Shown here: positions 1 through 64,000 of the stretch, piece by piece
How positions within the stretch are numbered: position 1 is the stretch's first letter
Layout of the letters: every line of letters begins with the position of its first letter
Origin: a virus
IMG/VR virus record: IMGVR_UViG_3300042878_002532
Span: 1 to 64,000 of that record
Strand: one strand, 5' to 3'
DNA length: 64,000 nt
Notes under the pieces: generated by a model
Told to the model about the DNA's origin: nothing
The model's database searches: none
The model's input: the letters and a program-made list of their open reading frames with translations, nothing else
Translations under genes and position numbers: made by a program

Positions 1-356
1 GCCATAGAAACCAACTTTTTCAAAAGTTCTTTCAAACTATGTGTTGGTAGGTCAAAAGAAGGTAAATCTGCATCAGGTTCTCTTATGTAGTCTACGAATC
101 TGCTGGCTTTGTTTTTTACAAAATCAATATAGTCTTTTAACTTTTTCTTTTGTTCCATGTCAAAGACGATGGTATCACCTAAGTCAAATTCTTTTTTGTC
201 TTTAAAATTGAAGGTTCTTTTGGGTTCTTCTTTTGTTAGGTCCCATTCGAATGTATTTGGTCCTGTTTGGTTCTCTGCTATGAGCAATATGCTCGCCACT
301 ATGGATTTGAATTCCCTTTCAAGCAAATGTTCGTTGTATCTATCAATTCTTTTCAT
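1..356 (-). CDS. Hypothetical protein, runs off the window start; CTS-like N-terminus (MKRIDRYNEHLLE)
   Basis: Manual translation from ATG at 356 stays open to the window edge; TAATATATA at 363-371(-). Not in the ORF track. Confidence 0.8.
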   Translation of the reverse strand, partial: MKRIDRYNEHLLEREFKSIVASILLIAENQTGPNTFEWDLTKEEPKRTFNFKDKKEFDLGDTIVFDMEQKKKLKDYIDFVKNKASRFVDYIREPDADLPSFDLPTHSLKELLKKLVSM

Positions 357-421
357 ATTCTATATATATTAAAAATGGATTTCTGAAAACTTAATATCAG
401 ATGTTTAATATAAGGCTGTAT

Positions 422-811
422 ATGGACAAGATATACACCGTTACTATATCATTTGAAGATTGGGAAAGTTCTTCTTTCAATACTGTTGGATTTTTTTCCG
501 ATAAGAAAATGGCTGAAGAAACAATGAAGAAGTGGAAAGATTTCTTTGAATATCATGACAAAGAGATATTCAATCTACAAAGAGATTCAAATGGAAACTT
601 TGAAAGTGATGAGATAGAAGATGAATGGTATTCTAGAGCATCTAAATATGAACAGATACGTTCGTATTCCGGAGTATCAATTGAAGAGTTTCCTTTTAAT
701 ACGGACATCTTCATAAAACAAACACAAATGCGTTCAAAGGAAATGCAGGGACTTGTTCAACAATGGGAAAGAGATTACAAAATAAAAAAAATAACAGACA
801 AAAATGAATAA
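422..811 (+). CDS. Hypothetical protein with C-terminal WERDYKIKKI tag
   Basis: ORF 401..811; the second Met (422) follows an AAAC..TATAA element; overlaps the nusA start. Confidence 0.75.
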   Translation: MDKIYTVTISFEDWESSSFNTVGFFSDKKMAEETMKKWKDFFEYHDKEIFNLQRDSNGNFESDEIEDEWYSRASKYEQIRSYSGVSIEEFPFNTDIFIKQTQMRSKEMQGLVQQWERDYKIKKITDKNE

Positions 812-2033
812 CTTATTCGAATCATTTACAGAGTTTAAAGATGCTAAGAACATCAACAGACAGGAAATAATGGGTATTTTAGAAGATGTCTTCAGAAACT
901 CACTTATCAAAAAATTTGGTAGTGATGAAAACTTCGACATAATCGTAAATACAGACCAGGGAGATTTAGAAATCTTCAGAAACAGAGAAGTAGTTGAAGA
1001 TGATTTTGAAGGATTTGACAAAAACCTTCATATCAAACTATCCGAAGTTATAAAGTTTGAACCAGACTTTGAGGTTGGTGAAGAGTTTACTGATGAAGTA
1101 AAATTGGCAGAGTTTGGTCATAGAACCATACTTGGAATCAAACAGAATCTTCTTTCTAAAGTAATGGATCTTCAAAAGAGTAACATCTACAACGAATACC
1201 AGAAAAGAATCGGTGAGGTAATCTCTGGTGAGGTTATCTTCGCAAACAAAAGAGAAACTATTGTTCAAGATTCTAATGGTAACGAACTTGTATTACCTAG
1301 AAACGAACAGATGCAGTCTGATTTCTTCAAAAAGGGAGACTATGTAAAAGCGGTCGTTGTTTCTGTAGAAAACGAACACAGACCGGTAGTCATTCTTTCA
1401 AGAAAGTCTGAGAGATTACTTGAACATCTTTTAGAGTTTGAGATTCCTGAGATAATGGATGGTCTTATAACAATCAAAGAGATTGCTAGAGTTGCTGGTG
1501 AAAAGTCTAAAGTTGTTGTAGAGTGTTATGATGATAGAATAGACCCGATTGGTATATGTGTTGGTTCAAAGGGTTCTAGGTTGTTTAGTATAAAGAAAGA
1601 GCTTAATGGTGAAAACATTGATATAATCAACTATACTCAAAATAATTCTTTACTTATACAGAGAGCTCTTAGTCCTGCGAAGTCTTCTTTAGTGAAGATT
1701 GACGAAGATACAAAGAAAGCAACGGTAACTATGAAAGGTGATCAGATTGCTTTGGCTATTGGTAAAGGTGGTGTTAATATAAAACTGGCACGTATTCTTA
1801 CTGGATATGACATAGAAGTATATAGTGAGGATGCGGAGGTTGAAGAAGACGTAATGATTGACGAGTTCCATGATGAGATTGACGAATGGATAATCAATGT
1901 ATTCAAAACGATAGGATTGGATAGTGCAAAAAGTATATTGGATCTTTCTATTGAAGAACTTGTTAAAAGAACAGATTTAGAAGAAGAAACAATAGAAGAA
2001 GTTCTAAAGATACTAGGATCGGAGTTTGAGTAA
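804..2033 (+). CDS. nusA: Transcription termination/antitermination factor NusA
   Basis: NusA N-domain, S1, KH1 (IDPIGICVGSKGSR), KH2 (ALAIGKGGVNIKLA) and acidic C-terminal HhH region; Bacteroidetes-like architecture. Confidence 0.95.
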   Translation: MNNLFESFTEFKDAKNINRQEIMGILEDVFRNSLIKKFGSDENFDIIVNTDQGDLEIFRNREVVEDDFEGFDKNLHIKLSEVIKFEPDFEVGEEFTDEVKLAEFGHRTILGIKQNLLSKVMDLQKSNIYNEYQKRIGEVISGEVIFANKRETIVQDSNGNELVLPRNEQMQSDFFKKGDYVKAVVVSVENEHRPVVILSRKSERLLEHLLEFEIPEIMDGLITIKEIARVAGEKSKVVVECYDDRIDPIGICVGSKGSRLFSIKKELNGENIDIINYTQNNSLLIQRALSPAKSSLVKIDEDTKKATVTMKGDQIALAIGKGGVNIKLARILTGYDIEVYSEDAEVEEDVMIDEFHDEIDEWIINVFKTIGLDSAKSILDLSIEELVKRTDLEEETIEEVLKILGSEFE

Positions 2034-2034
2034 T

Positions 2035-2397
2035 CTACTCCGGCTTTTTCTTGAAGCTAGAAGGTAGTATTCTATCTTCTTGCTTGAAGACTTTCAATAG
2101 AACGAATACAAGTGTTCCACCTGGAAGTAAAGAAATAGAAGTAAGTCCTAATACTTTAAGTATGTCTACGGATTGGTCTTTAATCAATTTAACTTCAGAT
2201 TCAGTAAGATTTCTTTTGTTACCATTTTCGTCTAACAACTGACCTTTTGCTGCTTTGTTTAGAAGTTCATAAACAACACGAGTTTCTTGTCCCTCACTTT
2301 TTAGTGCGGTGACAAAGTCGTTATATTTGACCTTCATTTTATCGACAAATTTTGTTACGTCTGACATGTATTCTTTTACGGATTTTATGTACCTCAT
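2035..2397 (-). CDS. LETM1-like domain protein
   Basis: LTESE..IKDQSVDILK....ISLLPGGTLV.VLLK....ILPSSF matches the LETM1/Mdm38 core pattern (LPGG...LPS.F). Confidence 0.6.
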   Translation of the reverse strand: MRYIKSVKEYMSDVTKFVDKMKVKYNDFVTALKSEGQETRVVYELLNKAAKGQLLDENGNKRNLTESEVKLIKDQSVDILKVLGLTSISLLPGGTLVFVLLKVFKQEDRILPSSFKKKPE

Positions 2398-2480
2398 TAT
2401 ATTCTAAACAAATTTAAACAAAAAATATATATTAAATATAAATAATGTGATATTTATTTTAATTTTTTAAATAAAATGTC

Positions 2481-2488
2481 TATCTTTG
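2481..2488 (+). promoter_or_regulatory. Bacteroidetes primary-sigma -7 element (TATCTTTG)
   Basis: Matches TAnnTTTG 20 nt upstream of ORF 2509; no clear -33 TTTG. Confidence 0.55.
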
Positions 2489-2508
2489 TTGTTCAATAAA
2501 AACAAACT

Positions 2509-3261
2509 ATGAAAATGCGAATTCTATATCTAGGAGACATACACGGAAACTTTAGCCTTATACATCAATATGTGAAGATGTATGACATTAAGGACGCCCA
2601 CATAATTCAAGTAGGAGACTTTGGAGTAGGATTTTCTACTTTGGATAAAGAGAAACGTTCTTTAAGTATGTTTCATGATTTGTTTGTAAAGAACAATGTA
2701 ATCGTTTGGGCTATTCGTGGTAATCATGACTTCAAACCTTATTTTGACAACGATCCTTTCGGATTTACTAATATTCGATTGATTCCAGACTATACAGTTC
2801 TTGAGTTAGAAGGTAATAAAATACTTTGTGTTGGTGGTGCCGTGTCTGTGGATCGTGAATGGCGATATACTGGTGCACAACGTCGAGGAGACTTTGAAGT
2901 AAAGCCTGGACAAAGCTGGTGGAACGACGAGATTTTTGTTTTAGAAAAAGAAAAGATTGTCGATTTAAAAGGAATCAATATTGTTGTGACTCATACTTGT
3001 CCAAGTTATTGTCCTCCAGACAACACTTTTGGTTTTGGTCCGTTTGTTGAAGGAATCATTCGGGATACTGGAGATGTTGGGTTGAAGACTGATCTTAACG
3101 TAGAACGTCATGCAATGACTGAGTTGTTTCACTATCTAAAGATAAACGGTAACAATGTTGAAAAGCATTATTATGGACACTTTCATAAAAGTGAAGTTCA
3201 AACCAATGATGGTGTAGTTCATCGAATGCTTGGAGTTGGTGAATTGTGGGAAGAAAAATAA
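2509..3261 (+). CDS. Calcineurin-like metallophosphoesterase
   Basis: GDIHG, VGDFG, RGNHD, THT and GHFH motifs. Confidence 0.9.
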   Translation: MKMRILYLGDIHGNFSLIHQYVKMYDIKDAHIIQVGDFGVGFSTLDKEKRSLSMFHDLFVKNNVIVWAIRGNHDFKPYFDNDPFGFTNIRLIPDYTVLELEGNKILCVGGAVSVDREWRYTGAQRRGDFEVKPGQSWWNDEIFVLEKEKIVDLKGINIVVTHTCPSYCPPDNTFGFGPFVEGIIRDTGDVGLKTDLNVERHAMTELFHYLKINGNNVEKHYYGHFHKSEVQTNDGVVHRMLGVGELWEEK

Positions 3262-3264
3262 GCA

Positions 3265-3459
3265 ATGAGATATAAAACGGTAGTCTATGTCAAATGGAAG
3301 CTCACTGGAAGGTTTGAACTTTTCATAAACTTGGGTAAACTTTATTCTACTCATAGCGAGACTTCTTTGGGTGTAAGTCGACATACTCTAAACAAAAAAG
3401 ATTTATTTAGTGGATACCACAACGACACTATTGAGATATTCAAATGTATAGTTAGATAA
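3265..3459 (+). CDS. Small hypothetical protein
   Basis: 64-aa ORF starting 3 nt after the phosphoesterase stop and ending at a terminator. Confidence 0.6.
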   Translation: MRYKTVVYVKWKLTGRFELFINLGKLYSTHSETSLGVSRHTLNKKDLFSGYHNDTIEIFKCIVR

Positions 3460-3486
3460 AAGAGAGTGAAAACTCTCTTTTTTTTT
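3458..3486 (+). terminator. Intrinsic terminator
   Basis: AAAAGAGAGT-GAAA-ACTCTCTTTT followed by a T run. Confidence 0.85.
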
Positions 3487-3495
3487 ATGTGATTT

Positions 3496-3504
3496 TAATA
3501 TATA
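3496..3504 (+). promoter_or_regulatory. TAATATATA phage promoter motif (representative; about 24 copies in the window)
   Basis: Exact 9-mer repeatedly found just upstream of gene starts on both strands. Confidence 0.7.
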
Positions 3505-3555
3505 CTTTGTTTAATGGTCGTTGAAAACGGTCATTAAAAAATAATAAAAATCACT

Positions 3556-3705
3556 ATGGCTGCTAAAGCAAAATCATCAGGTTCTACTACTACTCATTCT
3601 GGTAGAGCTAGAAAGAAAAGACCAGGGGTTCACTCCAAAAAGAAATCTTCTAAATCTAAAAGAGCTAGAAACTACAAAAAACTTAATGTAGGACAAGGTA
3701 AGTGA
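3556..3705 (+). CDS. 49-aa highly basic protein (MAAKAKSSG...KKRPGVHSKKKSSKSKRARNYKKLNVGQGK)
   Basis: Manual translation; below the ORF-track length cutoff; preceded by TAATATATA, a hairpin and an A-rich leader. Confidence 0.8.
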   Translation: MAAKAKSSGSTTTHSGRARKKRPGVHSKKKSSKSKRARNYKKLNVGQGK

Positions 3706-3743
3706 GATTTTGAAACAAAAAACAAAAACGACATATAAGTATC

Positions 3744-4079
3744 ATGATTATTCAGATATTTTATGTCGTTTTTTTGTTATATATGTGGTTCGATACTGAT
3801 GGATTCCTTGAATACTCAAAACTTTTCGGATTGAAAAAAAGATTTAAAATAAATCTGTGGGAAGAGTATAGAGAGATAAATCCAAGATTAGAATATTTAT
3901 CGTATATGCGATTGAAACATTCCAATTTTTTCATTCGACTTATTACCTGCAAACAATGTCTTTGTTTTTGGTTAGTTTTTTTATTCTGTATTTTTTTTAA
4001 AAACTTTTTTTATTTTCCACTTATTTATATGATGTCTTATCTAATATATAACTTATTATGCAAATTGATAAAATACTAA
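3744..4079 (+). CDS. Membrane protein with CxxCxxFW motif
   Basis: Hydrophobic N- and C-terminal segments; LITCKQCLCFW. Confidence 0.65.
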   Translation: MIIQIFYVVFLLYMWFDTDGFLEYSKLFGLKKRFKINLWEEYREINPRLEYLSYMRLKHSNFFIRLITCKQCLCFWLVFLFCIFFKNFFYFPLIYMMSYLIYNLLCKLIKY

Positions 4080-4333
4080 TAATAGATTCACCGGTACATC
4101 TTTGGCGACTTATTCGTTCTAAAGAAGAGATAATAGACCAAGCATCAGATGGTGTATTCTCTATACTTAATATCTTCATGGATTGTACAGATAACTATAT
4201 AAACGGCTGTAAATGTGATAAAGAAGAACTTTATGAGATGATGAACGAACAATACAATACTTCTATAAGACGTGAAGATGTCATCTCACATCTCATAAAA
4301 GGATTTGAATGTGATAAAATAGAGTTTAAATAA
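4058..4333 (+). CDS. Hypothetical protein
   Basis: 91-aa ORF with TAATATATA at 4042-4050; ends at a terminator. Confidence 0.65.
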   Translation: MQIDKILIIDSPVHLWRLIRSKEEIIDQASDGVFSILNIFMDCTDNYINGCKCDKEELYEMMNEQYNTSIRREDVISHLIKGFECDKIEFK

Positions 4334-4368
4334 AAAAACCATTAGAAAATTTTTCTAATGGTTTTTTT
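4332..4368. terminator. Bidirectional intrinsic terminator
   Basis: A7-CCATTAGAAAA-T-TTTTCTAATGG-T7 between convergent genes. Confidence 0.85.
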
Positions 4369-4384
4369 ATTTAATGTATTTTGA

Positions 4385-4801
4385 TTATTGAATACTTACT
4401 ACTTCAATATCGAATACTAAGTCTTGTCCAGCCAAAGGATGGTTTCCGTCGATGATGATTACATCTTCTTTCACTTCTTTAACGATTACTTGAACGACAC
4501 CGCCATCACCACCATCTGCTTGAAGCAATTGTCCTACTTCAACAGGGCCAGGCATTTTGTCTGCAGGCACTTCTACCACCAAGTCTTCTCTGATCTGTCC
4601 ATATGCTTGATCAGGAGCAACGGTAACAGATACTTTTTCTCCAATGTTTTTTCCCATAATTGCTGTTTCAAACCCTGGAATTATTTGTCCAGAACCAATT
4701 TGAAACTGTAACGGGTCTTTTCCTTCAGAAGAGTCAAAAACCTCTCCGTCAAGAAACCTTCCTGTGTAATGTACTTCTACCGTACTTCCTTGTGTTATCA
4801 T
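4385..4801 (-). CDS. FKBP-type peptidyl-prolyl isomerase (SlyD/SlpA-like)
   Basis: VHYTG..DGEVFDSS, IIPGFE, AYG, DGNHPLAGQDLVF. Confidence 0.92.
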   Translation of the reverse strand: MITQGSTVEVHYTGRFLDGEVFDSSEGKDPLQFQIGSGQIIPGFETAIMGKNIGEKVSVTVAPDQAYGQIREDLVVEVPADKMPGPVEVGQLLQADGGDGGVVQVIVKEVKEDVIIIDGNHPLAGQDLVFDIEVVSIQ

Positions 4802-4856
4802 ATTAATCTTTGTTTTTTTTATTTATATTTATATCTATAAATATTCGAAAGTTTCC

Positions 4857-5591
4857 TTATATATGATTTAATATGATGTTTCCTTCTAAATCTTCTATTA
4901 TATAAGAACATGATTCACAAAAGTCACCTGTATTGTAATAGTTTTTGTTCTCTATCTTTTCTATTGCTGGAGTATGTATGTGTCCTATCATTATAGCATC
5001 ACAATTTACTTCTTTGAGTTTCATAAGACTCAGTAACTTAAAGTCGTTTACAAACGATATAGCATCTTTTACTTTGCTTTTAAGAAACTTTGATAAAGAC
5101 CAGTAGTCTAAGCCAAAAACGTTTCTTATTTTGTTGTATATGGTGTTTATTTTAAAACTAAGCTCGTAAGCAAAGTCTCCAATCATGTACATGAAAGGAT
5201 GTAGTCTTACGAATCCGTCAAATTGATCACCATGACATATGTAGATTGATTCTCCTTTTCCTGTCATATAGAACATCTGGTCTGATATCTCAATATCTCC
5301 AATGTTTAGATTACTTTCTTTTATAAGACCTCTTAGATAATGGTCATGATTTCCAAGTATATAGTTTACCTTTACACCCTTTCTTGAAAACCTAAGTATC
5401 TTCTGTATCACGGTGGAATGACTTTCATTCCAATAGAACTTTCTCTTTAGAGATGTGAGGTCTATGAAGTCTCCTACGATTACAAGTTGTTCAAACTCAT
5501 AGTTCTTGAATACTTCCAAAAGTTTTTCTGCTTGACATTTTTTAGTTCCTAAATGAACATCTGATATGAACAATGTTCTAATTTTTTCCAT
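4857..5591 (-). CDS. LpxH-like UDP-2,3-diacylglucosamine hydrolase family metallophosphoesterase
   Basis: ISDVHLG, VGDFID, GNHD, HGDQFD, GHIH, NTGDF. Confidence 0.85.
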   Translation of the reverse strand: MEKIRTLFISDVHLGTKKCQAEKLLEVFKNYEFEQLVIVGDFIDLTSLKRKFYWNESHSTVIQKILRFSRKGVKVNYILGNHDHYLRGLIKESNLNIGDIEISDQMFYMTGKGESIYICHGDQFDGFVRLHPFMYMIGDFAYELSFKINTIYNKIRNVFGLDYWSLSKFLKSKVKDAISFVNDFKLLSLMKLKEVNCDAIMIGHIHTPAIEKIENKNYYNTGDFCESCSYIIEDLEGNIILNHI

Positions 5592-6558
5592 TGTAGCTTA
5601 TTATTTTTTTGACTATTTCATCGATTGGGTTATCCCAATCGTAGTCAATCTTTTGATAGTTTGTTATCCACTTTGATATGGTATCTTTATTTAAGTCTTC
5701 TGTGAATACACCCATTCTTTTGAGTGCTATTGCATTACATAATTGTTCGTATTGTCCTTTTATAGGAATAGACCAGATTTTTTTATTGAGAACCAAAGCT
5801 TCTGTTGTCGTTGAGAATCCAGAGGCAGTGATTACACCCTTACAGTTTAGTAAGTCTTTTGTAAATCTGTCTTTGTTAAGTTTTTTCATTTGAACTCTAT
5901 CTTCGATGTAATCTTCTTTTACGTCTGGTGAGTATATTTTCCAATCGTAGCAGTTAAAGTCTTTCAGTTGCTCTAAAACATAGTCTGTGGCCAATGATGG
6001 AAGATAAACCAGATAAAAGTCTTCTTCTTTGGTTTCTTTCCCAAGTAGATTTTCACTTATTATTGGTAATGACATAGAGTCATCATACTTCAAGTAGTTC
6101 AAAGCTATGTTGTAGTCACATTTTGCAAACTTTTTCAGAAACATCTCGGATATCTTATTTGGTGTTTTAGGTCTTGGTGTATCCTTTGATAAAAATGAGT
6201 ATTGGTTTCCAATCCCTATAGAAAGTATCTTATACTTCTTTGCACTCCATGCTGAAATAGGTTCAAAGTCTGAAATGACTATATCATATTTACTTACATC
6301 ATACTCAATGTCTTTTAAGAACTGAGGTAGGTCCAACGACTTTATTGTTTTGATCCAATCTATACCACCACTTCTATTATAGAAGAAGGATAAACCACGA
6401 TAATGGTTCTTCACTTCATACGGTAACTCTAACTGAGAATTGTTCCCAGATGTTATTATATCGACTTCACAACCACTTTCTTTGAGTGATTTGATTATCT
6501 GTATAGATCTGGTTATATGACCATTTCCAGTAAGCTGTATACCATATAAAATTTTCAT
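5578..6558 (-). CDS. GT-B glycosyltransferase (MJ1255/VC2487-like)
   Basis: KILYGIQLTGNGHITRS, ISDFEP, ASGFST..EAL, PIKGQYEQLCNA. Confidence 0.85.
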   Translation of the reverse strand: MKILYGIQLTGNGHITRSIQIIKSLKESGCEVDIITSGNNSQLELPYEVKNHYRGLSFFYNRSGGIDWIKTIKSLDLPQFLKDIEYDVSKYDIVISDFEPISAWSAKKYKILSIGIGNQYSFLSKDTPRPKTPNKISEMFLKKFAKCDYNIALNYLKYDDSMSLPIISENLLGKETKEEDFYLVYLPSLATDYVLEQLKDFNCYDWKIYSPDVKEDYIEDRVQMKKLNKDRFTKDLLNCKGVITASGFSTTTEALVLNKKIWSIPIKGQYEQLCNAIALKRMGVFTEDLNKDTISKWITNYQKIDYDWDNPIDEIVKKIISYNGKN

Positions 6559-6683
6559 AGTCTATATATGGTACTTATTTCTTTTAGCTTTTTGAAATGT
6601 CGTTTTTTTACAAAAAAACACGCTTGTTCAATGCTAACTTATCATTAATTTTAAACTTTGATTGATTTTTCTATAAAAATGGT

Positions 6684-7028
6684 ATGGGTAGTAGTAAAGA
6701 CTATAATATGGATACTTGGATTGAAATAGACAGGATATCAAAGGTGATGGAGGAGGAGAGTGACAGGTTCAACTACATAATCATTTCTATGCACATGTAC
6801 AACGCACTTCTTCGTAGCCATGAATTTAATTCTTATTTCAATCATGAAGAAATAGAAGGAATCACCGAAGTAGGGTCCATGAAAGGATACAGGGTTTTTC
6901 TTGACATGTATCAGAAACCAGATGAGATACTTCTTTCATGTGATGTAGTATCTTCAAGGGACTACAAGATAAATCAGATATTAGAAGGAACAGAATTTAT
7001 AAAAGAAAAAAGAGTCAAGATAACTTGA
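6684..7028 (+). CDS. Hypothetical protein with RDYKINQILE tag
   Basis: 114-aa ORF behind AAAC-N15-TATAAA. Confidence 0.7.
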   Translation: MGSSKDYNMDTWIEIDRISKVMEEESDRFNYIIISMHMYNALLRSHEFNSYFNHEEIEGITEVGSMKGYRVFLDMYQKPDEILLSCDVVSSRDYKINQILEGTEFIKEKRVKIT

Positions 7029-7040
7029 CTCTTTTTTTTT
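7006..7040. terminator. Bidirectional intrinsic terminator
   Basis: AAAAAAGAGTCAAG-ATAA-CTTGACTCTTTTTT between convergent genes. Confidence 0.85.
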
Positions 7041-8658
7041 ATTTTTTATTTATAAGATTTTTAAACTTTTCAAATTTGGCAATAATCTTTTTGTTATCGT
7101 GATCAATCTGAATGTTGTTAGGTTCCATTGCTTTTCCGGCACCTGCCTCAACAAACTCATCTCTTGTAACATCTTTAGTATTACCTTCTTTGTCAGTTAT
7201 CTGATAGTCAAAGTTTTCGTTTGCCATTGGTTTTCCAAACTTATCTAATTTAGTAACATTTTCTGCACCGATTACTTTATTGTCCATCTCAGGTTCTCTA
7301 CCTTTTGATTCTGATGGATCTCCCCATTTTTGATTTAAAGTAAACTTAACTCCGGAAAGGTCATTGAATATTTTGTTTTTAAATAAGTCGATGAATCTAA
7401 GTCCTTGATAAGGAGCAACATCACATGTTCCAAAGATGTTTGAGATAGAACCGATACCACCGTGTCCACCAGAAACCGTAATCTCATCTTGACCGATTGT
7501 AGTGTCAGGGTCATGATATCCTAAATGTTGTTTGAAGTTTGTAAGTAAGCTTGTCATATAAACTCCTAAATCATCGATTGATTTACCATCTTTGTATAAA
7601 GGAAGATTTTCTGTTTGACCCATTTTTTTGTAAGCACATACTTGAAGAGTACCACCATATTGAAGTAATATGAATTTAGGTTCTGAATCAATCTTACCAT
7701 CTTTGAAGTCTCTTTCAACGATTGTTCTTGCTCTTAAAGCATTTGCCCAAGTTCCTGTTGGTACGAATACTAAATCTCCAAGTTTTAAATACCCGTCTAA
7801 TCTAAGTGCCCCACCTTTCCAGAACATACTGATAAGTTCTTGTTGAGAATTAAGTGTTTGTTTTGCACCAGTACCTCTTGTTCTTTTTTGCATCGTAGAA
7901 AGTCTCCATTCTGAATCTTTCATAAACTCTTTCTTACCATATTTAGTAGCGTTGTGCTCAGGGTAAAGTGCTTTCATTGTGTTAAAGATTGCATAGATAG
8001 AAGCATCTTTACAATTTGCAATAACTGCGATTAAAGTTTTTACATCCGATCTTTTTAAGAACTGATTAAAAGCTGCTCCAAATTCAAGTCTTTTCTTATC
8101 TGATTGTTTAATCTCTGCTAGATTAAAATCTAACAATCTTTGCCAATCAACACCATAGTCTTGGTATTTTGCAGCATCAATCATATCTATAACTGAAACA
8201 ATTAACTCATCTTGTGGAAGTCCTAATACAATACAAAGTGCTTCATATGCAGATGATGTTGCCAATTTTTTAACTGGTGAATCTTTATATTTGTCTAAAT
8301 CAGCAGCACTGAAAAGTCCGTGGTGGTCTAAGTAGTAATCTACTAACTCATCTCTTTCATCACCAGGCATGTTTGCGAAGTCAAGAACAATATTTATAAG
8401 TTTTGGATCAAGCGTAGTATATTTCCATCCTTCTGAATAATTTACAACACCGTACTTTACGATTTCGAATCCGTGGTCTAACAACCATTTCTTCATCTCG
8501 ATTGCACAGAAGATACCATCCATGTCATCGTGTGTATATAAAGCGACTTTCTTACCAATCTTTCCTTTTCCGATCCAATACTGCTCATCTGTAGAAGGAG
8601 TTCTAAGAGCTGCTTCCTCGTTGATATTGACCCAGTTGTTAAACTTTTTAATTCTCAT
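7039..8658 (-). CDS. DHH-family phosphoesterase-like protein with CTS-like N-terminus
   Basis: HDDMDG, LDF, LDHH and late SGGHGG motifs; begins MRIKKFNNWVNINE. Confidence 0.7.
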   Translation of the reverse strand: MRIKKFNNWVNINEEAALRTPSTDEQYWIGKGKIGKKVALYTHDDMDGIFCAIEMKKWLLDHGFEIVKYGVVNYSEGWKYTTLDPKLINIVLDFANMPGDERDELVDYYLDHHGLFSAADLDKYKDSPVKKLATSSAYEALCIVLGLPQDELIVSVIDMIDAAKYQDYGVDWQRLLDFNLAEIKQSDKKRLEFGAAFNQFLKRSDVKTLIAVIANCKDASIYAIFNTMKALYPEHNATKYGKKEFMKDSEWRLSTMQKRTRGTGAKQTLNSQQELISMFWKGGALRLDGYLKLGDLVFVPTGTWANALRARTIVERDFKDGKIDSEPKFILLQYGGTLQVCAYKKMGQTENLPLYKDGKSIDDLGVYMTSLLTNFKQHLGYHDPDTTIGQDEITVSGGHGGIGSISNIFGTCDVAPYQGLRFIDLFKNKIFNDLSGVKFTLNQKWGDPSESKGREPEMDNKVIGAENVTKLDKFGKPMANENFDYQITDKEGNTKDVTRDEFVEAGAGKAMEPNNIQIDHDNKKIIAKFEKFKNLINKK

Positions 8659-8684
8659 TGTATTGAGTTATTTTTTAGTATATA

Positions 8685-9629
8685 TTAAATTTTTTTGATG
8701 ATTATTCGTATATAATCATTACTAAAATCTTTATATGTTTGTTCAATTTTCCAATCATAGTCTTCTAATCGATTATTCGCCACTTCAATCACTTCTTTGA
8801 ACCTTTCGTCCTCTGTCATTTTAGTCAGTAATGATTGTATCATGTTTCTGTCTGCTTGTGTTCTTCCATATTCTGGAACGGATATAGCATCTGACTTAAC
8901 TCTTACCTCTATAAAAGGAAAGTGTTGGAATGTCATCTTAGGTGCAGACATTGGAGTGTCGAACATCAGGTTTCCATTTTGTCCAAGCATACTTTTAAAC
9001 TCTACGAATACTCTTAATCTTTCAGGAAATATGTCAAGGTCTTGTAAATCATAGAACATCTCTTTAACATCTTCTGGATATAGTCCATAATGTTTCATTG
9101 CGGTCTCATCATCTACTGATTCGTTTATATCTTCATCTTCGTCATCAAAATATACGTAGTCGTCAGGCTGTCTTTCTATTATGATAGATACGCAGTTTAC
9201 CTGGGCGATACCGTAATCTCCGTCTCTCTTTATCTTTCCTGTAGTATATGGTCTGTCTTTAACTACATGAACGTCATATACTTCTTCGAGATGTTCTTTC
9301 AGCTGGTTGAAGTATTCGTCTGGTATTTCTTTTTGATTGAAAGTATGCGAATTCTCATGCCTGTGTATTTCGGCATCTATATCGAAGTATACCTGTATTT
9401 TGTATATTCCTACTCCATCGAAAGACTCGTCTACTTTAGTCGATATGTCATCGCTTGTACCTATCATATAACGGTTTGGTGAATCTGATGCCATCTTTTC
9501 CGTTACGAAGTATTTAGCCTTTACTCCTTCGTCTGACAATATGTAGTCGAGTGCGGCGATGTCTTCTAACAAATCTTTTATTTTAGGTTTGTCGGTATTG
9601 AAGTCTTCATATAGTTTTAAGTATTTCAT
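8685..9629 (-). CDS. Hypothetical protein, CTS-like N-terminus, two-module
   Basis: MKYLKLYEDF; an internal DINES precedes a second module. Confidence 0.75.
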   Translation of the reverse strand: MKYLKLYEDFNTDKPKIKDLLEDIAALDYILSDEGVKAKYFVTEKMASDSPNRYMIGTSDDISTKVDESFDGVGIYKIQVYFDIDAEIHRHENSHTFNQKEIPDEYFNQLKEHLEEVYDVHVVKDRPYTTGKIKRDGDYGIAQVNCVSIIIERQPDDYVYFDDEDEDINESVDDETAMKHYGLYPEDVKEMFYDLQDLDIFPERLRVFVEFKSMLGQNGNLMFDTPMSAPKMTFQHFPFIEVRVKSDAISVPEYGRTQADRNMIQSLLTKMTEDERFKEVIEVANNRLEDYDWKIEQTYKDFSNDYIRIIIKKI

Positions 9630-11020
9630 TTCTTTCCACCAGTTTTTCCGAATCCTGAGATGATTCCTTTATCTTTACCTTTTTGTGGGTCTTCATTGAA
9701 CTTAGTATCAAAGAAGTTTGCGTTGTCGTTTACTACTTTAACTTCAGAATCCATAGTTGCGTACGGTCCAAGCTCACCTGATCTAAATACACCACCAAAC
9801 ATATCTCCATTAAGATAGCCTTCCATGAAATAACAATTTGTAAGTCCTGAGTTATCTACTCTACAATTAAGAACTTTTGTGTTATTTGCATCACAATGTG
9901 TTAGAGTTGATTTACTTACTTGAGAGTTTGTCATCTCAGTTCCTAAGAAATTACATGATTCAAATATTCCTTCAATCGTGCAGTTTATGAACTCATAATT
10001 TTTTAGAGTAGTTGTTGACTTAACAATAGTATCAACTATTTCCATAGTCTGTGTTGATGTTACATAGTTGATTATACACTCTTTAAGATCGTTTGTACCA
10101 TCTATTAGATTGTATAACTTAGTGTATATCTTTCCATAGTATGCATTTATTGTATCATAATCACTTACCTGGTCTATCTGTATCTGTATTGTTGGAAAAT
10201 CTACTAAGAAGTTATCATACTTTGAAAAGTTTTTGAACAACTTGATATTATCTTCAAGATATTCTTCAAGTTTTGTTACATCTTCTGAGTTAAAGTTTGT
10301 ATCTGTTGAATCAAATACATCGATTATGAATCTATCCATAAAGTATGTCAACTGACCTATGTTCTTTTCATAATCTTTTCCACCAATATATCTAAACTCA
10401 AGTCTTTGATGTTCTTTATCATTGTTTATATTTACAAAGTTTATACCATAGTATTTGTCGTTTGGTACTCTTAGGTTGTTCTTAACGGTGTCGATGGGAA
10501 TATTGAAGAAGTCATACTCTTTGTATGGTATTATCTTTTTAATAGTCTTTGCATATACGTTGTCTTTTCTCGAAGGAAACACTCTGTATATCTCATCTTC
10601 GTCTGTGTTTAGTATAAGTTTGAGTATATTTAAGTCATTTAAGTCTTTATCTTCACTATTAAACGAAAGGTTAAAGTGTATAGAACATTTATCGTTGGTA
10701 TATCCATATGTCTGTATAAACTTTATTATCTTTACTAAATAGTATTTTGCATCATAATAATCTAATGGGCCAGTTACAAGCTCAACCATGTTTGAACCAC
10801 CCGAAAGATCCGGTTCTATTTTGAAGTTGTTTTCGTCTGGCGTGAAGTCAGAGTGGTATTGTCTGAATCCCCATACCTTTACAGGTGCCAAATCTACATT
10901 TAGCATCTCTAATGTTTTGTAGAAGGATAGATCCTTCATATAGAACTCGAACTCGAAACCTATTCTGGCATGTTTCAACTTGCTTGATTGGTTTATGAAT
11001 TTATCCGAATATTTTTTCAT
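9626..11020 (-). CDS. Putative amidoligase (COOH-NH2 ligase) with C-terminal beta-helix-like repeats
   Basis: GFEFEF, EPDLS, ELVTGP, CSIHFNLS, KYYGINF, EFRYIGG; C-terminus has pentapeptide-like periodicity. Confidence 0.75.
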   Translation of the reverse strand: MKKYSDKFINQSSKLKHARIGFEFEFYMKDLSFYKTLEMLNVDLAPVKVWGFRQYHSDFTPDENNFKIEPDLSGGSNMVELVTGPLDYYDAKYYLVKIIKFIQTYGYTNDKCSIHFNLSFNSEDKDLNDLNILKLILNTDEDEIYRVFPSRKDNVYAKTIKKIIPYKEYDFFNIPIDTVKNNLRVPNDKYYGINFVNINNDKEHQRLEFRYIGGKDYEKNIGQLTYFMDRFIIDVFDSTDTNFNSEDVTKLEEYLEDNIKLFKNFSKYDNFLVDFPTIQIQIDQVSDYDTINAYYGKIYTKLYNLIDGTNDLKECIINYVTSTQTMEIVDTIVKSTTTLKNYEFINCTIEGIFESCNFLGTEMTNSQVSKSTLTHCDANNTKVLNCRVDNSGLTNCYFMEGYLNGDMFGGVFRSGELGPYATMDSEVKVVNDNANFFDTKFNEDPQKGKDKGIISGFGKTGGKK

Positions 11021-11154
11021 AGAATATATATTAAAATATTATTTCCATTATTTAATTTAGGAGAGGAAATCTCTTTTATATATACTTTCAATAAAATAGG
11101 CGACAACTTTTAACCTTGTTAAAGAACTTCGAACTAAAAAAGTAAATATAAAAT

Positions 11155-11544
11155 ATGAATTTTTTCTGTGTTTATGTCAAGACTCGTAAGAAGATGGATA
11201 AGTACATAAAGGTTAATAAGGTTAAGAACAAGTATATAATCGACATAAAGAAGATAATAGAAGAAGAAGAGTTATCTCATTCCGAAGACAAAACCTATTT
11301 GAAGATAATAATATTCAATAAGATACAACAAGCTATCGATAAGAAAAAGGATATTTATTACATACCTGACTTTGACAACGAGTTTTCAATAGAAAAACTC
11401 TTGAATCTTAAAAAGATACTTGGAGACAACGACTTCAACGTATTAGTATTCTACAACGAGTTTAGAAAAAACCCTGAAATTATAGATGATGTTTTCAGTA
11501 ATTTATCTAAATTTTCCAATTCGCAAATTATCAGAGATTATTAG
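11155..11544 (+). CDS. Hypothetical protein
   Basis: 129-aa ORF preceded by TATAAAA. Confidence 0.65.
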   Translation: MNFFCVYVKTRKKMDKYIKVNKVKNKYIIDIKKIIEEEELSHSEDKTYLKIIIFNKIQQAIDKKKDIYYIPDFDNEFSIEKLLNLKKILGDNDFNVLVFYNEFRKNPEIIDDVFSNLSKFSNSQIIRDY

Positions 11545-11593
11545 GAGGAGAGATTGCATGTATTTAATATATATGTAAAAATCAATATAATCA

Positions 11594-13591
11594 ATGGCAA
11601 TATTAGGTGGATCACCCCTCGGACTCATAGGACTTAAAAGTGTACCTACCAATGGTATGTCTGGATTCAACGCGGGTGCCTCAAGAAACGTAATTGTTGC
11701 GGACTATAACCGTTCCAAATCACTTTCTTTATTTACTGGTAAAAGAAGATTGAGAGCTTGGCCGAATTTGGCGGGTAAAACTGCTAAAGATCCCGGTGGT
11801 GCAGGTATAGATCCATCTGAGACTCAAGATACTACGGGTTTAGCAGATGTTTATGTTAATAAACAAGGTAAGCTTGTAGATGGTTATACTCCTTCAATAG
11901 AATCAAACTCAAGAGGTAGTAACCTTTTACACAACAATGATGTATATGATACCAGTGTTCTAAATATTTTAGAAAAGTTGGCAAAAACAAAGGCGGCTCT
12001 AAGACCTACCGATTTTGCTTATTTAAAATATTTAGGAGTATATCCTAATAATAGACTAATGATTGCGAGAAGATTTGTCGCACCATCTGGAGATAATATA
12101 ATGGTTAACAGAACTACTAAAGAAGTTCCTTCTATTGCAACGTTGGTTAGTTGGATTCCAGAAGGAACAGACTTTTTGGAAATCAGCTTTGGTGAGGTAT
12201 GGACAGAGGCAAAAGCCGATTTTACCGGAATGTTGAACAGCTTAGGTGAAGATTTCTCTAAGTCCGGTATGGGTAAAATAGCAGGTGCTGCTGGTAACGT
12301 ACTACCACTTCCGGGATTCACTGAGATATTTCAAAGAGCTTTCTTAGCTAAGATTGGTTTGTTAGAAGAAGATGCTGCAAACCAGATACCTGCCGGAAAC
12401 CCAAACTTAATTAAAGAAGCTAAGGTTAGAAAAACTGTTGGTTATAGTGAACCTGGATCAGGATTGATGGCTAAGATAACTATAAAGATGACTTGTGAAT
12501 ATGAACTTAAATTCATTGCAGGAATAGATCCTACTATAGTTTGGATGGATATAATAGGTATGATAGTAAGATTTGGAACTTCTGAATCTTCAAACTATGG
12601 TTTAAGTCAAGGAGTTGCTGCAAAGTTAGCTAGATGGGCTGCCAACCCTTATACGTTGATATCTGATGTTGTTTCGGGTATAAAAAATGCAATAACGTCT
12701 GCTCGATCAAAACTTGAAGAAGCGGTGACTGCAGTTTATAACGCAGCGACTGACGCTGCTAAGAATCTTAGTGATGGAAGTACTTCTGGTGATGAGAAAG
12801 AAATTTCAGAAAAGGCTGCCGCAGAAACTGCAGCGACGGAGGCAAAGGATGCTGGTTTTAATCTTATAGCCAAGCTTGTTGATATCGGAGAATCTGTTAT
12901 TAAAGCAGCGGTTATGAAATATAGAGTAGAGGTAATGGGTATTGTTAACGCACTTACCGGAAACCCTTCTACTCCTTGGCATATAACGATTGGAAATCCA
13001 ATGAGACCGGTTTTTTGTTCTGGTGACATGCTAACGACAAGCGTAGTTTTGAAGCTTGGACCAAATTTGGCGTTCAACGACCTTCCTTCTAGTATAATAG
13101 CAGATTTTGAGTTGACTAACGCTAGAAATCTTGGTATGCAAGAAATTATGGCAAAGTTTAACTCTGGTTATTTGAGAACAGTCGATGTTCAAAAAACTTT
13201 CTTTGAAACAACCGTCAAATTTGGAGCAGATGGAAAAGTTGCTTCACAGGAACCAGTTGGTGTTATGCCTGGAGAAGCAGAGTTCAAAAGTGATCTTGGT
13301 ACAAGTGGTACATCTGGAGCAGGAACATCTGGTACAAATGGAAACCAAGGTGGTGGAAACACTAACAATGGTGATACAAGTGGTAAAAGCGGTGATACTA
13401 GTGGTACTCAGGGCACTCAGGGTACTCAAGGTAATATAGGTAAAACTGAGACTTCAACTAATGTCAAAGAAGTTCCTGGTTCGGGTACACAAAAAACTTT
13501 GACTAAAGAAGAACAAGCTAAGTTAGATAAAGCAACGGCGGATGCAAAGGCAACAGCCGAAAAAAGCAAAATGACGGGTAAGAAAAAATAA
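11594..13591 (+). CDS. Putative baseplate/tail-tube-associated structural protein with GTS-rich tail
   Basis: 665 aa; TAATATATA at 11565; upstream of a gp53/LysM-like gene; PWHITIGNPMRP beta-rich core. Confidence 0.55.
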   Translation: MAILGGSPLGLIGLKSVPTNGMSGFNAGASRNVIVADYNRSKSLSLFTGKRRLRAWPNLAGKTAKDPGGAGIDPSETQDTTGLADVYVNKQGKLVDGYTPSIESNSRGSNLLHNNDVYDTSVLNILEKLAKTKAALRPTDFAYLKYLGVYPNNRLMIARRFVAPSGDNIMVNRTTKEVPSIATLVSWIPEGTDFLEISFGEVWTEAKADFTGMLNSLGEDFSKSGMGKIAGAAGNVLPLPGFTEIFQRAFLAKIGLLEEDAANQIPAGNPNLIKEAKVRKTVGYSEPGSGLMAKITIKMTCEYELKFIAGIDPTIVWMDIIGMIVRFGTSESSNYGLSQGVAAKLARWAANPYTLISDVVSGIKNAITSARSKLEEAVTAVYNAATDAAKNLSDGSTSGDEKEISEKAAAETAATEAKDAGFNLIAKLVDIGESVIKAAVMKYRVEVMGIVNALTGNPSTPWHITIGNPMRPVFCSGDMLTTSVVLKLGPNLAFNDLPSSIIADFELTNARNLGMQEIMAKFNSGYLRTVDVQKTFFETTVKFGADGKVASQEPVGVMPGEAEFKSDLGTSGTSGAGTSGTNGNQGGGNTNNGDTSGKSGDTSGTQGTQGTQGNIGKTETSTNVKEVPGSGTQKTLTKEEQAKLDKATADAKATAEKSKMTGKKK

Positions 13592-13602
13592 TTTTATAGA
13601 AA

Positions 13603-14082
13603 ATGGGAATGAGTATTAAATCACTTGTTGAAGCTAGATGGATAAATAGAAAATGGGATTTGAATATTCCTTCTTTTAAAGTGGATGCCGCTCAGTTAGA
13701 CATATATGTTGTTCAAAGAGGTGAGGATATGAGATTAGATTTGGTTATGAAGTCTATGTATGATGACATATATACTTTCGCACAAGCCGATATTATATTA
13801 CATATAAACCATATTGATAATCCTCTCAACATAAGAGAAGGTATGGTACTATACTATCCACCATCAGAATCACTCGATGATTTTAGATACTATGAAAGTG
13901 GAAATGTTGCATCAAATAAATCTATCAAACAAAGATTAGGAGTTTTAAATAAAACAACGAGAACAGATGAGAAAAGGAAAAAATTCCTTGATGCAAACTA
14001 TTCTTTACCTCCTGTAGTTCTTCAAGAGAACAGGGCCGGTGTTACTGTTGGTGTTAGTACTATAAAAGTCGGTGGACTTTAA
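13603..14082 (+). CDS. Baseplate wedge protein, LysM/gp53-like
   Basis: YVVQRGEDMRLDLV..SMY...ILHINHIDNPLNIREGMVLYYP. Confidence 0.7.
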   Translation: MGMSIKSLVEARWINRKWDLNIPSFKVDAAQLDIYVVQRGEDMRLDLVMKSMYDDIYTFAQADIILHINHIDNPLNIREGMVLYYPPSESLDDFRYYESGNVASNKSIKQRLGVLNKTTRTDEKRKKFLDANYSLPPVVLQENRAGVTVGVSTIKVGGL

Positions 14083-14101
14083 TAAAATAAAGAATTAAAA
14101 A

Positions 14102-15763
14102 GTGGCATATAAAGAAATACCTAAACCAAATTGTACAGTTTATGTACCTACTTTTGCTGATCAATATACTACTGATGTTAGTGTATTAGTTCTTTTCCCG
14201 GGAATACCGGTTGGTGGTAAAACTGGTAAGACTTATTTTCCACCTATGATAAAGGCTGGTGCTCCTACATGGTTTGATAAATATGTAATTGTTATTCCAA
14301 ATGAGCATACCACAAAATGGGATTCTGTTAAAAAAGAATATGGTGAGGCAATGGCTAGTGTTCCACAAGGAACGGGTAAAGATCCAAAGTACGTATTGGT
14401 TGAAAAAACCGTAAGTATTGGAGTTTTTTCGGGTAGTGGAAATGGAACCGCTAATATTCAATCAAAGCTTGTCTCTATAAAGCCAACACATTTGATAATA
14501 ATGGACCCTTCTGCTTCTGGTCCACTCACTCAAAACGTTAAGACATTAGTTAATAAAGGAACATCTTGTTATCTTATGTATAATCCTACTAACTGGGATA
14601 GTTTTCCCGCACTTAAAAATGGATTTCCTTCTTTAGTTGCGGCTGTTGATACTGGTGTGAATAAATCTCAAAAAGTCAAGTTGGGACATACTTCAATTCC
14701 ACCACAAACTCTTAAAACATTTGCACCGGATATTGAAAAAAAGTTGATTACACCCACACAGAAACCTGAAGAACAACCACCAGTTGTAGAGGAAAAAAAA
14801 ACTGATGAGCAGGTAGCCGCAGAGGCCAACCAAGATGCCGCGGGTAAAACACAATCTACTTCACCAAAATGGAATATAACCATAGATGGTTTAGGAGATT
14901 CTGCGGTTGGTGCTGCCCCGGTTGCATATGAAATTAGTGCTAAAAAAGATCTTCCTGGCTTCACTATATACGTTGGAAATCCAGCAACTGATTGGGCTAG
15001 ATTTGGAGAGACGGTTCCTCCTGATGGTGATAACTTTGAAGATGTTGGTGATGATGAAGAGTATACTGAAGGTGGATTCGCGGGAGCCGAAGAGATGGGT
15101 ATAGAATTTGAGGAGATGGAGGCCGCACCTAGTGCGGAAAGAGCGGCAGAGGCTGCATCTGTAGTAGAACAACTTGAGAATTCTGAACCTATTAATGTCG
15201 GTAATCATAAATTAGATTTGATACCAGGTACATTCGTAACAAACGGTGGTACTAAAATACAATGTTGTCAGATTAATGGCTCTGCCGTGAATGTTAAGAT
15301 TGCGGGTGCGTATTTAGATATGGTTGCGGCTGCCAAAAAAGATGGTGTTACAATATCTATAGGATCTGGATTTAGATCACCTTATGATAGTATTAATACA
15401 AAATCTTCTTCTGGTGTAAAAGTAAGTGCTAGTTCACAACAGTCCTTATATGATTCCTATTTAGCAGGAAAAGGTAATGTGGCTGCAAAACCTGGTAACT
15501 CGAATCATGGAAATGGTATTGGATTAGATACAAACGCCGGTGGTAAATCAAAAGGAAGATTTATAAACGTAAATCAGAAAGTTTATACCTGGTTGGTCAA
15601 AAACTCATGGAAGTATGGATTCGTTAGAGCGGTTAAGAACGAAGAATGGCATTTCGACTACCTACCAGACCTTGCTAAAAAAGGACCTTATGGTAAAATC
15701 GCAGGAACTGATGCCAATAAATTTTACTCAGATTGGGGACTTGATAAATTATCAATCACATAA
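14102..15763 (+). CDS. Virion-associated peptidoglycan peptidase: alpha/beta-hydrolase-like N-domain plus M15B (VanY-like) C-domain
   Basis: SGFRS, SNHGNGIGLD (SxH..D), EEWHFDY (ExxH); GVFSGSG nucleophile-elbow-like motif in the N-domain. Confidence 0.8.
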   Translation: MAYKEIPKPNCTVYVPTFADQYTTDVSVLVLFPGIPVGGKTGKTYFPPMIKAGAPTWFDKYVIVIPNEHTTKWDSVKKEYGEAMASVPQGTGKDPKYVLVEKTVSIGVFSGSGNGTANIQSKLVSIKPTHLIIMDPSASGPLTQNVKTLVNKGTSCYLMYNPTNWDSFPALKNGFPSLVAAVDTGVNKSQKVKLGHTSIPPQTLKTFAPDIEKKLITPTQKPEEQPPVVEEKKTDEQVAAEANQDAAGKTQSTSPKWNITIDGLGDSAVGAAPVAYEISAKKDLPGFTIYVGNPATDWARFGETVPPDGDNFEDVGDDEEYTEGGFAGAEEMGIEFEEMEAAPSAERAAEAASVVEQLENSEPINVGNHKLDLIPGTFVTNGGTKIQCCQINGSAVNVKIAGAYLDMVAAAKKDGVTISIGSGFRSPYDSINTKSSSGVKVSASSQQSLYDSYLAGKGNVAAKPGNSNHGNGIGLDTNAGGKSKGRFINVNQKVYTWLVKNSWKYGFVRAVKNEEWHFDYLPDLAKKGPYGKIAGTDANKFYSDWGLDKLSIT

Positions 15764-15793
15764 AAAAATCCTGTTCTAAGTAACAGGATTTTT
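15764..15793. terminator. Bidirectional intrinsic terminator
   Basis: AAAAATCCTGTT-CTAAGT-AACAGGATTTTT between convergent genes. Confidence 0.75.
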
Positions 15794-17374
15794 AGTTATT
15801 GCGGTATCTGAAAGTGTTGTTCCGGCTGCTATGGTAGTCATATCTGGCTTAATTATAATAAGAACAACTCTTCTGTTTTTTTGTTTATTTTCTGCATTTT
15901 TGTTATCTGTGAGTGGTTTTGTTTCTCCCAATCCTTCGGTTGTTATCATTCCTTCTGCAACTCCTTTATCTACTAAATACTTCTTCGTAGATGCTGCTCT
16001 TCTATTTGATAGAGATAAATTACTTTCATTTGATCCATCAGAATCGGTATGTCCTTCAACCTTAAGCTTCCAAGATGTTTCTTTTTTAAGAAGTTCTGCC
16101 AACTTATTCAAGCTTTCAAAACTTTCTGGTCTTATATCAGATTTGTTTGTGTCAAAGTTTAGATTTCTAAATGCAGTTATTACTACTTCTTCTACCTCGG
16201 CAGGTGGAGTAGATGGTGTTCCTGCTATTTTTTCCTCAACCGCAGGTGGTGGAGTAGATGCAGTTCCAGGATCTGGAACAGCTTTGTTAGTCTGAACACT
16301 TTTCGCCGCTTCATCCCAGTCATCTCTTGTAGATAATGTATATGTCAATTTGTTACCATACTTATCTTTATGTACCTCACATAGTTTAAAAAAATCATTA
16401 AGGTCATCTGCTGTAGAAAAAACTTGTGAACCATCTTCTGACCAGTTTCCAACTTTTTTACCTCCTGGATATCCTAAATGTATTTTTATACCAAAATCAC
16501 CGTTTCCATCATCGTTTACTTTTTGTGGTGATGTTAGATTACTTGGAAGAAACTCTGGTCTATCATATTCTTTATCCAACCAAACCATTTGTTTAGAATC
16601 TTTAGTAGTCAATAAAGCAGGTGCTCCACCATATTTTGATATTTTATAAACATCGATATATTGTGAAGGAACTAATATTCTTATTCCTTTAAGTTTATTG
16701 TCTTCTATTGGTGCAACTGCTGGTTTTGTATCGGTTTTAGGTGCGACTACTTCTGGTGTTGATGCAGTTCCTTCTGGTGTTTTATCTTTTGAGTTTTTTA
16801 TCAAAGCATAAGCTCCTGCACCTACTAATGCGGCACCTCCGGCAACTGCGGCAACTGCCAATGCTTTATCTTTATCAAAATTAAATGTAAATCCGGCAGG
16901 AGATCCTGGTGTACTAGCAGTGCCGGCCGCGGTGGCTGACGTAACTGCTACGGCTGTTGCGTTTTTTTCTGGTGTGGTAACTGCCGCAGTCTCGGGCGTC
17001 GTTGTGGTTGTAGTAGTTGTAGCCACTTCTTTAGGTGGATCTAAACTAAAATCAATGTTCAGTCCATACTTTACTGCAAACTCATCTGTTATTATAGCGA
17101 CCATTTCGGTTGCTAATACCTTTGGTGGTGAGAACATCGATGCTTCACCATTCTTTATTATTGTTCCATTGTTGTCAGGAACGACTAAGTTGGTCTGTGG
17201 ATTAGTGAACGGAACTGGAATTCCAGTAACCTCACCTACGGCAGTCCTTTCGGTCATTCCGCTGGCTGCAATTGTTTCGTTTATGGTTATCTTCCCGGAT
17301 AGGTTCTTCTCAAAATTGTTCTGAGTACTACCGTAAAACATCGGATTCGTTATGTATAACTTATATTCTATCAT
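15776..17374 (-). CDS. Tail-associated protein: shared N-module, hydrophobic helix, C-half of an L,D-transpeptidase-like domain, OmpA-C peptidoglycan-binding domain
   Basis: NFDTNKSDI..VEGHTDSDG..LSNRRA..GLGETKP..KNRRV; GIKIH..NWSEDGSQVF aligns with ORF 49195..49791. Confidence 0.8.
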   Translation of the reverse strand: MIEYKLYITNPMFYGSTQNNFEKNLSGKITINETIAASGMTERTAVGEVTGIPVPFTNPQTNLVVPDNNGTIIKNGEASMFSPPKVLATEMVAIITDEFAVKYGLNIDFSLDPPKEVATTTTTTTTPETAAVTTPEKNATAVAVTSATAAGTASTPGSPAGFTFNFDKDKALAVAAVAGGAALVGAGAYALIKNSKDKTPEGTASTPEVVAPKTDTKPAVAPIEDNKLKGIRILVPSQYIDVYKISKYGGAPALLTTKDSKQMVWLDKEYDRPEFLPSNLTSPQKVNDDGNGDFGIKIHLGYPGGKKVGNWSEDGSQVFSTADDLNDFFKLCEVHKDKYGNKLTYTLSTRDDWDEAAKSVQTNKAVPDPGTASTPPPAVEEKIAGTPSTPPAEVEEVVITAFRNLNFDTNKSDIRPESFESLNKLAELLKKETSWKLKVEGHTDSDGSNESNLSLSNRRAASTKKYLVDKGVAEGMITTEGLGETKPLTDNKNAENKQKNRRVVLIIIKPDMTTIAAGTTLSDTAITKNPVT

Positions 17375-17384
17375 CTTTTATCTT

Positions 17385-19103
17385 TTATTTCTGGAATATT
17401 ATCCATTTTGCTACTATATTTTCTCCCGATTCTTTAGTGAAAGTAGCACCGTTGCCAGATGTTGTATCAACTTTCATATTCTTCAATTTTTCCATCAATG
17501 CAATTTGGGCGGCACTATAAGTTTTCCCTGTCACTGTTATATTAGAGTCTAATAAGGTTTTACCACTAACACTACCTGTTGATGTATATCCGTCTTTTTC
17601 AAGCTTATCTTGAGTTGTCGGTGTTATCGTGGGTGGTGTTAAATCTTCTGATGTTCCACTTGTTCCTGATGTTCCACTTGTTCCTGAAGTCCCACTTGTT
17701 CCCGAAGTTCCACTTGTTCCAGATGTTCCTGACGTTCCTGAAGTTCCACTTGCTGTAGCACCCGCGCTCGCAGGATTGTCCTCGTCAGTAGCAGTGTTAG
17801 ATATAGGACCTTTCATAAAGTCTTTCAAAGTTATCTTAGTACCAATCTTTTCTTCCCAATACTTTCTTTCTTTTCTTTTAAAATCTTTGTCTTTTATCCA
17901 TCCTTTTGTTATCTCAAATTCAACACCGGGCATTGTAGAGAATACATATTGTTTCAACTGCCATACATCTTTGTCGTCTTTATAGAAAGCATAAAGTTTG
18001 TCTACAAATTCGTCAGTGTATTTGTCACCAGACTTCAGACCTTGGTTTCTTATTGAAACTATGTTTAGTTCATATGGTTTTGTGAATACTTTGTAGTTCT
18101 TTATTCTTAACATCTCTAAAAGAACGTCTATATCTGGATTATGTGCTGGTTTCTCCGGTGCTAAATCCATAGGTGCTGATGCTGTTGGTGCATCGACCGG
18201 TGGTTTTTCAAATGTTTGTGTAGTAGGTCCTTCAACAGGAACAAACTTCACCGGCTCTTTGGTTGTTAGTTTGTTTTCATCAACAGTGGATGCCCATGTA
18301 TCTCCTTTTTGTCCTTCTGTTACTGAACCTTTGGCTGCACCACCATCTGTTCTTTCTTGTGTTGCTATACTATCGTTGTCTACGATATAGACGTTCTTAG
18401 ACAATATCTTAGGATCTTTCAATGAAAAGTATAGCTGTACTTGTGCCATTAGTGCAGGAGTCGCCACAACAGGTGAAAGAAGGTTTCCTAAGAAAGGTCC
18501 ACCTTTAGAACCCATAAGTATATTTAGAAACTCATCAAACCAGTTTACAAAATTGTCTCCTAAGATTGCTCTTTGTGTAGAGTTTGGAGATCCTATGTTT
18601 ATCTTTCCAAAGTTGTCTTTTAGGTTTACGTTTATACAGGCTTCTCTTATGTTTATATTGTTGAACTTATGGTCTATTTTCAATCCTTCAGAATCGTTTA
18701 CGTATATCTGAGTTTTGTGGTCGTACAATAGTGCTTTCATTGAAAGATAGTCAGGCTCTGATAGTTGTTCCAACTTTTTTTCTAAGTTCACGTTGTAGTG
18801 ATCAGAAGATATGTATTCCGGTGTGTTTTTGTTTCCATCTTCGAATACTACGGTAACTACTTTACCTTTTTCTGGAAGATTAAAGTTGTTTCCGTTTACG
18901 TCTTTCCAAGGAGTTGCCCATGGAAGATCCTCTACCGATATTTCATATTTGTCGTCTTTACTTTTCTCGTCAAATACGTCAAGAACTCTTATCTTACATC
19001 TTCCTAGTTTTTTAGGGTCGTTGTTGTCTTCGACGGTGCCGATATATGTTTTGTTGGCACTTGCGCCATCCATCTTGTTCTTTACGAAATCTTTTGCACT
19101 CAT
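17385..19103 (-). CDS. gp5/VgrG-like baseplate spike (OB-fold) with N-half of an L,D-transpeptidase-like domain and GTS repeats
   Basis: YIGTVEDNNDPKKLGRCKIRV..LPWA..LPEKGKVV.V.FEDG...P; TAATATATA at 19108(-). Confidence 0.85.
   Translation of the reverse strand: MSAKDFVKNKMDGASANKTYIGTVEDNNDPKKLGRCKIRVLDVFDEKSKDDKYEISVEDLPWATPWKDVNGNNFNLPEKGKVVTVVFEDGNKNTPEYISSDHYNVNLEKKLEQLSEPDYLSMKALLYDHKTQIYVNDSEGLKIDHKFNNINIREACINVNLKDNFGKINIGSPNSTQRAILGDNFVNWFDEFLNILMGSKGGPFLGNLLSPVVATPALMAQVQLYFSLKDPKILSKNVYIVDNDSIATQERTDGGAAKGSVTEGQKGDTWASTVDENKLTTKEPVKFVPVEGPTTQTFEKPPVDAPTASAPMDLAPEKPAHNPDIDVLLEMLRIKNYKVFTKPYELNIVSIRNQGLKSGDKYTDEFVDKLYAFYKDDKDVWQLKQYVFSTMPGVEFEITKGWIKDKDFKRKERKYWEEKIGTKITLKDFMKGPISNTATDEDNPASAGATASGTSGTSGTSGTSGTSGTSGTSGTSGTSGTSGTSEDLTPPTITPTTQDKLEKDGYTSTGSVSGKTLLDSNITVTGKTYSAAQIALMEKLKNMKVDTTSGNGATFTKESGENIVAKWIIFQK
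17649..17747 (-). repeat. (Gly-Thr-Ser)x11 coding repeat
   Basis: 9-nt period with synonymous variation. Confidence 0.95.
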
Positions 19104-19185
19104 AGATTATATATTAATTAATCTAATCTCAACAGAGAGTAAATCAATTATATCTAATATTTTATCAGATTATAACAAAATGTTG

Positions 19186-22100
19186 TTATTTACCGAACTT
19201 TTTATTATTTACAGGGAAACTCCATTTAGTTCCAGATTGAACTATTTGTGTAAGTGTACTATTACCTTGTGTAAGTGGTGCTGGATACTTCTGAGGTGCT
19301 TTAGGAAACTGAACCATATTTAAATTAGTACTACCATATTTATTACCGGTCTTTGTATTTGAATCAAGTATCTGTTTTAAAGTTCCATTACCCATATTTG
19401 TAGGAGTTGGATATTTTTGCCCGCCTGCGGGAAACTGAAGTCCACTCATAGATCCAGGAACACTTACCCATTTACTACTTGTTAGTAAATCTTTAAGTTT
19501 TTGATTACCCGAAGAAACCGGTGCAGGATATTTCTGACCACCTGCAGGAAACTGAACCATATTTACATCGCTAGTCCCATAGTTACTTATTTTAGAGTTT
19601 CCAGTTACTATTTGATCAAGCGTCTTATTGCCTTGTGTAAGTGGTGCCGGATATTTTTGTCCAGCATCCGGAAACTGAATACTTCCCATTGGGAAACTCC
19701 AAACCGTTTTAGAAGAAACAAGGTTTGCCAATGTTTTAACAACTTGTGTAAGTGGTGCCGGATATTTCTGTGCACCTGCCGGAAACTGTATCTTGTCATA
19801 GTCTTTTGTACCAACCGGAAATTTGTTGTTCAATGGATTTGAATATCCGTCTATCATTGTTGCTGGTTTGTTGCTACCATCAGTATAGATTGTTCCTTTA
19901 GGTTTCATGAATGAAAATCCTTTAACTCCGATACCACCACCAAACTTAACTTGTCCCATAGTTACGAATTTGAAAGTAGTGTTTGAGTTGAATAGTTTAT
20001 TTACTGATGTTCCTGCCCATTTTGTACTATGTTTACTAGAATCAAAGAATGGCATCTTAGGTCCTTTACTCTGCATTGCTGCGATAAGTTTAGCTTCGGC
20101 ATCATATACTGAGAACTTACTAGTTAGTTTATCTAATGTCGCACCTATGTTAGGCATTTTAAATGGTACGTTTAGTTGAGTTCCTGGTAATAGTGACTGC
20201 ATCGCACCACCCATTACAGCAGCTACGTCTTCTCCAACAAAATTAAATAGGTCGTTTCTTACGTCAAAGAATATTCCGAAACTATGTGGTGTGTATGGTC
20301 TAGGATATACTCTCTTAGGTTCGTTTTTCATACCACCCAATCCTAATAAATTTCTTGCCTTGTTTATAGTGTTTTCCAATAATTTGGCTCTTATGCTTAT
20401 TTGGTTATTTACTTCATTGAATACAAATTTCGCAGCACCCTTTGCTAAATTGACTGCAGACTTTTTAGCATTTTCTTTAAATTGATCAAGTGCTTGTTTT
20501 GTCTTTTTCTTTCTATCTTCTTTCTTAGAATCTTTTGATTCTTCGTCTTCTCCAACTGAATCACCTGGTTTTTGAGGTGCTTTTGGTATAGTAGAAGGAG
20601 TTTCATCTCCTGATGTACCTGTAACTATCTTAGCTTCTTCACCATCCGATTCTGCACTTACTTTGAATGCGTCCATTATGATGGCTTTAGTTACTCCATT
20701 TCCTCTCATAGTGTTTGTTCCTACCGTGTAGAATTTAGGAACAGAAGTATCAACAGTTACGAATCCGCCTACGTTTCTAGCACTTCTCATTCCTTTGTTT
20801 CCTATCTTCCATATAGCACCATTGTTATATCCTACATATTGTCCGAACTTCTCTGTATCTGGTATCCACTTTTCGAGTTTCATATGTGCATATTTATAAT
20901 CGAAAGTAACTTCAAATGCAGCGTTTCCATCACCATACATTTTAATAGTACCCATGTCGATAGAATCTTCATGTGGCATGGTATTGAAGTAGAACTGACA
21001 TTCTCTAAGAGAGTATATGTATCTAGACACATTGTCTTTTATTATCTCTAAATCTCCTGTTTTTGTTGCTTTTCTAACTCTATTGAAGTTTCTACATTCA
21101 GAAACTATTATATCACAATTGAATCTTAGAAGATTTTCAGGAATAAGTCCTTTACCATTTGGTTTTGACCAATAAAGTAGTTTGTATAGATGTGCTAATG
21201 TACCCATTGTTGCAGATACGTCTTCTAAGAATGTAAGCTTTATTACATCTTTACCATAATCTGTTAAGTATTTTTTAGTTTCTGCACTATTGGACTCTAT
21301 TAGTTTAGAAAGACCATCAATTTTTTGCAAATAGTATGACATATAAGCCTTTTTACCTGGTCTGTATAGGTTTGTTTGTGTCTCTGCTCCAGCATATGCT
21401 GATAGTAGACCATCAACACTGGATGCTAGTGCTTGACCATCACGTTGTTTGTTTATAAGAACGTCGTCTCCTTTGTATGTTTTTTGATTAACTGATCCTT
21501 TCGTTCTGAATATTTTTGAAAATTGTCTTTTGAAATCATCCAATACTATGGCTCTTGATGCAATCTCACTCACGTATGAAAATTCTGATATGAAGTCCTC
21601 TACCGATCCGTTCAATAGTGGTGAACTGAACGCGTCGATTACTATCTCAACTCCGTACATTACAGGATCGTTGTTTTCATATGGTGTATTTTTAAAAGAA
21701 GCCAATCTAAAAGAGTCTCCAGATCCATTCCATGATTCTCTTGCACCAGTTCCTGATTTTAGATTTGTATATCCATCGATGTGAAGACCATGTCTAAAGT
21801 AGTCTGTTCCTTGGTCATTGAATCTAAGATAGTAGTCTCTTGCTGAATATGCTTCAGATTCTACTTTGTCTCTTGTTGTTTCTTCAAGTTTTTGTTTTGT
21901 ATCGGTACTTACAAAGTTTTTGGCAAACTGTGTGTAATAATCACTTTCAAGATGTGAATTCATAAGATGTCCTATCCATGCGTTTCCATCATTCCAACTA
22001 TATTCATTTATTTTACCTTTTCCTAATTTAGTATCTAATATTTGCTTACTTAAAAATGAAGGAGGTAAAAATCCTGGTTCGTATCTTTTAGTTCCTTTTA

Positions 22101-22341
22101 AAGATATGACGGTTAGTGGTTTTATTATTATTGATGGACTCCAATCTGTAGGTTTATTTGTATTGACGTTTTTGGTAAGATCATCTGGAGTTGCTTGAAG
22201 GGTTGTCGTACCTGGTGAAAATGATCCATCTGTTCTAAAATCTCCTTGTACCACGTCCAACAAGGCACCTACAGGAAGCTTTGAGTTGTCAAATAACCCA
22301 AGCGTACCACCACCAAATTTCAAATTACTAAAATATCCCAT
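19186..22341 (-). CDS. Large baseplate/tail structural protein with five C-terminal QFPxxxQKYPxP repeats
   Basis: 1051 aa within the baseplate cluster; repeats visible in the translation. Confidence 0.6.
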   Translation of the reverse strand: MGYFSNLKFGGGTLGLFDNSKLPVGALLDVVQGDFRTDGSFSPGTTTLQATPDDLTKNVNTNKPTDWSPSIIIKPLTVISLKGTKRYEPGFLPPSFLSKQILDTKLGKGKINEYSWNDGNAWIGHLMNSHLESDYYTQFAKNFVSTDTKQKLEETTRDKVESEAYSARDYYLRFNDQGTDYFRHGLHIDGYTNLKSGTGARESWNGSGDSFRLASFKNTPYENNDPVMYGVEIVIDAFSSPLLNGSVEDFISEFSYVSEIASRAIVLDDFKRQFSKIFRTKGSVNQKTYKGDDVLINKQRDGQALASSVDGLLSAYAGAETQTNLYRPGKKAYMSYYLQKIDGLSKLIESNSAETKKYLTDYGKDVIKLTFLEDVSATMGTLAHLYKLLYWSKPNGKGLIPENLLRFNCDIIVSECRNFNRVRKATKTGDLEIIKDNVSRYIYSLRECQFYFNTMPHEDSIDMGTIKMYGDGNAAFEVTFDYKYAHMKLEKWIPDTEKFGQYVGYNNGAIWKIGNKGMRSARNVGGFVTVDTSVPKFYTVGTNTMRGNGVTKAIIMDAFKVSAESDGEEAKIVTGTSGDETPSTIPKAPQKPGDSVGEDEESKDSKKEDRKKKTKQALDQFKENAKKSAVNLAKGAAKFVFNEVNNQISIRAKLLENTINKARNLLGLGGMKNEPKRVYPRPYTPHSFGIFFDVRNDLFNFVGEDVAAVMGGAMQSLLPGTQLNVPFKMPNIGATLDKLTSKFSVYDAEAKLIAAMQSKGPKMPFFDSSKHSTKWAGTSVNKLFNSNTTFKFVTMGQVKFGGGIGVKGFSFMKPKGTIYTDGSNKPATMIDGYSNPLNNKFPVGTKDYDKIQFPAGAQKYPAPLTQVVKTLANLVSSKTVWSFPMGSIQFPDAGQKYPAPLTQGNKTLDQIVTGNSKISNYGTSDVNMVQFPAGGQKYPAPVSSGNQKLKDLLTSSKWVSVPGSMSGLQFPAGGQKYPTPTNMGNGTLKQILDSNTKTGNKYGSTNLNMVQFPKAPQKYPAPLTQGNSTLTQIVQSGTKWSFPVNNKKFGK
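19207..19793 (-). repeat. Five ~37-42 aa repeats (QFPAGxQKYPAPLTQGN.TL..IV)
   Basis: Direct reading of the translation. Confidence 0.9.
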
Positions 22342-22365
22342 AAACTATATATAAAAAATCTATTG

Positions 22366-23790
22366 CTATGTATAAGAAGATGGATTTTTCTCAAGTACTG
22401 ACCAATAGTAAGTAAATTTTTCTTTTCTATCTGCTAGACCATTGTCACCACCATTAACCCATCTTGATATTTTGGTAACGATATCCATACCTGCTCCTTC
22501 GTTTGCCTTTTTAGGGAAGTTTTTAACACCTTTTGGACCAGCAACACTCCAGAACCAAACAGAACAATCTGCTGCAAATTTTCCTTCTAGTAACTCAGGA
22601 TTTGCCACAACATCGTCTTTTATTCCTTTAGATTTTAAGTAAGTGTTGTATGATGTGTAGTTTGCTCTTCCTGTTATTTGTATATAACCTCTTCCTTTGT
22701 ATCTAACACCATCTCCTGTTTGTGTATTTCCTAAATCTTTTCTACCTTCATATGCCTTACCAGATGCAAACTCTCTCTTCCAAGCAAATTGTCCAGATTC
22801 GTGAGCACATTGTGCAAGGAAGTGAGCTCTTTCAAGTGCACTCTTTATACCATAGTCTTTCATTGCTTTAATAACGTCTGCAGGTGGTGATTTGGATGGT
22901 TTTCCAGGTTTGTACTTAACCATCTCTTTAGCTATTTCTGTTTTCTCTTCTGGTGTGATATTTGAATTTGTATCTTGTGATATTTGTTGGATATATGCAT
23001 CAAAAGTTACTTTTAGTTCTTCATCTCCTGCAAAAATTTCTTCTGAGAATTCTTCATCCATCTCTTCCGCTGGTGGTACTTCTAAAGGTTCTTCTTTGAT
23101 TTCACCAACACCTACTATTGTCAATGTTCCTAGTTCGTTGTTTACTCCTATAAACTGATTGTCTTGTTCTATGTTGAAAGTGAATTCTCCTGCTAAACTG
23201 TCACCACTTGTTCCTGAAGTACCACCAGTTCCAGAAGTCCCGCTAGTACCAGAAGTCCCGCTAGTACCAGAAGTACCTGCTGGAGTTTCAGTGGTTGTTT
23301 TAGTAACGTCACCACTAGTTCCTGATGTTCCACTAGTTCCTGATGTTCCTGATGTACCACTTGTACTTGAATCTGTAGAGTCTGGAGTAGAGTCGGAAGC
23401 ATAAAAATCTATTTCTACTCCAAATAGATTTTTATATCTTTCTTTTATCATATCTCTTGCCGCAGTATCCGCTATGTATTCGTAGTAATTGTCTTTAGTT
23501 ACTTCACTTCCCCATCCAGTAGTGTCACTAAAAGATATTTCTATTTTTTTTTCTGTAACCACTGCATTAGTTATAGGATTTGTAAATGGATTTATAAGAC
23601 CTGTGGCTTCTGCACTTGCTTTCCAATATCCATTTCCATCTTTAGTCGAATTTGGAGCACCATCTTTCACTTTGGAAAAATCATATACACGAACTTTTAT
23701 TTTCGCATAATCGGTTCCAGCAGGTATTGAAGTTACCCAGTTTGCATCGGTGGGTGTTTTATATTTTTTTACTGAATAAATATATTCCAT
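22366..23790 (-). CDS. Virion-associated GH19 (chitinase-like) lysozyme with N-terminal modules and GTS repeats
   Basis: HFLAQCAHESG, YEGRKDLGN, YKGRGYIQITGRANY, VNGGDNGLADR. Confidence 0.88.
   Translation of the reverse strand: MEYIYSVKKYKTPTDANWVTSIPAGTDYAKIKVRVYDFSKVKDGAPNSTKDGNGYWKASAEATGLINPFTNPITNAVVTEKKIEISFSDTTGWGSEVTKDNYYEYIADTAARDMIKERYKNLFGVEIDFYASDSTPDSTDSSTSGTSGTSGTSGTSGTSGDVTKTTTETPAGTSGTSGTSGTSGTSGTGGTSGTSGDSLAGEFTFNIEQDNQFIGVNNELGTLTIVGVGEIKEEPLEVPPAEEMDEEFSEEIFAGDEELKVTFDAYIQQISQDTNSNITPEEKTEIAKEMVKYKPGKPSKSPPADVIKAMKDYGIKSALERAHFLAQCAHESGQFAWKREFASGKAYEGRKDLGNTQTGDGVRYKGRGYIQITGRANYTSYNTYLKSKGIKDDVVANPELLEGKFAADCSVWFWSVAGPKGVKNFPKKANEGAGMDIVTKISRWVNGGDNGLADRKEKFTYYWSVLEKNPSSYT
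23203..23364 (-). repeat. Two GTS/TSG tracts
   Basis: TSG repeats flanking DVTKTTTETPA. Confidence 0.9.
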
Positions 23791-26700
23791 TATTTTTTCT
23801 GAGATTTTTTAACTATGTTAAAGGTTGCCTTTAGTGTTTTTAATTCGTATGGGTTGTGATTGGTAACAGGATCTTTTGTCATAAGCCTTTGTCTCTCAAC
23901 TTCCCACATACCGGTTCCGTTGTATGGTTTTCCTGCGTTTTCTCCATCATGGTTTATCTTCACATATAGTGGCACGTAGTATTTGACTTCTAAGGTATAG
24001 ACACCTGGTTTGAATCCGGTGGTCATGTCGTAGTATAGCGTGTTTTCTCCACCGACTGGAGTATATTCTTGGTCTGGTGCGACTAAAACACTGGCGGTTG
24101 GTGAACCGTCACCAGGGTAAGCAAACCATCTGCTATATTCGTATTTTGGTGGTGTTCCTGCGAATCCGCCCTTTACTTGTGCAGTCGTTGATGTTGAATT
24201 ATTTGTATCACCGAATTCTTTGACAACATTGCCGTCTGAGTCAAGTACTCTTATGGTACCCTTTGGTACGCTCCAAGCATCAAATCCCCATAACTTCTCA
24301 CCATTTTCTTTTAAATGTCCCCATTTTTCTTGTCCGTAGAATATTCTGTATTTTAATGATTCATAGATTTTAGGGTTTCCACTATCCAATATGTTGTAGC
24401 TATTGTTATTGGAGTATGGAGATATAACGACATCGTTTGTAAAAAAATCATTTATACCTTGGTCTGAGAGCTCAAAAACCGTCCAATTGAAAGGAGTCAA
24501 TGCCTTTTGCCAATCTTCGCTAGGTTTGTATGTAGGGAAAGGTCTCTTGATTGCAATGAATAGAGATTTTGAGTCTTTTATATTGTCTTCTGCACTTATT
24601 AGATTTCCTGAACTGGTTAGTTGTGCATGGTTGTTTGTTACGTCGGAAACTCTTGCCTGTGTATAGTCTCCGTCTATTCCGCCCCATGCAAGTTCTAGTT
24701 TTACTTCATGTCGATAGACTCCGCTTGCGGTTGCAACAATTGTTTCTGGTACTGCATCCGCAACGGTAGATTGTGATACTCCGGTTATAGTATCTGGACT
24801 AGTAAGTGTTTGGTTTGGAATAGCAAATGGATCTTTCAATGATGTAACTACGTCAATACCATTCTCCGACAATTTATTTATCGTAAGTATATATTTTTTA
24901 CCTGAAGAATCTTGAACGGTAAATATATCACCAACTTTGTATTTTTCGTTTGGTTTGTATGTTATAGTTGATGATGCACTTCCAACAATAGGATTTTCGT
25001 TTTTCTCTTCTTTCTTTTCTTTTGTTCCATTGTTTGTTCCTTCTTTGATTTCTGCAGGATCTTTACCCATTTCTTTTCTGGCTAATGTTATTTCTTGACT
25101 AAGAACACCATTTAAGAATGTGTATTTAATGCTTGCAATCATCCATTCACCTGAATATCTCCATTGTACCGTTTCTGGAGCAGCGACGGTTGCGGCATCT
25201 TTCATCAAGAAAACCTGTATCTTTTGAAATCTGTATAGGTTGAAGTTAGGATTTGGAAGACTGATATCCATCTGGTTCTTCATCATGTTATCAAGGTTTA
25301 TCTTGTTTTGAGTAACTGCATAATTGTGATTTTTGTGTACATTGTCAGTATCAATCTTACCATGATATTTTGTAACATAGTTATTGTCAAACGATTCTTT
25401 ATCACCTTCACTACCTTTTAATATGTGACTTTTTGAACCATCACTGGTAGTAGAATCAACATCAAAAACCAAAAACATTTTTTTTACAGTGTCATAGAAT
25501 TTAGTTCTTGTTCTATATCCTTGCTCCATACTAATCTTTGTAGATTCGTTTCTTTCTGCCTTTTTTGAAAAGTACATACTACTGGTTTGTTGTCCTTTTT
25601 CAGAAGTTAGTTTTAGACTTTTGATTTTATCCGCGTCCTTTTCACCTGGTTTGTCTATACCACCGGTGTCTATTCCAACATCGTTTGTTATGTCTCTTTT
25701 CATTTCTTTCTCTATATCAACATAGTTAAAACAATAGTAGAAATCTATATAACCTGCCATAAAAGATTCTTCTGATATATAAGAATGTTTTATTATATCC
25801 TCCATGAATTTGTACTCTTTATCACCTACATTTCTCCAAGGCATAGTGTCTGTGGTGTTTTCTATATTAGAGTTGAATCCAATCTTTAAATCTTTACATA
25901 TCTCTCTAAGAACTTCAAATGAAGTTCCTCTTCTTACTTTAAATTTGTTTCTATAAAGGTCTGAAACATCTAATGTTCCTGATAAACTATATTGTCCTGC
26001 CTCCATTCTTCCAAATTCTTCTATTTTGAATATAAGATGTATATATTTAAGGTTAACTGATCTAGAGTTTAGAAAAATATCAAATTTAGTGTCATCACGA
26101 GGTGGTTGTTTTGAAATCATACCATTTGTGTCTCTAAACAATATATCTACCTTTGGAATCATTCCTTCGTGGTATAAAGAGAATGATATTATATCCCTAT
26201 CGTTTATCTGTGAACCACCAATGCTTAAGAACGGAGTAAGACCTATAGTAGTAGCAACTTGTTGCGAACCACCTTTGTCTGTACCCTGTCTTTCGAATTC
26301 CATTGGTTTAACTTCTATAGTTGGTCTGTCTATTTGAGTTATTATTGGTCTTGTTCCTGATGCATTTGATTCTGTGACACCTTTACTTTCCTGTGGTATG
26401 ACTGTTGGTTCTGGAAGAACTTTAAATTTAATTTCTGTTGGTTCAACATCAGGAGAAGTACTACCAACCGTTACTACATAGTCACCAGGTTGGTCAAATT
26501 GTATTCCACTAAAATCTGCTTTCCCACCTGATATTTCTACTTCAGTAACACCTATTATAACTCCAGGTCCACTCTTTACTTTAAGAGTAAACTTTCCTAC
26601 AGTCATTACTGGATTTGTTGTTGGTTTTCCACTTGGACTTCCATTGTCTACACCAGATGCAGACATTCCTGCAGGGTCCGGTGATTCTGGAAATGGATAT

Positions 26701-27602
26701 CCTGTTATTTCTATCTTTGTGTCTTTAGGAATAATAGTTACGCCATATCTCTCAAGCCATTTTCCATTTGCATCGTAAAAGTAGTCGGATGCCAAAAAAT
26801 AAATCTGTTTATTGGTTTCTTCGAATACAAAACCGGAGCTATTTTTTATGCTTTCTATAAGCTTTTCTCCTTTAAGTATATCAAATGTTATTTCTATAGG
26901 TACGGTTGCTGTAGACCAGGCCGAAGCCGAAATATATTTACCGGTATAAACCTCTTCTACCACGGGCTCATCGCCGTCTATAGTCAAAGACATTTTATTT
27001 TCCGGCCTGTTTCCTATATCATTGTATATCTTAGTCGTATCTTCTTTAGATATTTCTTTAGCATCTGATCTTTTTGCGGCATCTACCCATATAGGATCTT
27101 TTCTTCTACCATAGACAATATTTTTATAAGAATTTTCTAAATAGCTTTTTGCTAGGTTTATAAAGTCGTCCAATGAATATTGTGCAGTGATTTCACCATA
27201 TTCGACTCGTTTGAGTGAAGTTCCTAAATCATCACGGAATCTTTTTATACCATCTTTGGTTTCTATATCGTTCCAGGGATCATATAAATCACTTCCGTCT
27301 TTAGGATTTTTTTCGGGAAAATCATATAGGTTTGAAAATGCGTAGTAATTATTGACAAATGGGTAATATGTATTTCCGGTAGGATCCTTATCATAGTTCT
27401 TACCCGCAAGCTGTTGTGCGGAAGCTAAATCTCCCTTACTCATCGCTTCTATATCTACGATCCAAATTACACCGTTAACAGTTTCTTCGCCTGGATATTT
27501 AGTTGGCTTAGTAATAGAAAACTTATAGCTTTTACTATAGGCAGCATCTATGAATCCGTTTGTGGTACATGGTATATATGTATCTGTAGGTTTATAAGCC
27601 AT
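23790..27602 (-). CDS. Baseplate hub protein (gp27/gpD-like core) with extra Ig-like and accessory domains
   Basis: GTSFEVLREICKDLKIGFNSNI, YSGEWMIASIKYTF..QEITLARKE; Ig-like ADFSGIQFDQPGDYVVTV; TAATATATA at 27626(-). Confidence 0.65.
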   Translation of the reverse strand: MAYKPTDTYIPCTTNGFIDAAYSKSYKFSITKPTKYPGEETVNGVIWIVDIEAMSKGDLASAQQLAGKNYDKDPTGNTYYPFVNNYYAFSNLYDFPEKNPKDGSDLYDPWNDIETKDGIKRFRDDLGTSLKRVEYGEITAQYSLDDFINLAKSYLENSYKNIVYGRRKDPIWVDAAKRSDAKEISKEDTTKIYNDIGNRPENKMSLTIDGDEPVVEEVYTGKYISASAWSTATVPIEITFDILKGEKLIESIKNSSGFVFEETNKQIYFLASDYFYDANGKWLERYGVTIIPKDTKIEITGYPFPESPDPAGMSASGVDNGSPSGKPTTNPVMTVGKFTLKVKSGPGVIIGVTEVEISGGKADFSGIQFDQPGDYVVTVGSTSPDVEPTEIKFKVLPEPTVIPQESKGVTESNASGTRPIITQIDRPTIEVKPMEFERQGTDKGGSQQVATTIGLTPFLSIGGSQINDRDIISFSLYHEGMIPKVDILFRDTNGMISKQPPRDDTKFDIFLNSRSVNLKYIHLIFKIEEFGRMEAGQYSLSGTLDVSDLYRNKFKVRRGTSFEVLREICKDLKIGFNSNIENTTDTMPWRNVGDKEYKFMEDIIKHSYISEESFMAGYIDFYYCFNYVDIEKEMKRDITNDVGIDTGGIDKPGEKDADKIKSLKLTSEKGQQTSSMYFSKKAERNESTKISMEQGYRTRTKFYDTVKKMFLVFDVDSTTSDGSKSHILKGSEGDKESFDNNYVTKYHGKIDTDNVHKNHNYAVTQNKINLDNMMKNQMDISLPNPNFNLYRFQKIQVFLMKDAATVAAPETVQWRYSGEWMIASIKYTFLNGVLSQEITLARKEMGKDPAEIKEGTNNGTKEKKEEKNENPIVGSASSTITYKPNEKYKVGDIFTVQDSSGKKYILTINKLSENGIDVVTSLKDPFAIPNQTLTSPDTITGVSQSTVADAVPETIVATASGVYRHEVKLELAWGGIDGDYTQARVSDVTNNHAQLTSSGNLISAEDNIKDSKSLFIAIKRPFPTYKPSEDWQKALTPFNWTVFELSDQGINDFFTNDVVISPYSNNNSYNILDSGNPKIYESLKYRIFYGQEKWGHLKENGEKLWGFDAWSVPKGTIRVLDSDGNVVKEFGDTNNSTSTTAQVKGGFAGTPPKYEYSRWFAYPGDGSPTASVLVAPDQEYTPVGGENTLYYDMTTGFKPGVYTLEVKYYVPLYVKINHDGENAGKPYNGTGMWEVERQRLMTKDPVTNHNPYELKTLKATFNIVKKSQKK

Positions 27603-27638
27603 TTGATATTTTTGTTTTTGTTCTTTATATATTAAAAA

Positions 27639-27827
27639 CTATCGGTCTGAGAGAAGAATGTCGAGCTTTATTTCTCTAATGGATTCGACGACTTCTTTCT
27701 CCAAAGACTCTCTTATTATTCCTTGAGCTATTAGGTTCATTATATTCACACAGGATAAGTCAACCTCTATTCCTTTGTAGAAAACCTGCCCAGAATCTTC
27801 AATCTTCAGGTCTTTCATCCATATCAT
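27639..27827 (-). CDS. Small protein with C-terminal REIKLDILL tag
   Basis: 62 aa, overlapping the uvsW stop. Confidence 0.65.
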   Translation of the reverse strand: MIWMKDLKIEDSGQVFYKGIEVDLSCVNIMNLIAQGIIRESLEKEVVESIREIKLDILLSDR

Positions 27828-29431
27828 AGGTTAATCTTTAACATTTTATAAGGATACTTTCTTTTTATGTAAAAAGATTCTCTTTCTTTGTAGTGTCTGA
27901 AAAGTGCGTTATTCATATCGTTTGCATCAAAGATGTCGACTAAGTCAAATATGTTTACTTTGTCTTTGTCTGAATGAAGTCTCAATCCCCTTCCAATTGA
28001 TTGTATAATAATCTGTTCTGATTTGAAAGAGTCTGCAAATATAACGTTGAAGATTGCGTTAATAGATACACCTGTTGAAAGAGTTCCAAACGAAGCGACT
28101 AGAACCCTAACTTTTCCGTCAGTTACTTCCATTTGTTTCTTTATTTCCTCTCTTTTTCTTCCACTTACTTCACCATCAATGTAGAAAAACTCTTTATCAT
28201 CGATTTCTCTTTTGAGTTTGTCAAAGATCCTTTGTCCATTCTCTATCGTATGAAAAAGTAAAAGTGTATTATTAGTACATTTTTGTACAAGTGTTCTTAT
28301 AAAGTCTAATCTTTTGTCTGATTGGTGTATGAAAGTCTTCTCAAAATCAAATGCTGCCTTTCCATCTCCACTTTTTCTAACAAGTTTTAGTCTTTCGTTG
28401 AACTCTAAATGATTGTGATTCATCACAACAACTCTTATCTCCATCGGTGTTATGATACCTTTCTTTTTTAACTCATCTGCACTAACTTCTGTTATTTTTG
28501 GACCCAGAACTGATTGAATAGTAAGTATCTCACACGACTCATCCAATGGAAAAGTACCAGATACACCAAATCTACAATAAGCATGACCAAATGTGTATTC
28601 TAATATCTTAGTGATTGTCTTTGCTTTTGCACCATGTGCTTCATCTGTTGCAACCGTGTGGAATTTTTCAAAGAATTCTTTAGGCCATTTCTCTAAAGAT
28701 TGGTATGTTCCAATATAAACATTAGGATTTTCTGTTCCTGAGAACTTTCTTGGTCTGTCTGACATTACTTCCTCAACTCTTACGGTACATGGCAAATGTC
28801 CGGTTGAAAGAACGGTGGTATTTTTATCTCTCATTTCTAAAAGATTGTTTATACCATAGTTATATTCTACTATGTTGTCATAGAATTGTGTTACTAAAGT
28901 TATCGAAGGTACTATGATAAGAAACTTTGCATCTTCTTCGATGTTTTTAAGTGTGTAAAACATCACTATAGATATGATAAGTGATTTACCACCTGATGTA
29001 GCAACTTCTGCCATACAATATCTGTTCTTTAGTATCTTATATGCTGCCTCTATTTGGTGTTCATATGGCATGAACGGAACCCATTCTCCTTCTTTTGTTC
29101 TTACTTTGTGTGTTTTGAAAAAATCTTTACAGAAATCTTGTACCTTTTCTAAAGTAACATCTCTGTTTATAGGGAAGTCTAGTTTGTTTTCTAACTGAAA
29201 AGGCATTTCAATCTCTTTACATCCTCTCATAGCTTCTTTCCATAGACCTAAGCTTATTCTACCATTTTTGAAGAACGTCATGTTTCCATCCCAGACTCCT
29301 ATTTTAACCATAGGGTGGAACTTCCAGCCTTTAACCTTTCTTGTAAGCCAAAGTTGCATTTGGTGGTATTCGATTCTTGTCGCTTCTGATACTACTATTT
29401 CTTCTGTCTCTTTATCATATCTAAATTTCAT
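27824..29431 (-). CDS. uvsW: UvsW-like SF2 DNA helicase
   Basis: PYEHQ, ATSGGKS, DEAH, SGT, STGVSI, QSIGRGLR. Confidence 0.92.
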   Translation of the reverse strand: MKFRYDKETEEIVVSEATRIEYHQMQLWLTRKVKGWKFHPMVKIGVWDGNMTFFKNGRISLGLWKEAMRGCKEIEMPFQLENKLDFPINRDVTLEKVQDFCKDFFKTHKVRTKEGEWVPFMPYEHQIEAAYKILKNRYCMAEVATSGGKSLIISIVMFYTLKNIEEDAKFLIIVPSITLVTQFYDNIVEYNYGINNLLEMRDKNTTVLSTGHLPCTVRVEEVMSDRPRKFSGTENPNVYIGTYQSLEKWPKEFFEKFHTVATDEAHGAKAKTITKILEYTFGHAYCRFGVSGTFPLDESCEILTIQSVLGPKITEVSADELKKKGIITPMEIRVVVMNHNHLEFNERLKLVRKSGDGKAAFDFEKTFIHQSDKRLDFIRTLVQKCTNNTLLLFHTIENGQRIFDKLKREIDDKEFFYIDGEVSGRKREEIKKQMEVTDGKVRVLVASFGTLSTGVSINAIFNVIFADSFKSEQIIIQSIGRGLRLHSDKDKVNIFDLVDIFDANDMNNALFRHYKERESFYIKRKYPYKMLKINL

Positions 29432-29574
29432 TTAAAAGTGAATATTTTTTCTTTCATGTTATATATTAAAAATCATTGATTGTTTAAAAACCCTTGTTTT
29501 TATTATTTTTTTGACGTTTTTAGTGGAGGGAAGAAAGTTTTGCTGATATATACTAAAAAATAAAAAGTAAAAGC

Positions 29575-29934
29575 ATGAAAAAGTTGATATCATTCTTTAA
29601 GAATCTTTTCGCTAAAGAAGAAGCGGTTGTTGAAGTTGCTCACAAAGTTGAGGAAGTTAAAGCAGAAGCAGTTCACGTAGTTGAAGAAGTTAAAGAAGTT
29701 GTTGAGAAGGTAAAAGAAATCGTAAAAGAAGCGCCTACTAAACAAATCGAAGAAAGATTGGCTGAAGTAGCTACAGAGAAAAAAGAAGAGCCAAAGGTTA
29801 CTGCAAAAGAAATCAAGGCTAAAGTAAGAAGACCTGCTGCACCTAAAGCAGTTGTTGAAGCTACTGAAGTTGAAGCTACTGAAGTTAAAAGAAAACCAAC
29901 CAGAAGAAAGCCTAAGGCTAAGAAAGCTGAATAA
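29575..29934 (+). CDS. Lys/Glu/Ala/Val-rich protein with basic C-tail
   Basis: Low complexity; amphipathic N-terminus MKKLISFFKNLF; ends KRKPTRRKPKAKKAE. Confidence 0.7.
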   Translation: MKKLISFFKNLFAKEEAVVEVAHKVEEVKAEAVHVVEEVKEVVEKVKEIVKEAPTKQIEERLAEVATEKKEEPKVTAKEIKAKVRRPAAPKAVVEATEVEATEVKRKPTRRKPKAKKAE

Positions 29935-29951
29935 TTTTCTTTTAGAAATTT

Positions 29952-29981
29952 AAAAAGCCACTCAAATTGAGTGGCTTTTTT
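29952..29981. terminator. Bidirectional terminator, CCACTCA family
   Basis: AAAAAGCCACTCAA-A-TTGAGTGGCTTTTT. Confidence 0.9.
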
Positions 29982-29994
29982 AGTGTTAGTATTT

Positions 29995-30648
29995 TTAGAA
30001 AGGCAGGTCGTGATTTTCTAAGTGTGTTTCTGGGTTGTAAATGTATAAAAATATTCTATCAATCTTATTAGGACTTTCTATACCATTTAGTTCAAACCAA
30101 GAATCTATGTTTGGTTTTGCTCCTTTGTAAAGAGTTTTTGGTAGCTTGCGGTCTCTTGAAAAACCATCGGAAGATATTGCTTCAAATATAAAGTGAAAAT
30201 CTGTATTATCAATCATTTCAAGCTTTGAGAAAGCATCCTTTATATCTTCTTTGACTTCTTCGATACTTTTATGTCTGAGTCCTTTCATCTTTATAATAAA
30301 CTCGCCGTTATTGTCGTTTGAATCTTCGTGTAGCTCATCCGTGTTGTCTATTAAGTCTCTTATACAATCTTTTATTGCATCCTCATCTGAGTCTATTCTA
30401 AACATTTTGAAGAAGTCTTCAAACGAATCTTCGTTTTTTACATTTCTCTGCCAATGGATCATGGAATCCGTGTTCATGCAAGAGATTAGATCCTTTAATC
30501 TTTTTCTAGTGTTAGAGGTGTATTTCTCGGATTGTAAAAGCTCTATAAGAGGTTTTACCTTTTCCCAATCTTCTGCAGATACCGTAGCATGTGGTATAAG
30601 TTCTTTATCCACATTAGATTCTGTTATTAGTTTTGAGAACTTTTTCAT
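29995..30648 (-). CDS. Hypothetical protein, CTS-like N-terminus (MKKFSKLITES)
   Basis: ORF 29995..30654; TAATATATA at 30654-30662 favours the Met at 30648. Confidence 0.7.
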   Translation of the reverse strand: MKKFSKLITESNVDKELIPHATVSAEDWEKVKPLIELLQSEKYTSNTRKRLKDLISCMNTDSMIHWQRNVKNEDSFEDFFKMFRIDSDEDAIKDCIRDLIDNTDELHEDSNDNNGEFIIKMKGLRHKSIEEVKEDIKDAFSKLEMIDNTDFHFIFEAISSDGFSRDRKLPKTLYKGAKPNIDSWFELNGIESPNKIDRIFLYIYNPETHLENHDLPF

Positions 30649-30666
30649 AAACATATATATTAAATC

Positions 30667-30692
30667 AAAAAAGCCTCATTTTATTGAGGCTT
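30667..30692 (-). terminator. Intrinsic terminator
   Basis: AAGCCTCA..TGAGGCTT hairpin with a minus-strand T run. Confidence 0.65.
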
Positions 30693-31133
30693 GTTTATTA
30701 TTTCTAGTACTTCGTCTATCTTTTTGTTTCTTTCTTCTCGTATTCTTCTCTGTTCATCGAAAACATTGGCATACCTGAAACTTATAGATCCGTCGTTTTC
30801 TTTTAGTATGTCGTAGAAGTAGGTTATACTCGATTCGATAGATTCGGATCTAAGTATGTAGCCAATACAGGTTTCTAAATCTTGAAACTTCAATGTTTGT
30901 GTCGACACCGATTTTTGAATTAGTTTGTTGTTTACTACTTCACTAAATTGAAATGTCGGTGATTGTGATATGTAGTCTATTCTTTCATGTACTTGTTCAA
31001 AGAAGTATTCCAATTCTTGATCAGAAAGAATACTGACATCAAAAGAGAACTTCATTCTCAAAGAATTTTTAGACTTTACGTCTTTTATCAGTTCTTTAAT
31101 CTTATCATCTTTTGATAGTTGTGTAAGATTCAT
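30681..31133 (-). CDS. Hypothetical protein with C-terminal RNKKIDEVLE tag
   Basis: 150 aa directly downstream of clpP. Confidence 0.7.
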   Translation of the reverse strand: MNLTQLSKDDKIKELIKDVKSKNSLRMKFSFDVSILSDQELEYFFEQVHERIDYISQSPTFQFSEVVNNKLIQKSVSTQTLKFQDLETCIGYILRSESIESSITYFYDILKENDGSISFRYANVFDEQRRIREERNKKIDEVLEIINKPQ

Positions 31134-31138
31134 TCATA

Positions 31139-31813
31139 CTATTTTCTTTTTTGTATGATTTCGTCAATCATTCCATACTTTTTAGCCTCTGATGCAGTCA
31201 TCCAATAATCTCTTTCACTATCTTTGTAGACTTTATCGTAGACTTGACCGGTAGTATCTGAAATTATTTCATAAAGTTCCTTTTTCAAAGAGTTTATTTC
31301 CTTTGCTTCGATTTCCATGTCTGTTGCTTGAGCATAACCTGTATATCCAAGTGGTTGGTGTATCATTGTTCTACTTCTTCTAAGTGCTTTTCTTTTACCT
31401 TTAGTTCCAGAACAAAGTATTACTGCCGCCATAGAGGCTGCAAGTCCTGTGTTTACTGTGATAATGTCTGGTTTAATAAAATCCATTACGTCCAATAGTC
31501 CTAATCCAGAATAGACTGAACCTCCTCCTGAATCAATATAGATTTTTATGTCTTTATCACTTTCCATTTCTAAATATAGAAGTTGAGCTTTGATTATATT
31601 ACAAACATAGTCGTCAACTTCGGTGGATAAAAAGATTATTCTATCTTCTAATAGCTTAGAGAATATGTCAACAGACATTCCGTTGCTTTCTAATAGGTAG
31701 GGTGTGTTGTTGTTTTGTGTTCTTGATACAGTTTTGAAGTAGTCATCGAACGTAGAGCCAGATATACCATTGTCTCTCATATGAGATTTCAGAATCCTTT
31801 CGTTTCTATTCAT
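31139..31813 (-). CDS. clpP: ATP-dependent Clp protease proteolytic subunit
   Basis: DIFSKLLEDRIIFL, GLAASMAA (Ser), MIHQP (His), ERDYWM (Asp). Confidence 0.95.
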   Translation of the reverse strand: MNRNERILKSHMRDNGISGSTFDDYFKTVSRTQNNNTPYLLESNGMSVDIFSKLLEDRIIFLSTEVDDYVCNIIKAQLLYLEMESDKDIKIYIDSGGGSVYSGLGLLDVMDFIKPDIITVNTGLAASMAAVILCSGTKGKRKALRRSRTMIHQPLGYTGYAQATDMEIEAKEINSLKKELYEIISDTTGQVYDKVYKDSERDYWMTASEAKKYGMIDEIIQKRK

Positions 31814-31910
31814 TGGTTTGGTTTTTCTTTTTTATAAAAAAACGGATTGAAAGTTTAATATATAATGTAGTTTATAAATTTAATATATACAAAAAAACAA
31901 CAAAAATCAT

Positions 31911-32222
31911 ATGAAAACTAAAGTAGAAATAAACGGATACGAGATTGAGATCGAAGAAAGAGATGGTCTTATTTCTGTAACAGCAACTTTTGAAGACGAA
32001 GTAGTAGAAGAATTCCAAATCGAGACTGAAGAAGGTCAAGGTGATGAAGAAGGTCAAGAAGACGTTCAAGGATTTGACGAATTTGGTCAAGACGAAGAAG
32101 AAGATTTTGGTCAAGATGACGAAGAAGGTCAGGATGACGAAGATGAAGATGAAGAAGAAGGTCAAAACGAAATGGAAGGAAAATTAGAGTCTTTTCAAGC
32201 TTTCATCAACAAAAAAAAATAA
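31911..32222 (+). CDS. Very acidic small protein (prohead core/scaffold-like)
   Basis: EEGQ/FGQD repeats; TAATATATA at 31881; C-terminal KLESFQAFINKKK. Confidence 0.7.
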   Translation: MKTKVEINGYEIEIEERDGLISVTATFEDEVVEEFQIETEEGQGDEEGQEDVQGFDEFGQDEEEDFGQDDEEGQDDEDEDEEEGQNEMEGKLESFQAFINKKK

Positions 32223-32234
32223 TATAATCCAAAA

Positions 32235-33290
32235 ATGATTAAAAAGTTTAATCAATACATAAAGGAGGACGTTGCAGGAGAAAAACAACTTCTGTATTAT
32301 GCGTTTGACTGGGATGACAATATATTGAGCATGCCAACGGTTATACACATGGACCATCTTATCGATGGTGACTGGGTTCCTGAGGATGTTTCTACCGCAG
32401 ACTTTGCAAAAGTAAGAGGTGATAGTGAGAACTGGAGAGTAATCAACGGTGATCCTGCTGCAGCTTTTTCTGAATTTAGAGATAGTGGACCAAGAGGTGA
32501 TGTTGCTTTCTTGGAAGATACTAAAAATGCAGTCTCTGCACAAAGATTTTCTCCAGCGTGGGAAGATTTCGTAGAGTGTTTAGTAAACGGATCTCTTTTC
32601 GCTATAATAACGGCGAGAGGACATGAAGCACCATCAATGAAAAAAGGAGTTGAGTGGATAATAGACAATGTTCTTTCTGAAGAACAACTATACGAAATGT
32701 ATAACAACCTATTGAAGTTTGCTTATTTATTCAGACATAACAAAGAGTATGATAGAATATTAAAAGGGCAACCATCTGCACATTCACTTGTTCAACTTTA
32801 TTTAGAAAATTGTGAGTTCGTGGGTGTTTCTGCACCATCAAGAGGTGGTTCACCATCTGATCCAGAACAAGCTAAAGAAGATGCACTTCTTCTTTTCATG
32901 GATAGAGTAAACAAATTTGCGGCAAGTGTTGGATATAAAGCCAAAGTTGGATTCTCAGATGATGACTTAGGTAATGTTAGTCATATAGAAAACCTTGCAG
33001 ACAACTTACACCACGAGCAGTTTCCAAACTTATTATTATTTGTGGTTAAAGGTACAAAATATCCTGAAGACATTACTAAGAAAGTAGTTACTTTTGACGA
33101 GTTCAGAGGTGAAATGAAAGAAAGTCAAGATCCTATGACGACAAGCACTATGTCTATGCAAACTCCTAACGCTGCTATGTCGGCTGGTTTAAATAGTAAA
33201 GACCCTTTTGTGACTAGAGCCATTGGTCAGTCAAAACTTTTAACAAAAATGTCTAAAAACACTTTTGGAAAAAGTAAAAAAAAAGATTAG
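32235..33290 (+). CDS. HAD-superfamily phosphatase-like protein with CTS-like N-terminus
   Basis: FDWDDNI, ITARG, K, GFSDDD; begins MIKKFNQYIKE. Confidence 0.75.
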   Translation: MIKKFNQYIKEDVAGEKQLLYYAFDWDDNILSMPTVIHMDHLIDGDWVPEDVSTADFAKVRGDSENWRVINGDPAAAFSEFRDSGPRGDVAFLEDTKNAVSAQRFSPAWEDFVECLVNGSLFAIITARGHEAPSMKKGVEWIIDNVLSEEQLYEMYNNLLKFAYLFRHNKEYDRILKGQPSAHSLVQLYLENCEFVGVSAPSRGGSPSDPEQAKEDALLLFMDRVNKFAASVGYKAKVGFSDDDLGNVSHIENLADNLHHEQFPNLLLFVVKGTKYPEDITKKVVTFDEFRGEMKESQDPMTTSTMSMQTPNAAMSAGLNSKDPFVTRAIGQSKLLTKMSKNTFGKSKKKD

Positions 33291-33320
33291 CCCGAAAGAA
33301 AAAGATTCAGGCAACAAATG

Positions 33321-33349
33321 ATCCGCTTAGTTTTTAAGCGGATTTTTTT
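33321..33349 (+). terminator. Intrinsic terminator
   Basis: ATCCGCTTA..TAAGCGGAT followed by a T run. Confidence 0.75.
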
Positions 33350-33361
33350 AATATATAGAAT

Positions 33362-35212
33362 ATGAAACTAAACAGATACTTAGACTTTATATCAGAAGGT
33401 ACCGGTAGTGGTAAAATGATGATATTCTACTCGGATGACCTGAGAGAGCTTTTCACACACATAGCGATGAGCGAGAGTTCCGCAAAAAATGTGGCAAGAG
33501 TACTTTTGGAAGTTGAAGACAACGACACCGTGAAAGACACTTATACTTTGATAGACAAAACCGACAAGAACGACATGATTTCGTATGTTCAGACAAGTAG
33601 GTTCTACAGAGAGTATCCTAACGGAATCTCGAGTCCGGATTTGGAAAAAGAAAGAGGTTACTCCATGAAGAGTAGCAAGTTCTGGAAAAGTGGAAGAACT
33701 CCTAACTACGGAATAGGAAGATGGGTAAGACACATATTCAACGACGTTCGTCAGACTCCTATAAAGAACGAAGATCTTGAGAGTTTTGTGAACGCCTACA
33801 AGTCTACCTACGATACAATGGCCAAACGTTCTGAAAAATTTAAATTGGTAAAAGGTGAGGATATAAGATACTGGTATTTAGAAGACAGATACGAAGAAGT
33901 GAGTGGACAGCTTGGAAACTCTTGTATGAGATACAAAAGATGTCAGTCATATCTGGATATCTATGTCGAGAATCCGGAATCGTGTAGTCTGCTTATATTG
34001 AAAGGTAATGATCCAGACAAGATAGCAGGACGTGCACTTATCTGGACTATACACGAAGGTCCAGGTGTTGCTGGAAGAAGGTTCATGGACAGGATCTACA
34101 CGATAAAGGACAGCGACAAGATTCTTTTTGAGGCATACGCGAAAGAGAACGATATTCTTAGATCACAATCTTATACGTACAAAATAAAGGTTAAGGAAGG
34201 TAGGTACGACTACTATCCTTATATGGACACGCTTACGTGCTATGATTATGAAAAAGGGATTCTATCTTCTTCTCTTGATGGCGAAGATATTTTAGGTCTA
34301 CAAAACACGGATGGAACCGCATCGGACAACGAAGGAAGAGTTTGGAGTGAGTATCACGGTGAGTATATAGACGAGGATGACGCCAGATATTGTGAAGACG
34401 TTGACGGTCCCGTGCACTATGAGAGCACGGTTTGGTTAGAATATTTAGACATATATGTTACCGATAATGCAGATACGGTTTATAGCGAATATTTTGATGG
34501 AAGCTACTATAGTGAAGATGCCGTTCGTTCGGAATGTATGGATGACTATCTAAAAGCAAACGATAGTGATGTTATAGAGATTAAAACTAGTGCGGATGGA
34601 GACACCGATTATTGTGTTTTAGATCGTAAGGACCTATATATTGAGGTAGATGACGAATATTACTATAGAAAGAATTATATATTAGATCCTTACACAGGTG
34701 AATATCATTTCGGTGATGAGAAGGTTGATGGTGTGAAATATATCAAATATTTAGAGAATAAGTTAGAAGAAGAACTTGAAGTAAAAGAGAAATATACTCT
34801 AGCAGGTGGAAAGTTTGATTTAGAAAAATATAGAACCGATCTTAAAAAGATGTTTGTCGAATATGTTCCTACCGATGACTTCATAAAAGAAGTGAAGACA
34901 AAGGGTGGTGATAATAGTTATTACTATCATTTACCTGGACTATATGCTTGGATAATAAGAGACCAGATGAATTATGGAACCATAAATGCAGGTTATCAAT
35001 CAAGTGCAGCATTGTCTAGCTACAAGAAACTTTTATTTGATATTTTGGAAGAGATGTCTGAAGAATTTGATAAAGAAAATATTAAATTATGGTACGATGA
35101 TAAGTTTTCACGCTCTTGGAATCTAAGATCCGTATTTAAAATATTTGACAATATAGACATCACTAAATTTCCTACGGAAATATACAAAAGAATATTCTTT
35201 TTTAACATATGA
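33362..35212 (+). CDS. Conserved phage protein (SCM..GRALIW..MDRIY..YPYMDT), CTS-like N-terminus
   Basis: 616 aa; MKLNRYLDFISE; TAATATATA ends 4 nt before the ATG. Confidence 0.75.
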   Translation: MKLNRYLDFISEGTGSGKMMIFYSDDLRELFTHIAMSESSAKNVARVLLEVEDNDTVKDTYTLIDKTDKNDMISYVQTSRFYREYPNGISSPDLEKERGYSMKSSKFWKSGRTPNYGIGRWVRHIFNDVRQTPIKNEDLESFVNAYKSTYDTMAKRSEKFKLVKGEDIRYWYLEDRYEEVSGQLGNSCMRYKRCQSYLDIYVENPESCSLLILKGNDPDKIAGRALIWTIHEGPGVAGRRFMDRIYTIKDSDKILFEAYAKENDILRSQSYTYKIKVKEGRYDYYPYMDTLTCYDYEKGILSSSLDGEDILGLQNTDGTASDNEGRVWSEYHGEYIDEDDARYCEDVDGPVHYESTVWLEYLDIYVTDNADTVYSEYFDGSYYSEDAVRSECMDDYLKANDSDVIEIKTSADGDTDYCVLDRKDLYIEVDDEYYYRKNYILDPYTGEYHFGDEKVDGVKYIKYLENKLEEELEVKEKYTLAGGKFDLEKYRTDLKKMFVEYVPTDDFIKEVKTKGGDNSYYYHLPGLYAWIIRDQMNYGTINAGYQSSAALSSYKKLLFDILEEMSEEFDKENIKLWYDDKFSRSWNLRSVFKIFDNIDITKFPTEIYKRIFFFNI

Positions 35213-35772
35213 AAAACGTAAAGACATATGAAGGATTCCTAGACTTCTTCAAAAGAAAACCAAAAAGTACAGAACCAGTTTATATGGATGATATAAAAGA
35301 GTGTGGGTACGACTTTTTACATGACAACAGAATAGCCACTTACGTCGATGGATCAACTCCAGGTGGTATTGGTCATGACTTTGATGATATTTTTGGAATA
35401 AAAAGAGGAATAGATTTGACACACGACTATGAAGATTTAATGAACGATACTATGAATCTACCACGTAACGTAAGAGGAAACATGATGATTATACAATTTC
35501 GATATTCTTTATACGAAGAAACTACAAGTAGAGAAAATTATAAATACGTTTCGAGAAATGAAATGTCTGAGATGTTGAAAGACTTCGCAGATAAGTTAGA
35601 GACATTGGATTGTAAGGCGAGTTTTTATCTTGCTTGGGGTTATGACGAAGGACGTACAGATGACAAAGAATACAAAAACATTGATAAAGTTATAGACGTT
35701 ATATACAAAACTGATAGAACTCCATTGGTAACGATGAAAATAACTGCACCTTCTGATATAATAGTCGATTAA
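35209..35772 (+). CDS. Hypothetical protein, CTS-like N-terminus (MKNVKTYEGF)
   Basis: ATGA-coupled to the upstream gene. Confidence 0.75.
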   Translation: MKNVKTYEGFLDFFKRKPKSTEPVYMDDIKECGYDFLHDNRIATYVDGSTPGGIGHDFDDIFGIKRGIDLTHDYEDLMNDTMNLPRNVRGNMMIIQFRYSLYEETTSRENYKYVSRNEMSEMLKDFADKLETLDCKASFYLAWGYDEGRTDDKEYKNIDKVIDVIYKTDRTPLVTMKITAPSDIIVD

Positions 35773-35778
35773 TTTCCT

Positions 35779-35786
35779 TATCTTTG
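35779..35786 (+). promoter_or_regulatory. Bacteroidetes -7 element (TATCTTTG)
   Basis: TAnnTTTG ending 4 nt before ATG 35791. Confidence 0.45.
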
Positions 35787-35790
35787 TTAA

Positions 35791-36243
35791 ATGAATAGAA
35801 TTTATTTAGACGATATAAGAACTCCATTAGAGCAAGACTGGATTGTAGTAAGAAACTTAGAAGAGTTTTCCAAAAAGATTCAAGAGATTGGACTTGAAAA
35901 TATTTCGCACATATCTCTCGACCACGACCTTGATAAGTCTGCGATGGATGAATACTTCAATAACGTAGCAAAGAACTACACAATCGATTACAGCAAGATT
36001 ATAGAGCCAACCGGTCTCGACTGTGTGAAGTGGATTGTAGACCATTTCTATAAGATGAATCCAAAGAGAAGAAAGATGTCTCGATTTGAGAAGAAATCTT
36101 ATCCTATAAAATTCCCTTATATCACTATACATTCACATAACCCTATCGGTTCTGCAAACATGCAAGGCTACATCAACAACTTCTACAAGAACGAAGGTCA
36201 GGAAGAAGATTGTGTTCGAGGTAAGATACCATACAAAGACTAA
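35791..36243 (+). CDS. Cyclic-phosphate-processing receiver-like domain protein
   Basis: IYLDDIRTP, ISLDHDL, TGLDCVKW, IHSHNPIG. Confidence 0.8.
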   Translation: MNRIYLDDIRTPLEQDWIVVRNLEEFSKKIQEIGLENISHISLDHDLDKSAMDEYFNNVAKNYTIDYSKIIEPTGLDCVKWIVDHFYKMNPKRRKMSRFEKKSYPIKFPYITIHSHNPIGSANMQGYINNFYKNEGQEEDCVRGKIPYKD

Positions 36244-36274
36244 ACTTAGAATATGATTTTCTATATCATGTGAT

Positions 36275-37465
36275 ATGGATAAGGAATACATAAAAGGATT
36301 GGTTCAGAAGATACTCAACAAAGAGTTCGCCAACATAAACAAGAGAAAGATTGTCGACTATGTTGATCGATTTAATATCGCGTGTCCCTATTGCGGTGAT
36401 AGTAAGAACGTCTATAAGAAAAGAGGAAATCTTTATCTGAATAGGTTGATGTTTGTTTGCTTTAACTGCGACAAACATACAAATCTTGATAGGATGTGTA
36501 AGGACTTCAACGAAATGGTTGATCCTGATAAGAAGCTTGAAATGATTGAGCATCTTAATAGTGTAATGACATATTCCGACTATGAAGCAAATATGTCTGA
36601 TGCCAAATTCGAAAACCTTATCGAATTAAGCGAGTTAGAGAGAGTTTTTAGCTCTAACCTTACTCAGATAACAGATTTCAAACCAATCATCACCAACGGC
36701 GGTATATATAAGTATTTAATAGGTCGTGGTATTCCAGAAGAGTATCATAAAAACATATATCAAGCAAAATTCTGGAAGAACGAAGATGAAGCAGAATGGA
36801 TAATCGTGATGCTCAATAGAAGAGACACGAAAGTTCTGGGTATGCAAGTTCGTAATCTAAAAGAAGGTAAAAAACGTATGTTTAAGATTTATAACTATGA
36901 GAATCTTTTAGAATGGATAAACATTGGAAAAGAAGAACCTATAGAGATTGACATGAACGAGATGGTTATCTACAACAAGCTTTCATACTACTTCAATATA
37001 TTGAACGTAGATTTAGGAAAAACCATAACGGTCTTTGAAGGGTATTTAGATTCGCTATTTTATCCAAACTCTATAGGGTTGGTAGGAGTCAACACAGACT
37101 ATAAGTTGATTGAAAACAATGGGTTAGATATTCAATATTTCTTTGACAACGATGATGCCGGATTCAGTAAGAGTGAGGAAAAAATAAAGATAGAATATCC
37201 TGTCTTTCTATGGCAAAAACTTTTTGAAGATATTGTTGAGAAGAAAAAGTCTGCGGACCCAGGTGCACTTCTACATAGGATAAGTAAGGTAAAAGATATA
37301 AACAAACTGGCGACACTTGTACCAAATCCTTATAAGACTTTAAAATTAGAAGATTTTTTTAGTAAAGATGTACTCGATTTAAAATGGATACCTAAAAAGA
37401 AGAAGTATTCTAAGAAACAAGATACCGACTACAACAGAAAGTTCGACAACATCAAATATCTATGA
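36275..37465 (+). CDS. DNA primase (T4 gp61-like)
   Basis: Zn ribbon CPYCGDS..CFNC; TOPRIM VFEGYLDSLF and FFDND. Confidence 0.9.
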   Translation: MDKEYIKGLVQKILNKEFANINKRKIVDYVDRFNIACPYCGDSKNVYKKRGNLYLNRLMFVCFNCDKHTNLDRMCKDFNEMVDPDKKLEMIEHLNSVMTYSDYEANMSDAKFENLIELSELERVFSSNLTQITDFKPIITNGGIYKYLIGRGIPEEYHKNIYQAKFWKNEDEAEWIIVMLNRRDTKVLGMQVRNLKEGKKRMFKIYNYENLLEWINIGKEEPIEIDMNEMVIYNKLSYYFNILNVDLGKTITVFEGYLDSLFYPNSIGLVGVNTDYKLIENNGLDIQYFFDNDDAGFSKSEEKIKIEYPVFLWQKLFEDIVEKKKSADPGALLHRISKVKDINKLATLVPNPYKTLKLEDFFSKDVLDLKWIPKKKKYSKKQDTDYNRKFDNIKYL

Positions 37466-37506
37466 TTTCATTTTCTCCGTTTAATATATAAAAGAAAAAT
37501 ATTAAA

Positions 37507-37827
37507 ATGGAAAAAGAACAAAAAAAGGTAGCCAATGTGGTAGCACCTAAAAAGAATTATTTTTTTGGTTGGTCAAACATAAAATGGGGATTAAAAGAAT
37601 TAATTAACGTATATTCATCTAAAAACTCTTATTTCTCTAAAAAGAGAGTAGAGTCAGGATTGGCATTCATCATTGCACAATGGGGTATGATATTCTTTTT
37701 GTTAGAAAAACATTCTACTTTGACTATGGGAGAATTCTTATTATGGGCTGCTGCTGAGTTTGCAGTATCTGGATATATAATCAATAAAATACAAAAAGAA
37801 AAGAAACCAACTGAATCAGAAGAATAA
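37507..37827 (+). CDS. Small two-TM membrane protein (possible holin)
   Basis: Two hydrophobic helices and a charged C-tail; TAATATATA at 37482. Confidence 0.55.
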   Translation: MEKEQKKVANVVAPKKNYFFGWSNIKWGLKELINVYSSKNSYFSKKRVESGLAFIIAQWGMIFFLLEKHSTLTMGEFLLWAAAEFAVSGYIINKIQKEKKPTESEE

Positions 37828-38258
37828 TGAGATACGGAGTAATCTATATAAAAATATGTCCTAAAGAAGGAACACCAGGTGATTGGATAAAGTATTGTCA
37901 TTTCCTTTCGGAAACTCCTAAATCTTTCCAACAAAACGTTGAGATTATAGCAAATGACATCAATAGTAAGCATTCAGATGATATAGTTATCCCAATGGAT
38001 ATAGATGTTCATCCAGGTTGTACGACAACACCTGAAGGTGTAAAGGCAGTTGCGGAGGATATGTATAAACAGTATTCTGAGTTGTGTGAAAGACAAGGAA
38101 TTCCAAACTCTGTAAGATGTGTTTATTCTATCGGTGAACTTAGAAATATTAATGTTGATTCTACACATCATTTGAGTAATGATGAACTTATGGTAAAGGT
38201 CGGTAGATTTTTAGATGAATCTGACGAACCAGGCATATTTGAATTAGATGAAATATAA
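37827..38258 (+). CDS. Hypothetical protein
   Basis: TAATG-coupled 143-aa ORF ending at a terminator. Confidence 0.7.
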   Translation: MRYGVIYIKICPKEGTPGDWIKYCHFLSETPKSFQQNVEIIANDINSKHSDDIVIPMDIDVHPGCTTTPEGVKAVAEDMYKQYSELCERQGIPNSVRCVYSIGELRNINVDSTHHLSNDELMVKVGRFLDESDEPGIFELDEI

Positions 38259-38262
38259 AACT

Positions 38263-38291
38263 AAAAAGCCACTCAAATGAGTGGCTTTTTT
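38263..38291. terminator. Bidirectional terminator, CCACTCA family
   Basis: AAAAAGCCACTCA-AA-TGAGTGGCTTTTT. Confidence 0.9.
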
Positions 38292-38303
38292 ATTTAGTGT
38301 TTA

Positions 38304-38891
38304 TTAAAACTTTCTTTTGAATGTTCTGTTTTTGTAGCTTTTAGACTCTCCAATCTGGTCGATATCTACTGCTTGAGCTTTAAGAGCTTGAGCTTCTGGA
38401 TCTAAACCTGTTTCAGTTTTATCAGAACCTCTTTCAAACTCACCTTGAGCTTGTGCTCTTTTTTGAGCTTGTGCTTGTACTCTTCTTTCTTTTTTACCTT
38501 GAGCTTCTGCTTGAGCTTGTGGGTTGTTAAGGTAATCAACAACTTTTTCAACGTCGTCAGTTTTCAAATCGATTCCGTCTACTCTAAATTGTCCTGTTTC
38601 AGATGGTTGATCAATCTCATGTCCATCATGATTGATAACATTTCTTTCAACTGAAGCACCTAACAATTCTGCTAATCCTTCTAATCCACCTTCTACTGCG
38701 TCTACGTCTCCATATGCTAATGGATTGTCTCTTACACCTGGTTCTTCTGTAGGAATAACAGATGGTCTAGCCGGTCTTGGCGTTGTATCTGGTCTTGTTG
38801 GTGCTGGAATCGTCTCAGGAGAAACGCCTGGTCTTGACGGTGCCGGAGCATTTTCATTTGTTTTTACAAATTGATTATATTTTTTAATCAT
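38304..38891 (-). CDS. Pro-rich/QAQ-repeat protein with CTS-like N-terminus
   Basis: MIKKYNQFVKTNE; TAATATATA at 38914(-). Confidence 0.75.
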   Translation of the reverse strand: MIKKYNQFVKTNENAPAPSRPGVSPETIPAPTRPDTTPRPARPSVIPTEEPGVRDNPLAYGDVDAVEGGLEGLAELLGASVERNVINHDGHEIDQPSETGQFRVDGIDLKTDDVEKVVDYLNNPQAQAEAQGKKERRVQAQAQKRAQAQGEFERGSDKTETGLDPEAQALKAQAVDIDQIGESKSYKNRTFKRKF

Positions 38892-38940
38892 CTTTTTAGA
38901 CTTATTTTTTTAGTATATATTAAAATATTTTTTTCTTTTT

Positions 38941-39429
38941 TTACTCTTCATCTTGATTTTCTAACTCACTAACTACATAGTCGATAAAACTATCAAGTTC
39001 ATATTCATAACCTGAACAAAAGTCAAAGACATCAAAATCTTTTCCGTTTATCTGAACTCCAAAGTCTGGAGATGTGAATGTTGTTTCTGGATAGTAAACG
39101 ATTCTTCCTTCAAGTCTTCCACTTATTGTTTTCCCGTTTTCTATAAGATCTGGACAAGTAAGTGTTCCTAAGTAATGTATCTCATCTCCATATTCTTCTA
39201 TAGAGTCAAATTCAAACTTGAACATTCCAGCATAGTCTTCGAAGACCTTTTCACTTTCTTCTTTAGTAAGTGCATTATGTACTGCTTCTTCACCGCCGGA
39301 TTTATGTGCATCCAAAAACTCTTTCTCTAATGAAGTCAATGATTTCATACCATACTTAGATATTTTGTCTAGTATGTCGTCGACTCGTTGTGCGGTCGAA
39401 TAACCTTCGTATCTCATTAGATGTCTCAT
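38941..39429 (-). CDS. Protein with CTS-like start and DUF6576-like domain
   Basis: MRHLMRYEGY followed by VDDILDKISKYGMKSLTSLEKEFLD. Confidence 0.75.
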   Translation of the reverse strand: MRHLMRYEGYSTAQRVDDILDKISKYGMKSLTSLEKEFLDAHKSGGEEAVHNALTKEESEKVFEDYAGMFKFEFDSIEEYGDEIHYLGTLTCPDLIENGKTISGRLEGRIVYYPETTFTSPDFGVQINGKDFDVFDFCSGYEYELDSFIDYVVSELENQDEE

Positions 39430-39464
39430 AATCACAATGTATATATTAAATTAGACACTCGTTT

Positions 39465-39812
39465 TTATACAGAACCTTTGATTTCCCACGGATTCCAGTC
39501 TTTTATAGGTTCCATTAGTTTCTTTTTAATAGTTTCATATACGGGTATTAGATTGCCTGATGTCTGGTATATAGCTATGTAATTATTTTGATACTTTTCG
39601 GAATCAAAGTCTTCTATTTCTTTATCTTCTAAAACTGAATCTAATCGACTTTGTCTTTCCCATGCTTTTACTGAGTTTATATAGCTATCTACAAAGAATA
39701 TAAGAAATCCATTCTCTTCTTTGTGATTACGGATCATATCAAAGTCTATTCCATCATAGAAAAAGACATTGGTTCCGTTTATTTCTATATTTTCAATCAA
39801 AGTCAAAGCCAT
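39465..39812 (-). CDS. Hypothetical protein (internal WERQSRLDSVLE)
   Basis: ORF 39465..39827; the start is uncertain. Confidence 0.65.
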   Translation of the reverse strand: MALTLIENIEINGTNVFFYDGIDFDMIRNHKEENGFLIFFVDSYINSVKAWERQSRLDSVLEDKEIEDFDSEKYQNNYIAIYQTSGNLIPVYETIKKKLMEPIKDWNPWEIKGSV

Positions 39813-40017
39813 CGAATAAGTCGTCAATCTTTTTATCTCTAAAAGATCCTATTTGTTTTCCTTCAAATTGTTCATTTTTTTCGACTTTATTTTTGAACTC
39901 TTCAAATGCCGCTCTTGATATTTTAGAAAGTGCCATTGCACCTGCTGATATCTTTCCTTCGTTTAATCTATCTGATAGATAACTTACGAACATTGGGTAT
40001 AGTCTTTCGTTTTTCAT
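39793..40017 (-). CDS. Small protein with C-terminal RDKKIDDLF tag
   Basis: ORF 39793..40032; Met at 40017 follows a TATATA. Confidence 0.65.
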   Translation of the reverse strand: MKNERLYPMFVSYLSDRLNEGKISAGAMALSKISRAAFEEFKNKVEKNEQFEGKQIGSFRDKKIDDLFDGFDFD

Positions 40018-40070
40018 AAAAATATATATCAAATAACACCTTTCCGAATCGTGGAAAATATATATACTTT

Positions 40071-40802
40071 ATGGAAAAAGATTTAAGCTTAGGACCAGTC
40101 CTTACAAGCAAATATGGTGAAACGAATTCAATCGCTTGGTTGAATCAAATGATAATAAAATACATAACAAGTATTTATGGTCCTTTTGGATATTCTTATA
40201 GAGCAGGAAACAAAGACATCAATGTAAACGGAAAGCTGATAAACACAGAGTACATCGACAAAATGGTGAACAACTACACAGTTTTCAAAGGAATAATAAA
40301 CGATCAGGAAATAAACACAGAGGAAGGATTCTACAACTATATGGTTGCAAACTTATTCGATGTGTATAACTACGGTGGTTCTCATTTTGATAAGATAACC
40401 TTACCGGTTCTTATTGCAACCTCTAGACGAGGGAACATTGGTGAACAAAAGGCTTTAGCGTTTTTTAAAAACGAACTTATGAAAAGAAACGTTGAGTGTG
40501 TTATAATACCACCAACTCTTTTAGAAGATGGTCAAGGAATAGATGGTAAGTTTATGTGGAATGGTAAAGAACTTACTATTCAAGTAAAACCTTATGATAG
40601 TATAATGAAAAGAGATGGAATGGTAAATGTTTTTTCTCAAGGATCATTATCTCTTCAAATAATAGGTGCTGGTAAAAATGTAGACTATCTTGTTCTTTAC
40701 AATCTTGAAAAGAAAGGATTTGTAATAGTAAGAGCAAGTAATGTTACTATACAAGGAAATCAGTTTATATTTCCAGAAGACAAACTCATCGCAATGATAT
40801 AA
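40071..40802 (+). CDS. PD-(D/E)xK nuclease-like protein
   Basis: GNIGEQKA...DGQGIDGKF...TIQVKP. Confidence 0.6.
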   Translation: MEKDLSLGPVLTSKYGETNSIAWLNQMIIKYITSIYGPFGYSYRAGNKDINVNGKLINTEYIDKMVNNYTVFKGIINDQEINTEEGFYNYMVANLFDVYNYGGSHFDKITLPVLIATSRRGNIGEQKALAFFKNELMKRNVECVIIPPTLLEDGQGIDGKFMWNGKELTIQVKPYDSIMKRDGMVNVFSQGSLSLQIIGAGKNVDYLVLYNLEKKGFVIVRASNVTIQGNQFIFPEDKLIAMI

Positions 40803-40803
40803 C

Positions 40804-40835
40804 AAAAAACCCACTCATTTTGAGTGGGTTTTTTT
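40804..40835. terminator. Bidirectional terminator, CCACTCA family
   Basis: AAAAAACCCACTCA-TTT-TGAGTGGGTTTTTT. Confidence 0.9.
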
Positions 40836-42258
40836 ATTTTCCAAAGCCGCCGAATATATCCATTACAACAGATAATCTTTCAGTTATCTCAGGCATTCCC
40901 AATGGTTCGATAATCTTGTTTATCGGTGCCAAAATACATTTCGCAAACTGAATGTCATAATCAATCGCTGGTGCAATCTCAATCGGATAAGAACCTCTAA
41001 TATAAGCAAAGATATCTCCATTGTTATTGTTTTTACAATAGTAGTATTTAATCTTAGTTCCAGACTTTACAAATTCGTACTTAGTCTGTAAATACTTGTT
41101 CTGATGTAAAAGATAGTTATGATAAGCACTTGCTTTTACTGCGAAGTGAGCACCATTTACGAACTGAAGTGGTAAAGATTTATCATCTATTACTTTGACA
41201 TCGTAGTTTGAACAAGAAGACTGCATAGCAATGTCGTCAATATCAGCCAACTCAAACTCTTTACGTAGAGCTTTGATTAGTTTAAGTAAATCCTTTATGT
41301 TGAATGTGTTCGAATGTTCAAAAAGATACTTCACAATGTTGATAATCTTCTCTCTAGCGAACAATGGAGTCGAAGATCTTACTAACTCTACTCCTTTAGG
41401 GAATAAGTATGTCAATCTATCATAAGGAATTCCATCTTCAAAAGAAACATGTTGAATATATTTCTTCTTAGCCAATGAGATAATAGATTCAGAAATTCTT
41501 TCAAGCTCGAAATCTTCTTTGTTTTCTACTCCAAATGTTGCTGCGTAGTCTTCTAAACATTGTTTAAAGTATCCACCATATCTAAAATGGTCCATTCCGT
41601 GAATGTAATCTACTTCTCTCGACCAGTTCCATTCTACTTCACAAGTAAGTGCTCCACTTCCAATAAGTTTCATGAATCCTCTGTCCTTAATGAAAAGTCC
41701 GTCAGAGATTATCATCTCATAGTCTGTTGTAAGAAGTTCTTCAAATTCTGCAAGATTCGCAGCAGTTCCTAAATGATTAGGGTTGTCTGTTTTTATGTTG
41801 TTCTGTGAAAGAACTATAAATTTCTTATCAATCGATTTTAGATTTTCAGTACCTAAAAGAATATCTCTCCAATCAGAGTGGTTTATTGCAGGAAGAAAAG
41901 AAACGAATAGTGAATCGGTATCTGCATAGATTGAAACCGGTTCACTTCTATCTATTGCAGTTACGTTTCTAACACAAAGTCTTTTGTGTAACTCAAAGTC
42001 AAAGTGCCATTGGTTGTACCAATAGTCTTCGTTGACTCTATCCATAGTTTGTGTAAGGTCTCTTCCTTGAGCGGTGATTGTTCCTGCAACGTGGTTGTTG
42101 TACAATATGAAGTATGCTGTTGCGAAGGCTCCATAAGATCCATTCAGAACTAATTTTAGAGCGGTTTGCATCGCATTGTAGTATTCGACGGTCTTCTTAA
42201 CCTCGATTGCTTGCCTTTTCAGTTCTTCTATCTTTTTAAGCTTTTCTTCCTTTGTCAT
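40834..42258 (-). CDS. Family B DNA polymerase, C-terminal subunit only (gp43B-like)
   Basis: Motif B KLVLNGSYG, ITAQGR, motif C YADTDS, KKKY, KGVELVRSSTP; no exonuclease domain or motif A. Confidence 0.9.
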   Translation of the reverse strand: MTKEEKLKKIEELKRQAIEVKKTVEYYNAMQTALKLVLNGSYGAFATAYFILYNNHVAGTITAQGRDLTQTMDRVNEDYWYNQWHFDFELHKRLCVRNVTAIDRSEPVSIYADTDSLFVSFLPAINHSDWRDILLGTENLKSIDKKFIVLSQNNIKTDNPNHLGTAANLAEFEELLTTDYEMIISDGLFIKDRGFMKLIGSGALTCEVEWNWSREVDYIHGMDHFRYGGYFKQCLEDYAATFGVENKEDFELERISESIISLAKKKYIQHVSFEDGIPYDRLTYLFPKGVELVRSSTPLFAREKIINIVKYLFEHSNTFNIKDLLKLIKALRKEFELADIDDIAMQSSCSNYDVKVIDDKSLPLQFVNGAHFAVKASAYHNYLLHQNKYLQTKYEFVKSGTKIKYYYCKNNNNGDIFAYIRGSYPIEIAPAIDYDIQFAKCILAPINKIIEPLGMPEITERLSVVMDIFGGFGK

Positions 42259-42259
42259 A

Positions 42260-42640
42260 TCATTTTATTATTTTTGTCGTGTCTATTGCTATTACTTTTG
42301 TTTCCTTTATTTCTATAATATCTACCTTTGTCTTTGTTGTGTCTTTTATCGGTCTTCTGAATACCTTCTTAGGTATTATCTCTACAATAGGTACTATCTT
42401 TCTACTTTCTTCTAATATCTTTGATATTGAGTCTACTTTGTGTACAAGCTCTATGTTTTCGGATTTCAACATTTGTTTTTCATCAGATATTTGACTTATA
42501 TCAGATTTTAGACTTACTATCCAAAAAATTAGAACGATTGTTATAAATACCAGTGTTACTATCGAAGATGCACCGTTTGTTGTTTTGTCTCTACTTCCGT
42601 AGTTTCTTCTTCTGTTGTCGTATTTGTATCTATTATTCAT
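42260..42640 (-). CDS. Single-TM coiled-coil membrane protein
   Basis: Basic N-terminus, TM IVTLVFITIVLIFWIV, then coiled coil. Confidence 0.65.
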   Translation of the reverse strand: MNNRYKYDNRRRNYGSRDKTTNGASSIVTLVFITIVLIFWIVSLKSDISQISDEKQMLKSENIELVHKVDSISKILEESRKIVPIVEIIPKKVFRRPIKDTTKTKVDIIEIKETKVIAIDTTKIIK

Positions 42641-43421
42641 CTTCTTCTGAAAAATCTTGTTCGAATGAAAGCATTAGGTTTGAGTCTTCGTGTTTAACAA
42701 GCATAAAGTTGTCAAATATGTGAAACTGAATATCATCACTATCATTCACACATCCTAAGAACTTTTTGTTTAGTATTAAGTTAGAACTTCTGTCCGCGTC
42801 GATATTGTCTATCTCCAGCTCCCATGCTGCAGTTTCTGATATCACTACCTTTCCTGCGTTTACTCCAATCTGAAGTATTTTTTCTCCGTTTATAGAAGAA
42901 AGTTTTTTGATATCAGAGAAATCGTTTTTCGCAATCGTAAAAGACCATCTACTGTTTTTCAGGTGAAGACCTTGTTCTAATTTTTGTTTGTTCATGTCTT
43001 TTATCTCGTAGTGTTCACCACCGATCCAGTTCACTTTAAGTTTACCACCAACAATCTGCAATGCTCTTGCATCCATTATACTATCATCTTCCTGAGACTC
43101 TTTGTGAGTTATCTCTATAGTCACCTTATCACTTTCCTTTAGAAAGTTTAGATTCTTCACGAACTTCTTCGCGTTTAGAATGATGATATCTATACCATAT
43201 TCCAAGTCATCTTTCATCTCGAAGAGCTCACTTGTAGGTATATTGTAGTTTTTAAATGCAAGTACGGTAGCCTTACCTAAGATAGAGTACATCATCGTGT
43301 TTCCACTTTCTATCTTAATCTTTATGTTGTCGGATATCTTAGTCAGGTCTTCTAACTTAGATATAAACTCTGGAAGCTTTTCTGATTTTATTCTGAATTT
43401 GTCTTTTCCTGTTTTTGCCAT
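42633..43421 (-). CDS. DNA sliding clamp (gp45/PCNA-like)
   Basis: About 262 aa, two-domain alpha/beta pattern, acidic tail, near the polymerase gene. Confidence 0.6.
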   Translation of the reverse strand: MAKTGKDKFRIKSEKLPEFISKLEDLTKISDNIKIKIESGNTMMYSILGKATVLAFKNYNIPTSELFEMKDDLEYGIDIIILNAKKFVKNLNFLKESDKVTIEITHKESQEDDSIMDARALQIVGGKLKVNWIGGEHYEIKDMNKQKLEQGLHLKNSRWSFTIAKNDFSDIKKLSSINGEKILQIGVNAGKVVISETAAWELEIDNIDADRSSNLILNKKFLGCVNDSDDIQFHIFDNFMLVKHEDSNLMLSFEQDFSEEDE

Positions 43422-43492
43422 AATCAATTTTATTTCTATACATGATATAGAAAAAGTCAAATTTTGTTTATTTGTTTTTAATATATAAAGTC

Positions 43493-44020
43493 ATGATAAA
43501 TAAATGGAATGAATTCATAAGAGAGTTTGTTGAATCAACTGGATTGATTGATGCAAAAATGCAAGAGCTCAAAGATTTGATAGATGGTATGTCCGATGGA
43601 CAGAACCTTATATACGAATGGGAGAACAAAGACGACCATCAGTTATTGGTTAATTTTACTAGCGGTGATCTTTCTCTTAGATATGAGTTTGACATTGATG
43701 ATTTACACGTTACAAAAATTGCTGGTGATACTGTAGACTATAAGACTGATGTTGAGTCTATGGAAGAAGGATTAGATCTTATTGAAAAGGATATTCAATC
43801 CATCTTAGGTATTGATGAAAAAAAGACAAATAATATGAAATATTTGAAAAAATTTGAGTCTTATAATTTTGAAGACTTTACACATTCCGATATGGAAGAT
43901 GTAAAAGATTTATTAGAAGAAGGGTTAACTGCCGAAGAAATCGCAAATGAATTAGACTTTGATGTAAACAAAGTTAAACAAATAATCTCTTCTATTAGAA
44001 AGAGTGAAAAATTTAATTAA
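43493..44020 (+). CDS. CTS-bearing protein with an internal second CTS and C-terminal HTH
   Basis: MINKWNEFIRE; internal MKYLKKFESY at 43835; GLTAEEIANELDFDVNKVKQII. Confidence 0.75.
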   Translation: MINKWNEFIREFVESTGLIDAKMQELKDLIDGMSDGQNLIYEWENKDDHQLLVNFTSGDLSLRYEFDIDDLHVTKIAGDTVDYKTDVESMEEGLDLIEKDIQSILGIDEKKTNNMKYLKKFESYNFEDFTHSDMEDVKDLLEEGLTAEEIANELDFDVNKVKQIISSIRKSEKFN

Positions 44021-44029
44021 AAAAAAGTT

Positions 44030-44239
44030 ATGAAAAATTTATTACTATTTGAAGACTACAATGAAGTTCTTATATTAGAAAAAAATATCCCGACTAACCC
44101 AGAACTATGGGCAAAGTGCAAAGCTTCTGCCAAATCAAAATATGATGTTTGGCCATCAGCATATGCATGTGGTTTTGCTGCTAAAAAATATAAAGCAGAA
44201 GGTGGTAAATGGAAAAAAGAAAAGAAAAAGAAGAAATAA
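44030..44239 (+). CDS. Small basic protein (PSAYA..YK..GG motif), CTS-like start
   Basis: MKNLLLFEDY..ILEK; PTNPELW..WPSAYA. Confidence 0.75.
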   Translation: MKNLLLFEDYNEVLILEKNIPTNPELWAKCKASAKSKYDVWPSAYACGFAAKKYKAEGGKWKKEKKKKK

Positions 44240-44532
44240 TGGAATATTTATTATTATTTGAACAATTCATATTAGAAGAAAAGAAACCAAAAGGTGGTCT
44301 TGATAAATGGTTCAAAGAAAAGTGGGTTGATATATCTAAGACTAATGCTGATGGAACACATCCACCATGTGGTAGAGATGATGCTGATAAAGGATCTTAT
44401 CCAAAGTGTAGAAAGGTAAGAGTAGCTGCAAGGATGACTGATAAAGAGAAAAAAGCTTCAACTAGAAGAAAAAGAAAAGTTGAAAAAGAAGGCTCTAAAG
44501 GAAGTGGTAGAAAACCAAATTACGCTAAATAA
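44239..44532 (+). CDS. Small basic protein (GGLDKWFKEKWVDI..PCGR..YPKCR; DUF5872-like), CTS-like start
   Basis: TAATG-coupled start MEYLLLFEQFILEE. Confidence 0.75.
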   Translation: MEYLLLFEQFILEEKKPKGGLDKWFKEKWVDISKTNADGTHPPCGRDDADKGSYPKCRKVRVAARMTDKEKKASTRRKRKVEKEGSKGSGRKPNYAK

Positions 44533-44551
44533 AATTTGATAAAAATAAAAT

Positions 44552-44581
44552 AAAAAACCACTCATTTGAGTGGCTTTTTTT
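44552..44581. terminator. Bidirectional terminator, CCACTCA family
   Basis: AAAAAACCACTCA-TT-TGAGTGGCTTTTTT. Confidence 0.85.
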
Positions 44582-45650
44582 ATGCGTTATATTTGAAGTT
44601 GTGATTCTCTTCTATATTTAGAAGTGTTTGGTAAATCAACTTAACAATACTCTTAACATCGTCTTTGTGAACAGTTTCACAAGTTGTATGCATGTATTTC
44701 AAAGGAAGTGAAATCAATACAGAAGGAACTCCACCATTTGAATAAGCGAATGCATCTGTATCTGTTCCCGTCGATGTTGAACTTGCTGCCAACTGAACAG
44801 GAATATCTTTTTTATCAGCAACATCCAATACTAACTTTCTCAATTTGTTGTGTACTGCAGGTGCTCTTGTGATAACACCACCTTGACCAGCAACGTGTTC
44901 ACCTTCTTTGCTTGCGGTATAACAAGGTGATGATGTTTCATGACACACGTCTGTTATGATTGCTACATTTGGTTTGATTGTTTGAGTAACCATTTGAGCA
45001 CCTCTCAATCCAATCTCTTCCTGAACAGAGTTCACGATATAAAGTTTGAAAGGAAGTTTTTTACCTTTCTCTGATAATTTTCTAGCAACTTCTGCAATCA
45101 TGAATCCACCGATTCTGTTGTCCAATGCTCTTCCTGTGTAATAGTCTGTTCCAAGTTTCATAAACTCATCTTTAAAAGTGATTACAGTTCCAACATTAAT
45201 ACCCATTTGAAGAACTTCTTCTTTACTTGCAGCACCCACGTCGATAAAGATAGAATCTAAATCTGCTTCTTTCTTTCTATAAGAAATGTGAATAGCTGGA
45301 TGTCCAAAGATTCCGTCTATTGGTCCATTATCTCCCCAAAGTGTTACTCTCATAGAAGGAGCGATTGTAGTATCAGACCCACCGTTTCTGATTACTTTGA
45401 TATACCCTTTTGAATCGATGTGGTTTACAAACCAACTAATTTCGTCGGCATGTGCCTCAATAACTACTTTAAAGTCTGAGTCCATGTTTCCCATAATACC
45501 ATAAGCAGTACCATAGTTGTCAAGTTCTACTTTATCGACATACTTAGAGATATAGTCCATCCAAACTTTTTGACCACCTAATTCATATTCGAATCCTGTT
45601 GGTGCATTGCTGTTTAAATAGCTTTCTAAAAATTTTTCGTCTAATTTCAT
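44580..45650 (-). CDS. M42 family metallo-aminopeptidase
   Basis: AHADEI, ALDNR, QEEIGLRGA, ITDV, GTDTD, YMHT. Confidence 0.93.
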   Translation of the reverse strand: MKLDEKFLESYLNSNAPTGFEYELGGQKVWMDYISKYVDKVELDNYGTAYGIMGNMDSDFKVVIEAHADEISWFVNHIDSKGYIKVIRNGGSDTTIAPSMRVTLWGDNGPIDGIFGHPAIHISYRKKEADLDSIFIDVGAASKEEVLQMGINVGTVITFKDEFMKLGTDYYTGRALDNRIGGFMIAEVARKLSEKGKKLPFKLYIVNSVQEEIGLRGAQMVTQTIKPNVAIITDVCHETSSPCYTASKEGEHVAGQGGVITRAPAVHNKLRKLVLDVADKKDIPVQLAASSTSTGTDTDAFAYSNGGVPSVLISLPLKYMHTTCETVHKDDVKSIVKLIYQTLLNIEENHNFKYNA

Positions 45651-45752
45651 TTATTTAAGTTTTTGTTTATATCTTTTTTATATGTTTTTTTTGATTATTG
45701 TTTAGAGAACAAAGGTCAATTGGTAATATATAAACAGAGTAAAACTAATAAA

Positions 45753-46109
45753 ATGATTAAATTTAGACTAAAAGAAGATTGGTATTTAGAGGATTTCTTT
45801 GATAAAGTAAAGATATACGACGCTGGTCATATCTTCTCACCAAAAGAAGACGGCAAATACATAATCAATGGACTCAATGGTGGCAAGATGTTGATGTCTT
45901 TTGATGATATGTTGAAAGCAACTAACAATGATGTGCTTCTTTTTGAGACAATAAACGAACAAGAAATAGAGCTTACTATAGAGGAAGTTCCAGAGGATAA
46001 AGATAATGAAGTAAAGAACTGGAGAATTCAGTTGGATGTAAAGACATCTCTAAAAAATCTTAAAAAAATAGAAGTTTTCATAAAAGAAAACATACAGGAA
46101 ATGCTATGA
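45753..46109 (+). CDS. Hypothetical protein
   Basis: Met at 45753 lies downstream of TAATATATA at 45724. Confidence 0.7.
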   Translation: MIKFRLKEDWYLEDFFDKVKIYDAGHIFSPKEDGKYIINGLNGGKMLMSFDDMLKATNNDVLLFETINEQEIELTIEEVPEDKDNEVKNWRIQLDVKTSLKNLKKIEVFIKENIQEML

Positions 46110-47191
46110 AGATAAATACAGCAAACGTAACTTATTCTTCTATCGTTCAGATAGGAGAAAACATCAACAAAATAGAGAAGGAGACTGGTGATAAATATTT
46201 GAAACTACACCGAGGTGTGATGGATGTCACTACATTAGATATCGATTCTTTGAATTTGAATCTTGACCTTAATAATGGAAAGACTCAACAATATAGTGGT
46301 AATGATGGAAGTCCTGAATTGATTGAGACTATAAAAGAAGAGTTTGGATTAGAAGGACATGTTATTATAACACCTGGTGGAATGGCGGGATTGGATTTAC
46401 TAATCAACTCTTTAGGTGATGAAACAATCTGGATTCCAAACTATCACTGGGGATCTTGGAATAAGATACTTACTACACACGGAAAAGAAATAAAAACTTT
46501 TGATGATTTTAAAATTGATGAATTCTCACCAAGGTCAGGTACGGTTATGCTTTGTTATCCATCAAACCCAACTGGATATTGTCCTGATGTGGAAGTAATC
46601 AAAAACTTTTTGGCTAGGTCTAAAGATGTTGGGGTTACTGTTGTGTTGGATCTTCCATATTACTATTTGTTTAGTGATATGAATGATAATCTATCTGATT
46701 TCTTTTTTGATAACGTGATTGTTGTTTCATCTTTTTCAAAATCTATTGGTCTTTCAGGATACAGAGTTGGATATATCTCTACTAAAAACGAGGCGTTGTA
46801 TCAAACATTAAGAATAAGATCGTTGTACAAATACAATTCTATTTCTACTCTTCCACAGTATATAGTAAACGAACTTCTTAAAGAAAAAGTAGCAATAACT
46901 GAATATAGAAAAAAAACGGTAGATAGTATCAAAAAGAATATAATGGTTCTTGAAATGAATGGTCTATTATTCGATGAGTATCCACAGATACCTACTGGAC
47001 CTTTCGCGGTTGTGAACATTTCTTATGACGAACTTTTGAAGAATAAGATTTCAAGTGTTCCTTTAAGTAAGTTTACTTTGAACAAACAACTAAAACATGA
47101 AAATTGTAGTAGGATATCGGTGGCGGTCGACCATAAAGTCTTTTGGGAGTATTTTGAAAAGATGCTTGTAAACGAAAAAATCACTCTTTAA
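46106..47191 (+). CDS. PLP-dependent aminotransferase class I/II
   Basis: YPSNPTG, DLPY, SFSKSIGLSGYRVG (PLP lysine), RIS. Confidence 0.9.
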   Translation: MKINTANVTYSSIVQIGENINKIEKETGDKYLKLHRGVMDVTTLDIDSLNLNLDLNNGKTQQYSGNDGSPELIETIKEEFGLEGHVIITPGGMAGLDLLINSLGDETIWIPNYHWGSWNKILTTHGKEIKTFDDFKIDEFSPRSGTVMLCYPSNPTGYCPDVEVIKNFLARSKDVGVTVVLDLPYYYLFSDMNDNLSDFFFDNVIVVSSFSKSIGLSGYRVGYISTKNEALYQTLRIRSLYKYNSISTLPQYIVNELLKEKVAITEYRKKTVDSIKKNIMVLEMNGLLFDEYPQIPTGPFAVVNISYDELLKNKISSVPLSKFTLNKQLKHENCSRISVAVDHKVFWEYFEKMLVNEKITL

Positions 47192-47204
47192 GAGTGATTT
47201 TTTT
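47175..47204. terminator. Bidirectional intrinsic terminator
   Basis: AAAAAATCACTCTT-T-AAGAGTGATTTTTT. Confidence 0.85.
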
Positions 47205-47469
47205 ATTTGAATTTAGTTATCATTTTTATCGTTCTGGTCGGAACTGTTATGCGAGGATAGCCAGTATTCTCCGGCTTTCTTATATAGGTCATTCCGTCTC
47301 TTCTTGAATCCGCCTCCACGCATAGGTATACGGTTCCGTCTTCTAGCTCTACTTTCGTGTCCACTACATTGAGATCGTAGTTTATTTCACGTACCCATAT
47401 CCATACGAGCGCCGCGAATATGCACGCACCTATTGTTGCACCTATTGTTCTAAATATATCATTTTCCAT
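47203..47469 (-). CDS. Small membrane-anchored protein
   Basis: N-terminal TM helix. Confidence 0.65.
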   Translation of the reverse strand: MENDIFRTIGATIGACIFAALVWIWVREINYDLNVVDTKVELEDGTVYLCVEADSRRDGMTYIRKPENTGYPRITVPTRTIKMITKFK

Positions 47470-47470
47470 A

Positions 47471-47965
47471 TTATCTTCCTAAGTAGTTCATTAGTTCAAT
47501 CATATTCTTTATAGAATATCCGAATGCTTCTAAGTTTTTTACAGTATCTCTAAGAAAAGTAATGTAGGATTCAATCAACTCAATACATCTATCATTTTCT
47601 GCGATGTGTGCATCGATAAGTATTGCTTTCTCTCCCATATTAGTCTTTACTTGAAATCCGATTGCGTAGAATACAAACTTATCTTGTCTCAACTTTTTAA
47701 TCTTTGTTGTTTCCTTACTTCTTTTGTTTAAGAAGAAATTTATATTTTCGTTTATTTGTTGTCTAAACGATAAAGCAGTAGATTGTGCCTCTAATATGTA
47801 TTTAGAATTGGATGGATTTGAAAGATCCGTAGTAAGAGCCTTGAAAAGTGGCTCTACTTGTTTATTCCATTCTGCTCTTTTGTCATTGAAAAGTTCTTCC
47901 AATCTTTCATTGGTTTCTTTTGTCTTTTGTATTCTGTCTAGTTCTTCTTGATTATAAAGATTCAT
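47471..47965 (-). CDS. uvsY: UvsY-like recombination mediator
   Basis: Helical protein ending FLRDTVKNLEAFGYSIKNMIELMNY, resembling the UvsY C-terminus. Confidence 0.6.
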   Translation of the reverse strand: MNLYNQEELDRIQKTKETNERLEELFNDKRAEWNKQVEPLFKALTTDLSNPSNSKYILEAQSTALSFRQQINENINFFLNKRSKETTKIKKLRQDKFVFYAIGFQVKTNMGEKAILIDAHIAENDRCIELIESYITFLRDTVKNLEAFGYSIKNMIELMNYLGR

Positions 47966-48380
47966 CTTCGTCTGGTAATATTTTTCTCATCTTCCATTCT
48001 CTATGGATGTTTTTGTTGAAGCAGCTTGACAAAGAGTTTTCAATCATCTCTCTGAAATTAGTCTTTAAGTTATTACTTATATATTCTTCTATGATGTCAC
48101 ACCATTTATCTAAAAGTTCTTTGTCTTCTATGGCTATTGTTGATACATCGGTATTTTCGGAAGAAAAGAATATACATTCGTTTCTTCTATCAAAATGTAT
48201 TGAAAGCCTTCCTGATATAGTTCCCCAATGGTTATTTGTTTGTGACTTTGGTTCTGTATCTATGTCGAAGCTTATCCAATAGTTTTTATGGCCGTATTTT
48301 ATGTCTTTTTGTATCGTCACACGCTCATCATCTTTATGTTTCATCATAAAAGTAATGAACTCATCTATTTCTTCTCTCAT
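47952..48380 (-). CDS. Hypothetical protein with C-terminal REWKMRKIL tag
   Basis: 142 aa behind AAAC-N16-TATACA. Confidence 0.7.
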   Translation of the reverse strand: MREEIDEFITFMMKHKDDERVTIQKDIKYGHKNYWISFDIDTEPKSQTNNHWGTISGRLSIHFDRRNECIFFSSENTDVSTIAIEDKELLDKWCDIIEEYISNNLKTNFREMIENSLSSCFNKNIHREWKMRKILPDEDESL

Positions 48381-48436
48381 CGTTCAGATATTTGTTTTTG
48401 TACCTTATTGTATAGAAATATATAGTGATTGTTTAC

Positions 48437-48463
48437 AAAAAAACCTCTCGATTTGAGAGGTTT
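48437..48463 (-). terminator. Intrinsic terminator
   Basis: AAACCTCTC..GAGAGGTTT with a minus-strand T run. Confidence 0.75.
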
Positions 48464-48466
48464 TGA

Positions 48467-49195
48467 TTATTTGTAGGCTAAATTTATTGTCTCACCTGCG
48501 TATTTTCCGGTGAGTGCATTTTGGTACTCTACTATTTTATAGCTCACCATCTTCGAACCCTGTTCTGCTAGATTTAACAAATATTGTATTGATTGATTTC
48601 TTTCTTCACCAGGTGTCATATTCTTTATCTCTTCTGCGTTCTGCTGAACAACTTTCATCGCTGAGTTTGCCAAGTCTGTCACTTGTTTTCCAAAGATTGG
48701 ATTGTCTACCGATCCTCCTTTTTTCAATTGAAACAAATATGCTTGTGCTTTCATAAGAAGACCATCATCGTATTTTCCGGATCCTTCGGACTGAAGTCTT
48801 TTCAGGAATCCAATTGCGGCATCCATTACTCCTTCCGGTGGTGTAGCTTGTTTAGTCGCTGCTGCAGAACATAGAACAAAGAATAAAACTATTAGAATAA
48901 GTGTTATGATTATAGTTCTAAATAAGGCAGGGTGCTTTTCTTTGAAACTTTTTATCTTATCCAGTACCTTGTCGAAGAACTTTTTGACGAGACTAAGTGC
49001 CATCAATCCTTTCTCCATCAGTGTCAACATAAGATTTCTTATAGAATCGTTTATCTTTTCAAAGAAGTCTCCTATCTTTTTCATCCAATCCGTAAATCCT
49101 TCGTTTATAGAATCAAAATTACATAACTCATCAAGAGCTGCAAAAGTTCTTTGTTCATTTATCGAAAAGGATTCAAAATTGTTTAGATGTTTCAT
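48467..49195 (-). CDS. CTS-bearing protein with an internal TM helix
   Basis: MKHLNNFESFSINE..SINEG; TM TIIITLILIVLFFVLC. Confidence 0.75.
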   Translation of the reverse strand: MKHLNNFESFSINEQRTFAALDELCNFDSINEGFTDWMKKIGDFFEKINDSIRNLMLTLMEKGLMALSLVKKFFDKVLDKIKSFKEKHPALFRTIIITLILIVLFFVLCSAAATKQATPPEGVMDAAIGFLKRLQSEGSGKYDDGLLMKAQAYLFQLKKGGSVDNPIFGKQVTDLANSAMKVVQQNAEEIKNMTPGEERNQSIQYLLNLAEQGSKMVSYKIVEYQNALTGKYAGETINLAYK

Positions 49196-49791
49196 TATTT
49201 AATATCTTTTGATTCTATTAAAGTATATGTAAATGAGTTACCATGAAGTTTCGCTGCTTTCTTACAGATTTTCATAAACTCATCAAAGTCTTTAACTCTT
49301 TTGAATACTTGACAACCTTCTGACCAGTTTTCAACCCATGTTGAATCTTGTCCAGCTTTATGAATGTTGATACCATATAAACCTTCTGTGATTTTGTTTT
49401 CATCGTAGTTTAAGTCTTTGTTTGCATCTCTGTAAACTTTAACATTTTTAGCTTGACCTAATGCTTCGTATTTACCTTGGTGTAATCTGATTGTATGTGA
49501 ACCTCTATATTGATTTGGTACTAATCTAGCTACTCCGTCTTTGTTATGAAATTCCATAACTCCTTTTTTACCTGGATCTGTTGTTGCTGCCCAAATAAAA
49601 AACTTCCATTCACCATTTTCTTTAAATGATATTGTAAGATTATCATCAAATACATTTGTTACTTTTGTTCCTGTAGATGAGTTTCTTACTCCAACGATAT
49701 TTACATCGTATCCTTTGTTTGCCGCATCGTCGAACCATACATATCCTTTTGATTTAACTGCAGCCTCGATTTGTTCTCTTGTATAAGACAT
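49195..49791 (-). CDS. L,D-transpeptidase/YkuD-like peptidoglycan enzyme (putative lysin)
   Basis: GINIH...NWSEGCQV (His/Cys pattern HxnSxGC). Confidence 0.65.
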   Translation of the reverse strand: MSYTREQIEAAVKSKGYVWFDDAANKGYDVNIVGVRNSSTGTKVTNVFDDNLTISFKENGEWKFFIWAATTDPGKKGVMEFHNKDGVARLVPNQYRGSHTIRLHQGKYEALGQAKNVKVYRDANKDLNYDENKITEGLYGINIHKAGQDSTWVENWSEGCQVFKRVKDFDEFMKICKKAAKLHGNSFTYTLIESKDIK

Positions 49792-49808
49792 TTTTTAAAT
49801 GTTATTTT

Positions 49809-50168
49809 TTATAGGCTAAAATCTTCAAAGCCTTTTATGTTTTCATCATCTCTATGTCTAGCATCATGTTCTGAGTGAGATGATTCTGGTCCACCTAATA
49901 GTGGTTTTTCTTCGTGATGTTCTTCTTCATGCTCTTCTGAATGACCTGCAAGAAAGTTGAATACTTCTTCTACATCATCCTTAGATGTTGCAATGTGGTC
50001 TAATGCCCAGTTGTGGCCGTTTGTAAGCATAGCGTCAACTTCTGCTTCATCCATTTCTAACATCTCATCAACTAATCTTTTGATTGTTTTAAGATTACCA
50101 AAGAACATATAATTTTGAGGACCACCATCATGGTCTTCTTTAAATAGTTTAAATTTTTTGATTTCCAT
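49809..50168 (-). CDS. Acidic His-rich protein, CTS-like at both ends
   Basis: MEIKKFKLFKE ... IKGFEDFSL. Confidence 0.7.
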   Translation of the reverse strand: MEIKKFKLFKEDHDGGPQNYMFFGNLKTIKRLVDEMLEMDEAEVDAMLTNGHNWALDHIATSKDDVEEVFNFLAGHSEEHEEEHHEEKPLLGGPESSHSEHDARHRDDENIKGFEDFSL

Positions 50169-50179
50169 ATCGTTTACTT

Positions 50180-51340
50180 TTATTTTAGAATGTTTACTAC
50201 TTCTGGGTAGTATTTGCATATATTTTGATTCTTTCCTTCATAAGGAATGGCTGAAAGTGCGTATCTCATAGCATTTAATCTTCCAATCTTTTTGTCGTTT
50301 GAGTTTATTATAACCCAAGGTGTAGTCCTACTTGATGTAAGGTTGAACATCTGATTTTTGTAGTGTCCGATTATCTCCCATTTATCAACAACTTTGGCGT
50401 CATTCGGTGAGAACTTCCAGTATTTCAAAGGACTTTGTTGTCTTAAATCGAATCTTTTTAGTTGTTTTTCTTTGGTAATAGAGAACCAGAACTTAATAAG
50501 GTGAAGACCTTGTTTCTTTATCATTTTCTCTTCCCAATCTACCACTTTTTCCATGAAGTCTTTGTACTGATCTTCTGTACAATAACCCATTGCTGGTTCT
50601 ACTACTGCTCTGTTGTACCAAGATCTATCAAAGAATACTATTTCTCCTTCTTTAGGCATGTGTGCCTCATATCTAGCGAACCAGTTTTCTTTCTCTTCTG
50701 GAGTTGGAAGTCCTAAAGCAACTACTCTGAATCCTTTTGGATTTAAGTATTCGACGAATCTTTTTATTGTAGAACCTTTTCCTGCAGAGTCTCGTCCTTC
50801 GAATACTATAGCTATTCTCTTACCGTTCTTCAGAACCCATTCTTGAAGTTTCATAAGCTCTACTTGTATCTGATATTTCTCTGATTCGTATTCTTTTCTA
50901 GTAAGTATAGATCTCTCACCTTCGAACTCATCAAAGTGTTGAGCCTGAGCACCAGTTTTAATAACTGATATCCTGTTATCTATAGATTTGGCGAAGTCAT
51001 CAAACTGTTTTCTTATGTTACTTTTGGTATCTCTTCTTTTGAGTTCCATAAGTTGATTTATCTTCCTAAGAAGTGTGTCGATGTTTAAGTCTTGTACGAC
51101 CTCTGGAGTGAACTCGTTGTTAAGTTCTCTCATTATTATATCTACTTCGATTTTTTCAAAGGATTTGTATTCTACTTTGTTTGTTTGAAAGTTGTAGACA
51201 ATATTGTCCAATATAGAACTTTTATACTCTCCAAGTCTTGTCAGTATGTTCCTTTTTATCTGTTCGATATTTTCGGGATCCATCTTGTCAATCCTAAGCT
51301 CTTCTTTTATAAAATCCAAGAATTTACGTAAATTCTTCAT
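50180..51340 (-). CDS. ppk2: Polyphosphate kinase 2 with N-terminal CTS-bearing extension
   Basis: FEGRDSAGKG, FDRSWYNR, PLKYWKFSPND; start MKNLRKFLDFIKEE after TAATATATA at 51361(-). Confidence 0.93.
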   Translation of the reverse strand: MKNLRKFLDFIKEELRIDKMDPENIEQIKRNILTRLGEYKSSILDNIVYNFQTNKVEYKSFEKIEVDIIMRELNNEFTPEVVQDLNIDTLLRKINQLMELKRRDTKSNIRKQFDDFAKSIDNRISVIKTGAQAQHFDEFEGERSILTRKEYESEKYQIQVELMKLQEWVLKNGKRIAIVFEGRDSAGKGSTIKRFVEYLNPKGFRVVALGLPTPEEKENWFARYEAHMPKEGEIVFFDRSWYNRAVVEPAMGYCTEDQYKDFMEKVVDWEEKMIKKQGLHLIKFWFSITKEKQLKRFDLRQQSPLKYWKFSPNDAKVVDKWEIIGHYKNQMFNLTSSRTTPWVIINSNDKKIGRLNAMRYALSAIPYEGKNQNICKYYPEVVNILK

Positions 51341-51380
51341 ATATTTAGAATATTTTCTTTTATATATTAAAAGTGAAAAG

Positions 51381-52283
51381 CTAAAGTTTTTTCTCAAATA
51401 GATAAAGGTCGTATAAAGTATTTCCTTTTACGTTCTTTATACTTTTAAGAACTTGTCCGGTAACAGAATCAAGCACTTTGAATACTCCTATTTGTTGATT
51501 TTTATCAGTCTGAATTTTCACAGTATTTCCTGGTTGACCCAAAGCCCCTAATACTGCAACATATTTGTTTCCATATACACTTTTTAAAAACGATACTCTT
51601 AAAGTATTTGTATCTTTAATGTTGTTTATATAAGCGTTATCCATTACTTTTGTTAAATCTAACTGACTTTCAGTTTCTTTTACTACTATGGTCGCGAATT
51701 TTCTTTCTTCACCACCTAAAGTAATTTCTTCTCTGTTCTGAATTTTGTTTTGGTTTACAAGGTTTTGTTGGTTTCTTCTAATCTCACTAAAATCTGCTTT
51801 AGCTATTATACCACCTCTCATACCTTTATCATTCATATTATAACCTGCAGGGGCTAATCTGTAGAACGATCCAGTAAAAGTCATAGAAAGTATTCTATCT
51901 GTTCTAAAAAGTCTCCAGATCTTGTTTATGTGTCTTTTCTGAGACACCGACCATCCGTTTAGATGCCAACCTCTCAATAAAGTTTTGCCTTTTGAAGACC
52001 TCCCAATCACCATTGGGTATATAACTCGCTCATGGCCAGCAAAATGCGTATCTTCTTCTCCTTTGTAGTTGAGTAGGAAGATCATTCCGTATTTGATTGC
52101 CTTTATCATAGTCTGCTCGTTGTACTTGATAGGTTCGTTGATAGGTATATTGGCGATGTCTTTTACATTCTTCAATGAAAATCTAGGTATGAACTCATTG
52201 TCCTCTATAAGTTCGTATCGTTCTTTAACGACGAATTCTACAGGCTTTGTATTGTAATATGCTTTTGTTTGCGCTAGGTTCAT
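51381..52283 (-). CDS. WYL-domain-containing protein
   Basis: LNYKG..ERVIYPMVIG..LLRGWH..WRLFRTDRILS. Confidence 0.7.
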   Translation of the reverse strand: MNLAQTKAYYNTKPVEFVVKERYELIEDNEFIPRFSLKNVKDIANIPINEPIKYNEQTMIKAIKYGMIFLLNYKGEEDTHFAGHERVIYPMVIGRSSKGKTLLRGWHLNGWSVSQKRHINKIWRLFRTDRILSMTFTGSFYRLAPAGYNMNDKGMRGGIIAKADFSEIRRNQQNLVNQNKIQNREEITLGGEERKFATIVVKETESQLDLTKVMDNAYINNIKDTNTLRVSFLKSVYGNKYVAVLGALGQPGNTVKIQTDKNQQIGVFKVLDSVTGQVLKSIKNVKGNTLYDLYLFEKKL

Positions 52284-52334
52284 AAAGTATATATTTAATT
52301 ATATTCTATATATTAAATGTGAATGACGCAAAAT

Positions 52335-52370
52335 AAAAAAGCGAGGTCACATTTGATGTGCCTCGCTTTT
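52335..52370. terminator. Intrinsic terminator
   Basis: AAAAGCGAGG(T)CACAT-TTG-ATGTGCCTCGCTTTT. Confidence 0.75.
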
Positions 52371-52400
52371 CCAACATTCTGTTGTAACCTTCTGTGGTGA

Positions 52401-52571
52401 TTACTTAACTACAGTAGTATCTACTGAAACGGTAGATGCCGGAACAGCTGTAGTATCTACAGCAGCCTCAACGGCAGTCGTGTCAGTATTTGCAGCTTCT
52501 CCCTCAGGAGTCTTGCCACCGCAAGATGCAAGTACCACAGATGTGATTACTAAAAACAATGCTTTTTTCAT
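52401..52571 (-). CDS. Small lipoprotein with three DTT motifs
   Basis: Signal peptide II MKKALFLVITSVVLAS-C. Confidence 0.8.
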   Translation of the reverse strand: MKKALFLVITSVVLASCGGKTPEGEAANTDTTAVEAAVDTTAVPASTVSVDTTVVK

Positions 52572-52683
52572 AATTTTCTGTCTTGTTATTTTTTGTGAGA
52601 TGTATATATCCAATTGAAGATTTTGTTTAGAAAAAGAAAAAATATATTTAATATATACATATACAAGAAAATAATTCTAAGAA

Positions 52684-53394
52684 ATGTCAATAAAAAGTAG
52701 AGAAGATGCAAACAAATATTATCAAATCGTAAACGAGTTGGTAGACGAATACATGTCAAAGGGTAAAATCAGACCTTCTAATCTTAAAAGATACCTTCAA
52801 CCAGGTAGTGAGAGATTCAAAAAGTTTTTAATAAGAAACAAGTTGAACGAGATAACAGGAATAGACAGAGTTCTTTCTGATGTGATTGAAGATAGAGCCA
52901 ATATGGAATCTGACGGAGTTCTTACATTTGAAAACTTCAAATTCTTTGAATCTGATGAGTTCAAAATTGCTTCTATGAAACAATGTCTTTATAAAGGTAT
53001 TGAAAAAGCGGATCTAAATATGGAAAAAGTATTGGCAGACGTTTTTGATACTAACTTAGGATCGATAGATATAGTAGATCCTGAAAAACATTGTTTTAAA
53101 ATAGAGGATGAAGAAGAAGTTTTCATTTATTCAAAAGAAGACATTGATATAATAGGATTAAATATAATAGATCATCTATATGATGAGCTTTGTAAAAAAG
53201 ATGTTGTACTTGCAGACGACATATCTATGAATCTTTCTGATTTGGTGGGAAAAGAAGCTTTTGAGAAAAAGATGCACGATTTTTTCACAGAAGAATTTTT
53301 ACTAAAACTGATTGGAAAGTTACTTGATTCTGAATACTACAAAGAAGGTGAAAGTGTCGGAAAAGGAAACTACTTTGTTTGGAAAAAACTCTAA
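52684..53394 (+). CDS. Hypothetical protein
   Basis: 236 aa; TAATATATA at 52649; internal VLTFENFKFFE. Confidence 0.75.
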   Translation: MSIKSREDANKYYQIVNELVDEYMSKGKIRPSNLKRYLQPGSERFKKFLIRNKLNEITGIDRVLSDVIEDRANMESDGVLTFENFKFFESDEFKIASMKQCLYKGIEKADLNMEKVLADVFDTNLGSIDIVDPEKHCFKIEDEEEVFIYSKEDIDIIGLNIIDHLYDELCKKDVVLADDISMNLSDLVGKEAFEKKMHDFFTEEFLLKLIGKLLDSEYYKEGESVGKGNYFVWKKL

Positions 53395-53475
53395 AAACAT
53401 GTAACATCATGATATACTAATAACTAATATTTGGTTTTTCTATTTGGATATATAAATCAAAATAAAAATATCAGT

Positions 53476-54291
53476 ATGTTACTAAAAGTAGGATCAAAAG
53501 GAGATGACGTAAAGTCACTTCAGGAAAAGCTGGGACTTACAGCTGACGGCTCGTTCGGACCTGGAACAGAGAAAGCCGTAAAAGAATGGCAAGCAAAAAA
53601 CGGATTGACGGCAGACGGAGTTATCGGTGATAAAAGCTGGCAACTTTTGGCTTTATTCGGAACAAAAAAAGAAGAGGTTGTAATACCTGCAAGTGAATTT
53701 AAGCTTGAGGCATTAAAAGGACATCTTCCGGATTCAGTAATCGCTCAGATTCCTGACACAGCAAAAAAATTCAACATTACAAATGTATTGAGACTATCTC
53801 ACTTCTTGGCACAATGTGGTCATGAGTCTGGTGGATTCAAAGCGGTTTCTGAAAACCTAAACTATTCTTCTGACGGATTGAAAAAAATATTCGGAAAGTA
53901 TTTCCCTGGTGATACTACGGCTTATGCTAGAAACCCGGAAAAGATTGCTTCTAAAGTTTATGCAAACAGAATGGGTAATGGAGACGAAAGTTCTAAAGAA
54001 GGATTCAAATTCAGAGGTAGAGGATATATCCAGTTGACCGGAAAATCAAACTATCAAGGATTCACAAAATTCATTGGAGAGGATTGCGTAGCAAATCCGG
54101 ATTTAGTAGCGACTAAATATCCATTGGCTTCTGCGGCATTCTTTTTTGACTCTAATAAACTATGGTCTATTTGTGATAAAGGTGCAGATGATGCTACCGT
54201 AACTGCAGTTACTAAAAGAGTGAATGGTGGTACTATTGGATTACCGGATAGAATAAAACATTTCAAAGAGTTTTACAACTTACTTAAATAA
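53476..54291 (+). CDS. Endolysin: peptidoglycan-binding domain plus GH19 domain
   Basis: LKVGSKGDDVKSLQ..DGSFGPGT..ADGVIG; HFLAQCGHESGG; FRGRGYIQLTG. Confidence 0.92.
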   Translation: MLLKVGSKGDDVKSLQEKLGLTADGSFGPGTEKAVKEWQAKNGLTADGVIGDKSWQLLALFGTKKEEVVIPASEFKLEALKGHLPDSVIAQIPDTAKKFNITNVLRLSHFLAQCGHESGGFKAVSENLNYSSDGLKKIFGKYFPGDTTAYARNPEKIASKVYANRMGNGDESSKEGFKFRGRGYIQLTGKSNYQGFTKFIGEDCVANPDLVATKYPLASAAFFFDSNKLWSICDKGADDATVTAVTKRVNGGTIGLPDRIKHFKEFYNLLK

Positions 54292-54297
54292 AAAAAG

Positions 54298-54325
54298 AAA
54301 AGAGAGCCACAAAGCTCTCTTTTTT
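54298..54325. terminator. Bidirectional intrinsic terminator
   Basis: AAAAGAGAGC..GCTCTCTTTT. Confidence 0.8.
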
Positions 54326-54987
54326 CATGATAGAATATCTTTTATCTTAGCATCTCTGATTAGAACCTTTGATAGAATTCCTGATTGTTTGTCAATGGCT
54401 TCGAATATCTTTGTTTTTGAAAAGAATCCATTATAGATTGTGTTGAAATCGTCTTTCATATGTATAAGTTTCAAAAAAAGATTAGGTTGTAATCTTATAA
54501 TAAACTTTTCTACATATTTATCTTCTCTCAACTCTAAAATATAAGCTTGTTCCATTTCTGGTCCAAAATTGAACTCTGATGGTTCAAATCCTAAACTCTT
54601 TATAAAATCTAATACGAATGAATACTTTTCATATCGACATTTGAGTTTTGTTTCTGTGTCGTAGTATGAAAATCTCGAAGGCATCTGATTAAAATCCATT
54701 TCGGTTCCTATATGATATGTGTCATTTTCCAATAGTTCCGAAAGATCAGATTCTCTCCTATCTTCTTTGTTTAAGATATTCTTTTTTTTAACAAAGTGAG
54801 ATAGCTTAGTATCAAAAAGAAAATGTGTTTCTCCTGTTTCTTCTGCTCTTTTTTCACATTCGTCGATGAAATATTGATCTATCTCAGATCTTTCATATTC
54901 CCATGAAGATTCTTCTTGTATAAATCCTTCTGGTTTGCTACCATCGTCTATTTCTATAGTACCATCTGGTAATTGTCTAATATTCAT
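54325..54987 (-). CDS. Hypothetical protein ending RDAKIKDILS
   Basis: 220 aa, last gene of a minus-strand operon. Confidence 0.75.
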   Translation of the reverse strand: MNIRQLPDGTIEIDDGSKPEGFIQEESSWEYERSEIDQYFIDECEKRAEETGETHFLFDTKLSHFVKKKNILNKEDRRESDLSELLENDTYHIGTEMDFNQMPSRFSYYDTETKLKCRYEKYSFVLDFIKSLGFEPSEFNFGPEMEQAYILELREDKYVEKFIIRLQPNLFLKLIHMKDDFNTIYNGFFSKTKIFEAIDKQSGILSKVLIRDAKIKDILS

Positions 54988-55211
54988 GCTAAGGCATAGT
55001 TTTTTTCGTGGTCGAACCTTTCTTTTGAAAAGTCCAATAGAACTTTACACTTCTCATACTCTTCTCTTTCTTCGAAGTAGTACATTATTTTTTCGATAAA
55101 ATCTAACGTGTATGGTTTAAAGGATATGTCATAACATTTACCTTTATTGATTCTATCATAAGTGCTATTCATCAAATAGCTGTAGTTGTGCATAACAATT
55201 TTATCAGTCAT
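54984..55211 (-). CDS. Small protein with UVR-like (UvrB/C coiled-coil) motif
   Basis: YFEEREEYEKCKVLLD. Confidence 0.6.
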   Translation of the reverse strand: MTDKIVMHNYSYLMNSTYDRINKGKCYDISFKPYTLDFIEKIMYYFEEREEYEKCKVLLDFSKERFDHEKNYALA

Positions 55212-55212
55212 C

Positions 55213-55833
55213 TTATTTATTGCTTTGATTTTTCAAAAAATCTAATTCCTCTTGTGTTATTTTACTCATTCCGTGTTTACTAATCTTATCTAAGATTGAA
55301 TCTACATCGAAACGGTCTTCGTTTTCTTCTACTATTCTTTCAATCTCCGTAGTTTCTTTCTTCATCATTAGGTTGTTCAGTTCCGCTTCTGGGTTTACAC
55401 TTTCAAAATCTTTTAACTTAGATTCTAATTCCTCTCTAGAGATTGTCACACCCAATACTTCTACAACATCATCAATCTGTTTACCATATTGTTCATGTAT
55501 ATTACTTATTATATTTTCATTTAACTTTTTATCGATTGTCTCAGATGTATAGATACATTTATTTTCTTTGAAAATACAAACAATACTTTTATCCATAAGA
55601 TAAACTACGTTTACAATATTGTAGTCTTTCAGTTTGGTATCTAACATTACTGTGTGATTTACCCTACTAACAAATACCGCTTGACCTTTTTTAATATTAG
55701 ATAATATCTCTTCGAATTGTAATATCATATCTTTCAGAAGCTTTTGGTCTTTGAAATGTTCTTTTATTTTGTCTACAATCTTCGCATATAGGAAGCCTAA
55801 TATAAACATAAGTGTTAACGTCATTATACTCAT
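55213..55833 (-). CDS. Membrane-anchored protein with C-terminal DUF6576-like domain
   Basis: N-terminal TM; VDSILDKISKHGMSKITQEELDFLKN. Confidence 0.75.
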   Translation of the reverse strand: MSIMTLTLMFILGFLYAKIVDKIKEHFKDQKLLKDMILQFEEILSNIKKGQAVFVSRVNHTVMLDTKLKDYNIVNVVYLMDKSIVCIFKENKCIYTSETIDKKLNENIISNIHEQYGKQIDDVVEVLGVTISREELESKLKDFESVNPEAELNNLMMKKETTEIERIVEENEDRFDVDSILDKISKHGMSKITQEELDFLKNQSNK

Positions 55834-57020
55834 AGTGTATTATATATATTTTTTCTGATTTTGATTAGTATTTCATTGACAAAAGATTCATCTACTTTGT
55901 CTGGAAGGTTTGAGTTCGCGAACAGCTCGTCGATTTCTACGATTTCTGCCTCTACTTGATCAATAAGAGTCTGTAGGTCAATCTTTCCTTTTCTGATGTC
56001 GATTAGTTCTTGAGCATTTTCTCTACGAACGTTGATACCAAGACCCAATGCGATTTCTCTTGCCATATCCATAAGTCTTCGGGAGTGCATCATGTTCTTA
56101 CCGTCGATTTTTTGACCGTGAGATTTAACATCAACCCATCTTGCATCATTTTTATTTACTAACCAATCTTCATAAGACTTATAATCTTTACAGTGTTCGG
56201 AATAACCATCTTTATTATAAACAATATTACAGATTGGAGTTTCATCTTTTGGAATAGAAGAAAGTCTAAGAGCATTTGACTCAGCAACGTTATCACCTTC
56301 ACCAGTCTTTACAAGTCCTTTATAACCAAATCCCATTGAGTGACCTTCTTCTTTTCTCCATGCTTTAGCTTTTTCCCTCAAGTCTTCTGGAATCCTTTCA
56401 TTAAAACAGTTGTTAGCATCTGTATCAAAATAAACAGCATATGAATCTCTAGCATTTGGTACATTTACAACTCCACAGAACTTTTCTTCAAACCCCTTAT
56501 CAGAGTTCCATTTTTTCCAAGGAATAGATTTTGGTCCTTCAATCACATAAACAAAGTCGAGTACATCTTTACGAGTTACTTTATCTTTTTCCCAGTTTTG
56601 TTTTTTGTTTTGACCTTTTGCTTTTTGGATTTGCATTTTACCATAACCACCAAAAGATTTGGCACACACTTTGGTGATGAATTTATCTCTGTTATCTAAG
56701 ATAAGGTCGAAGATAGGATCTTTATAGATGATACAATCTTCTGGTGTGTTTAGAAGTTCTAATACGGTTGGATTATTGCTAGAAAGTAGTTGTAGAAATC
56801 TTTTGATTTCATAGATTACGGTATCATTTGTATCGTCGTTGATTTGTTCTTTGTAGTTGAATCCAAAGATGTCTTCTTGTGATTGAATGAATACACCTGC
56901 GTAGTCTGTATCGGATGTTTCAATGTTTGTTCCATATGCATGTGATCCTCTAATAACGAGTAGTAGTGGTTTTGCGTTTGGAGACTTTTCTTCGATGAAT
57001 CTAAATAGTTCTTCTTTCAT
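55830..57020 (-). CDS. Pol-beta superfamily nucleotidyltransferase (RlaP/NrdC.11-like)
   Basis: RGSHAYGTNIETSDTDYAGVF, NNPTVLELL, KNMMHSRRL. Confidence 0.85.
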   Translation of the reverse strand: MKEELFRFIEEKSPNAKPLLLVIRGSHAYGTNIETSDTDYAGVFIQSQEDIFGFNYKEQINDDTNDTVIYEIKRFLQLLSSNNPTVLELLNTPEDCIIYKDPIFDLILDNRDKFITKVCAKSFGGYGKMQIQKAKGQNKKQNWEKDKVTRKDVLDFVYVIEGPKSIPWKKWNSDKGFEEKFCGVVNVPNARDSYAVYFDTDANNCFNERIPEDLREKAKAWRKEEGHSMGFGYKGLVKTGEGDNVAESNALRLSSIPKDETPICNIVYNKDGYSEHCKDYKSYEDWLVNKNDARWVDVKSHGQKIDGKNMMHSRRLMDMAREIALGLGINVRRENAQELIDIRKGKIDLQTLIDQVEAEIVEIDELFANSNLPDKVDESFVNEILIKIRKNIYNTL

Positions 57021-57037
57021 TTTCTTTATTTATTCTA

Positions 57038-57045
57038 CAAATGTA
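57038..57045 (-). promoter_or_regulatory. Bacteroidetes -7 element (TACATTTG)
   Basis: TAnnTTTG 17 nt upstream of ORF start 57020. Confidence 0.5.
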
Positions 57046-57115
57046 GTGATTAAAACTGAAATAAAAATAAAGCAACATTAAAATTTAATATATACCAAAA
57101 AAGAATAAAACTCAT

Positions 57116-58264
57116 ATGTCTACACAGAGTTATAATACGGGCAACACAATATATGATAGTAATGGTGGTAATCAAAACGTTGTTGCGGACTATGCTTATA
57201 TTTCAGATTTACTTGCCAATATACCTGATAATAATACAAACTTAATTGATGCAAAAGACGTTAGGGATGCGGTTTGGACTTTATGGAATAGAATTGAAGA
57301 TATAAATATAGGTTTATCCTCTTCTGGAATAAACATATATGCAACTGGATCAGGAACATTTTCGGCAGATTTAAGATATGATAGAACACGTCTATCTAGT
57401 GCAGCACCTGTCGGTGGTGTTCCAACTGGATCAACATTTAGTGGAACTCTTCAGGATGTTTTTGATAGAATATTTTATCCATATACAGCACCAACGTGTG
57501 CTTTGAGTGGTGGTAGTACTAGACAATTTGGTTCGAATACTTCGGTAACATTGAGTTTCACTCTTAATAAATTTGAAAAGCCTGTGACTGCAGTATCTAT
57601 ACAACTTCTTTCTGGAACATCACCGATAACACCAATACCTTCTGTGATAACTCAGAACAATACAAATCCTGCTAGTTTTGGTCCAAGTACTTTGTCTACC
57701 ACTCCAGCATCTATTGTTACTTATGCTACACATAGTGCAACACCAACATCACTCAGTGAATCTAATACATACAATCTTACTATAGGTGATGGTCAAGCTT
57801 CCGCTGGTGCGTCAACTACCGTTACTTGGATGAACTATTTATATTATGGTACTTTAAATTTGAGTACACTTTCGGGTAATCCGAATCCTGATTTAACCGT
57901 AAGGCCCGATGGTAGCAATAGTGCAGCCGTTGCATCATCCATAGTGCAGATAACTGCAGCAATAGATAGCAATACCGTTAAGGCGACTGCCAATACGTAT
58001 GATAGAGTTTTGGTATCAAAAGTTTTTGCAACCAGTAGAACACTTAGTTTGGCGGACTATGCTGCCGGTAATAACTATCTTTTCTTTGCTTGGCCTACAT
58101 TGTTTGGAACACCTACTTTTAAAATAAATGGATTGTCGAATAGTGCATTTACTAAAGTTAAAAGTGGTTTTGTATTCACAAATGAAAATGGATTCTCAGG
58201 AGTAAATTATGATGTTTGGATAAGTAATACTGTCTATGGAACATCTACAATAAATATAAGTTAA
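57116..58264 (+). CDS. Virion structural protein (Ser/Thr-rich, Ig-like/beta)
   Basis: TAATATATA at 57086; composition typical of tail or head decoration proteins. Confidence 0.6.
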   Translation: MSTQSYNTGNTIYDSNGGNQNVVADYAYISDLLANIPDNNTNLIDAKDVRDAVWTLWNRIEDINIGLSSSGINIYATGSGTFSADLRYDRTRLSSAAPVGGVPTGSTFSGTLQDVFDRIFYPYTAPTCALSGGSTRQFGSNTSVTLSFTLNKFEKPVTAVSIQLLSGTSPITPIPSVITQNNTNPASFGPSTLSTTPASIVTYATHSATPTSLSESNTYNLTIGDGQASAGASTTVTWMNYLYYGTLNLSTLSGNPNPDLTVRPDGSNSAAVASSIVQITAAIDSNTVKATANTYDRVLVSKVFATSRTLSLADYAAGNNYLFFAWPTLFGTPTFKINGLSNSAFTKVKSGFVFTNENGFSGVNYDVWISNTVYGTSTINIS

Positions 58265-58283
58265 AAAAATAAGATAAAGATAT

Positions 58284-59627
58284 ATGCCAACTCAAAACGT
58301 AGGTACACTAGTAGGGGCTGCGATAAGGCCAATAGATGATGCAATGCCGATTGCTTCTGCATTTTCTTTTGAAATAAATGGAGGACATCACCAAGTTGCC
58401 ACTTTGGTTGCTAGAGATGCCATAATTGTTCAAAGAAGACAATGGGGGATGTTGTGTACGGTTTATAACGATTCAACTTCTACAAACAATGCAACATACC
58501 AACTTAAATATGGACATAACAATGGTAGTACCAATACTATGGATAACGCAAACTGGGTAGTTTTCTCAGGTGGTGGCGGTGCCGGTGGAAGTGCAAACTG
58601 GGTAGATCCTGTTCTTTCTGTTACAATGAGTACTCCTGGAATTTCGGCAGACGGAGATAGATATTTGGTTGGATTGGATGAGACTGCTTCGTTATCTGGT
58701 AGTTTTGCCACACTTACTAATACTGGATATGTTGGAAACTTAGTTGGTGGATATATTGCTGAATATAACTCTAGTATAAGCAATTGGGTAACTACATTAC
58801 CAACCGATGGGATGACTCTAAGAGTCAATGATCAAGACAACTCATTTTATAGATATGAAGGAACTTATTCTACTGGTCAATGGTACAAAGAAAGAGTCAA
58901 TCAAGTAAGATATCTTTCTGCGATTAGTGCAAATGGTGTTGATTATACTATAACCACTAATGATTTTTTTGAATACTCTACTGAAGTTGTATATTTAGTT
59001 CAGTTTGGAACTGCTAACTCAGGAAGTACAGCTTCATTAAATATAAATGGTTTAGGTCAAACAAACATGAGAAAACAGAACGCACTTGGACTTTCTGATT
59101 TTTCTAAAAACGATTTGAATATTGTTGGAGTTTACAATCTTATATATGATGGAACTATTTTTAGAGTTGATCAACAAGCCGGAGAAGGTGGTGCTTTTAC
59201 TTTAAAGTATAGGATTATCGATTCTGAAAGAATTGAAGTTCCTGCATATTCTGAATATTTACTTTATGGTGATTTAGAAGTAAATGGTATATTAGATATC
59301 AATGCTACTGGAAAAGTTGTTTTGGTAAATGGTGGATTGAATGTAAATGGTGGTACGGTTTCTAACTCAGGAAATATAGAATTTGTAACCGTTCCTCAGG
59401 CAGCATCGACTGGAGTTGCTGGATATGTTCCAAAATGGGCATCTACTACTGCAATATCTGCAACTTCTTCTATACAGGATAGTGGAACAAAAGTTACTTT
59501 GAGCTCTGTTTTGAATTTGACACCAAGTAGTCAACCTGCAACTGCTGCGGCTGGAGATATATACTTTGATAGTGGTACTAATAAGTTAAGAGCATATGAT
59601 GGTTCTGGTTGGAACGATCTTTGGTAA
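58284..59627 (+). CDS. Virion structural/tail fibre-like protein
   Basis: Beta-rich; C-terminal AAGDIYFDSGTNKLRAYDGSGW fibre-type motif. Confidence 0.6.
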   Translation: MPTQNVGTLVGAAIRPIDDAMPIASAFSFEINGGHHQVATLVARDAIIVQRRQWGMLCTVYNDSTSTNNATYQLKYGHNNGSTNTMDNANWVVFSGGGGAGGSANWVDPVLSVTMSTPGISADGDRYLVGLDETASLSGSFATLTNTGYVGNLVGGYIAEYNSSISNWVTTLPTDGMTLRVNDQDNSFYRYEGTYSTGQWYKERVNQVRYLSAISANGVDYTITTNDFFEYSTEVVYLVQFGTANSGSTASLNINGLGQTNMRKQNALGLSDFSKNDLNIVGVYNLIYDGTIFRVDQQAGEGGAFTLKYRIIDSERIEVPAYSEYLLYGDLEVNGILDINATGKVVLVNGGLNVNGGTVSNSGNIEFVTVPQAASTGVAGYVPKWASTTAISATSSIQDSGTKVTLSSVLNLTPSSQPATAAAGDIYFDSGTNKLRAYDGSGWNDLW

Positions 59628-59660
59628 TAAAAAAAGTCCTTCATTTGAAGGACTTTTTTT
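59628..59660. terminator. Bidirectional intrinsic terminator
   Basis: AAAAAAAGTCCTTCA-TT-TGAAGGACTTTTTTT. Confidence 0.9.
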
Positions 59661-59922
59661 ATGATATTATTTTAATAATATTTTCTAAGGAAAAACCATC
59701 TAATGGTTTGCCACCATTTTTAAGGTAGTCTCCATAGATGTTGTTATAGTCATCTATAGTATAGAACTTTGAATCTAAGTCACAAAATATAACTGTAGTA
59801 TCGTGTGCATTCACCGTTTTATTCTGAAGTCCTGTCTCTCCGTATCCTGGTCCCATAGGTCCAATCAGTTCGGTTCCGTTTACTTCTTCTTTTATGAAAT
59901 CTTCAAATCTTTTAATCATCAT
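59659..59922 (-). CDS. Small protein, CTS-like start (MMIKRFEDFIKEE)
   Basis: ORF 59659..59928. Confidence 0.7.
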   Translation of the reverse strand: MMIKRFEDFIKEEVNGTELIGPMGPGYGETGLQNKTVNAHDTTVIFCDLDSKFYTIDDYNNIYGDYLKNGGKPLDGFSLENIIKIIS

Positions 59923-60397
59923 CCCCATTACTTGCTTCTATTTTTTCAAAGTATTCGTCTTGTTCTTGAAGAGAATATTCGTCTTTTTTGATATTGTATA
60001 TTATGTTGTACAAAAATCTGTCATCTAATCTATGTTTTTCACCACCTTTCATTGTTATGGTACATACATCGTCTTCAAAAACATTTTCAATCTTACTTAT
60101 TTGAAGTCCAAACTTTCCATATTTGTCGTGAAGATTACATATAACTATTCTTTTTTCCTTTAAAAGGTCGTCTATTCTAGAATATGTCGAATTCTTTGAT
60201 AGATACATGAAATCTTTCATGTAGTCCTCTCTTGTATGCTGATAGAGGTTCAGGAAATTTATTTCCTTATCAGAAAGCTTCTTGCTGCTGTTTATCTTAT
60301 CTAAGATACGGTTCAGCTCTATTTCTTTAATAGATTCGCCGAGAAGGTAATACTTTATGAGTTTTTTTATTTTCATGTCGCTATTATTTTCTATCAT
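59912..60397 (-). CDS. Protein with a divergent DUF6576-like motif
   Basis: ELNRILDKINSSKKLSDKEINFLN; TAATATATA at 60397(-); the start may be Met 60376. Confidence 0.7.
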   Translation of the reverse strand: MIENNSDMKIKKLIKYYLLGESIKEIELNRILDKINSSKKLSDKEINFLNLYQHTREDYMKDFMYLSKNSTYSRIDDLLKEKRIVICNLHDKYGKFGLQISKIENVFEDDVCTITMKGGEKHRLDDRFLYNIIYNIKKDEYSLQEQDEYFEKIEASNGDDD

Positions 60398-60456
60398 ATA
60401 TATTAAGAAGTGTAAACGATTTTTATATATAGTTTATACTAAAATTATATAATCTA

Positions 60457-63400
60457 ATGGATCAAAAGTTACTTAGTGCATTAAACAATTTATCCGAAGG
60501 CCTGGAGGCCATCGCAGAGGCACTTAAAGAAAGTGGGGGTAGTGGTAATAAATCTGCCACTACTTCCGCACTACAAGGTGGAAGTTTTACTAAAGAGATT
60601 CAGGAAATAAATGTTGGTGTCAAGCAATTGATGAAAGATTCTAAACAGATTCTGAAGAACCAAGAAACTATAATAAGTTTATCTAAGAAGTCTGCAGGTG
60701 ATAAAAAGAGTGACTTTGAAAAGGCGGGTGGTGATAAGAAGAAAGAAAGCCAGATTAAAAAAGGTATTGGAACTATATTGCTTATTGCAGTTGCTGTACT
60801 TGCCATAGGAATGGCATTTAAACTTGTTGGTAAAATTGATTTTCTATCGGTTGTAGGTTTAGGATTAGCCATGTTGATAATGTCTGAGGCGTTTGTAAAA
60901 ATAGCCAAAACAAAAATGACTATAAAAGAGGCTGCTATTGCATCACTTGCAATGGTTATGATGGCAATTGCCGTTACTCTTTCATCATGGGTATTAAAAA
61001 TGATTAGTCCAATCGGAATAGCACAGTTACTAACGGGTATTGCAATAACTGCAATGTTTTATATTATGGCTCCTAAATTCGCGATGTTATTGAATGCTGT
61101 TAATAATAGCTTCAAAAAAGTGAGTTATGCAGACATAATCAAAGTTACTGTAATCTTAGTTGCTATGTCTGTGGCGATAACTCTTTCATCATGGGTATTG
61201 AGATTAATCACACCATTGAGTCTTGGACAGATTATAACGGGTATTGGTATAACCGTGATGTTCTATGTTGTGTCTAACTTTTTACCTAAGCTTGCCATTT
61301 CGGTAATCGCGGTTAGTAAAATAATGAGTAAAAAAGACTTGGCGTTGTTGCCAATCATGTTGGTTGCATTTTCTATTGCGATAACACTTTCGTCATGGAT
61401 ATTGAGAATGATTGCACCAATGTCGTTTGGACAAATAATAACAGGGATTGCAATAACTGCGATGTTCTGGATTGTATCTAACTTCTTGCCTAAGCTTGCA
61501 CTTGCTGTAATCGCGGTTAGTAAAATAATGAGTAAAAAGGACTTAGTTTTACTACCACTTATGATGGTTGCATTTTCTATCGCGATTATGCTTTCTTCTT
61601 TAATATTAAAATTGATTCAACCACTATCGTTTGGTCAGATAATAACAACAATAGTTGTTACTGCAGTATTTTGGGCAATTTCGATGTTTTTAACAGATAT
61701 CGCAATTGGTGTTATAATGGTTGATAAAATATTGGGTAAAAATAAAATATGGATGATTCCATTGGTTTATGTTGCGATATCTGCTGCCATAATGGTTGCC
61801 GGTTTCCTTTTCTCGATGACTCCAGAATTGGGTTGGAAACAAATGGTTGGTATTCTATTGATTGGTTTGATATTTGCTGGATTGGCTTATGTTATGCCTG
61901 ATATGGCGATTGGTCTTGTTATCATGGAGAAGGCCTTGGGTAAAGGTAAAATGTGGTTGATTCCTTTGGTTTATGTTGCGATTGCTGCTGCCATAATGGT
62001 TTCGTCTCACATTCTTAATGCTAGTGCTGAAATACCTTGGATGAAGCTACTTAACATATTGGTATTCTCTGTTGTATTAGTGATTGCAGTTGCTTTAATC
62101 GGATTACTATCTTTACTTTTAGTCAAAGTTATTGGATTAACCACTATACTAAAAGGATCTCTTTGTATTGTGGCTATAGCCACTTCAATAATGTTGGCAT
62201 CATGGCTTCTTACTAAGGGTAGTTATAAAAAATATCCTGATTGGAAATGGGTACTTTTTGCAGCATTGGCAATTGTGGTATTTGGTTTAATAGGATGGTT
62301 ATTGATGAAGATTGGTAGTCTCAGTACGTATATAAAGGGTGGTATTGCCATATTGGCGGTTGCTACTACTATTATGTTGACTTCGCATATAATAAATGCT
62401 GGAAACTATAAAAAATATCCTAAACTGGCTTGGTCTCTAGGTGTTGGTGCTGCATTGTTGGCATTTGGTTTGGCTGCGGTTGGATTGGGGTTAGTGATGA
62501 TGTTTGATGGTGGTTTATCTCTTTTATTAGGTTCTCTTGGTATTTTAGGAGTATCTGCAACTATAGTTGCTGCCTCACACATACTTGCTCAGGGTAAATA
62601 TGGTAAATTTCCTTCACTTGGATGGTCTGTTTCTGTTGGTTTAGCATTGGCTGCCTTTGGTGGTGGAATGGTTCTTTTGGGTGGTCTTATAATAGCATCT
62701 TTTGGTATTGGTGGTCTTATGCTTGCAGCAGGTGCTAAGGCTGTTTTGAAGGTCGCAGAAACTATAGTAAAGTCATCACACATATTAGCCAAAGGAAATT
62801 GGAAAAAGGGTCCTACGGTTGAATGGGCATCGGGAGTTGCAATTGCACTTGGTGCTTTTGCACCAATCTATAGTATGTTGTTGGAAAACGCACCTGGACT
62901 TTTCAGTGCGGGTGGTGGTGTTGGTCCAGACGATTTTGCAAGGGCCATAGTAACCGTTAGTAAGGGTATAATGACTGCAGCGGCTGAATTCGCCTCTCCT
63001 AAGAATAAAAGTGTTTGGAAAGGTGGACCTACACAAGCTTGGGCGACTGGTGTTGGTATAGCATTAGGTGCATTCGCCCCAGTTTATATGATGTTGCTTA
63101 ACAATGCACCTGGTATATTCAGTAAGGGTGGTGGTGTCGGACCTGAAGATTTTGCAAAGGCAGTTATGACGGTTTCTAGAGGTATAATAGCAGCTGCTGG
63201 AGTATTTGCGTTAAATACCGCACAATTCGAAGAAGGTAAATATCCTTCTGTTAAATGGGGTCAAGGTGTAGGTGCTGCACTTAATGCCTTTGCTCCTGTA
63301 TTTACCGCGTTGAGTAAAGATACTGGTTGGTTTACATCGGGTGATGAGGTTATAACCAACATGGTAAGTGGTGTCATTAGACTAGCGGGTGCCATCGTCA

Positions 63401-64000
63401 CAGTTGCACAAATATTCGAATGGGCTAAGATGAAGTGGGATTCAGCTCCTAGTAAAAATTGGTCATGGAATGTCGGAGTTGCCGTTAGGTCATATGCAAA
63501 ATTGGCTTCTGATATAAGTAAAAATACGGACTTTTTTGGTATAGGATTGTCTTTGCCTGTTAAAATCGTATCTTCAATTATTTCTGTAGGACATATTATA
63601 CAAAAAAACAAAAAGGCACTAACAAGTTATTTGAATCCTGCATTTGTGCCTATTTTGGCAGTAAGTGTTAGGGGTTATGTTAGGTTAACTGACTTTGTTG
63701 CAAAAAGTGCTGGTATGTTAATGAACGAAAGTGGTGTTAGAACCGTTGCTGTTCAGATGGCCACTACTGCCAAAATATTAGAAAAAAACAAAAAGTATTT
63801 CTCTTATTTGATTCCGAGAAACTTTATAGCCAATTTGGCACCTAACTTATTAGGGTATGCTACAATGGCAAGGGCTTTGGAGAAGATGATGACGATTACC
63901 GAAAAGAAATTCATACCTTTAAGTGCATTGGGTGGAACCGACGTTAGTTATAAGACTACTAGACCTGCAGATATTTCTATTGTCAATAGAGTTGCTGCAC
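60457..64000 (+). CDS. Tape-measure-like, highly hydrophobic repeat protein (runs off the window end)
   Basis: ATG 60457 (MDQKLLSALNNLSEGLE..), apparently open to the window end; ~68-aa hydrophobic repeats. Absent from the ORF track because it has no stop in the window. Confidence 0.75.
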   Translation, partial: MDQKLLSALNNLSEGLEAIAEALKESGGSGNKSATTSALQGGSFTKEIQEINVGVKQLMKDSKQILKNQETIISLSKKSAGDKKSDFEKAGGDKKKESQIKKGIGTILLIAVAVLAIGMAFKLVGKIDFLSVVGLGLAMLIMSEAFVKIAKTKMTIKEAAIASLAMVMMAIAVTLSSWVLKMISPIGIAQLLTGIAITAMFYIMAPKFAMLLNAVNNSFKKVSYADIIKVTVILVAMSVAITLSSWVLRLITPLSLGQIITGIGITVMFYVVSNFLPKLAISVIAVSKIMSKKDLALLPIMLVAFSIAITLSSWILRMIAPMSFGQIITGIAITAMFWIVSNFLPKLALAVIAVSKIMSKKDLVLLPLMMVAFSIAIMLSSLILKLIQPLSFGQIITTIVVTAVFWAISMFLTDIAIGVIMVDKILGKNKIWMIPLVYVAISAAIMVAGFLFSMTPELGWKQMVGILLIGLIFAGLAYVMPDMAIGLVIMEKALGKGKMWLIPLVYVAIAAAIMVSSHILNASAEIPWMKLLNILVFSVVLVIAVALIGLLSLLLVKVIGLTTILKGSLCIVAIATSIMLASWLLTKGSYKKYPDWKWVLFAALAIVVFGLIGWLLMKIGSLSTYIKGGIAILAVATTIMLTSHIINAGNYKKYPKLAWSLGVGAALLAFGLAAVGLGLVMMFDGGLSLLLGSLGILGVSATIVAASHILAQGKYGKFPSLGWSVSVGLALAAFGGGMVLLGGLIIASFGIGGLMLAAGAKAVLKVAETIVKSSHILAKGNWKKGPTVEWASGVAIALGAFAPIYSMLLENAPGLFSAGGGVGPDDFARAIVTVSKGIMTAAAEFASPKNKSVWKGGPTQAWATGVGIALGAFAPVYMMLLNNAPGIFSKGGGVGPEDFAKAVMTVSRGIIAAAGVFALNTAQFEEGKYPSVKWGQGVGAALNAFAPVFTALSKDTGWFTSGDEVITNMVSGVIRLAGAIVTVAQIFEWAKMKWDSAPSKNWSWNVGVAVRSYAKLASDISKNTDFFGIGLSLPVKIVSSIISVGHIIQKNKKALTSYLNPAFVPILAVSVRGYVRLTDFVAKSAGMLMNESGVRTVAVQMATTAKILEKNKKYFSYLIPRNFIANLAPNLLGYATMARALEKMMTITEKKFIPLSALGGTDVSYKTTRPADISIVNRVAA
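60973..62790 (+). repeat. About 10 protein repeats; the first six at an exact 204-nt (68-aa) period
   Basis: Equivalent positions at 60973, 61177, 61381, 61585, 61789, 61993, then 62188, 62371, 62563, 62764. Confidence 0.85.

Follow-up and report, generated by a model that had tools for sequence, protein, structure and literature searches.

A short N-terminal peptide resembling the capsid targeting sequence of T4 heads about a fifth of the genes in a Mahaphage-clade huge phage

Why would a polyphosphate kinase, a phosphatase and several small basic proteins of a single phage begin with almost the same residues? The question is raised by the stretch of 64,000 nucleotides analyzed here (the window), which covers the initial 64 kb of a fragment of 113 kb from a huge phage of the Mahaphage clade. 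The portal proteins of this phage and of the 635-kb record LR745206 share 82% identity. The initial annotation had listed 18 N-termini with a common pattern, and all of them are found in the sequence at the places it gave. Since six ORFs carry the pattern at a downstream ATG and not at the start of the longest ORF, we tested its enrichment with a motif-blind rule that takes the first ATG of each of the 121 ORFs of the 113-kb contig. The pattern M-x(3-5)-[FYW]-x-x-[FYW] was present in 20 of these 121 N-termini, compared with 6.3±2.3 after shuffling the same N-termini (maximum 14 in 1000 shuffles), and it occurred at 3.1% of internal methionines and 3.3% of all internal positions. With [ILV]-x-E added, 8 N-termini were observed against 0.6±0.8 in the shuffled sets. 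The search pattern left the third residue before the first aromatic free, yet this position was occupied by I or L in 19/29 and in 25/31 tags. When a matrix was built from the LR745206 tags only, nine of its ten best hits among 34,512 contig positions were N-termini. De novo expectation maximization on the N-termini recovered K-[LI]-[KR]-K-[FY]-E-[ED]-F, with a log-likelihood ratio of 180 versus 120-135 for shuffles. Thus, the motif is enriched over shuffled N-termini. The AT-rich control phages Lak-A1 (4/104 tags) and PTm1 (3/57) were at background, so AT-richness alone is not the source of the motif.

The tag is therefore a short sequence at the very start of otherwise unrelated proteins of one phage, whose bodies belong to different families or to none. 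In this phage, as in Mahaphage relatives, approximately 20% of the genes begin with it. The tagged proteins include a nucleotide cyclase, and a literature search returned no published description of the tag for these phages. In what follows, class A tags carry [ILV]-x-E directly behind the aromatic pair, while class B tags carry it some residues later.

Of the 18 N-termini on the initial list, 14 carry strong tags. Three of these head enzymes; the initial family assignment holds for the PPK2 and the HAD protein and is probable for the DHH-like one. The polyphosphate kinase 2 (50180-51340, minus strand, 386 aa) has a class A tag in which I-K-E ends at residue 13 (matrix score 16.2), and the sequence TAATATATA lies 20 nt upstream of its gene. 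Its PPK2 domain matches Pfam PF03976 (E=1.1e-75, 254.6 bits versus a cut-off of 22.3) at residues 147-372, covering profile positions 3-228 of 229, so that about 130 residues separate it from the tag; the LR745206 orthologue is 66% identical. The top matrix score, 21.1, belongs to a 351-aa protein (32235-33290, plus strand) with a class A tag whose I-K-E ends at residue 11. By fold and motifs, as judged from a predicted structure, it is a HAD-superfamily phosphatase. Motif I lies at residues 25-27; the 50 homologues compared all share D25, D27, the stretch I-I-T-A-R-G and, at 241-244, S-D-D-D. Pfam, PDB sequence and Foldseek searches returned no match for this ORF; in the structure comparison HAD hydrolases made up most of the top 50, and the similarity to the 3'-phosphatase domain of T4 Pnkp was modest (Z=9.2, rmsd 3.0 Å over 130 residues). 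The AF2 model has a folded core and pLDDT below 50 at residues 1-14, which places the tag outside the predicted fold. The third enzyme, a DHH-like phosphoesterase (7039-8658, minus strand, 539 aa), has TAATATATA upstream and a tag ending in I-N-E-E, followed by a conserved mature N-terminus. Its DxD, DHH and GGH motifs lie at residues 45-47, 111-113 and 397-399. A direct Pfam search with it gave no match; its distant phmmer homologues (E from 3e-7 to 8e-4) match PF01368, one of them above the cut-off with 30.5 bits, and the Atlas lead was DHHA1 (0.91).

The other strong tags are as follows. On the plus strand, a 616-aa protein of unknown family (33362-35212), for which Pfam and PHROG searches were without match, has TAATATATA 4 nt upstream and an I-S-E ending at residue 12 (matrix 14.2); its stop codon overlaps the start of a 187-aa class B protein (35209-35772, matrix 6.3). 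Further along the same strand, two basic proteins divide the DUF5872 family between them. The first (44030-44239, 69 aa, pI 9.6) covers the N-terminal half (positions 1-46). The second (44239-44532, 97 aa, pI 9.9), whose start overlaps the preceding stop codon, covers the C-terminal half (positions 48-109), its I-L-E ending at residue 13 (matrix 14.2). On the minus strand, the 314-aa protein at 8685-9629 carries the class B form M-K-x-L-K-x-Y-E-x-F, with the first [ILV]-x-E ending at residue 22 and a score of 7.8 in the LR745206-only matrix. TAATATATA is found upstream of both a 195-aa class A protein (38304-38891, matrix 18.7), whose LR745206 neighbour R_48069_48608 has the same tag, and a 162-aa class B protein with DUF6576 at residues 13-42 (38941-39429, matrix 9.0), whose orthologue retains the tag. 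The remaining minus-strand tags head a 242-aa protein in which the tag ends F-x-S-I-N-E (48467-49195, matrix 7.2), a 119-aa protein tagged at the second ATG of its ORF (49809-50168, matrix 15.1) and an 86-aa class A protein with I-K-E ending at residue 11 (59659-59919, matrix 17.3).

The last strong tag opens a two-module ORF of 175 aa (43493-44020, plus strand; class A, matrix 17.9). A second, class B tag (matrix 6.4), preceded by I-D-E, begins at an internal methionine (43835) that the initial annotation had counted as a gene of its own. We reject this start, because the methionine is in frame and no stop codon separates it from the upstream part of the ORF; in LR745206 the orthologue has 109 aa and consists of the first module only. 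Three further N-termini on the initial list, all on the minus strand, are weak variants. One heads an ORF truncated by the window edge (3-356) and has H in place of the second aromatic, followed by L-L-E; its LR745206 orthologue has the canonical Y-x-x-F-L-L-E. The 120-aa ORF at 2035-2397 is a weak candidate with V in place of the first aromatic, a start without matrix support and no orthologue in the LR745206 stretch. The third, a 217-aa protein (29995-30648), keeps the T4 spacing with F4, L7 replacing the second aromatic, and I-T-E at 8-10; only a weak P-loop match was obtained, and no orthologue was found. Beyond the window, about ten more tags begin at 74000, 93503, 94273, 94949, 95609, 98847, 101013 and 72704 on the plus strand and at 82313 and 85756 on the minus strand. 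The initial view that most tagged genes lie behind the shared promoter TAATATATA was overstated: it occurs within 60 nt upstream of 10/25 tagged and 19/96 untagged ORFs (p=0.06), and a helicase is among the untagged genes behind it, so the tie between tag and promoter is weak.

Comparison with relatives revealed that the tag behaves as a module. Orthologues retain it while the linker behind it drifts. Among 120 metagenome homologues of the HAD phosphatase, 97 have class A tags, about 20 class B and 2 none, with variable linkers; the two classes thus interchange inside one enzyme family. In the 86-aa protein (59659-59919) the aromatic pair and I/N-x-E are kept in 120/120 metagenome homologues. 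In the DHH-like family, 11 of 35 cluster representatives are untagged and start at M-S-A-P-R-I-P, and in 20 of the 24 homologues with an N-terminal extension E stands directly before this sequence. Untagged homologues therefore start exactly at the predicted cut point of the tagged ones.

As judged by homology, the genome encodes a T4-type portal, a prohead protease, an [ILV]-x-E-rich scaffold and a gp23-like capsid protein with a propeptide. The portal matches phrog_213 (E=2e-57), and tblastn with it also finds T4-like phages. The protease matches phrog_207 over residues 2-279 (E=2e-29), its homologues contain Pfam PF03420, and a short pairwise match to T4 gp21 (E=0.006) takes in the GE-x-x-HP segment. 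The start of the capsid protein (genome 112360-113292) resembles gp23-type capsid proteins via a relative (E=2e-8), in a match that includes the propeptide motif K-W-x-P-x-L-E.

The potential cut site is coupled to the tag. In 6/29, 9/31 and 7/23 tags [ILV]-x-E starts right behind the second aromatic (15-30x a background of 1-2%), and it lies within 25 residues in 65-74% of tags versus 22-36% of the background; about one third of the tags have none in that range. The strict 7-mer [FYW]-x-x-[FYW]-[ILV]-x-E occurs 28 times where 6.3±2.4 copies are expected. Eight of these copies are at N-termini and 11 in the C-terminal extension of the protease, 10 of the latter in tandem 14-residue repeats (DNA period 42, 9.7 copies). 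LR745206 has the same distribution pattern, and the extensions of 120 homologues contain 11-15 copies each. Unlike the tags, the scaffold repeat is without basic residues ahead of the aromatic pair, and its score in the full matrix is low. In the capsid protein, Y-A-E-F-H-S-I-N-E ends at residue 43, an ending shared with the tags that start at 49195 and 8658 (minus strand). In T4, gp22 contains 20 [ILV]-x-E sites, and the stretch of gp23 ending at E65 reads F-x-x-F-L-T-E. Repeats and tags occur together in LR756501 (735 kb; 19/90 tags). Lak-A1 has an acidic protease extension without repeats and PTm1 has different repeats, neither with tags above background. LR756504, however, has the repeats yet only 4/53 tags (50 kb sampled), so the link between repeats and tags, drawn from few lineages, is not strict.

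Finally, a blind scan of T4 (237 ORFs, bases 1-150,000) with a matrix from 60 tags ranked ipIII, ipII and ipI at positions 3, 4 and 6. In T4 IPIII, residues 4 and 7 are needed for targeting and residues 8 and 10 for processing (PMC9026906). These functional residues correspond to the aromatic pair and I-x-E, the positions conserved in the tags of this phage.

Together, these sequence comparisons give good support to the initial proposal of a T4-like tag cut after [ILV]-x-E by a gp21-type protease, and we consider it likely that the shared N-terminus is a capsid-targeting propeptide of the T4 type. Our model suggests that the tag, a short amphipathic peptide [IL]-[KR]-x-[FYW]-x-x-[FYW], would dock its protein on the scaffolding core of the assembling prohead, which would be formed by the C-terminal part of the gp21-like protease-scaffold fusion. 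The prohead protease would then cut behind [ILV]-x-E, at once in class A and some residues further on in class B, as in T4 IPI. The mature protein would stay in the head beside the DNA and would probably enter the host with it. What the sequences show is the motif itself, how it is conserved and exchanged as a module, its correspondence to the functional residues of T4 and its reappearance in scaffold repeats and capsid propeptide; that the proteins dock, are cleaved, stay in the virion and are injected is what we infer.

Part of this evidence can be read differently. The tag could be only a recognition and cleavage site of the prohead protease, a propeptide that keeps enzymes inactive or marks proteins for removal until head maturation, with neither retention nor injection. 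The motif does coincide with likely cut sites in the scaffold repeats and the capsid propeptide, and a tag boundary at the start of untagged homologues identifies a cut point while being silent on retention. Moreover, scaffold fragments of T4 exit the head once they are cleaved. However, the same aromatics carry targeting in T4, where tagged proteins remain in the head; a closed shell is unlikely to let out folded enzymes of 350-1100 aa; and cleavage would not account for the third of the tags that have no nearby cut site. We regard this explanation as unlikely.

Improbable too is the idea that the tag addresses its proteins to another phage structure or partner, such as a tail or baseplate hub, a chaperone or an intracellular compartment, its likeness to the T4 sequence being convergent. 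Short amphipathic helices are common docking peptides, and several tagged genes adjoin tail genes, for example at 81771-85756 upstream of the sheath gene, but the further occurrences of the motif are in the head scaffold and capsid propeptide and not in tail proteins, the tag matrix retrieves the T4 internal proteins, and the coupling to [ILV]-x-E suits a gp21-type protease. That AT-rich codons, or a preference acting on translation starts at the 5' end, produced the motif without any function at the protein level has next to no probability: K, N, F, Y, I and E all have AT-rich codons and the genome has 33-37% GC, but the shuffles of the same N-termini and the AT-rich control genomes refute it, F/Y/W, then I/L/V, then K/R interchange at fixed positions, and homologues either have the whole tag or lack it.

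Returning to capsid targeting, one gene in five would make a very large cargo set, and some tagged proteins may have another fate. A bolder form of the model, to which we give somewhat less than even weight, is that phages of the Mahaphage type load on the order of 100 different proteins per genome into the head, among them enzymes that handle nucleotides and phosphate (PPK2, the cyclase, the Pnkp-like HAD protein and the DHH-like esterase), by one tag that mimics the scaffold repeat, such that cargo and scaffold core assemble together and the same protease cut frees the cargo. The putative packaged cargo of this uncultured huge phage, enzymes included, can probably be read from its sequence. 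If the bolder form holds, the 'first-minute' proteome that uncultured huge phages inject could become readable in the same way.

The closest known counterpart is the capsid targeting sequence (CTS) of the T4 internal proteins IPI, IPII and IPIII, reportedly described by Mullaney and Black in 1996 and since reviewed. Both are N-terminal peptides of about 10 residues on otherwise unrelated proteins, with aromatics at i and i+3 and [ILV]-x-E behind them (PMC9026906, PMC3012670, for the CTS), and the later cut site of class B is like that of IPI, where the first [ILV]-x-E ends at residue 19. Unlike the CTS, the tag is 1-3 residues longer and has a conserved I/L and basic residues ahead of the aromatics. 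T4 has three tagged genes and about 10 CTS-bearing proteins are known in T-even phages (PMC12373910), whereas here the tag heads about 20% of the genes, the putative cargo takes in enzymes of 350-1100 aa, and the scaffold is fused to the protease, with 10-15 tandem copies of the core 7-mer of the tag.

The giant phages phiKZ, 201phi2-1 and SPN3US likewise have gp21-related proteases, which cut the propeptides of many head and ejection proteins after Glu (PMC5694885, PMC10052503; PMC9026906). Their propeptides are long and dissimilar, and a short common N-terminal address is not known for them, in contrast to the one short tag shared here. Beyond the phages, the likeness becomes one of analogy only. 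In encapsulins and bacterial microcompartments, a short terminal amphipathic peptide sends unrelated enzymes into a protein shell. Those shells are of another lineage and their peptides are mostly C-terminal, and neither removal by a protease nor delivery to another cell is known for them, two steps that would set the tag of this phage apart.

All 18 N-termini on which the initial annotation based its claim of a T4-like capsid cargo are present at their positions. Fourteen of these are clear tags and those at 356-, 2397- and 30648- are variants, while the one at 43835 is not a gene start. For the 356- variant, the orthologue in LR745206, a Mahaphage-clade relative, carries the canonical tag. 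We quantified enrichment with a start rule blind to the motif, taking the first ATG of every ORF (121 ORFs), because several tags begin at a downstream ATG. The pattern M-x(3-5)-[FYW]-x-x-[FYW] occurred at 20/121 N-termini, versus about 3% of internal positions and 6.3±2.3 in 1000 shuffles of the same N-termini; with [ILV]-x-E added, 8/121 N-termini matched, versus 0.6±0.8. The motif is thus enriched over shuffled N-termini, and a de novo search of the N-termini by EM recovered it far above shuffles. Three residues ahead of the first aromatic, at a position that the pattern leaves out, I or L was found in 19/29 and 25/31 tags. A matrix built from LR745206 tags only placed N-termini in 9 of the top 10 among 34,512 positions of the 113-kb record. 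Two AT-rich control phages showed only background levels (Lak-A1, 4/104 tagged; PTm1, 3/57). About 25 of the record's 121 ORFs are tagged, a count with a few false positives and weak members among them. The shared N-terminal tag is therefore confirmed as real. As initially annotated, replication genes are untagged, for example the helicase at 27824-29431.

The Met at 43835 was ruled out as a gene start: it lies in frame inside ORF 43493-44020, and the LR745206 orthologue ends before the second module. This ORF (+ strand) carries two tagged modules, with I-D-E just before the second tag at Met 43835, and its LR745206 orthologue has the first module only; the arrangement is due to a gene fusion or to internal initiation. 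Most tagged genes had also been placed behind TAATATATA. This sequence is over-represented (40 observed, 11 expected), but its tie to tagged genes is weak (p=0.06) and it also lies upstream of a helicase and structural genes, so we dropped it as a sign of late, cargo-specific expression.

The window covers bases 1-64,000 of a 113,293-bp virus record (GC content 33-38%), which CheckV rates 17% complete; because of this rating, the genome is probably several hundred kb. The portal (positions 105469-107181 of the record) matches phrog_213. Its tblastn identity is 82% to that of LR745206 (634,780 bp), 79% to LR756502, 47% to LR756501 (735 kb), 31-32% to Lak phages and about 30% to Tenacibaculum phage PTm1, and it also matches about 2,400 T4-like phages at greater distance. 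LR745206 is collinear in gene order, with matches to 78/121 ORFs. Given the portal likeness and this collinearity, sequence comparison identifies the phage as one of the huge phages of the Mahaphage group; its head module is T4-type.

Orthologues in LR745206 retain the tag; 31/180 ORFs are tagged there, and 19/90 in the 735-kb phage. We distinguish class A tags, in which [ILV]-x-E follows straight after the aromatic pair, from class B tags (M-K-x-L-K-x-Y-E-x-F), in which it comes some residues later. For the 351-aa product of the ORF starting at 32235, among the 120 metagenome homologues listed of 4,250 matches (55-96% identity), 97 carry class A tags, about 20 class B and 2 none, and the linker between the tag and the catalytic D-x-D varies in length. 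In its AlphaFold model, residues 1-14 have pLDDT <50 and the core is confident. The 86-aa ORF at 59659-59919 keeps the tag in 120/120 homologues. The most telling case for modularity is the DHH-like ORF 7039-8658. Its 35 cluster representatives share a conserved S-A-P-R-I-P start; 11/35 are untagged and start M-S-A-P-R-I-P, and in 20/24 extended representatives the extension ends in E directly before S-A-P-R-I-P. Thus, the tag is a detachable unit, with its boundary exactly at the predicted cleavage point.

Two of the enzyme assignments in the initial annotation held. The PPK2 call is firm (ORF 50180-51340, domain at residues 147-372). The HAD call for ORF 32235-33290 rests on invariant D-x-D, T and D-D-D motifs and a Z of 9.2 to the T4 Pnkp 3'-phosphatase domain. 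For this ORF, Pfam (E≤1) and PDB sequence searches gave nothing useful and a Foldseek search of the PDB had no match at E≤0.001; only a VIA-align wide search revealed the fold. The DHH-like ORF 7039-8658 has DHH motifs and transitive Pfam matches, and direct Pfam (E≤1) and PDB sequence searches returned no match. Beyond the window, at 101013-101696, a tag precedes a class III adenylate/guanylate cyclase domain that stands alone (Pfam E=2e-21). DUF5872 is split over two adjacent, translationally coupled ORFs starting at 44030 and 44239 (44030-44532, + strand), whose stop and start codons overlap; both half-domains are very basic, and each is headed by a tag of its own. If the head took up both, they could reassemble there. 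Most other tagged proteins matched no family. PHROGs searches with ten tagged proteins found no head, packaging or internal-protein family, the sole match being a weak one of PPK2 to a kinase family. A tag-like K-F-x-x-F also occurs at the C-termini of the DHH-like ORF (7039-7200, - strand) and of ORFs 31911-32222 and 53431-54291. In addition, many proteins of 60-760 aa that otherwise differ have C-termini matching the final ~60 residues of the DHH-like protein. Together, these observations suggest a second shared module, a C-terminal one.

The tag's core recurs in the head module. A gp21-like prohead protease-scaffold ORF (110172-112274, + strand; 700 aa) has its protease in the first 279 residues (phrog_207, E=2e-29). 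The protease homologues carry Pfam PF03420, and the pairwise match to T4 gp21 spans the V-x-N-R-N-x-R-x-Y and GE-x-x-HP segments. After the protease domain, a scaffold-like extension contains ten 14-residue repeats in tandem (DNA period 42, 9.7 copies) and then a stretch of acidic sequence; every repeat holds Y-x-E-Y-[ILV]-A-E, the core of the tag. The equivalent PTm1 gene was annotated by its depositors as 'prohead core scaffolding protein and protease'. The strict 7-mer [FYW]-x-x-[FYW]-[ILV]-x-E is present in 28 copies in the record's ORFs, versus 6.3±2.4 expected: 8 at N-termini, 11 in the scaffold-like extension and 9 elsewhere. LR745206 shows the same distribution, and the extension holds 11-15 copies in 120 homologues. 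The start of the capsid protein also lies on the record (112360-113292), with a gp23-like K-W-x-P-x-L-E motif and gp23 homology via a relative. Its residues 35-43 read Y-A-E-F-H-S-I-N-E, and the tags at 49195- and 8658- end alike. The repeat region has matches in more than 3,700 database proteins, and some of these are encoded on contigs of 200-520 kb; therefore, this phage group is abundant in public metagenomes.

Mahaphages have both repeats and tags, Lak-A1 has neither, and PTm1 has other repeats without tags. Among further huge-phage records, LR756504 has the repeats and, in a 50-kb sample, few tags; LR756500 falls in between. Across this handful of lineages, the co-variation of repeats and tags is no more than suggestive. 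Next to the tail sheath gene, outside the window, lie three neighbouring genes (74437-77638), all conserved in LR745206, that carry the 7-mer at or near the C-terminus; the one at 76697-77638 ends exactly in F-x-x-Y-I-K-E. Such C-terminal copies may be propeptides or serve in docking; in T4, both Alt and gp21 undergo C-terminal processing (PMC9026906).

Our model, inferred from these sequence relationships, suggests that the tag would dock a protein onto the scaffold core, perhaps by replacing a scaffold repeat, because it has the repeat's aromatic face. A complex prediction of the scaffold repeats (protease ORF residues 285-450) with the tagged 86-aa protein scored 0.00, which is uninformative either way on binding. 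The protease would then cut cargo, scaffold repeats and capsid-protein propeptide at one kind of site; scaffold peptides would exit, and the cargo would remain with the DNA and be injected with it. In three phages, 6/29, 9/31 and 7/23 tags have [ILV]-x-E directly behind the second aromatic, versus a 1-2% background, and about two thirds of tags have it within 25 residues. Weak points of the model are the third of tags with no nearby cut site and the very large cargo that one gene in five would represent.

To our knowledge, huge phages of 500-735 kb are known from metagenomes only, and no role has been assigned to the majority of their genes. If the tag marks virion cargo, about a fifth of these genes would gain a place and time of action: their products would be inside the head, and next in the host, ahead of all phage gene expression. 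T4 brings only small anti-restriction proteins; beyond these, such huge phages would bring in enzymes that are already made and that serve energy and nucleotide handling and signalling. The recurrence of the tag core in scaffold repeats also offers a concrete, testable idea of the binding partner of the T4 capsid targeting sequence (CTS). In engineering, the tag could be used as a handle for packaging.

Knowledge of the CTS dates from 1996, and T-even relatives are also known to have CTS-like leaders. We scanned T4 blindly, applying a matrix from 60 tags (this phage and LR745206) to the 237 ORFs of bases 1-150,000 of the 168,903 bases of T4; ipIII and ipII ranked third and fourth and ipI sixth. 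The top CTS-like N-terminus, above ipII and ipIII, was that of gene 61.1 (18966-19130 of the scanned stretch, - strand; 54 aa, annotated hypothetical). IPI parallels the class B tags, its first [ILV]-x-E ending at residue 19. T4 gp22 has 20 [ILV]-x-E sites, and the gp23 stretch ending at E65 reads F-x-x-F-L-T-E; cleavage of gp23 after residue 65 is established. T4 internal proteins are basic, whereas the tagged proteins here are no more basic than the rest (median pI 5.4 versus 5.6). In IPIII, as truncation and suppressor studies have shown, the first 10 residues are enough for packaging, residues 4 and 7 mainly govern targeting and residues 8 and 10 processing, and Asp at position 10 blocks processing and not targeting (PMC9026906). 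These positions correspond to the aromatic pair and to the I and E of the motif conserved in the present phage. About ten internal proteins have been reported across T-even relatives (PMC12373910), and our literature search, of incomplete coverage, found no paper linking huge phages or Mahaphage to a capsid targeting sequence. The logic of the T4 CTS appears to be retained but greatly expanded, and what seems new here is the enzyme cargo and a scaffold that repeats the tag's core.

Follow-up and report, generated by a model that had tools for sequence, protein, structure and literature searches.

Shared docking tails are a known principle. In phage T4, unrelated proteins (IPI-III and Alt) possess a short terminal address peptide, the CTS, which is N-terminal, occurs on late proteins and is cleaved off by the prohead protease. 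The degrons and adaptor tails of AAA+ systems (ssrA, MuA and SspB) are short C-terminal peptides read by one unfoldase, and the known examples end in LAA-COOH, RRKKAI-COOH and LRVVK-COOH, respectively. Clamp-binding peptides (those of T4 gp43, gp33 and gp55, the RB69 polymerase tail and the PIP-box, Q-x-x-[ILM]-x-x-[FY]-[FY]) are also C-terminal, with hydrophobic residues at i, i+3 and i+4 and several clients for each hub. Encapsulin cargo-loading and microcompartment encapsulation peptides are short terminal amphipathic helices on unrelated cargo that are read by one shell, and scaffolding or cargo proteins dock on HK97-fold shells through basic helices at their C-termini.

The DNA described here (the window; 64,000 nucleotides, positions 1 to 64,000 of IMG/VR record IMGVR_UViG_3300042878_002532) belongs to a 113,293-bp contig that covers approximately 17% of the genome of a Mahaphage-clade huge phage and is syntenic with LR745206.1 (634 kb). 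An origin from a small or mid-sized phage genome was rejected. On the whole contig, 128 ORFs were called heuristically, all gene calls being heuristic longest ORFs, while the set for LR745206.1 comprised 972 reading frames. A preliminary description of the window had drawn attention to a C-terminal peptide shared by otherwise unrelated small proteins; every peptide that it quoted was found where it had been placed, as were its two internal variants (from residue 58 of the 39465-39827 protein and from residue 78 of the 54325-54987 protein). The tagged genes and the other genes relevant to their interpretation are listed below.

Table. Tagged proteins of the window and genes considered in connection with the tag
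Coordinates	Strand	Product	Tag or other features
401..811	+	Tagged small protein, 136 aa (129 aa from ATG at 422)	WERDYKIKKIT; RDYKIKKIT encoded at 770-796; 4 residues, then stop; final T, not L/F
6684..7028	+	Tagged small protein, 114 aa	SRDYKINQIL; RDYKINQIL at 6957-6983; 14 residues to stop
27639..27827	-	Tagged protein, 62 aa	IREIKLDILL; REIKLDILL at 27651-27677; 3 residues after
30681..31133	-	Tagged protein, 150 aa	ERNKKIDEVL; RNKKIDEVL at 30705-30731; 7 residues after
31139..31813	-	Phage ClpP protease, candidate part of the reader	Pfam CLP_protease E=1e-66
39465..39827	-	Protein with internal degenerate tag, 120 aa	RQSRLDSVL at 39630-39656, residues 58-66
39793..40032	-	Tagged protein, 74-79 aa	FRDKKIDDLF; RDKKIDDLF at 39814-39840; 6 residues after
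40834..42258	-	B-family DNA polymerase, C-terminal half	PHROG DNA polymerase E=3e-49, profile positions 488-839; ends ...VVMDIFGGFGK
44580..45650	-	M42 (TET-type) aminopeptidase	Pfam Peptidase_M42 E=2e-74; 87% identical to LR745206 orthologue
47952..48380	-	Tagged protein, 142 aa	HREWKMRKIL; REWKMRKIL at 47976-48002; 7 residues to stop
54325..54987	-	Tagged protein, 220 aa	IRDAKIKDILS-stop; RDAKIKDIL at 54331-54357; 1 residue to stop; internal degenerate copy RESDLSELL at 54730-54756

The full consensus of the tag is [K]-[SQ]-hydrophobic-hydrophobic-R-[DEN]-x-K-[IL]-[ND]-x-[IL]-[LI], after which there are usually 0-2 polar residues before the stop codon. A strict pattern, R-[DEN]-x-K-[ILM]-x-x-[ILV]-[LF], was derived from the contig's own data and validated on independent genomes. 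On the contig it has six matches, all of them inside the window and at most 14 residues away from a C-terminus, and a seventh protein carries the tag with T at its last position; approximately one in fifteen of the contig's proteins is tagged, and all are small. Shuffling of whole proteins gave an expectation of 0.10 matches, 0.014 of them C-terminal, and shuffling of the last 29 residues with a slightly wider type-A pattern gave 0.05 against the six observed; the reversed pattern had no match among the ORFs of the contig. In LR745206.1, 93 matches were found where 3 were expected, and 82 lie at most 20 residues from the stop codon against an expected 0.4-0.6, so that about 8% of its reading frames (82 of 972) are tagged. 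The shuffled-proteome expectation, which had been proposed as the yardstick for C-terminal bias, is therefore far exceeded in both the contig and LR745206.1. The profile over 83 tags reads [DEN] at position 2, [IL] at 5, [ILV] at 8 and [LI] at 9; the distance to the stop codon ranges from 0 to 22 residues, most commonly a single residue.

The description of the carriers as otherwise unrelated holds at the level of BLASTP and phmmer. Once the tag was removed, 90 bodies formed 85 BLASTP clusters (E<=1e-3), linked only through orthologue pairs and one paralogue pair, with phmmer adding a few weak links; by whole-length similarity, the tagged proteins do not constitute a single paralogous family. 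At R1, D2, K4 and I5, codons are used as in the genome background, which indicates that selection acts on the protein. Across six orthologue pairs, identity is 67% in the tag and 38% in the body (p=7e-5). The tag is predicted to be helical in AlphaFold2 models of two tagged proteins, in which it occupies helix 204-219 of the 54325-54987 protein (its internal copy lying in helix 74-86) and sits inside the C-terminal helix 127-147 of the 30681-31133 protein (pLDDT 88). It is a short C-terminal amphipathic helix, kept by protein-level selection on many unrelated small accessory proteins. No published description of it was found.

Individual orthologues illustrate this conservation. The counterpart of the first tagged gene in LR745206 (98040-98438) terminates in RDYKIKEIL-stop, and that of the second (104947-105339) carries RDLKIESIL. 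The 47952-48380 protein has orthologues with REWKMKKIF (IMG/VR) and the degenerate RDYQMEKIF (LR745206), while the LR745206 orthologue of the 39793-40032 protein terminates in RDQKIDDIFDELDF. The tag is kept in 100 metagenomic homologues of the 30681-31133 protein, whose gene is located directly downstream of that of ClpP. For the 54325-54987 protein, 263 homologues were identified; among the 29 sequences of a family, R211 and K214 do not vary, and the tag is preceded by a variable linker. The internal RQSRLDSVL of the 39465-39827 protein is a true copy, since its orthologues read RENKIDSIL (IMG/VR relative) and RESKIDSIL (LR745206). The 27639-27827 gene overlaps the stop codon of an upstream gene for a UvsW-like helicase, the identity of which was taken from its 75%-identical LR745206 orthologue.

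The carriers of the tag belong to one Mahaphage subclade, and the window is a fragment of one such phage. The type-A tag was not found in the sister lineage LR756504 (portal protein 51% identical); there, all 23 matches to R-K-x-[IK]-I-x-[DE]-L-[LI] are C-terminal and are spread over at least 16 distinct bodies, part of the set being made up of two four-member families of tandem paralogues. Compared with type A, a basic residue has replaced the acidic one at position 2, and I has replaced K at position 4, across the whole set, and such a lineage-wide switch fits one common partner.

A second terminal peptide distinguishes another set of proteins. The late-type promoter TAATATATA, here a sequence motif and not a measure of expression, is located upstream of none of the 83 tagged genes and of 141 of the 889 untagged ones (p=2e-6). 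An N-terminal CTS-like tag (MKxLxxFExFxxE) is enriched behind this promoter (odds ratio 4), and the two tags nearly exclude each other; within the window, no tagged protein carries the CTS tag. The earlier view that the two tags denote different protein sets can thus be quantified by both promoter association and near mutual exclusion. Judged by the promoter motif, the C-terminal tag marks proteins outside the late-type promoter and the N-terminal tag marks late proteins.

The preliminary description suggested an amphipathic docking tag, with the sliding clamp among its candidate partners. A clamp-binding peptide of the PIP-box or T4 gp43, gp33 and gp55 type, bringing small proteins to the clamp, would agree with the spacing I5-x-x-I8-L9 and the polar D/E/N three residues before I5, which is PIP-box geometry, with the C-terminal position known from T4 and archaeal clamp clients, and with the suitability of genes that are non-late by promoter motif for the replication period. 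The tag of the 39793-40032 protein even merges into an acidic and aromatic tail (DDLFDGFDFD) similar to the polymerase terminus MDIFGGFGK, which was read as had been reported. The polymerase is the sole certain client, however, and possesses neither the R-[DEN]-x-K core nor its two invariant residues, R and K; it shares a different tail, D-[IL]-F-x-G-F, with the gp33-like protein, and the gp55-like sigma factor terminates in GLHSL without a tag. The polymerase tail is likely to be the clamp-binding tail and distinct from the tag. Moreover, the clamp would need to have 82 ORFan clients, or about 8% of all proteins, far above any clamp interactome known to us, and searches of Pfam and PDB sequences did not confirm as a clamp the product of 42633-43460 (previously given as 42633..43421). 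The clamp is accordingly a less likely reader, and this explanation is quite improbable. Still less credence is given to a capsid- or shell-targeting peptide that loads prohead cargo in the manner of scaffolding C-terminal helices or encapsulin cargo-loading peptides. The phages in question are T4-like and have huge capsids, and the C-terminal part of the gp23-like capsid protein has paralogues in three tagged proteins; the body of the 6684-7028 protein resembles that part weakly (Pfam Gp23 E=0.007, below the cut-off) and has the motif VGS..Y.D.Y in common with the capsid protein. The model of the 30681-31133 protein had no significant fold match, with weak HK97-fold look-alikes (Z <=4.9) that are below a meaningful level. 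No tagged gene is located behind the late-type promoter that drives structural genes, and the late genes already possess the N-terminal CTS-like tag, which nearly excludes the C-terminal one. Capsid targeting is therefore highly improbable, and no support was found for the phage-built compartment that had also been suggested as the address.

Two further explanations were considered. The tag may be an intrinsic helix without a common reader, which stabilises the protein by capping its C-terminus against host proteolysis or serves in self-association, and which is inherited as a small module that recombines onto new genes. In both AlphaFold2 models it continues the fold as a regular helix; polar residues follow it, and Parsell, Silber and Sauer reportedly observed in 1990 that polar C-terminal residues stabilise bacterial proteins; tandem arrays of tagged genes suggest spread driven by duplication. 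Yet a generic cap would not require the R and K that are invariant and constantly spaced across 80 unrelated bodies; nor would it change throughout the set from one sister lineage to the other, or be kept out of late genes. Nine residues are also insufficient for a stable coiled coil. An intrinsic helix is on balance unlikely. Alternatively, termination and the re-initiation of the following gene in packed operons could be adjusted by the A/U-rich RNA that encodes the tag, or by the nascent peptide while it is still in the ribosome tunnel. Such a cis-acting signal is in keeping with the 54 of 83 tags that end 0-2 residues before the stop codon, with the overlap of the downstream gene start by 61% of tagged against 41% of untagged small genes, and with a preference among synonymous codons for ATA-TTA at positions 8-9 (45 where 29 and 43 where 31 were expected). 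Positions 1-5 show no synonymous bias, however, conserved internal copies are located 52-59 residues from the end, spacing to the stop codon reaches 22 residues, 16 of the 83 tagged genes have no downstream neighbour on the same strand, and amphipathic patterns of this kind are typically those of protein-protein contacts. A translation-end signal is thus very improbable.

The docking reading is retained in part: a C-terminal helical tag on unrelated proteins is established at the protein level and the lineage switch fits one partner, whereas the clamp is weakened as that partner and a compartment is unsupported; ClpP or an adaptor is a plausible candidate. That the tag is a docking or address peptide for one co-evolving common reader, with the phage Clp machinery as a first guess, is judged from these sequence patterns to be about evenly poised between right and wrong; that a single reader exists at all is something we infer. 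The phage does encode a ClpP, as had been proposed. A non-homologous tagged gene directly follows that of ClpP in three lineages (this contig, LR745206 and LR756504), and in LR745206 the genes immediately upstream of a second ClpP and of a ClpC-like unfoldase have tag-like endings; the gene following this second ClpP carries no strict tag. AAA_2 unfoldases with a VGF ClpP-docking loop and without N-domains were identified in LR745206, LR756502 and LR756504, and none on the 17% fragment. The phyletic link between Clp and the tag is weak because ClpP is also present in Lak-A1 and LR756500, where no tag was seen in the 50-100 kb sampled; LR756501 has an unfoldase, and neither ClpP nor the tag was seen there. 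The variable distance to the stop codon and the conserved internal copies are unusual for a terminal degron. Taken alone, the naming of the Clp machinery as the reader is a guess, and a rather doubtful one.

In the mechanism proposed, one common reader would recognise the C-terminal tag and co-evolve with it. A candidate is the ClpP of the window acting with N-domain-less ClpC-like or ClpX-like unfoldases such as those of the complete relatives; it would clear or deliver an early class of proteins, and the M42 aminopeptidase could complete the breakdown of the resulting peptides. This aminopeptidase is context for a phage-encoded proteolysis route and not a component of the tag. In its broadest form the proposal comprises two orthogonal terminal codes, an N-terminal CTS-like one for late capsid-bound cargo and a C-terminal helix for early and middle accessory proteins, the latter with a phage Clp-type receptor through which about 8% of the proteins would be turned over or delivered as a class, in a programmed way; this is speculative and on the whole doubtful.

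Hundreds of small orphan genes in huge phages resist annotation, and the tag, found on about one in twelve proteins of the largest known phage genomes, defines a class of them with a presumably shared fate. One tag peptide could serve as bait for the reader. Should this be a phage Clp machine, it would be the first virus-encoded system for class-wide protein turnover or delivery; any other reader would still represent a new hub at which phage proteins interact with those of the host or with one another. That late genes carry an N-terminal tag and non-late genes a C-terminal one suggests that terminal peptides serve as a general sorting code.

Exclusion from the late-type promoter, enrichment of the N-terminal tag behind it, the near mutual exclusion of the two tags and the switch in LR756504 are new in this analysis. 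Like the CTS of T4, the tag is a short terminal peptide common to unrelated proteins of a T4-like phage; unlike it, it is C-terminal and non-late by promoter motif, and neither an N-terminal position with a prohead-protease site (L/I-x-E) nor late head-internal carriers were found. In contrast to encapsulin systems, the capsid is the only known shell here, and by promoter motif the tagged genes are not co-expressed with capsid genes. Clamp-binding peptides share its position and hydrophobic spacing, whereas in the tag Arg and Lys are invariant, aliphatic residues take the place of aromatic ones and there are tens of carriers without annotated function. From AAA+ degrons it differs in having no sequence likeness, in being helical and not confined to the exact C-terminus, and in its presence on about 8% of all proteins; adaptors of the SspB or MecA type bind to N-domains, which are missing from the phage unfoldases. 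As in AAA+ degron systems, a ClpP is encoded here, in the window itself, and ClpC-like and ClpX-like unfoldases are encoded by the complete relatives.

The contig under study (G000) is a single sequence of 113,293 bp, of which the window forms the first 64 kb; the record is linear in IMG/VR, with a CheckV completeness of approximately 17%. Of its 128 ORFs, called as in all genomes here by longest-ORF heuristics, 85 have homologues (30-87% identity) in LR745206.1, a 634,780-bp genome of an uncultured phage, and these are mostly co-linear with the contig across 88-220 kb of that genome. The portal protein shares 82% identity with that of LR745206, 79% with LR756502, 51% with LR756504, 47% with LR756501, 36% with LR756500 and 32% with the Prevotella Lak phages. 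Genomes of 634, 636, 642 and 735 kb are given as the largest of the ‘Mahaphage’ clade, whose members have Bacteroidetes as predicted hosts (Al-Shayeb et al. 2020, PMC7162821). Completeness, synteny, portal identities and the membership of relatives in this clade indicate that the window covers the conserved core, of T4-like type, of a huge phage rather than DNA of a mid-sized one. Recognisable genes include those for a T4-type portal, terminase, clamp-loader subunit, Mre11-like nuclease, RNase II/R-like enzyme, ClpP, M42 aminopeptidase and FKBP isomerase, with a weak match to UvsY. The B-family DNA polymerase seems to be encoded in parts by separate genes, as judged from an ORF covering only the C-terminal half of its profile. 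The starting point of a related IMG/VR contig (134.6 kb) seemingly lies close to that of G000 in the genome, based on the offsets of two genes.

All of the C-terminal peptides quoted in the preliminary description were recovered at their reported positions. Written as R-[DEN]-x-K-[ILM]-x-x-[ILV]-[LF], this motif (type A) has six matches in the whole contig, all six within 14 residues of the C-terminus, compared to 0.10 matches expected from whole-protein shuffles (n=500), 0.014 of them C-terminal. Its frequency and terminal bias, for which comparison with a shuffled proteome had been proposed, are therefore both above expectation, and the reversed pattern has no match among the contig proteins. 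When shuffles were confined to the last 29 residues, so as to preserve local C-terminal composition, 0.05 matches were expected against six found with a slightly wider type-A pattern, excluding that composition as the source of the motif. In the copy at 401-811 the last motif residue is T rather than L or F. Two copies described as internal variants are genuine but degenerate: for 39465-39827, the orthologue on a related IMG/VR contig has RENKIDSIL and the LR745206 orthologue has RESKIDSIL. The UvsW-like helicase of LR745206 contains the motif internally, but the orthologue in the window does not keep it, and this match is regarded as incidental. A 49-aa ORF ending RRSKIKKVF (contig 100629-100778) continues the frame of the gp55-like sigma gene but is unlikely to be a real gene; it has no counterpart in LR745206, whose sigma gene is followed by several stop codons, so the idea of read-through of this late sigma gene was dropped.

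The observation is confirmed and is far larger than is visible in the window. In LR745206.1 (assembled from 14 pieces; 972 ORFs called) the slightly wider pattern has 93 matches (approximately 3 expected), of which 82 lie no more than 20 residues from the stop (approximately 0.4 expected, or 0.56 with tail-only shuffles); the C-terminal bias thus also appears on scanning a related phage proteome, as had been suggested. In 54 of 83 cases no more than two residues separate the tag from the stop, and the largest separation is 22. The tag is present in LR756502 as well. A strict DNA pattern for R-D-x-K-I-D-x-I-L identified 59 IMG/VR loci. The motif is C-terminal in approximately 43, most of which also contain homologues of this phage; these are AT-rich contigs of up to 476 kb, many with additional tagged ORFs. 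The other loci look like chance internal matches and are mostly located on contigs that are richer in GC and lack such homologues. Metagenomic members number 263 for the 54325-54987 family, where every representative keeps the tag, and 100 for the 30681-31133 family, where all distinct tails but one do. Orthologues of 54325-54987 were not found in LR756504, LR756501 or LR756500.

More distant relatives either carry another form of the tag or, in the sequence sampled, neither form (see table). The second form in LR756504, R-K-x-[IK]-I-x-[DE]-L-[LI], lies within four residues of the stop in 23 of 23 cases (0.25 expected). At least 16 unrelated bodies carry it, among them two families of four paralogues each. 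The reversal of charge at position 2 across a whole set of unrelated proteins would be as expected if one shared partner had also changed. Absence of the tag from relatives was judged on samples of 50-200 kb. LR756501.1, a 735-kb relative in which the R-D-x-K-I tag was not seen, carries another motif, DPYGEExW, in at least 38 copies in 200 kb, at C-termini, internally or directly after N-termini resembling a capsid targeting sequence; neither this contig nor LR745206 has it.

Coordinates of features and sequence sampled for the C-terminal tag
Feature	Genome	Position or extent	Detail
FKBP-type prolyl isomerase with insert	window	4385-4801	
B-family DNA polymerase, C-terminal half, 474 aa	window	40834-42258	PHROG profile positions 488-839 of 856 only
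M42 (TET-type) aminopeptidase	window	44580-45650	87% identical to LR745206 copy
RNase II/R-like exoribonuclease	contig	107706-109634	CSD and S1 domains
TAATATATA (examples)	window	upstream of 23790-27602, 11594-13591, 60457-64623	
N-terminal tag MxKxxxF/YxxF/YxxE (examples)	window	32235-33290, 33362-35212, 38304-38891, 48467-49195	resembles T4 capsid targeting sequence
Tagged capsid paralogues	window; LR745206	6684-7028; 104947-105339, 207176-207907	common motif VGS..I.Y.D.YMK
gp23-like major capsid protein	LR745206	200752-202434	Pfam Gp23, E=2e-26
ClpC-like unfoldase, 701 aa	LR745206	423224-425329	
ClpX-like unfoldase, 385 aa	LR756504	37587-38744	
C-terminal tag	LR745206	whole genome	second form a minority, 10 C-terminal matches (1.45 expected)
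C-terminal tag	LR756504	100 kb sampled	type A 0; second form 23
C-terminal tag	LR756501	200 kb sampled	neither form found
C-terminal tag	LR756500	50 kb sampled	neither form found
C-terminal tag	Lak-A1 (TAG read as Gln)	100 kb sampled	neither form found
C-terminal tag	Tenacibaculum phage PTm1	50 kb sampled	neither form found
C-terminal tag	Chryseobacterium phage MA9V-1	50 kb sampled	neither form found

The tagged proteins had been described as otherwise unrelated, and this holds: 90 bodies stripped of the tag fall into 85 BLASTP clusters, linked only by four orthologue pairs between two genomes and one paralogue pair, with a few weak additional links from phmmer. Full-length paralogy is therefore not the explanation. 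At R1, [DEN]2, K4 and [IL]5 the codons are used as in the genome at large (AGA 62 observed and 62.7 expected, GAT 46 and 45.4, AAA 66 and 61.4), and codons vary among copies, so that a DNA-level repeat or recombination module was rejected. Positions 8 and 9 are biased to ATA and TTA (45 vs 29 and 43 vs 31 expected), taken as an RNA-level overlay beside the next start codon, given that tagged genes overlap the gene that follows in 61% of cases. The tag is thus kept at the level of protein rather than DNA. Across six orthologue pairs its nine residues are 67% identical, compared to 38% for the bodies (p=7e-5), and in an alignment of the 54325-54987 family (29 sequences) R211 and K214 never vary, and the dozen residues that precede the tag are among the least conserved. 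AlphaFold2 placed the tag within a terminal helix in both proteins modelled, at residues 204-219 for 54325-54987 (mean pLDDT 80) and 127-147 for 30681-31133 (mean pLDDT 88). Foldseek of these two models against the PDB returned nothing at E<=0.001, a wide VIA-align fold search gave only weak HK97-fold rows (Z<=4.9) that were not trusted, and an ESM Atlas search with the tag segment gave no usable match. Pfam and PHROGs assigned no family above cut-offs to eight tagged proteins of the window and 20 of LR745206, and the tagged proteins are all classed as ORFans. Three small tagged proteins are paralogous to the C-terminal portion of the gp23-like major capsid protein (phmmer E=1e-13 for the 243-aa member).

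The word showing, by a wide margin, the strongest enrichment upstream of genes is the 9-mer TAATATATA, scored within 70 nt and found before 29 of 128 contig genes and 141 of 972 LR745206 genes, including those of the portal, terminase and most of the largest, presumably structural, proteins. It resembles the T4 late promoter, whose consensus is TATAAATA, and looks like the late promoter of the clade. In LR745206 it precedes none of 83 genes with the C-terminal tag as opposed to 141 of 889 untagged genes (Fisher p=2e-6; p=3e-5 among proteins of up to 250 aa). The N-terminal tag is more common behind this word in LR745206 (35/98 vs 106/874, odds ratio 4, p=2e-8), and the two tags occur on the same protein twice where approximately eight cases are expected (p=0.012). 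The window gives the same direction (0 of 6) in numbers too small to test. This split and near-exclusion suggest that the C-terminal tag marks a non-late class and the N-terminal tag a late class, both defined by the promoter-like word, and support the earlier proposal that it serves for address or docking and differs from the N-terminal tag. Such a distribution argues against capsid targeting by the C-terminal tag; the three gp23 paralogues are fragments of the capsid protein whose expression falls outside the late class so defined. No promoter of their own was apparent for the tagged genes, with no 8-mer enriched and TAnnTTTG not enriched.

Two of the partners named in the preliminary description, the Clp machinery and the sliding clamp, are candidates for the protein recognizing the tag. 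For the Clp machinery of the phage, ClpP is encoded within the window and the gene directly downstream of it is tagged in three phages (this one, LR745206 and LR756504); these proteins (150, 210 and 114 aa) share only the tag and are not considered orthologues. In LR745206 the genes just upstream of a second ClpP and of a ClpC-like unfoldase end RDETIDEIL and RENIINDIL, recognized as tag-like post hoc. The ClpC-like and ClpX-like proteins of the relatives lack the usual N-terminal adaptor-binding domains and retain a VGF loop, spotted by eye, of the kind that docks on ClpP. M42-type aminopeptidases break down peptides released by Clp-like proteases, and the one encoded here is highly conserved. 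However, ClpP is present in Lak-A1 and LR756500, where the tag was not seen in 100 kb and 50 kb samples, LR756501 possesses an unfoldase but no ClpP, and the tag is not strictly terminal. ClpP is thus not exclusive to tagged phages, and M42 is no better as a phyletic marker. ClpP, ClpA and ClpX have been noted in T4-like jumbo phages, with no mention of the tag in the available part of that article (Iyer et al. 2021, PMC7824862).

For the sliding clamp, the tag has PIP-box-like spacing and in 39793-40032 it merges into IDDLFDGFDFD, similar to the polymerase tail VVMDIFGGFGK. The D-[IL]-F-x-G-F common to this 79-aa protein, which may be a gp33-like late-transcription co-activator, and to the polymerase fragment looks like the clamp-binding motif of this phage. 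Yet the R-x-x-K core is missing from the polymerase and the tag from the gp55-like sigma factor, and a clamp with 82 ORFan clients would have no precedent. The putative clamp (42633-43460) had no Pfam match and no PDB sequence match.

No published description of the tag was found in the portions of the full-text literature available. The tag is of high interest for phage biology because, in the largest phages known, it provides a handle on approximately 8% of the orphan proteome. Among known systems, the category to which it belongs is that of terminal docking or address peptides.

Follow-up and report, generated by a model that had tools for sequence, protein, structure and literature searches.

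Organization of the Spike Locus

In the 64,000-nt window, that is, the whole stretch of viral DNA analyzed here, two adjacent genes on the minus strand encode a gp5-like spike and a partner protein. The spike gene (17385..19103) specifies P0002, a protein of 572 aa that comprises a gp5-like OB domain, the N-terminal half of a YkuD-fold domain (N-half; residues 323–393, 17925..18137), a lineage-specific insert of about 39–45 aa located C-terminal to the N-half (residues 394–432, 17808..17924), a collagen-like (GTS)n repeat with an 18-nt period that was detected with TRF (17648..17752) and a C-terminal “tail” module (residues 484–572, 17388..17654). The gene boundary (17375..17387) consists of the spike TAA codon and a 10-nt A-rich spacer, after which the ATG of the partner gene (15776..17374) follows. 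The partner P0003 (532 aa) starts with an “EY” module (residues 1–115, 17030..17374) that was modeled by AF2 with a pLDDT of 82–90. It continues with a Gly/Ala-rich hydrophobic TM-like segment read from the sequence (residues 172–193, 16796..16861), the C-terminal half of the YkuD-fold domain (C-half; residues 227–352, 16319..16696) and an OmpA-like peptidoglycan-binding domain (residues 407–501, 15872..16156). An intact free-standing YkuD-fold paralog, P0001 (198 aa), is encoded at 49195..49791, likewise on the minus strand. The open reading frames and peptides quoted in an earlier note on this DNA were all found in the window as described.

The OB domain of P0002 matches PF04717 (E 1.5e-5, 25.7 bits at a cutoff of 23.8) and phrog_430, a family of baseplate hub/tail lysozyme proteins (E 1.2e-17); in addition, the locus lies in a baseplate gene neighborhood and is syntenic with the spike loci of relatives. 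For the OmpA-like domain of P0003, the match to PF00691 (E 1.5e-23) reaches 83.4 bits at a cutoff of 27.2. The TM-like segment, in which G185 and L191 are nearly invariant among relatives, would insert into a membrane, and P0003 may be a virion protein. A protein atlas search gave no usable match for the EY module. Its homolog is the C-terminal module of related spikes in which the YkuD-fold domain is uninterrupted (hhalign probability 85.6%, E 5.5e-6, 84 columns). Hence, P0002 and P0003 jointly carry the complete module set of such a fused spike. A relationship of P0003 to P0128, which combines an EY-like module with a GH19-like domain, was rejected, as the match covered merely 21 residues (E 0.001). 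Likewise, the spike tail did not match the C-terminal end of the 1,270-aa baseplate protein encoded upstream, of which it might have been a copy, and no remnant of the C-half was detected in the tail (residues 433–572) by hhalign against the family profile or by BLASTP against a fused spike.

The earlier note had described a single domain divided over two adjacent genes, with halves about 1.24 kb apart in different frames and separated by a stop and a new start. This description is accurate: the N-half resides in P0002, the C-half in P0003, and the gap of 1,235 nt contains the stop codon, the 10-nt spacer and the new start. Since 1,729 nt (3n+1) separate the two starts, the frames differ. A split of this kind might be merely apparent if a frameshift, stop readthrough, an intron or an intein restored one polypeptide, and a few related loci (L005, L012, L048 and L051) indeed show two genes that share a frame and are separated by one stop. 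In the window and most split loci, however, the frames differ, and an in-frame stop lies just upstream of the partner ATG in the window (a TAA 6 nt upstream) and in L047. No slippery site is common to the junctions of the window, L005, L011 and L047, and the intervening 0.8–2.1 kb represent conserved protein modules (EY and tail) with their own start codon that are not intron- or intein-like. With frames, stops and intervening modules all lacking the hallmarks of an intein, an intron or a programmed frameshift, such a recoding or splicing event is very improbable.

Assignment to the YkuD Fold and Loss of the Catalytic Residues

The YkuD assignment rests on structure prediction for P0001. Its AF2 model (pLDDT 97.3) was compared with known structures using VIA-align, which provided usable Z-scores, and the best matches to residues 19–196 were YkuD-fold chains throughout, with Z-scores between 6.0 and 9.4 (the latter over 126 aa at an rmsd of 3.8). 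These include Pgp2 (9.4), Bd1075 (9.1), Csd6 (9.0), L,D-transpeptidases (7–8.8) and Tlde1a (6.0–6.2). Foldseek returned weak E-values for the same model (best 4e-3), the top matches nonetheless all being YkuD-fold proteins. The original “L,D-transpeptidase-like” call is thus well founded at the level of the fold. On the sequence level, neither PF03734 nor any other Pfam family matched P0001 at E ≤ 1, none was found over the halves in P0002 and P0003, and a search of PDB sequences with the family profile gave no real match. Profile matches besides Pfam were limited to phrog_3000 (unknown function) and phrog_33083 (endolysin).

Both halves could be aligned to P0001 by BLASTP: residues 26–74 match P0002 342–393 with 35% identity (E 9e-5), and residues 86–191 match P0003 230–347 with 34% identity (E 3e-11). 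Because the YkuD alignments of P0001 cross both halves, these constitute one domain. According to the P0001 model, the paralog and the split copy share the YkuD β-sandwich fold, the split copy being homologous over both halves. P0001 had been noted as an intact paralog of the split domain. It does match both halves, but with 28–35% identity it is a distant paralog rather than the source from which the split copy arose.

P0001 carries the motif H-x15-S-x-G-C (H144, S157, G159 and C160), in which C160 is invariant in 80 sequences. In the split copy, the C-half keeps the histidine, while the position of the nucleophile is occupied by serine (WSEGCQVF in P0001 versus WSEDGSQVF in P0003), in agreement with what had been noticed from the sequence at the outset. 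Relatives harbor Glu or Asp at this position, and H104 and Q113 are lost as well. Insert-bearing spike copies have no C160, H104 and Q113 and, mostly, no R121; the loss of the catalytic cysteine preceded the split. The fused spike of LR756502 does carry the cysteine. With Ser, Glu or Asp in place of the nucleophile, the split domain is probably a pseudoenzyme and would serve as a docking clasp rather than as an enzyme. The N-half retains the family-invariant residues N, R, F, D, T and G.

Fused Relatives and Distribution of the Split

The true unsplit counterparts of the split domain are the fused spikes of related phages (L001, L002 and L006–L009). Residues 5–404 of the fused spike P0124 match P0002 16–429 (57%, E 1e-175), followed by residues 420–555 that match P0003 230–365 (58%, E 1e-48). 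This consecutive match places the break at one loop, corresponding to residues 405–419 of the fused spike, and since the fused spikes of relatives match both halves, the homology of the halves is beyond chance. The lineage insert after the N-half also occurs in fused relatives, and the break sits just C-terminal to it. Over residues 1–409, another fused protein, P0335, is 90–93% identical to split spikes, and its residues 414–774 show 77% identity to a partner protein. The module order is not the same in the two forms: in fused spikes the C-half precedes EY, whereas in P0003 EY precedes the C-half, which indicates a history of more than simple insertion. Possibly, the order in P0003 arose by tandem duplication and reciprocal loss or by insertion of a module at the boundary.

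A comparison with relatives, as suggested in the earlier note, thus revealed both fused and identically split versions. A search for related loci, by which adjacency in divergent relatives was also checked, delivered 61 loci, 31 of them split, 23 fused and 7 too short to judge. The two genes are adjacent and co-oriented in all 31 split loci, and the N-half is found upstream on the same strand wherever the flank allows. Among protein clusters, the N-half occurs without the C-half in about 62 spike clusters and the C-half without the N-half in 120 partner clusters, and across 54 spikes the N-half contains many invariant columns. A minimal version of the split is found in L045–L047: the spike there has 423 aa and stops shortly beyond the N-half, and the next ORF, of 141 aa, consists of nothing but the C-half. 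In a tree calculated from the first 300 aa, at least 2–3 changes between fused and split forms are required. The clade with the split comprises huge phages from lakes and marine habitats. A viral contig scan with P0515 as query gave no match.

The modules around the boundary are variable. In relatives, the OmpA domain of the partner is swapped for OmpA plus LysM, the tail module, another domain or nothing, and the modules seen at the boundary encompass OmpA, OmpA plus LysM, repeat arrays, the tail module or none. The tail module is mobile, as it occupies the C-terminus of the partner protein instead in P0349.

Integrity and Conservation of the Two Halves

Given that the window comes from a metagenome contig, and that short-read contigs break in the GTS repeat (17648–17752), a mis-assembly or a recently broken gene heading for loss had to be considered. 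Logan contigs from three lake metagenome runs, however, cover 15700–17677 and 17681–19200 with zero mismatches, including the gene boundary and both halves, and break solely in this repeat. The same architecture is present in the 31 split loci from many samples, besides the spike and partner clusters mentioned above. In the comparison of the window with L005, pN amounts to 0.076 for the N-half and 0.087 for the C-half, which equals the level of the OB domain (0.086), and to 0.20–0.48 for the linkers; pN alone was used, because dS is saturated and dN/dS accordingly unreliable. Both halves are thus under strong purifying selection. Of the outcomes that would have spoken against the original proposal, neither a split unique to this assembly nor decay of both halves was encountered, and an artefact or decay can be regarded as refuted. 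An RNA run (X19) contains contigs from a relative with about 95% identity across parts of the two genes, which does not constitute evidence of transcription.

Predicted Reassembly and Proposed Function

The proposal of a split-domain clasp in the earlier note implied that the halves co-fold. In three prediction runs with N-half and C-half, ipSAE values of 0.88, 0.87 and 0.88 were obtained, compared with 0.00 for the best of three controls. Of 80 solved complexes, 58 attained the mark used for ipSAE, as did 2 of 110 mismatched pairs; this calibration is rough, as own alignments were used. The predicted complex features 166–173 contacts, of which at least 82% agree between runs, and a partner pLDDT of at least 83. 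With unrelated partners, the N-half drops to a pLDDT of 56–57 and the C-half to 43, and the C-half attains 35–72 within full-length P0003 alone versus 83–85 in the complex. As the complex predictor knows the whole fold, halves of a domain tend to score high, so that this result speaks for compatibility rather than for association in the virion. Together with the fused and split relatives, their spread and the pN values, it lends computational support to the clasp, for which binding is predicted. The other possibility raised in the earlier note, a peptidoglycan binder that depends on assembly, would agree with the loss of the nucleophile. In the same vein, the two fragments derive from one domain of which fused orthologs exist, and both are retained under selection and co-inherited, as would be expected of a split protein that reassembles by fold complementation.

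Alternatively, the halves may no longer meet and have been sub-functionalized independently, the N-half and insert forming a structural piece of the spike and the C-half binding peptidoglycan, together with OmpA, as part of a distinct protein of the membrane or periplasm. Such a role would suit a partner with its own OmpA peptidoglycan-binding domain and TM-like segment, reminiscent of MotB or Pal-type proteins, and with the nucleophile lost, there is no catalytic need for reassembly. Yet, half a β-sandwich is unlikely to fold by itself, and predictors give each lone half low confidence. Strict adjacency in all split loci, the maintenance of a C-half-only ORF without any other domain in L045–L047, the preservation in the N-half of residues that are invariant across the whole-domain family and the interconversion of fused and split forms within the clade also disfavor independent fates, which we consider unlikely.

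Instead, the data are best explained by an evolutionarily fixed gene fission inside one YkuD-fold domain at the C-terminal end of a gp5-like huge-phage spike, the halves of which refold and dock the partner, a reading to which we assign a probability of roughly 65%. Ancestral spikes evidently contained the whole domain in a single polypeptide. This clade acquired a stop codon, a short A-rich spacer and a new start within one surface loop, after the lineage insert of about 45 aa. The spike retains the N-terminal strands, with the remainder encoded by the next gene, and the two halves may refold non-covalently into one β-sandwich by fold complementation. The refolded domain could then dock P0003 onto the spike, conceivably with three copies per spike trimer, and thereby attach the fused cargo, i. 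e. the EY module, the TM-like segment and the OmpA-like peptidoglycan-binding domain. The counterpart of the EY cargo in fused spikes sits at their own C-terminus. The rebuilt domain is probably a scaffold or a binder of peptidoglycan stems and not an enzyme. After the split, the gene boundary may have become a permissive site, to which differing modules were added on both sides. More tentatively, and with somewhat less than even odds, the split YkuD pseudoenzyme can be viewed as a two-piece docking device whose boundary lets modules join on either side while the attachment is preserved, with exchangeable spike cargo and repeated fission and re-fusion at the same loop.

Comparison with Known Systems

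The gp5 protein of T4 undergoes cleavage in the course of assembly, and its two parts remain associated in the spike. The spike described here has in common with T4 gp5 that one protein, encoded in the baseplate gene cluster, combines a gp5-type OB domain (PF04717, phrog_430) with a subsequent domain directed at the cell wall. In contrast to T4, the attached domain adopts the YkuD instead of the lysozyme fold and has no nucleophile, and the division occurs at the gene level within a fold, whereas T4 cleavage takes place after folding and between domains. Naturally split proteins that reassemble include split inteins as well as the products of divided genes for polymerase, topoisomerase and RNA polymerase in T4-like and jumbo phages. 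The present case resembles these in gene fission, retention of both parts and, presumably, non-covalent reassembly, but the cut lies inside a small β-sandwich of a structural virion protein from which catalysis was already gone, and the boundary has since gathered variable cargo modules.

With the YkuD-fold peptidoglycan enzymes, namely L,D-transpeptidases, the L,D-carboxypeptidases Csd6, Pgp2 and Bd1075, DpaA and the T6SS effector Tlde1, the domain has the fold in common (Z 9.4–6.0), and P0001 also the H-x15-S-x-G-C motif. It differs from them in the absence of PF03734 and PDB sequence matches, the loss of catalytic residues in the insert-bearing copies and the encoding of the fold by two genes. 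Like Tlde1 (PMC9638812), the YkuD-fold domain described here is found on the spike of a contractile injection machine. Similar to OmpA/MotB/Pal-type proteins, P0003 has a TM-like segment and, at its end, a PF00691 domain. Unlike these, it originates from a phage baseplate cluster, contains half a spike domain and a phage-specific EY module, and has an OmpA domain that is replaceable in relatives. No description of a YkuD domain on a phage spike or of a split phage domain of this type was found in the literature searched, a result that is not proof of absence.

If the halves bind each other, they would represent a small complementation pair of natural protein fragments, about 110 and 130 residues in length, and a candidate for a new non-covalent tag pair in protein engineering. 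Evolution would then have used this pair repeatedly to attach differing cargo to a phage injection spike, in parallel to T6SS spikes that carry effectors. This would account for the way in which huge phages vary the working end of their tails. The relatives would document a series from the whole domain via the fused form with insert and the minimal split to the split with cargo and, possibly, re-fusion. As a separate observation, a YkuD-fold enzyme is seen here, in our reading, turned into a structural pseudoenzyme on the virion.

Halves of a YkuD-fold domain in two adjacent genes

The spike gene product P0002 (572 aa; 17385..19103, minus strand) adjoins the next gene, which encodes the partner protein P0003 (532 aa; 15776..17374, minus strand). 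The earlier note proposed that an L,D-transpeptidase-like domain is divided between the two, with an intact paralog in the free-standing 198-aa ORF P0001 (49195..49791, minus strand). This observation proves accurate. By BLASTP, residues 26-74 of P0001 match P0002 342-393 with 35% identity (E 9e-5), and residues 86-191 match P0003 230-347 with 34% identity (E 3e-11). The N-half in P0002 (17925..18137, minus strand) and the C-half in P0003 (16319..16696, minus strand) are separated by 1,235 nt, in agreement with the approximately 1.24 kb noted before, and lie in different frames. The spike gene ends in TAA; after 10 nt of A-rich spacer comes an ATG in a different frame. In the P0003 frame, a further stop precedes this ATG by 6 nt. 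Recoding that restores a single polypeptide is an unlikely explanation, as the frames vary between loci and a stop just upstream of the partner ATG is found both in the window and in the related phage locus L047.

P0001 has no Pfam match. It matches phrog_3000, which is of unknown function, as well as an endolysin PHROG, phrog_33083, and belongs to a very large family (2,655 clusters at 50% identity). Its AF2 model (pLDDT 97.3) bears out the L,D-transpeptidase-like assignment, with YkuD-fold chains as the only structural matches: Pgp2 (Z 9.4; 126 residues, rmsd 3.8), Bd1075 (Z 9.1), Csd6 (Z 9.0), L,D-transpeptidases (Z 7-8.8), DpaA (Z 7.7) and the T6SS effector Tlde1a (Z 6.0-6.2). These alignments run over P0001 residues 19-196, so that N-half and C-half belong to one fold rather than forming two separable domains. 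Relative to the split copy, P0001 is only a distant paralog. The P0001 gene overlaps by 1 nt a 242-aa ORF (48467..49195, minus strand) that contains a hydrophobic segment (LILIVLFFVLCSAAA). The two genes are a possible lysis cassette in which P0001, a YkuD-fold protein that has the Cys, would act as endolysin; the phrog_33083 match would fit this.

Spread, assembly support and selection

The window belongs to a 113-kb IMG/VR record whose completeness CheckV puts at 17%. The related phages are huge (630-735 kb) and uncultured. Locus L005 shares the two-gene arrangement, at 62-78% identity. Database searches returned about 62 spike clusters with the N-half and a lineage-specific insert following it but without the C-half, and 120 partner clusters with the C-half but without the N-half. 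Both forms occur among the 61 fetched loci, 31 being split and 23 fused (both halves in one spike polypeptide), while seven end too early to be judged. In all loci with enough flanking sequence, the two halves share a strand, with the N-half 771-2,122 nt upstream of the C-half.

Eighteen lake-water metagenome runs each contain at least 98% of the words sampled from this stretch, and the source sample may be among them. Zero-mismatch contigs from three runs cover 15700-17677 and 17681-19200, the sole break being a GTS repeat (17648..17752), where contigs of all four runs break or show joints that go back or skip. Such breaks point to varying copy numbers in the population, or else to cross-mapping to a similar repeat in P0128, another protein of the window. 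Between the window and L005, for which dS is saturated, the non-synonymous difference pN amounts to 0.076 (N-half), 0.087 (C-half) and 0.086 (gp5-like OB domain of the spike), compared with 0.20-0.48 in linkers. Many columns are invariant in both halves (54 and 67 sequences). Contig coverage, selection and the wide distribution together exclude an artefact or decay; the split is genuine, of long standing and widespread.

Loss of catalytic residues and origin of the split

In the 80-sequence alignment of the P0001 family, N31, R36, D50, Q113, C160 and L191 are invariant, and H104, H144, S157 and G159 nearly so. The replacement of the putative catalytic Cys by Ser, which had been noted for the split copy, is evident from WSEGCQVF in P0001 versus WSEDGSQVF in P0003. 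C160, H104 and Q113 are missing from every insert-bearing spike copy, whether fused or split, and R121 from most, while N31, R36, D50, Q94, Y95, D122, H144, S157 and G159 are retained; the nucleophile position is occupied by Ser, Glu or Asp, depending on the partner. Two outgroup spikes, LR756502 and LR745206, hold the whole domain within a single polypeptide. The former keeps the Cys and His motif, and in the latter the Cys and H144 are gone. Judging from these residues, catalysis was lost before the split, and a pseudoenzyme is the most likely reading of the split domain.

The closer relatives L006-L009 encode fused spikes of 698-827 aa with approximately 45 extra residues between the halves. 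One fused spike, P0124, matches both P0002 16-429 (57%, E 1e-175) and P0003 230-365 (58%, E 1e-48), which places the break in a poorly conserved loop, at fused residues 405-419. In a tree built from the first 300 spike residues, which excludes the columns of the fused/split trait itself, fused spikes with the insert are sister to the clade that holds the split forms, and at least 2-3 changes of state are required. Within this clade, the fused P0335 nests among split spikes, to which it is 90-93% identical over residues 1-409, and its residues 414-774 share 77% identity with residues 224-593 of the partner protein P0512. P0335 has either been fused again or kept the fused form throughout.

The minimal split is seen in L045-L047, where a 423-aa spike terminates directly after the insert and is followed by a 14-nt A-rich spacer and a 141-aa ORF consisting of the C-half alone. 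In the window, the intervening region comprises a tail module and then the EY module of P0003 with a TM-like segment; in L011 it consists of repeat arrays on either side of the boundary, and in L012 of other sequences. By hhalign (probability 85.6%, E 5.5e-6), the EY module shares homology with the module at the C-terminus of fused spikes, so that P0002 and P0003 jointly contain all fused-spike modules plus extras. The C-terminal cargo of the partners varies as well, being OmpA, OmpA plus LysM, the tail module, another domain or none. The partner homolog P0349 (507 aa; from a 23,071-bp NCBI contig) has its OmpA domain replaced by an 89-aa module that is 53% identical to the tail module ending the window's spike; the tail module has switched between spike and partner genes. 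In the split lineage of L011:5001..8619 (P0327/P0507), leucine-rich repeats of one kind (..LSKLKSLGxD..) occur in both the spike tail and the partner head, which looks as if one array had been cut by the gene boundary or two arrays paired with each other.

Predicted co-folding of the halves

Complex prediction of P0002 318-436 with P0003 222-356, using user-supplied alignments, gave ipSAE values of 0.88, 0.87 and 0.88, compared with 0.00 for the best of three controls. Of 80 solved complexes, 58 attain this ipSAE mark, as do 2 of 110 mismatched pairs; with user alignments these counts are only rough. The predicted interface comprises 166-173 contacts with at least 82% agreement between runs and a partner pLDDT of at least 83, and pairs spike strand 344-352 with partner strand 343-349. 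When paired with unrelated partners, the N-half has a chain pLDDT of only 56-57 and the C-half one of only 43. In the AF2 model of whole P0003, the C-half likewise reaches a pLDDT of only 35-72, versus 80-90 for the EY and OmpA domains. These predictions support the co-folding put forward in the earlier note rather than show it, and halves of a known fold can pass complex prediction because the model has already learned the complete fold. Independent functions of the two halves seem doubtful in view of the 141-aa ORF that carries only the C-half, the strict adjacency of the halves and the low prediction confidence for each half alone.

Three of the elements have precedents: wall domains carried by spikes, YkuD-fold effectors mounted on injection spikes, and phage genes that are split. 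In the literature searched, no description was found of a YkuD-fold pseudoenzyme that is divided inside its fold between a spike gene and its neighbour and has gathered variable cargo at the boundary.

Other genes in the window

P0128 (474 aa; 22366..23790, minus strand) combines an EY-like N-terminal module and (GTS)n collagen-like repeats resembling those of the spike tail with a lysozyme-like C-terminal part that, on inspection of its sequence, resembles GH19. It contains an FTFNI motif, similar to FTFNF in P0003, to which its sole match is weak (E 0.001). The gene convergent on the partner gene (14102..15763, plus strand) and its counterparts L002:7827..9440 and L012:9047..11239 share a terminal motif set (SGFRSP..., NHGNGIGLD, EEWHFDY) that by inspection of the sequence resembles VanY/M15-type peptidases; the syntenic gene in L005, L011 and L047 has a different, Cys-containing terminal domain. 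Finally, the C-terminal two thirds of a 405-aa ORF (50180..51397, minus strand) resemble polyphosphate kinase 2, again judging by sequence inspection.
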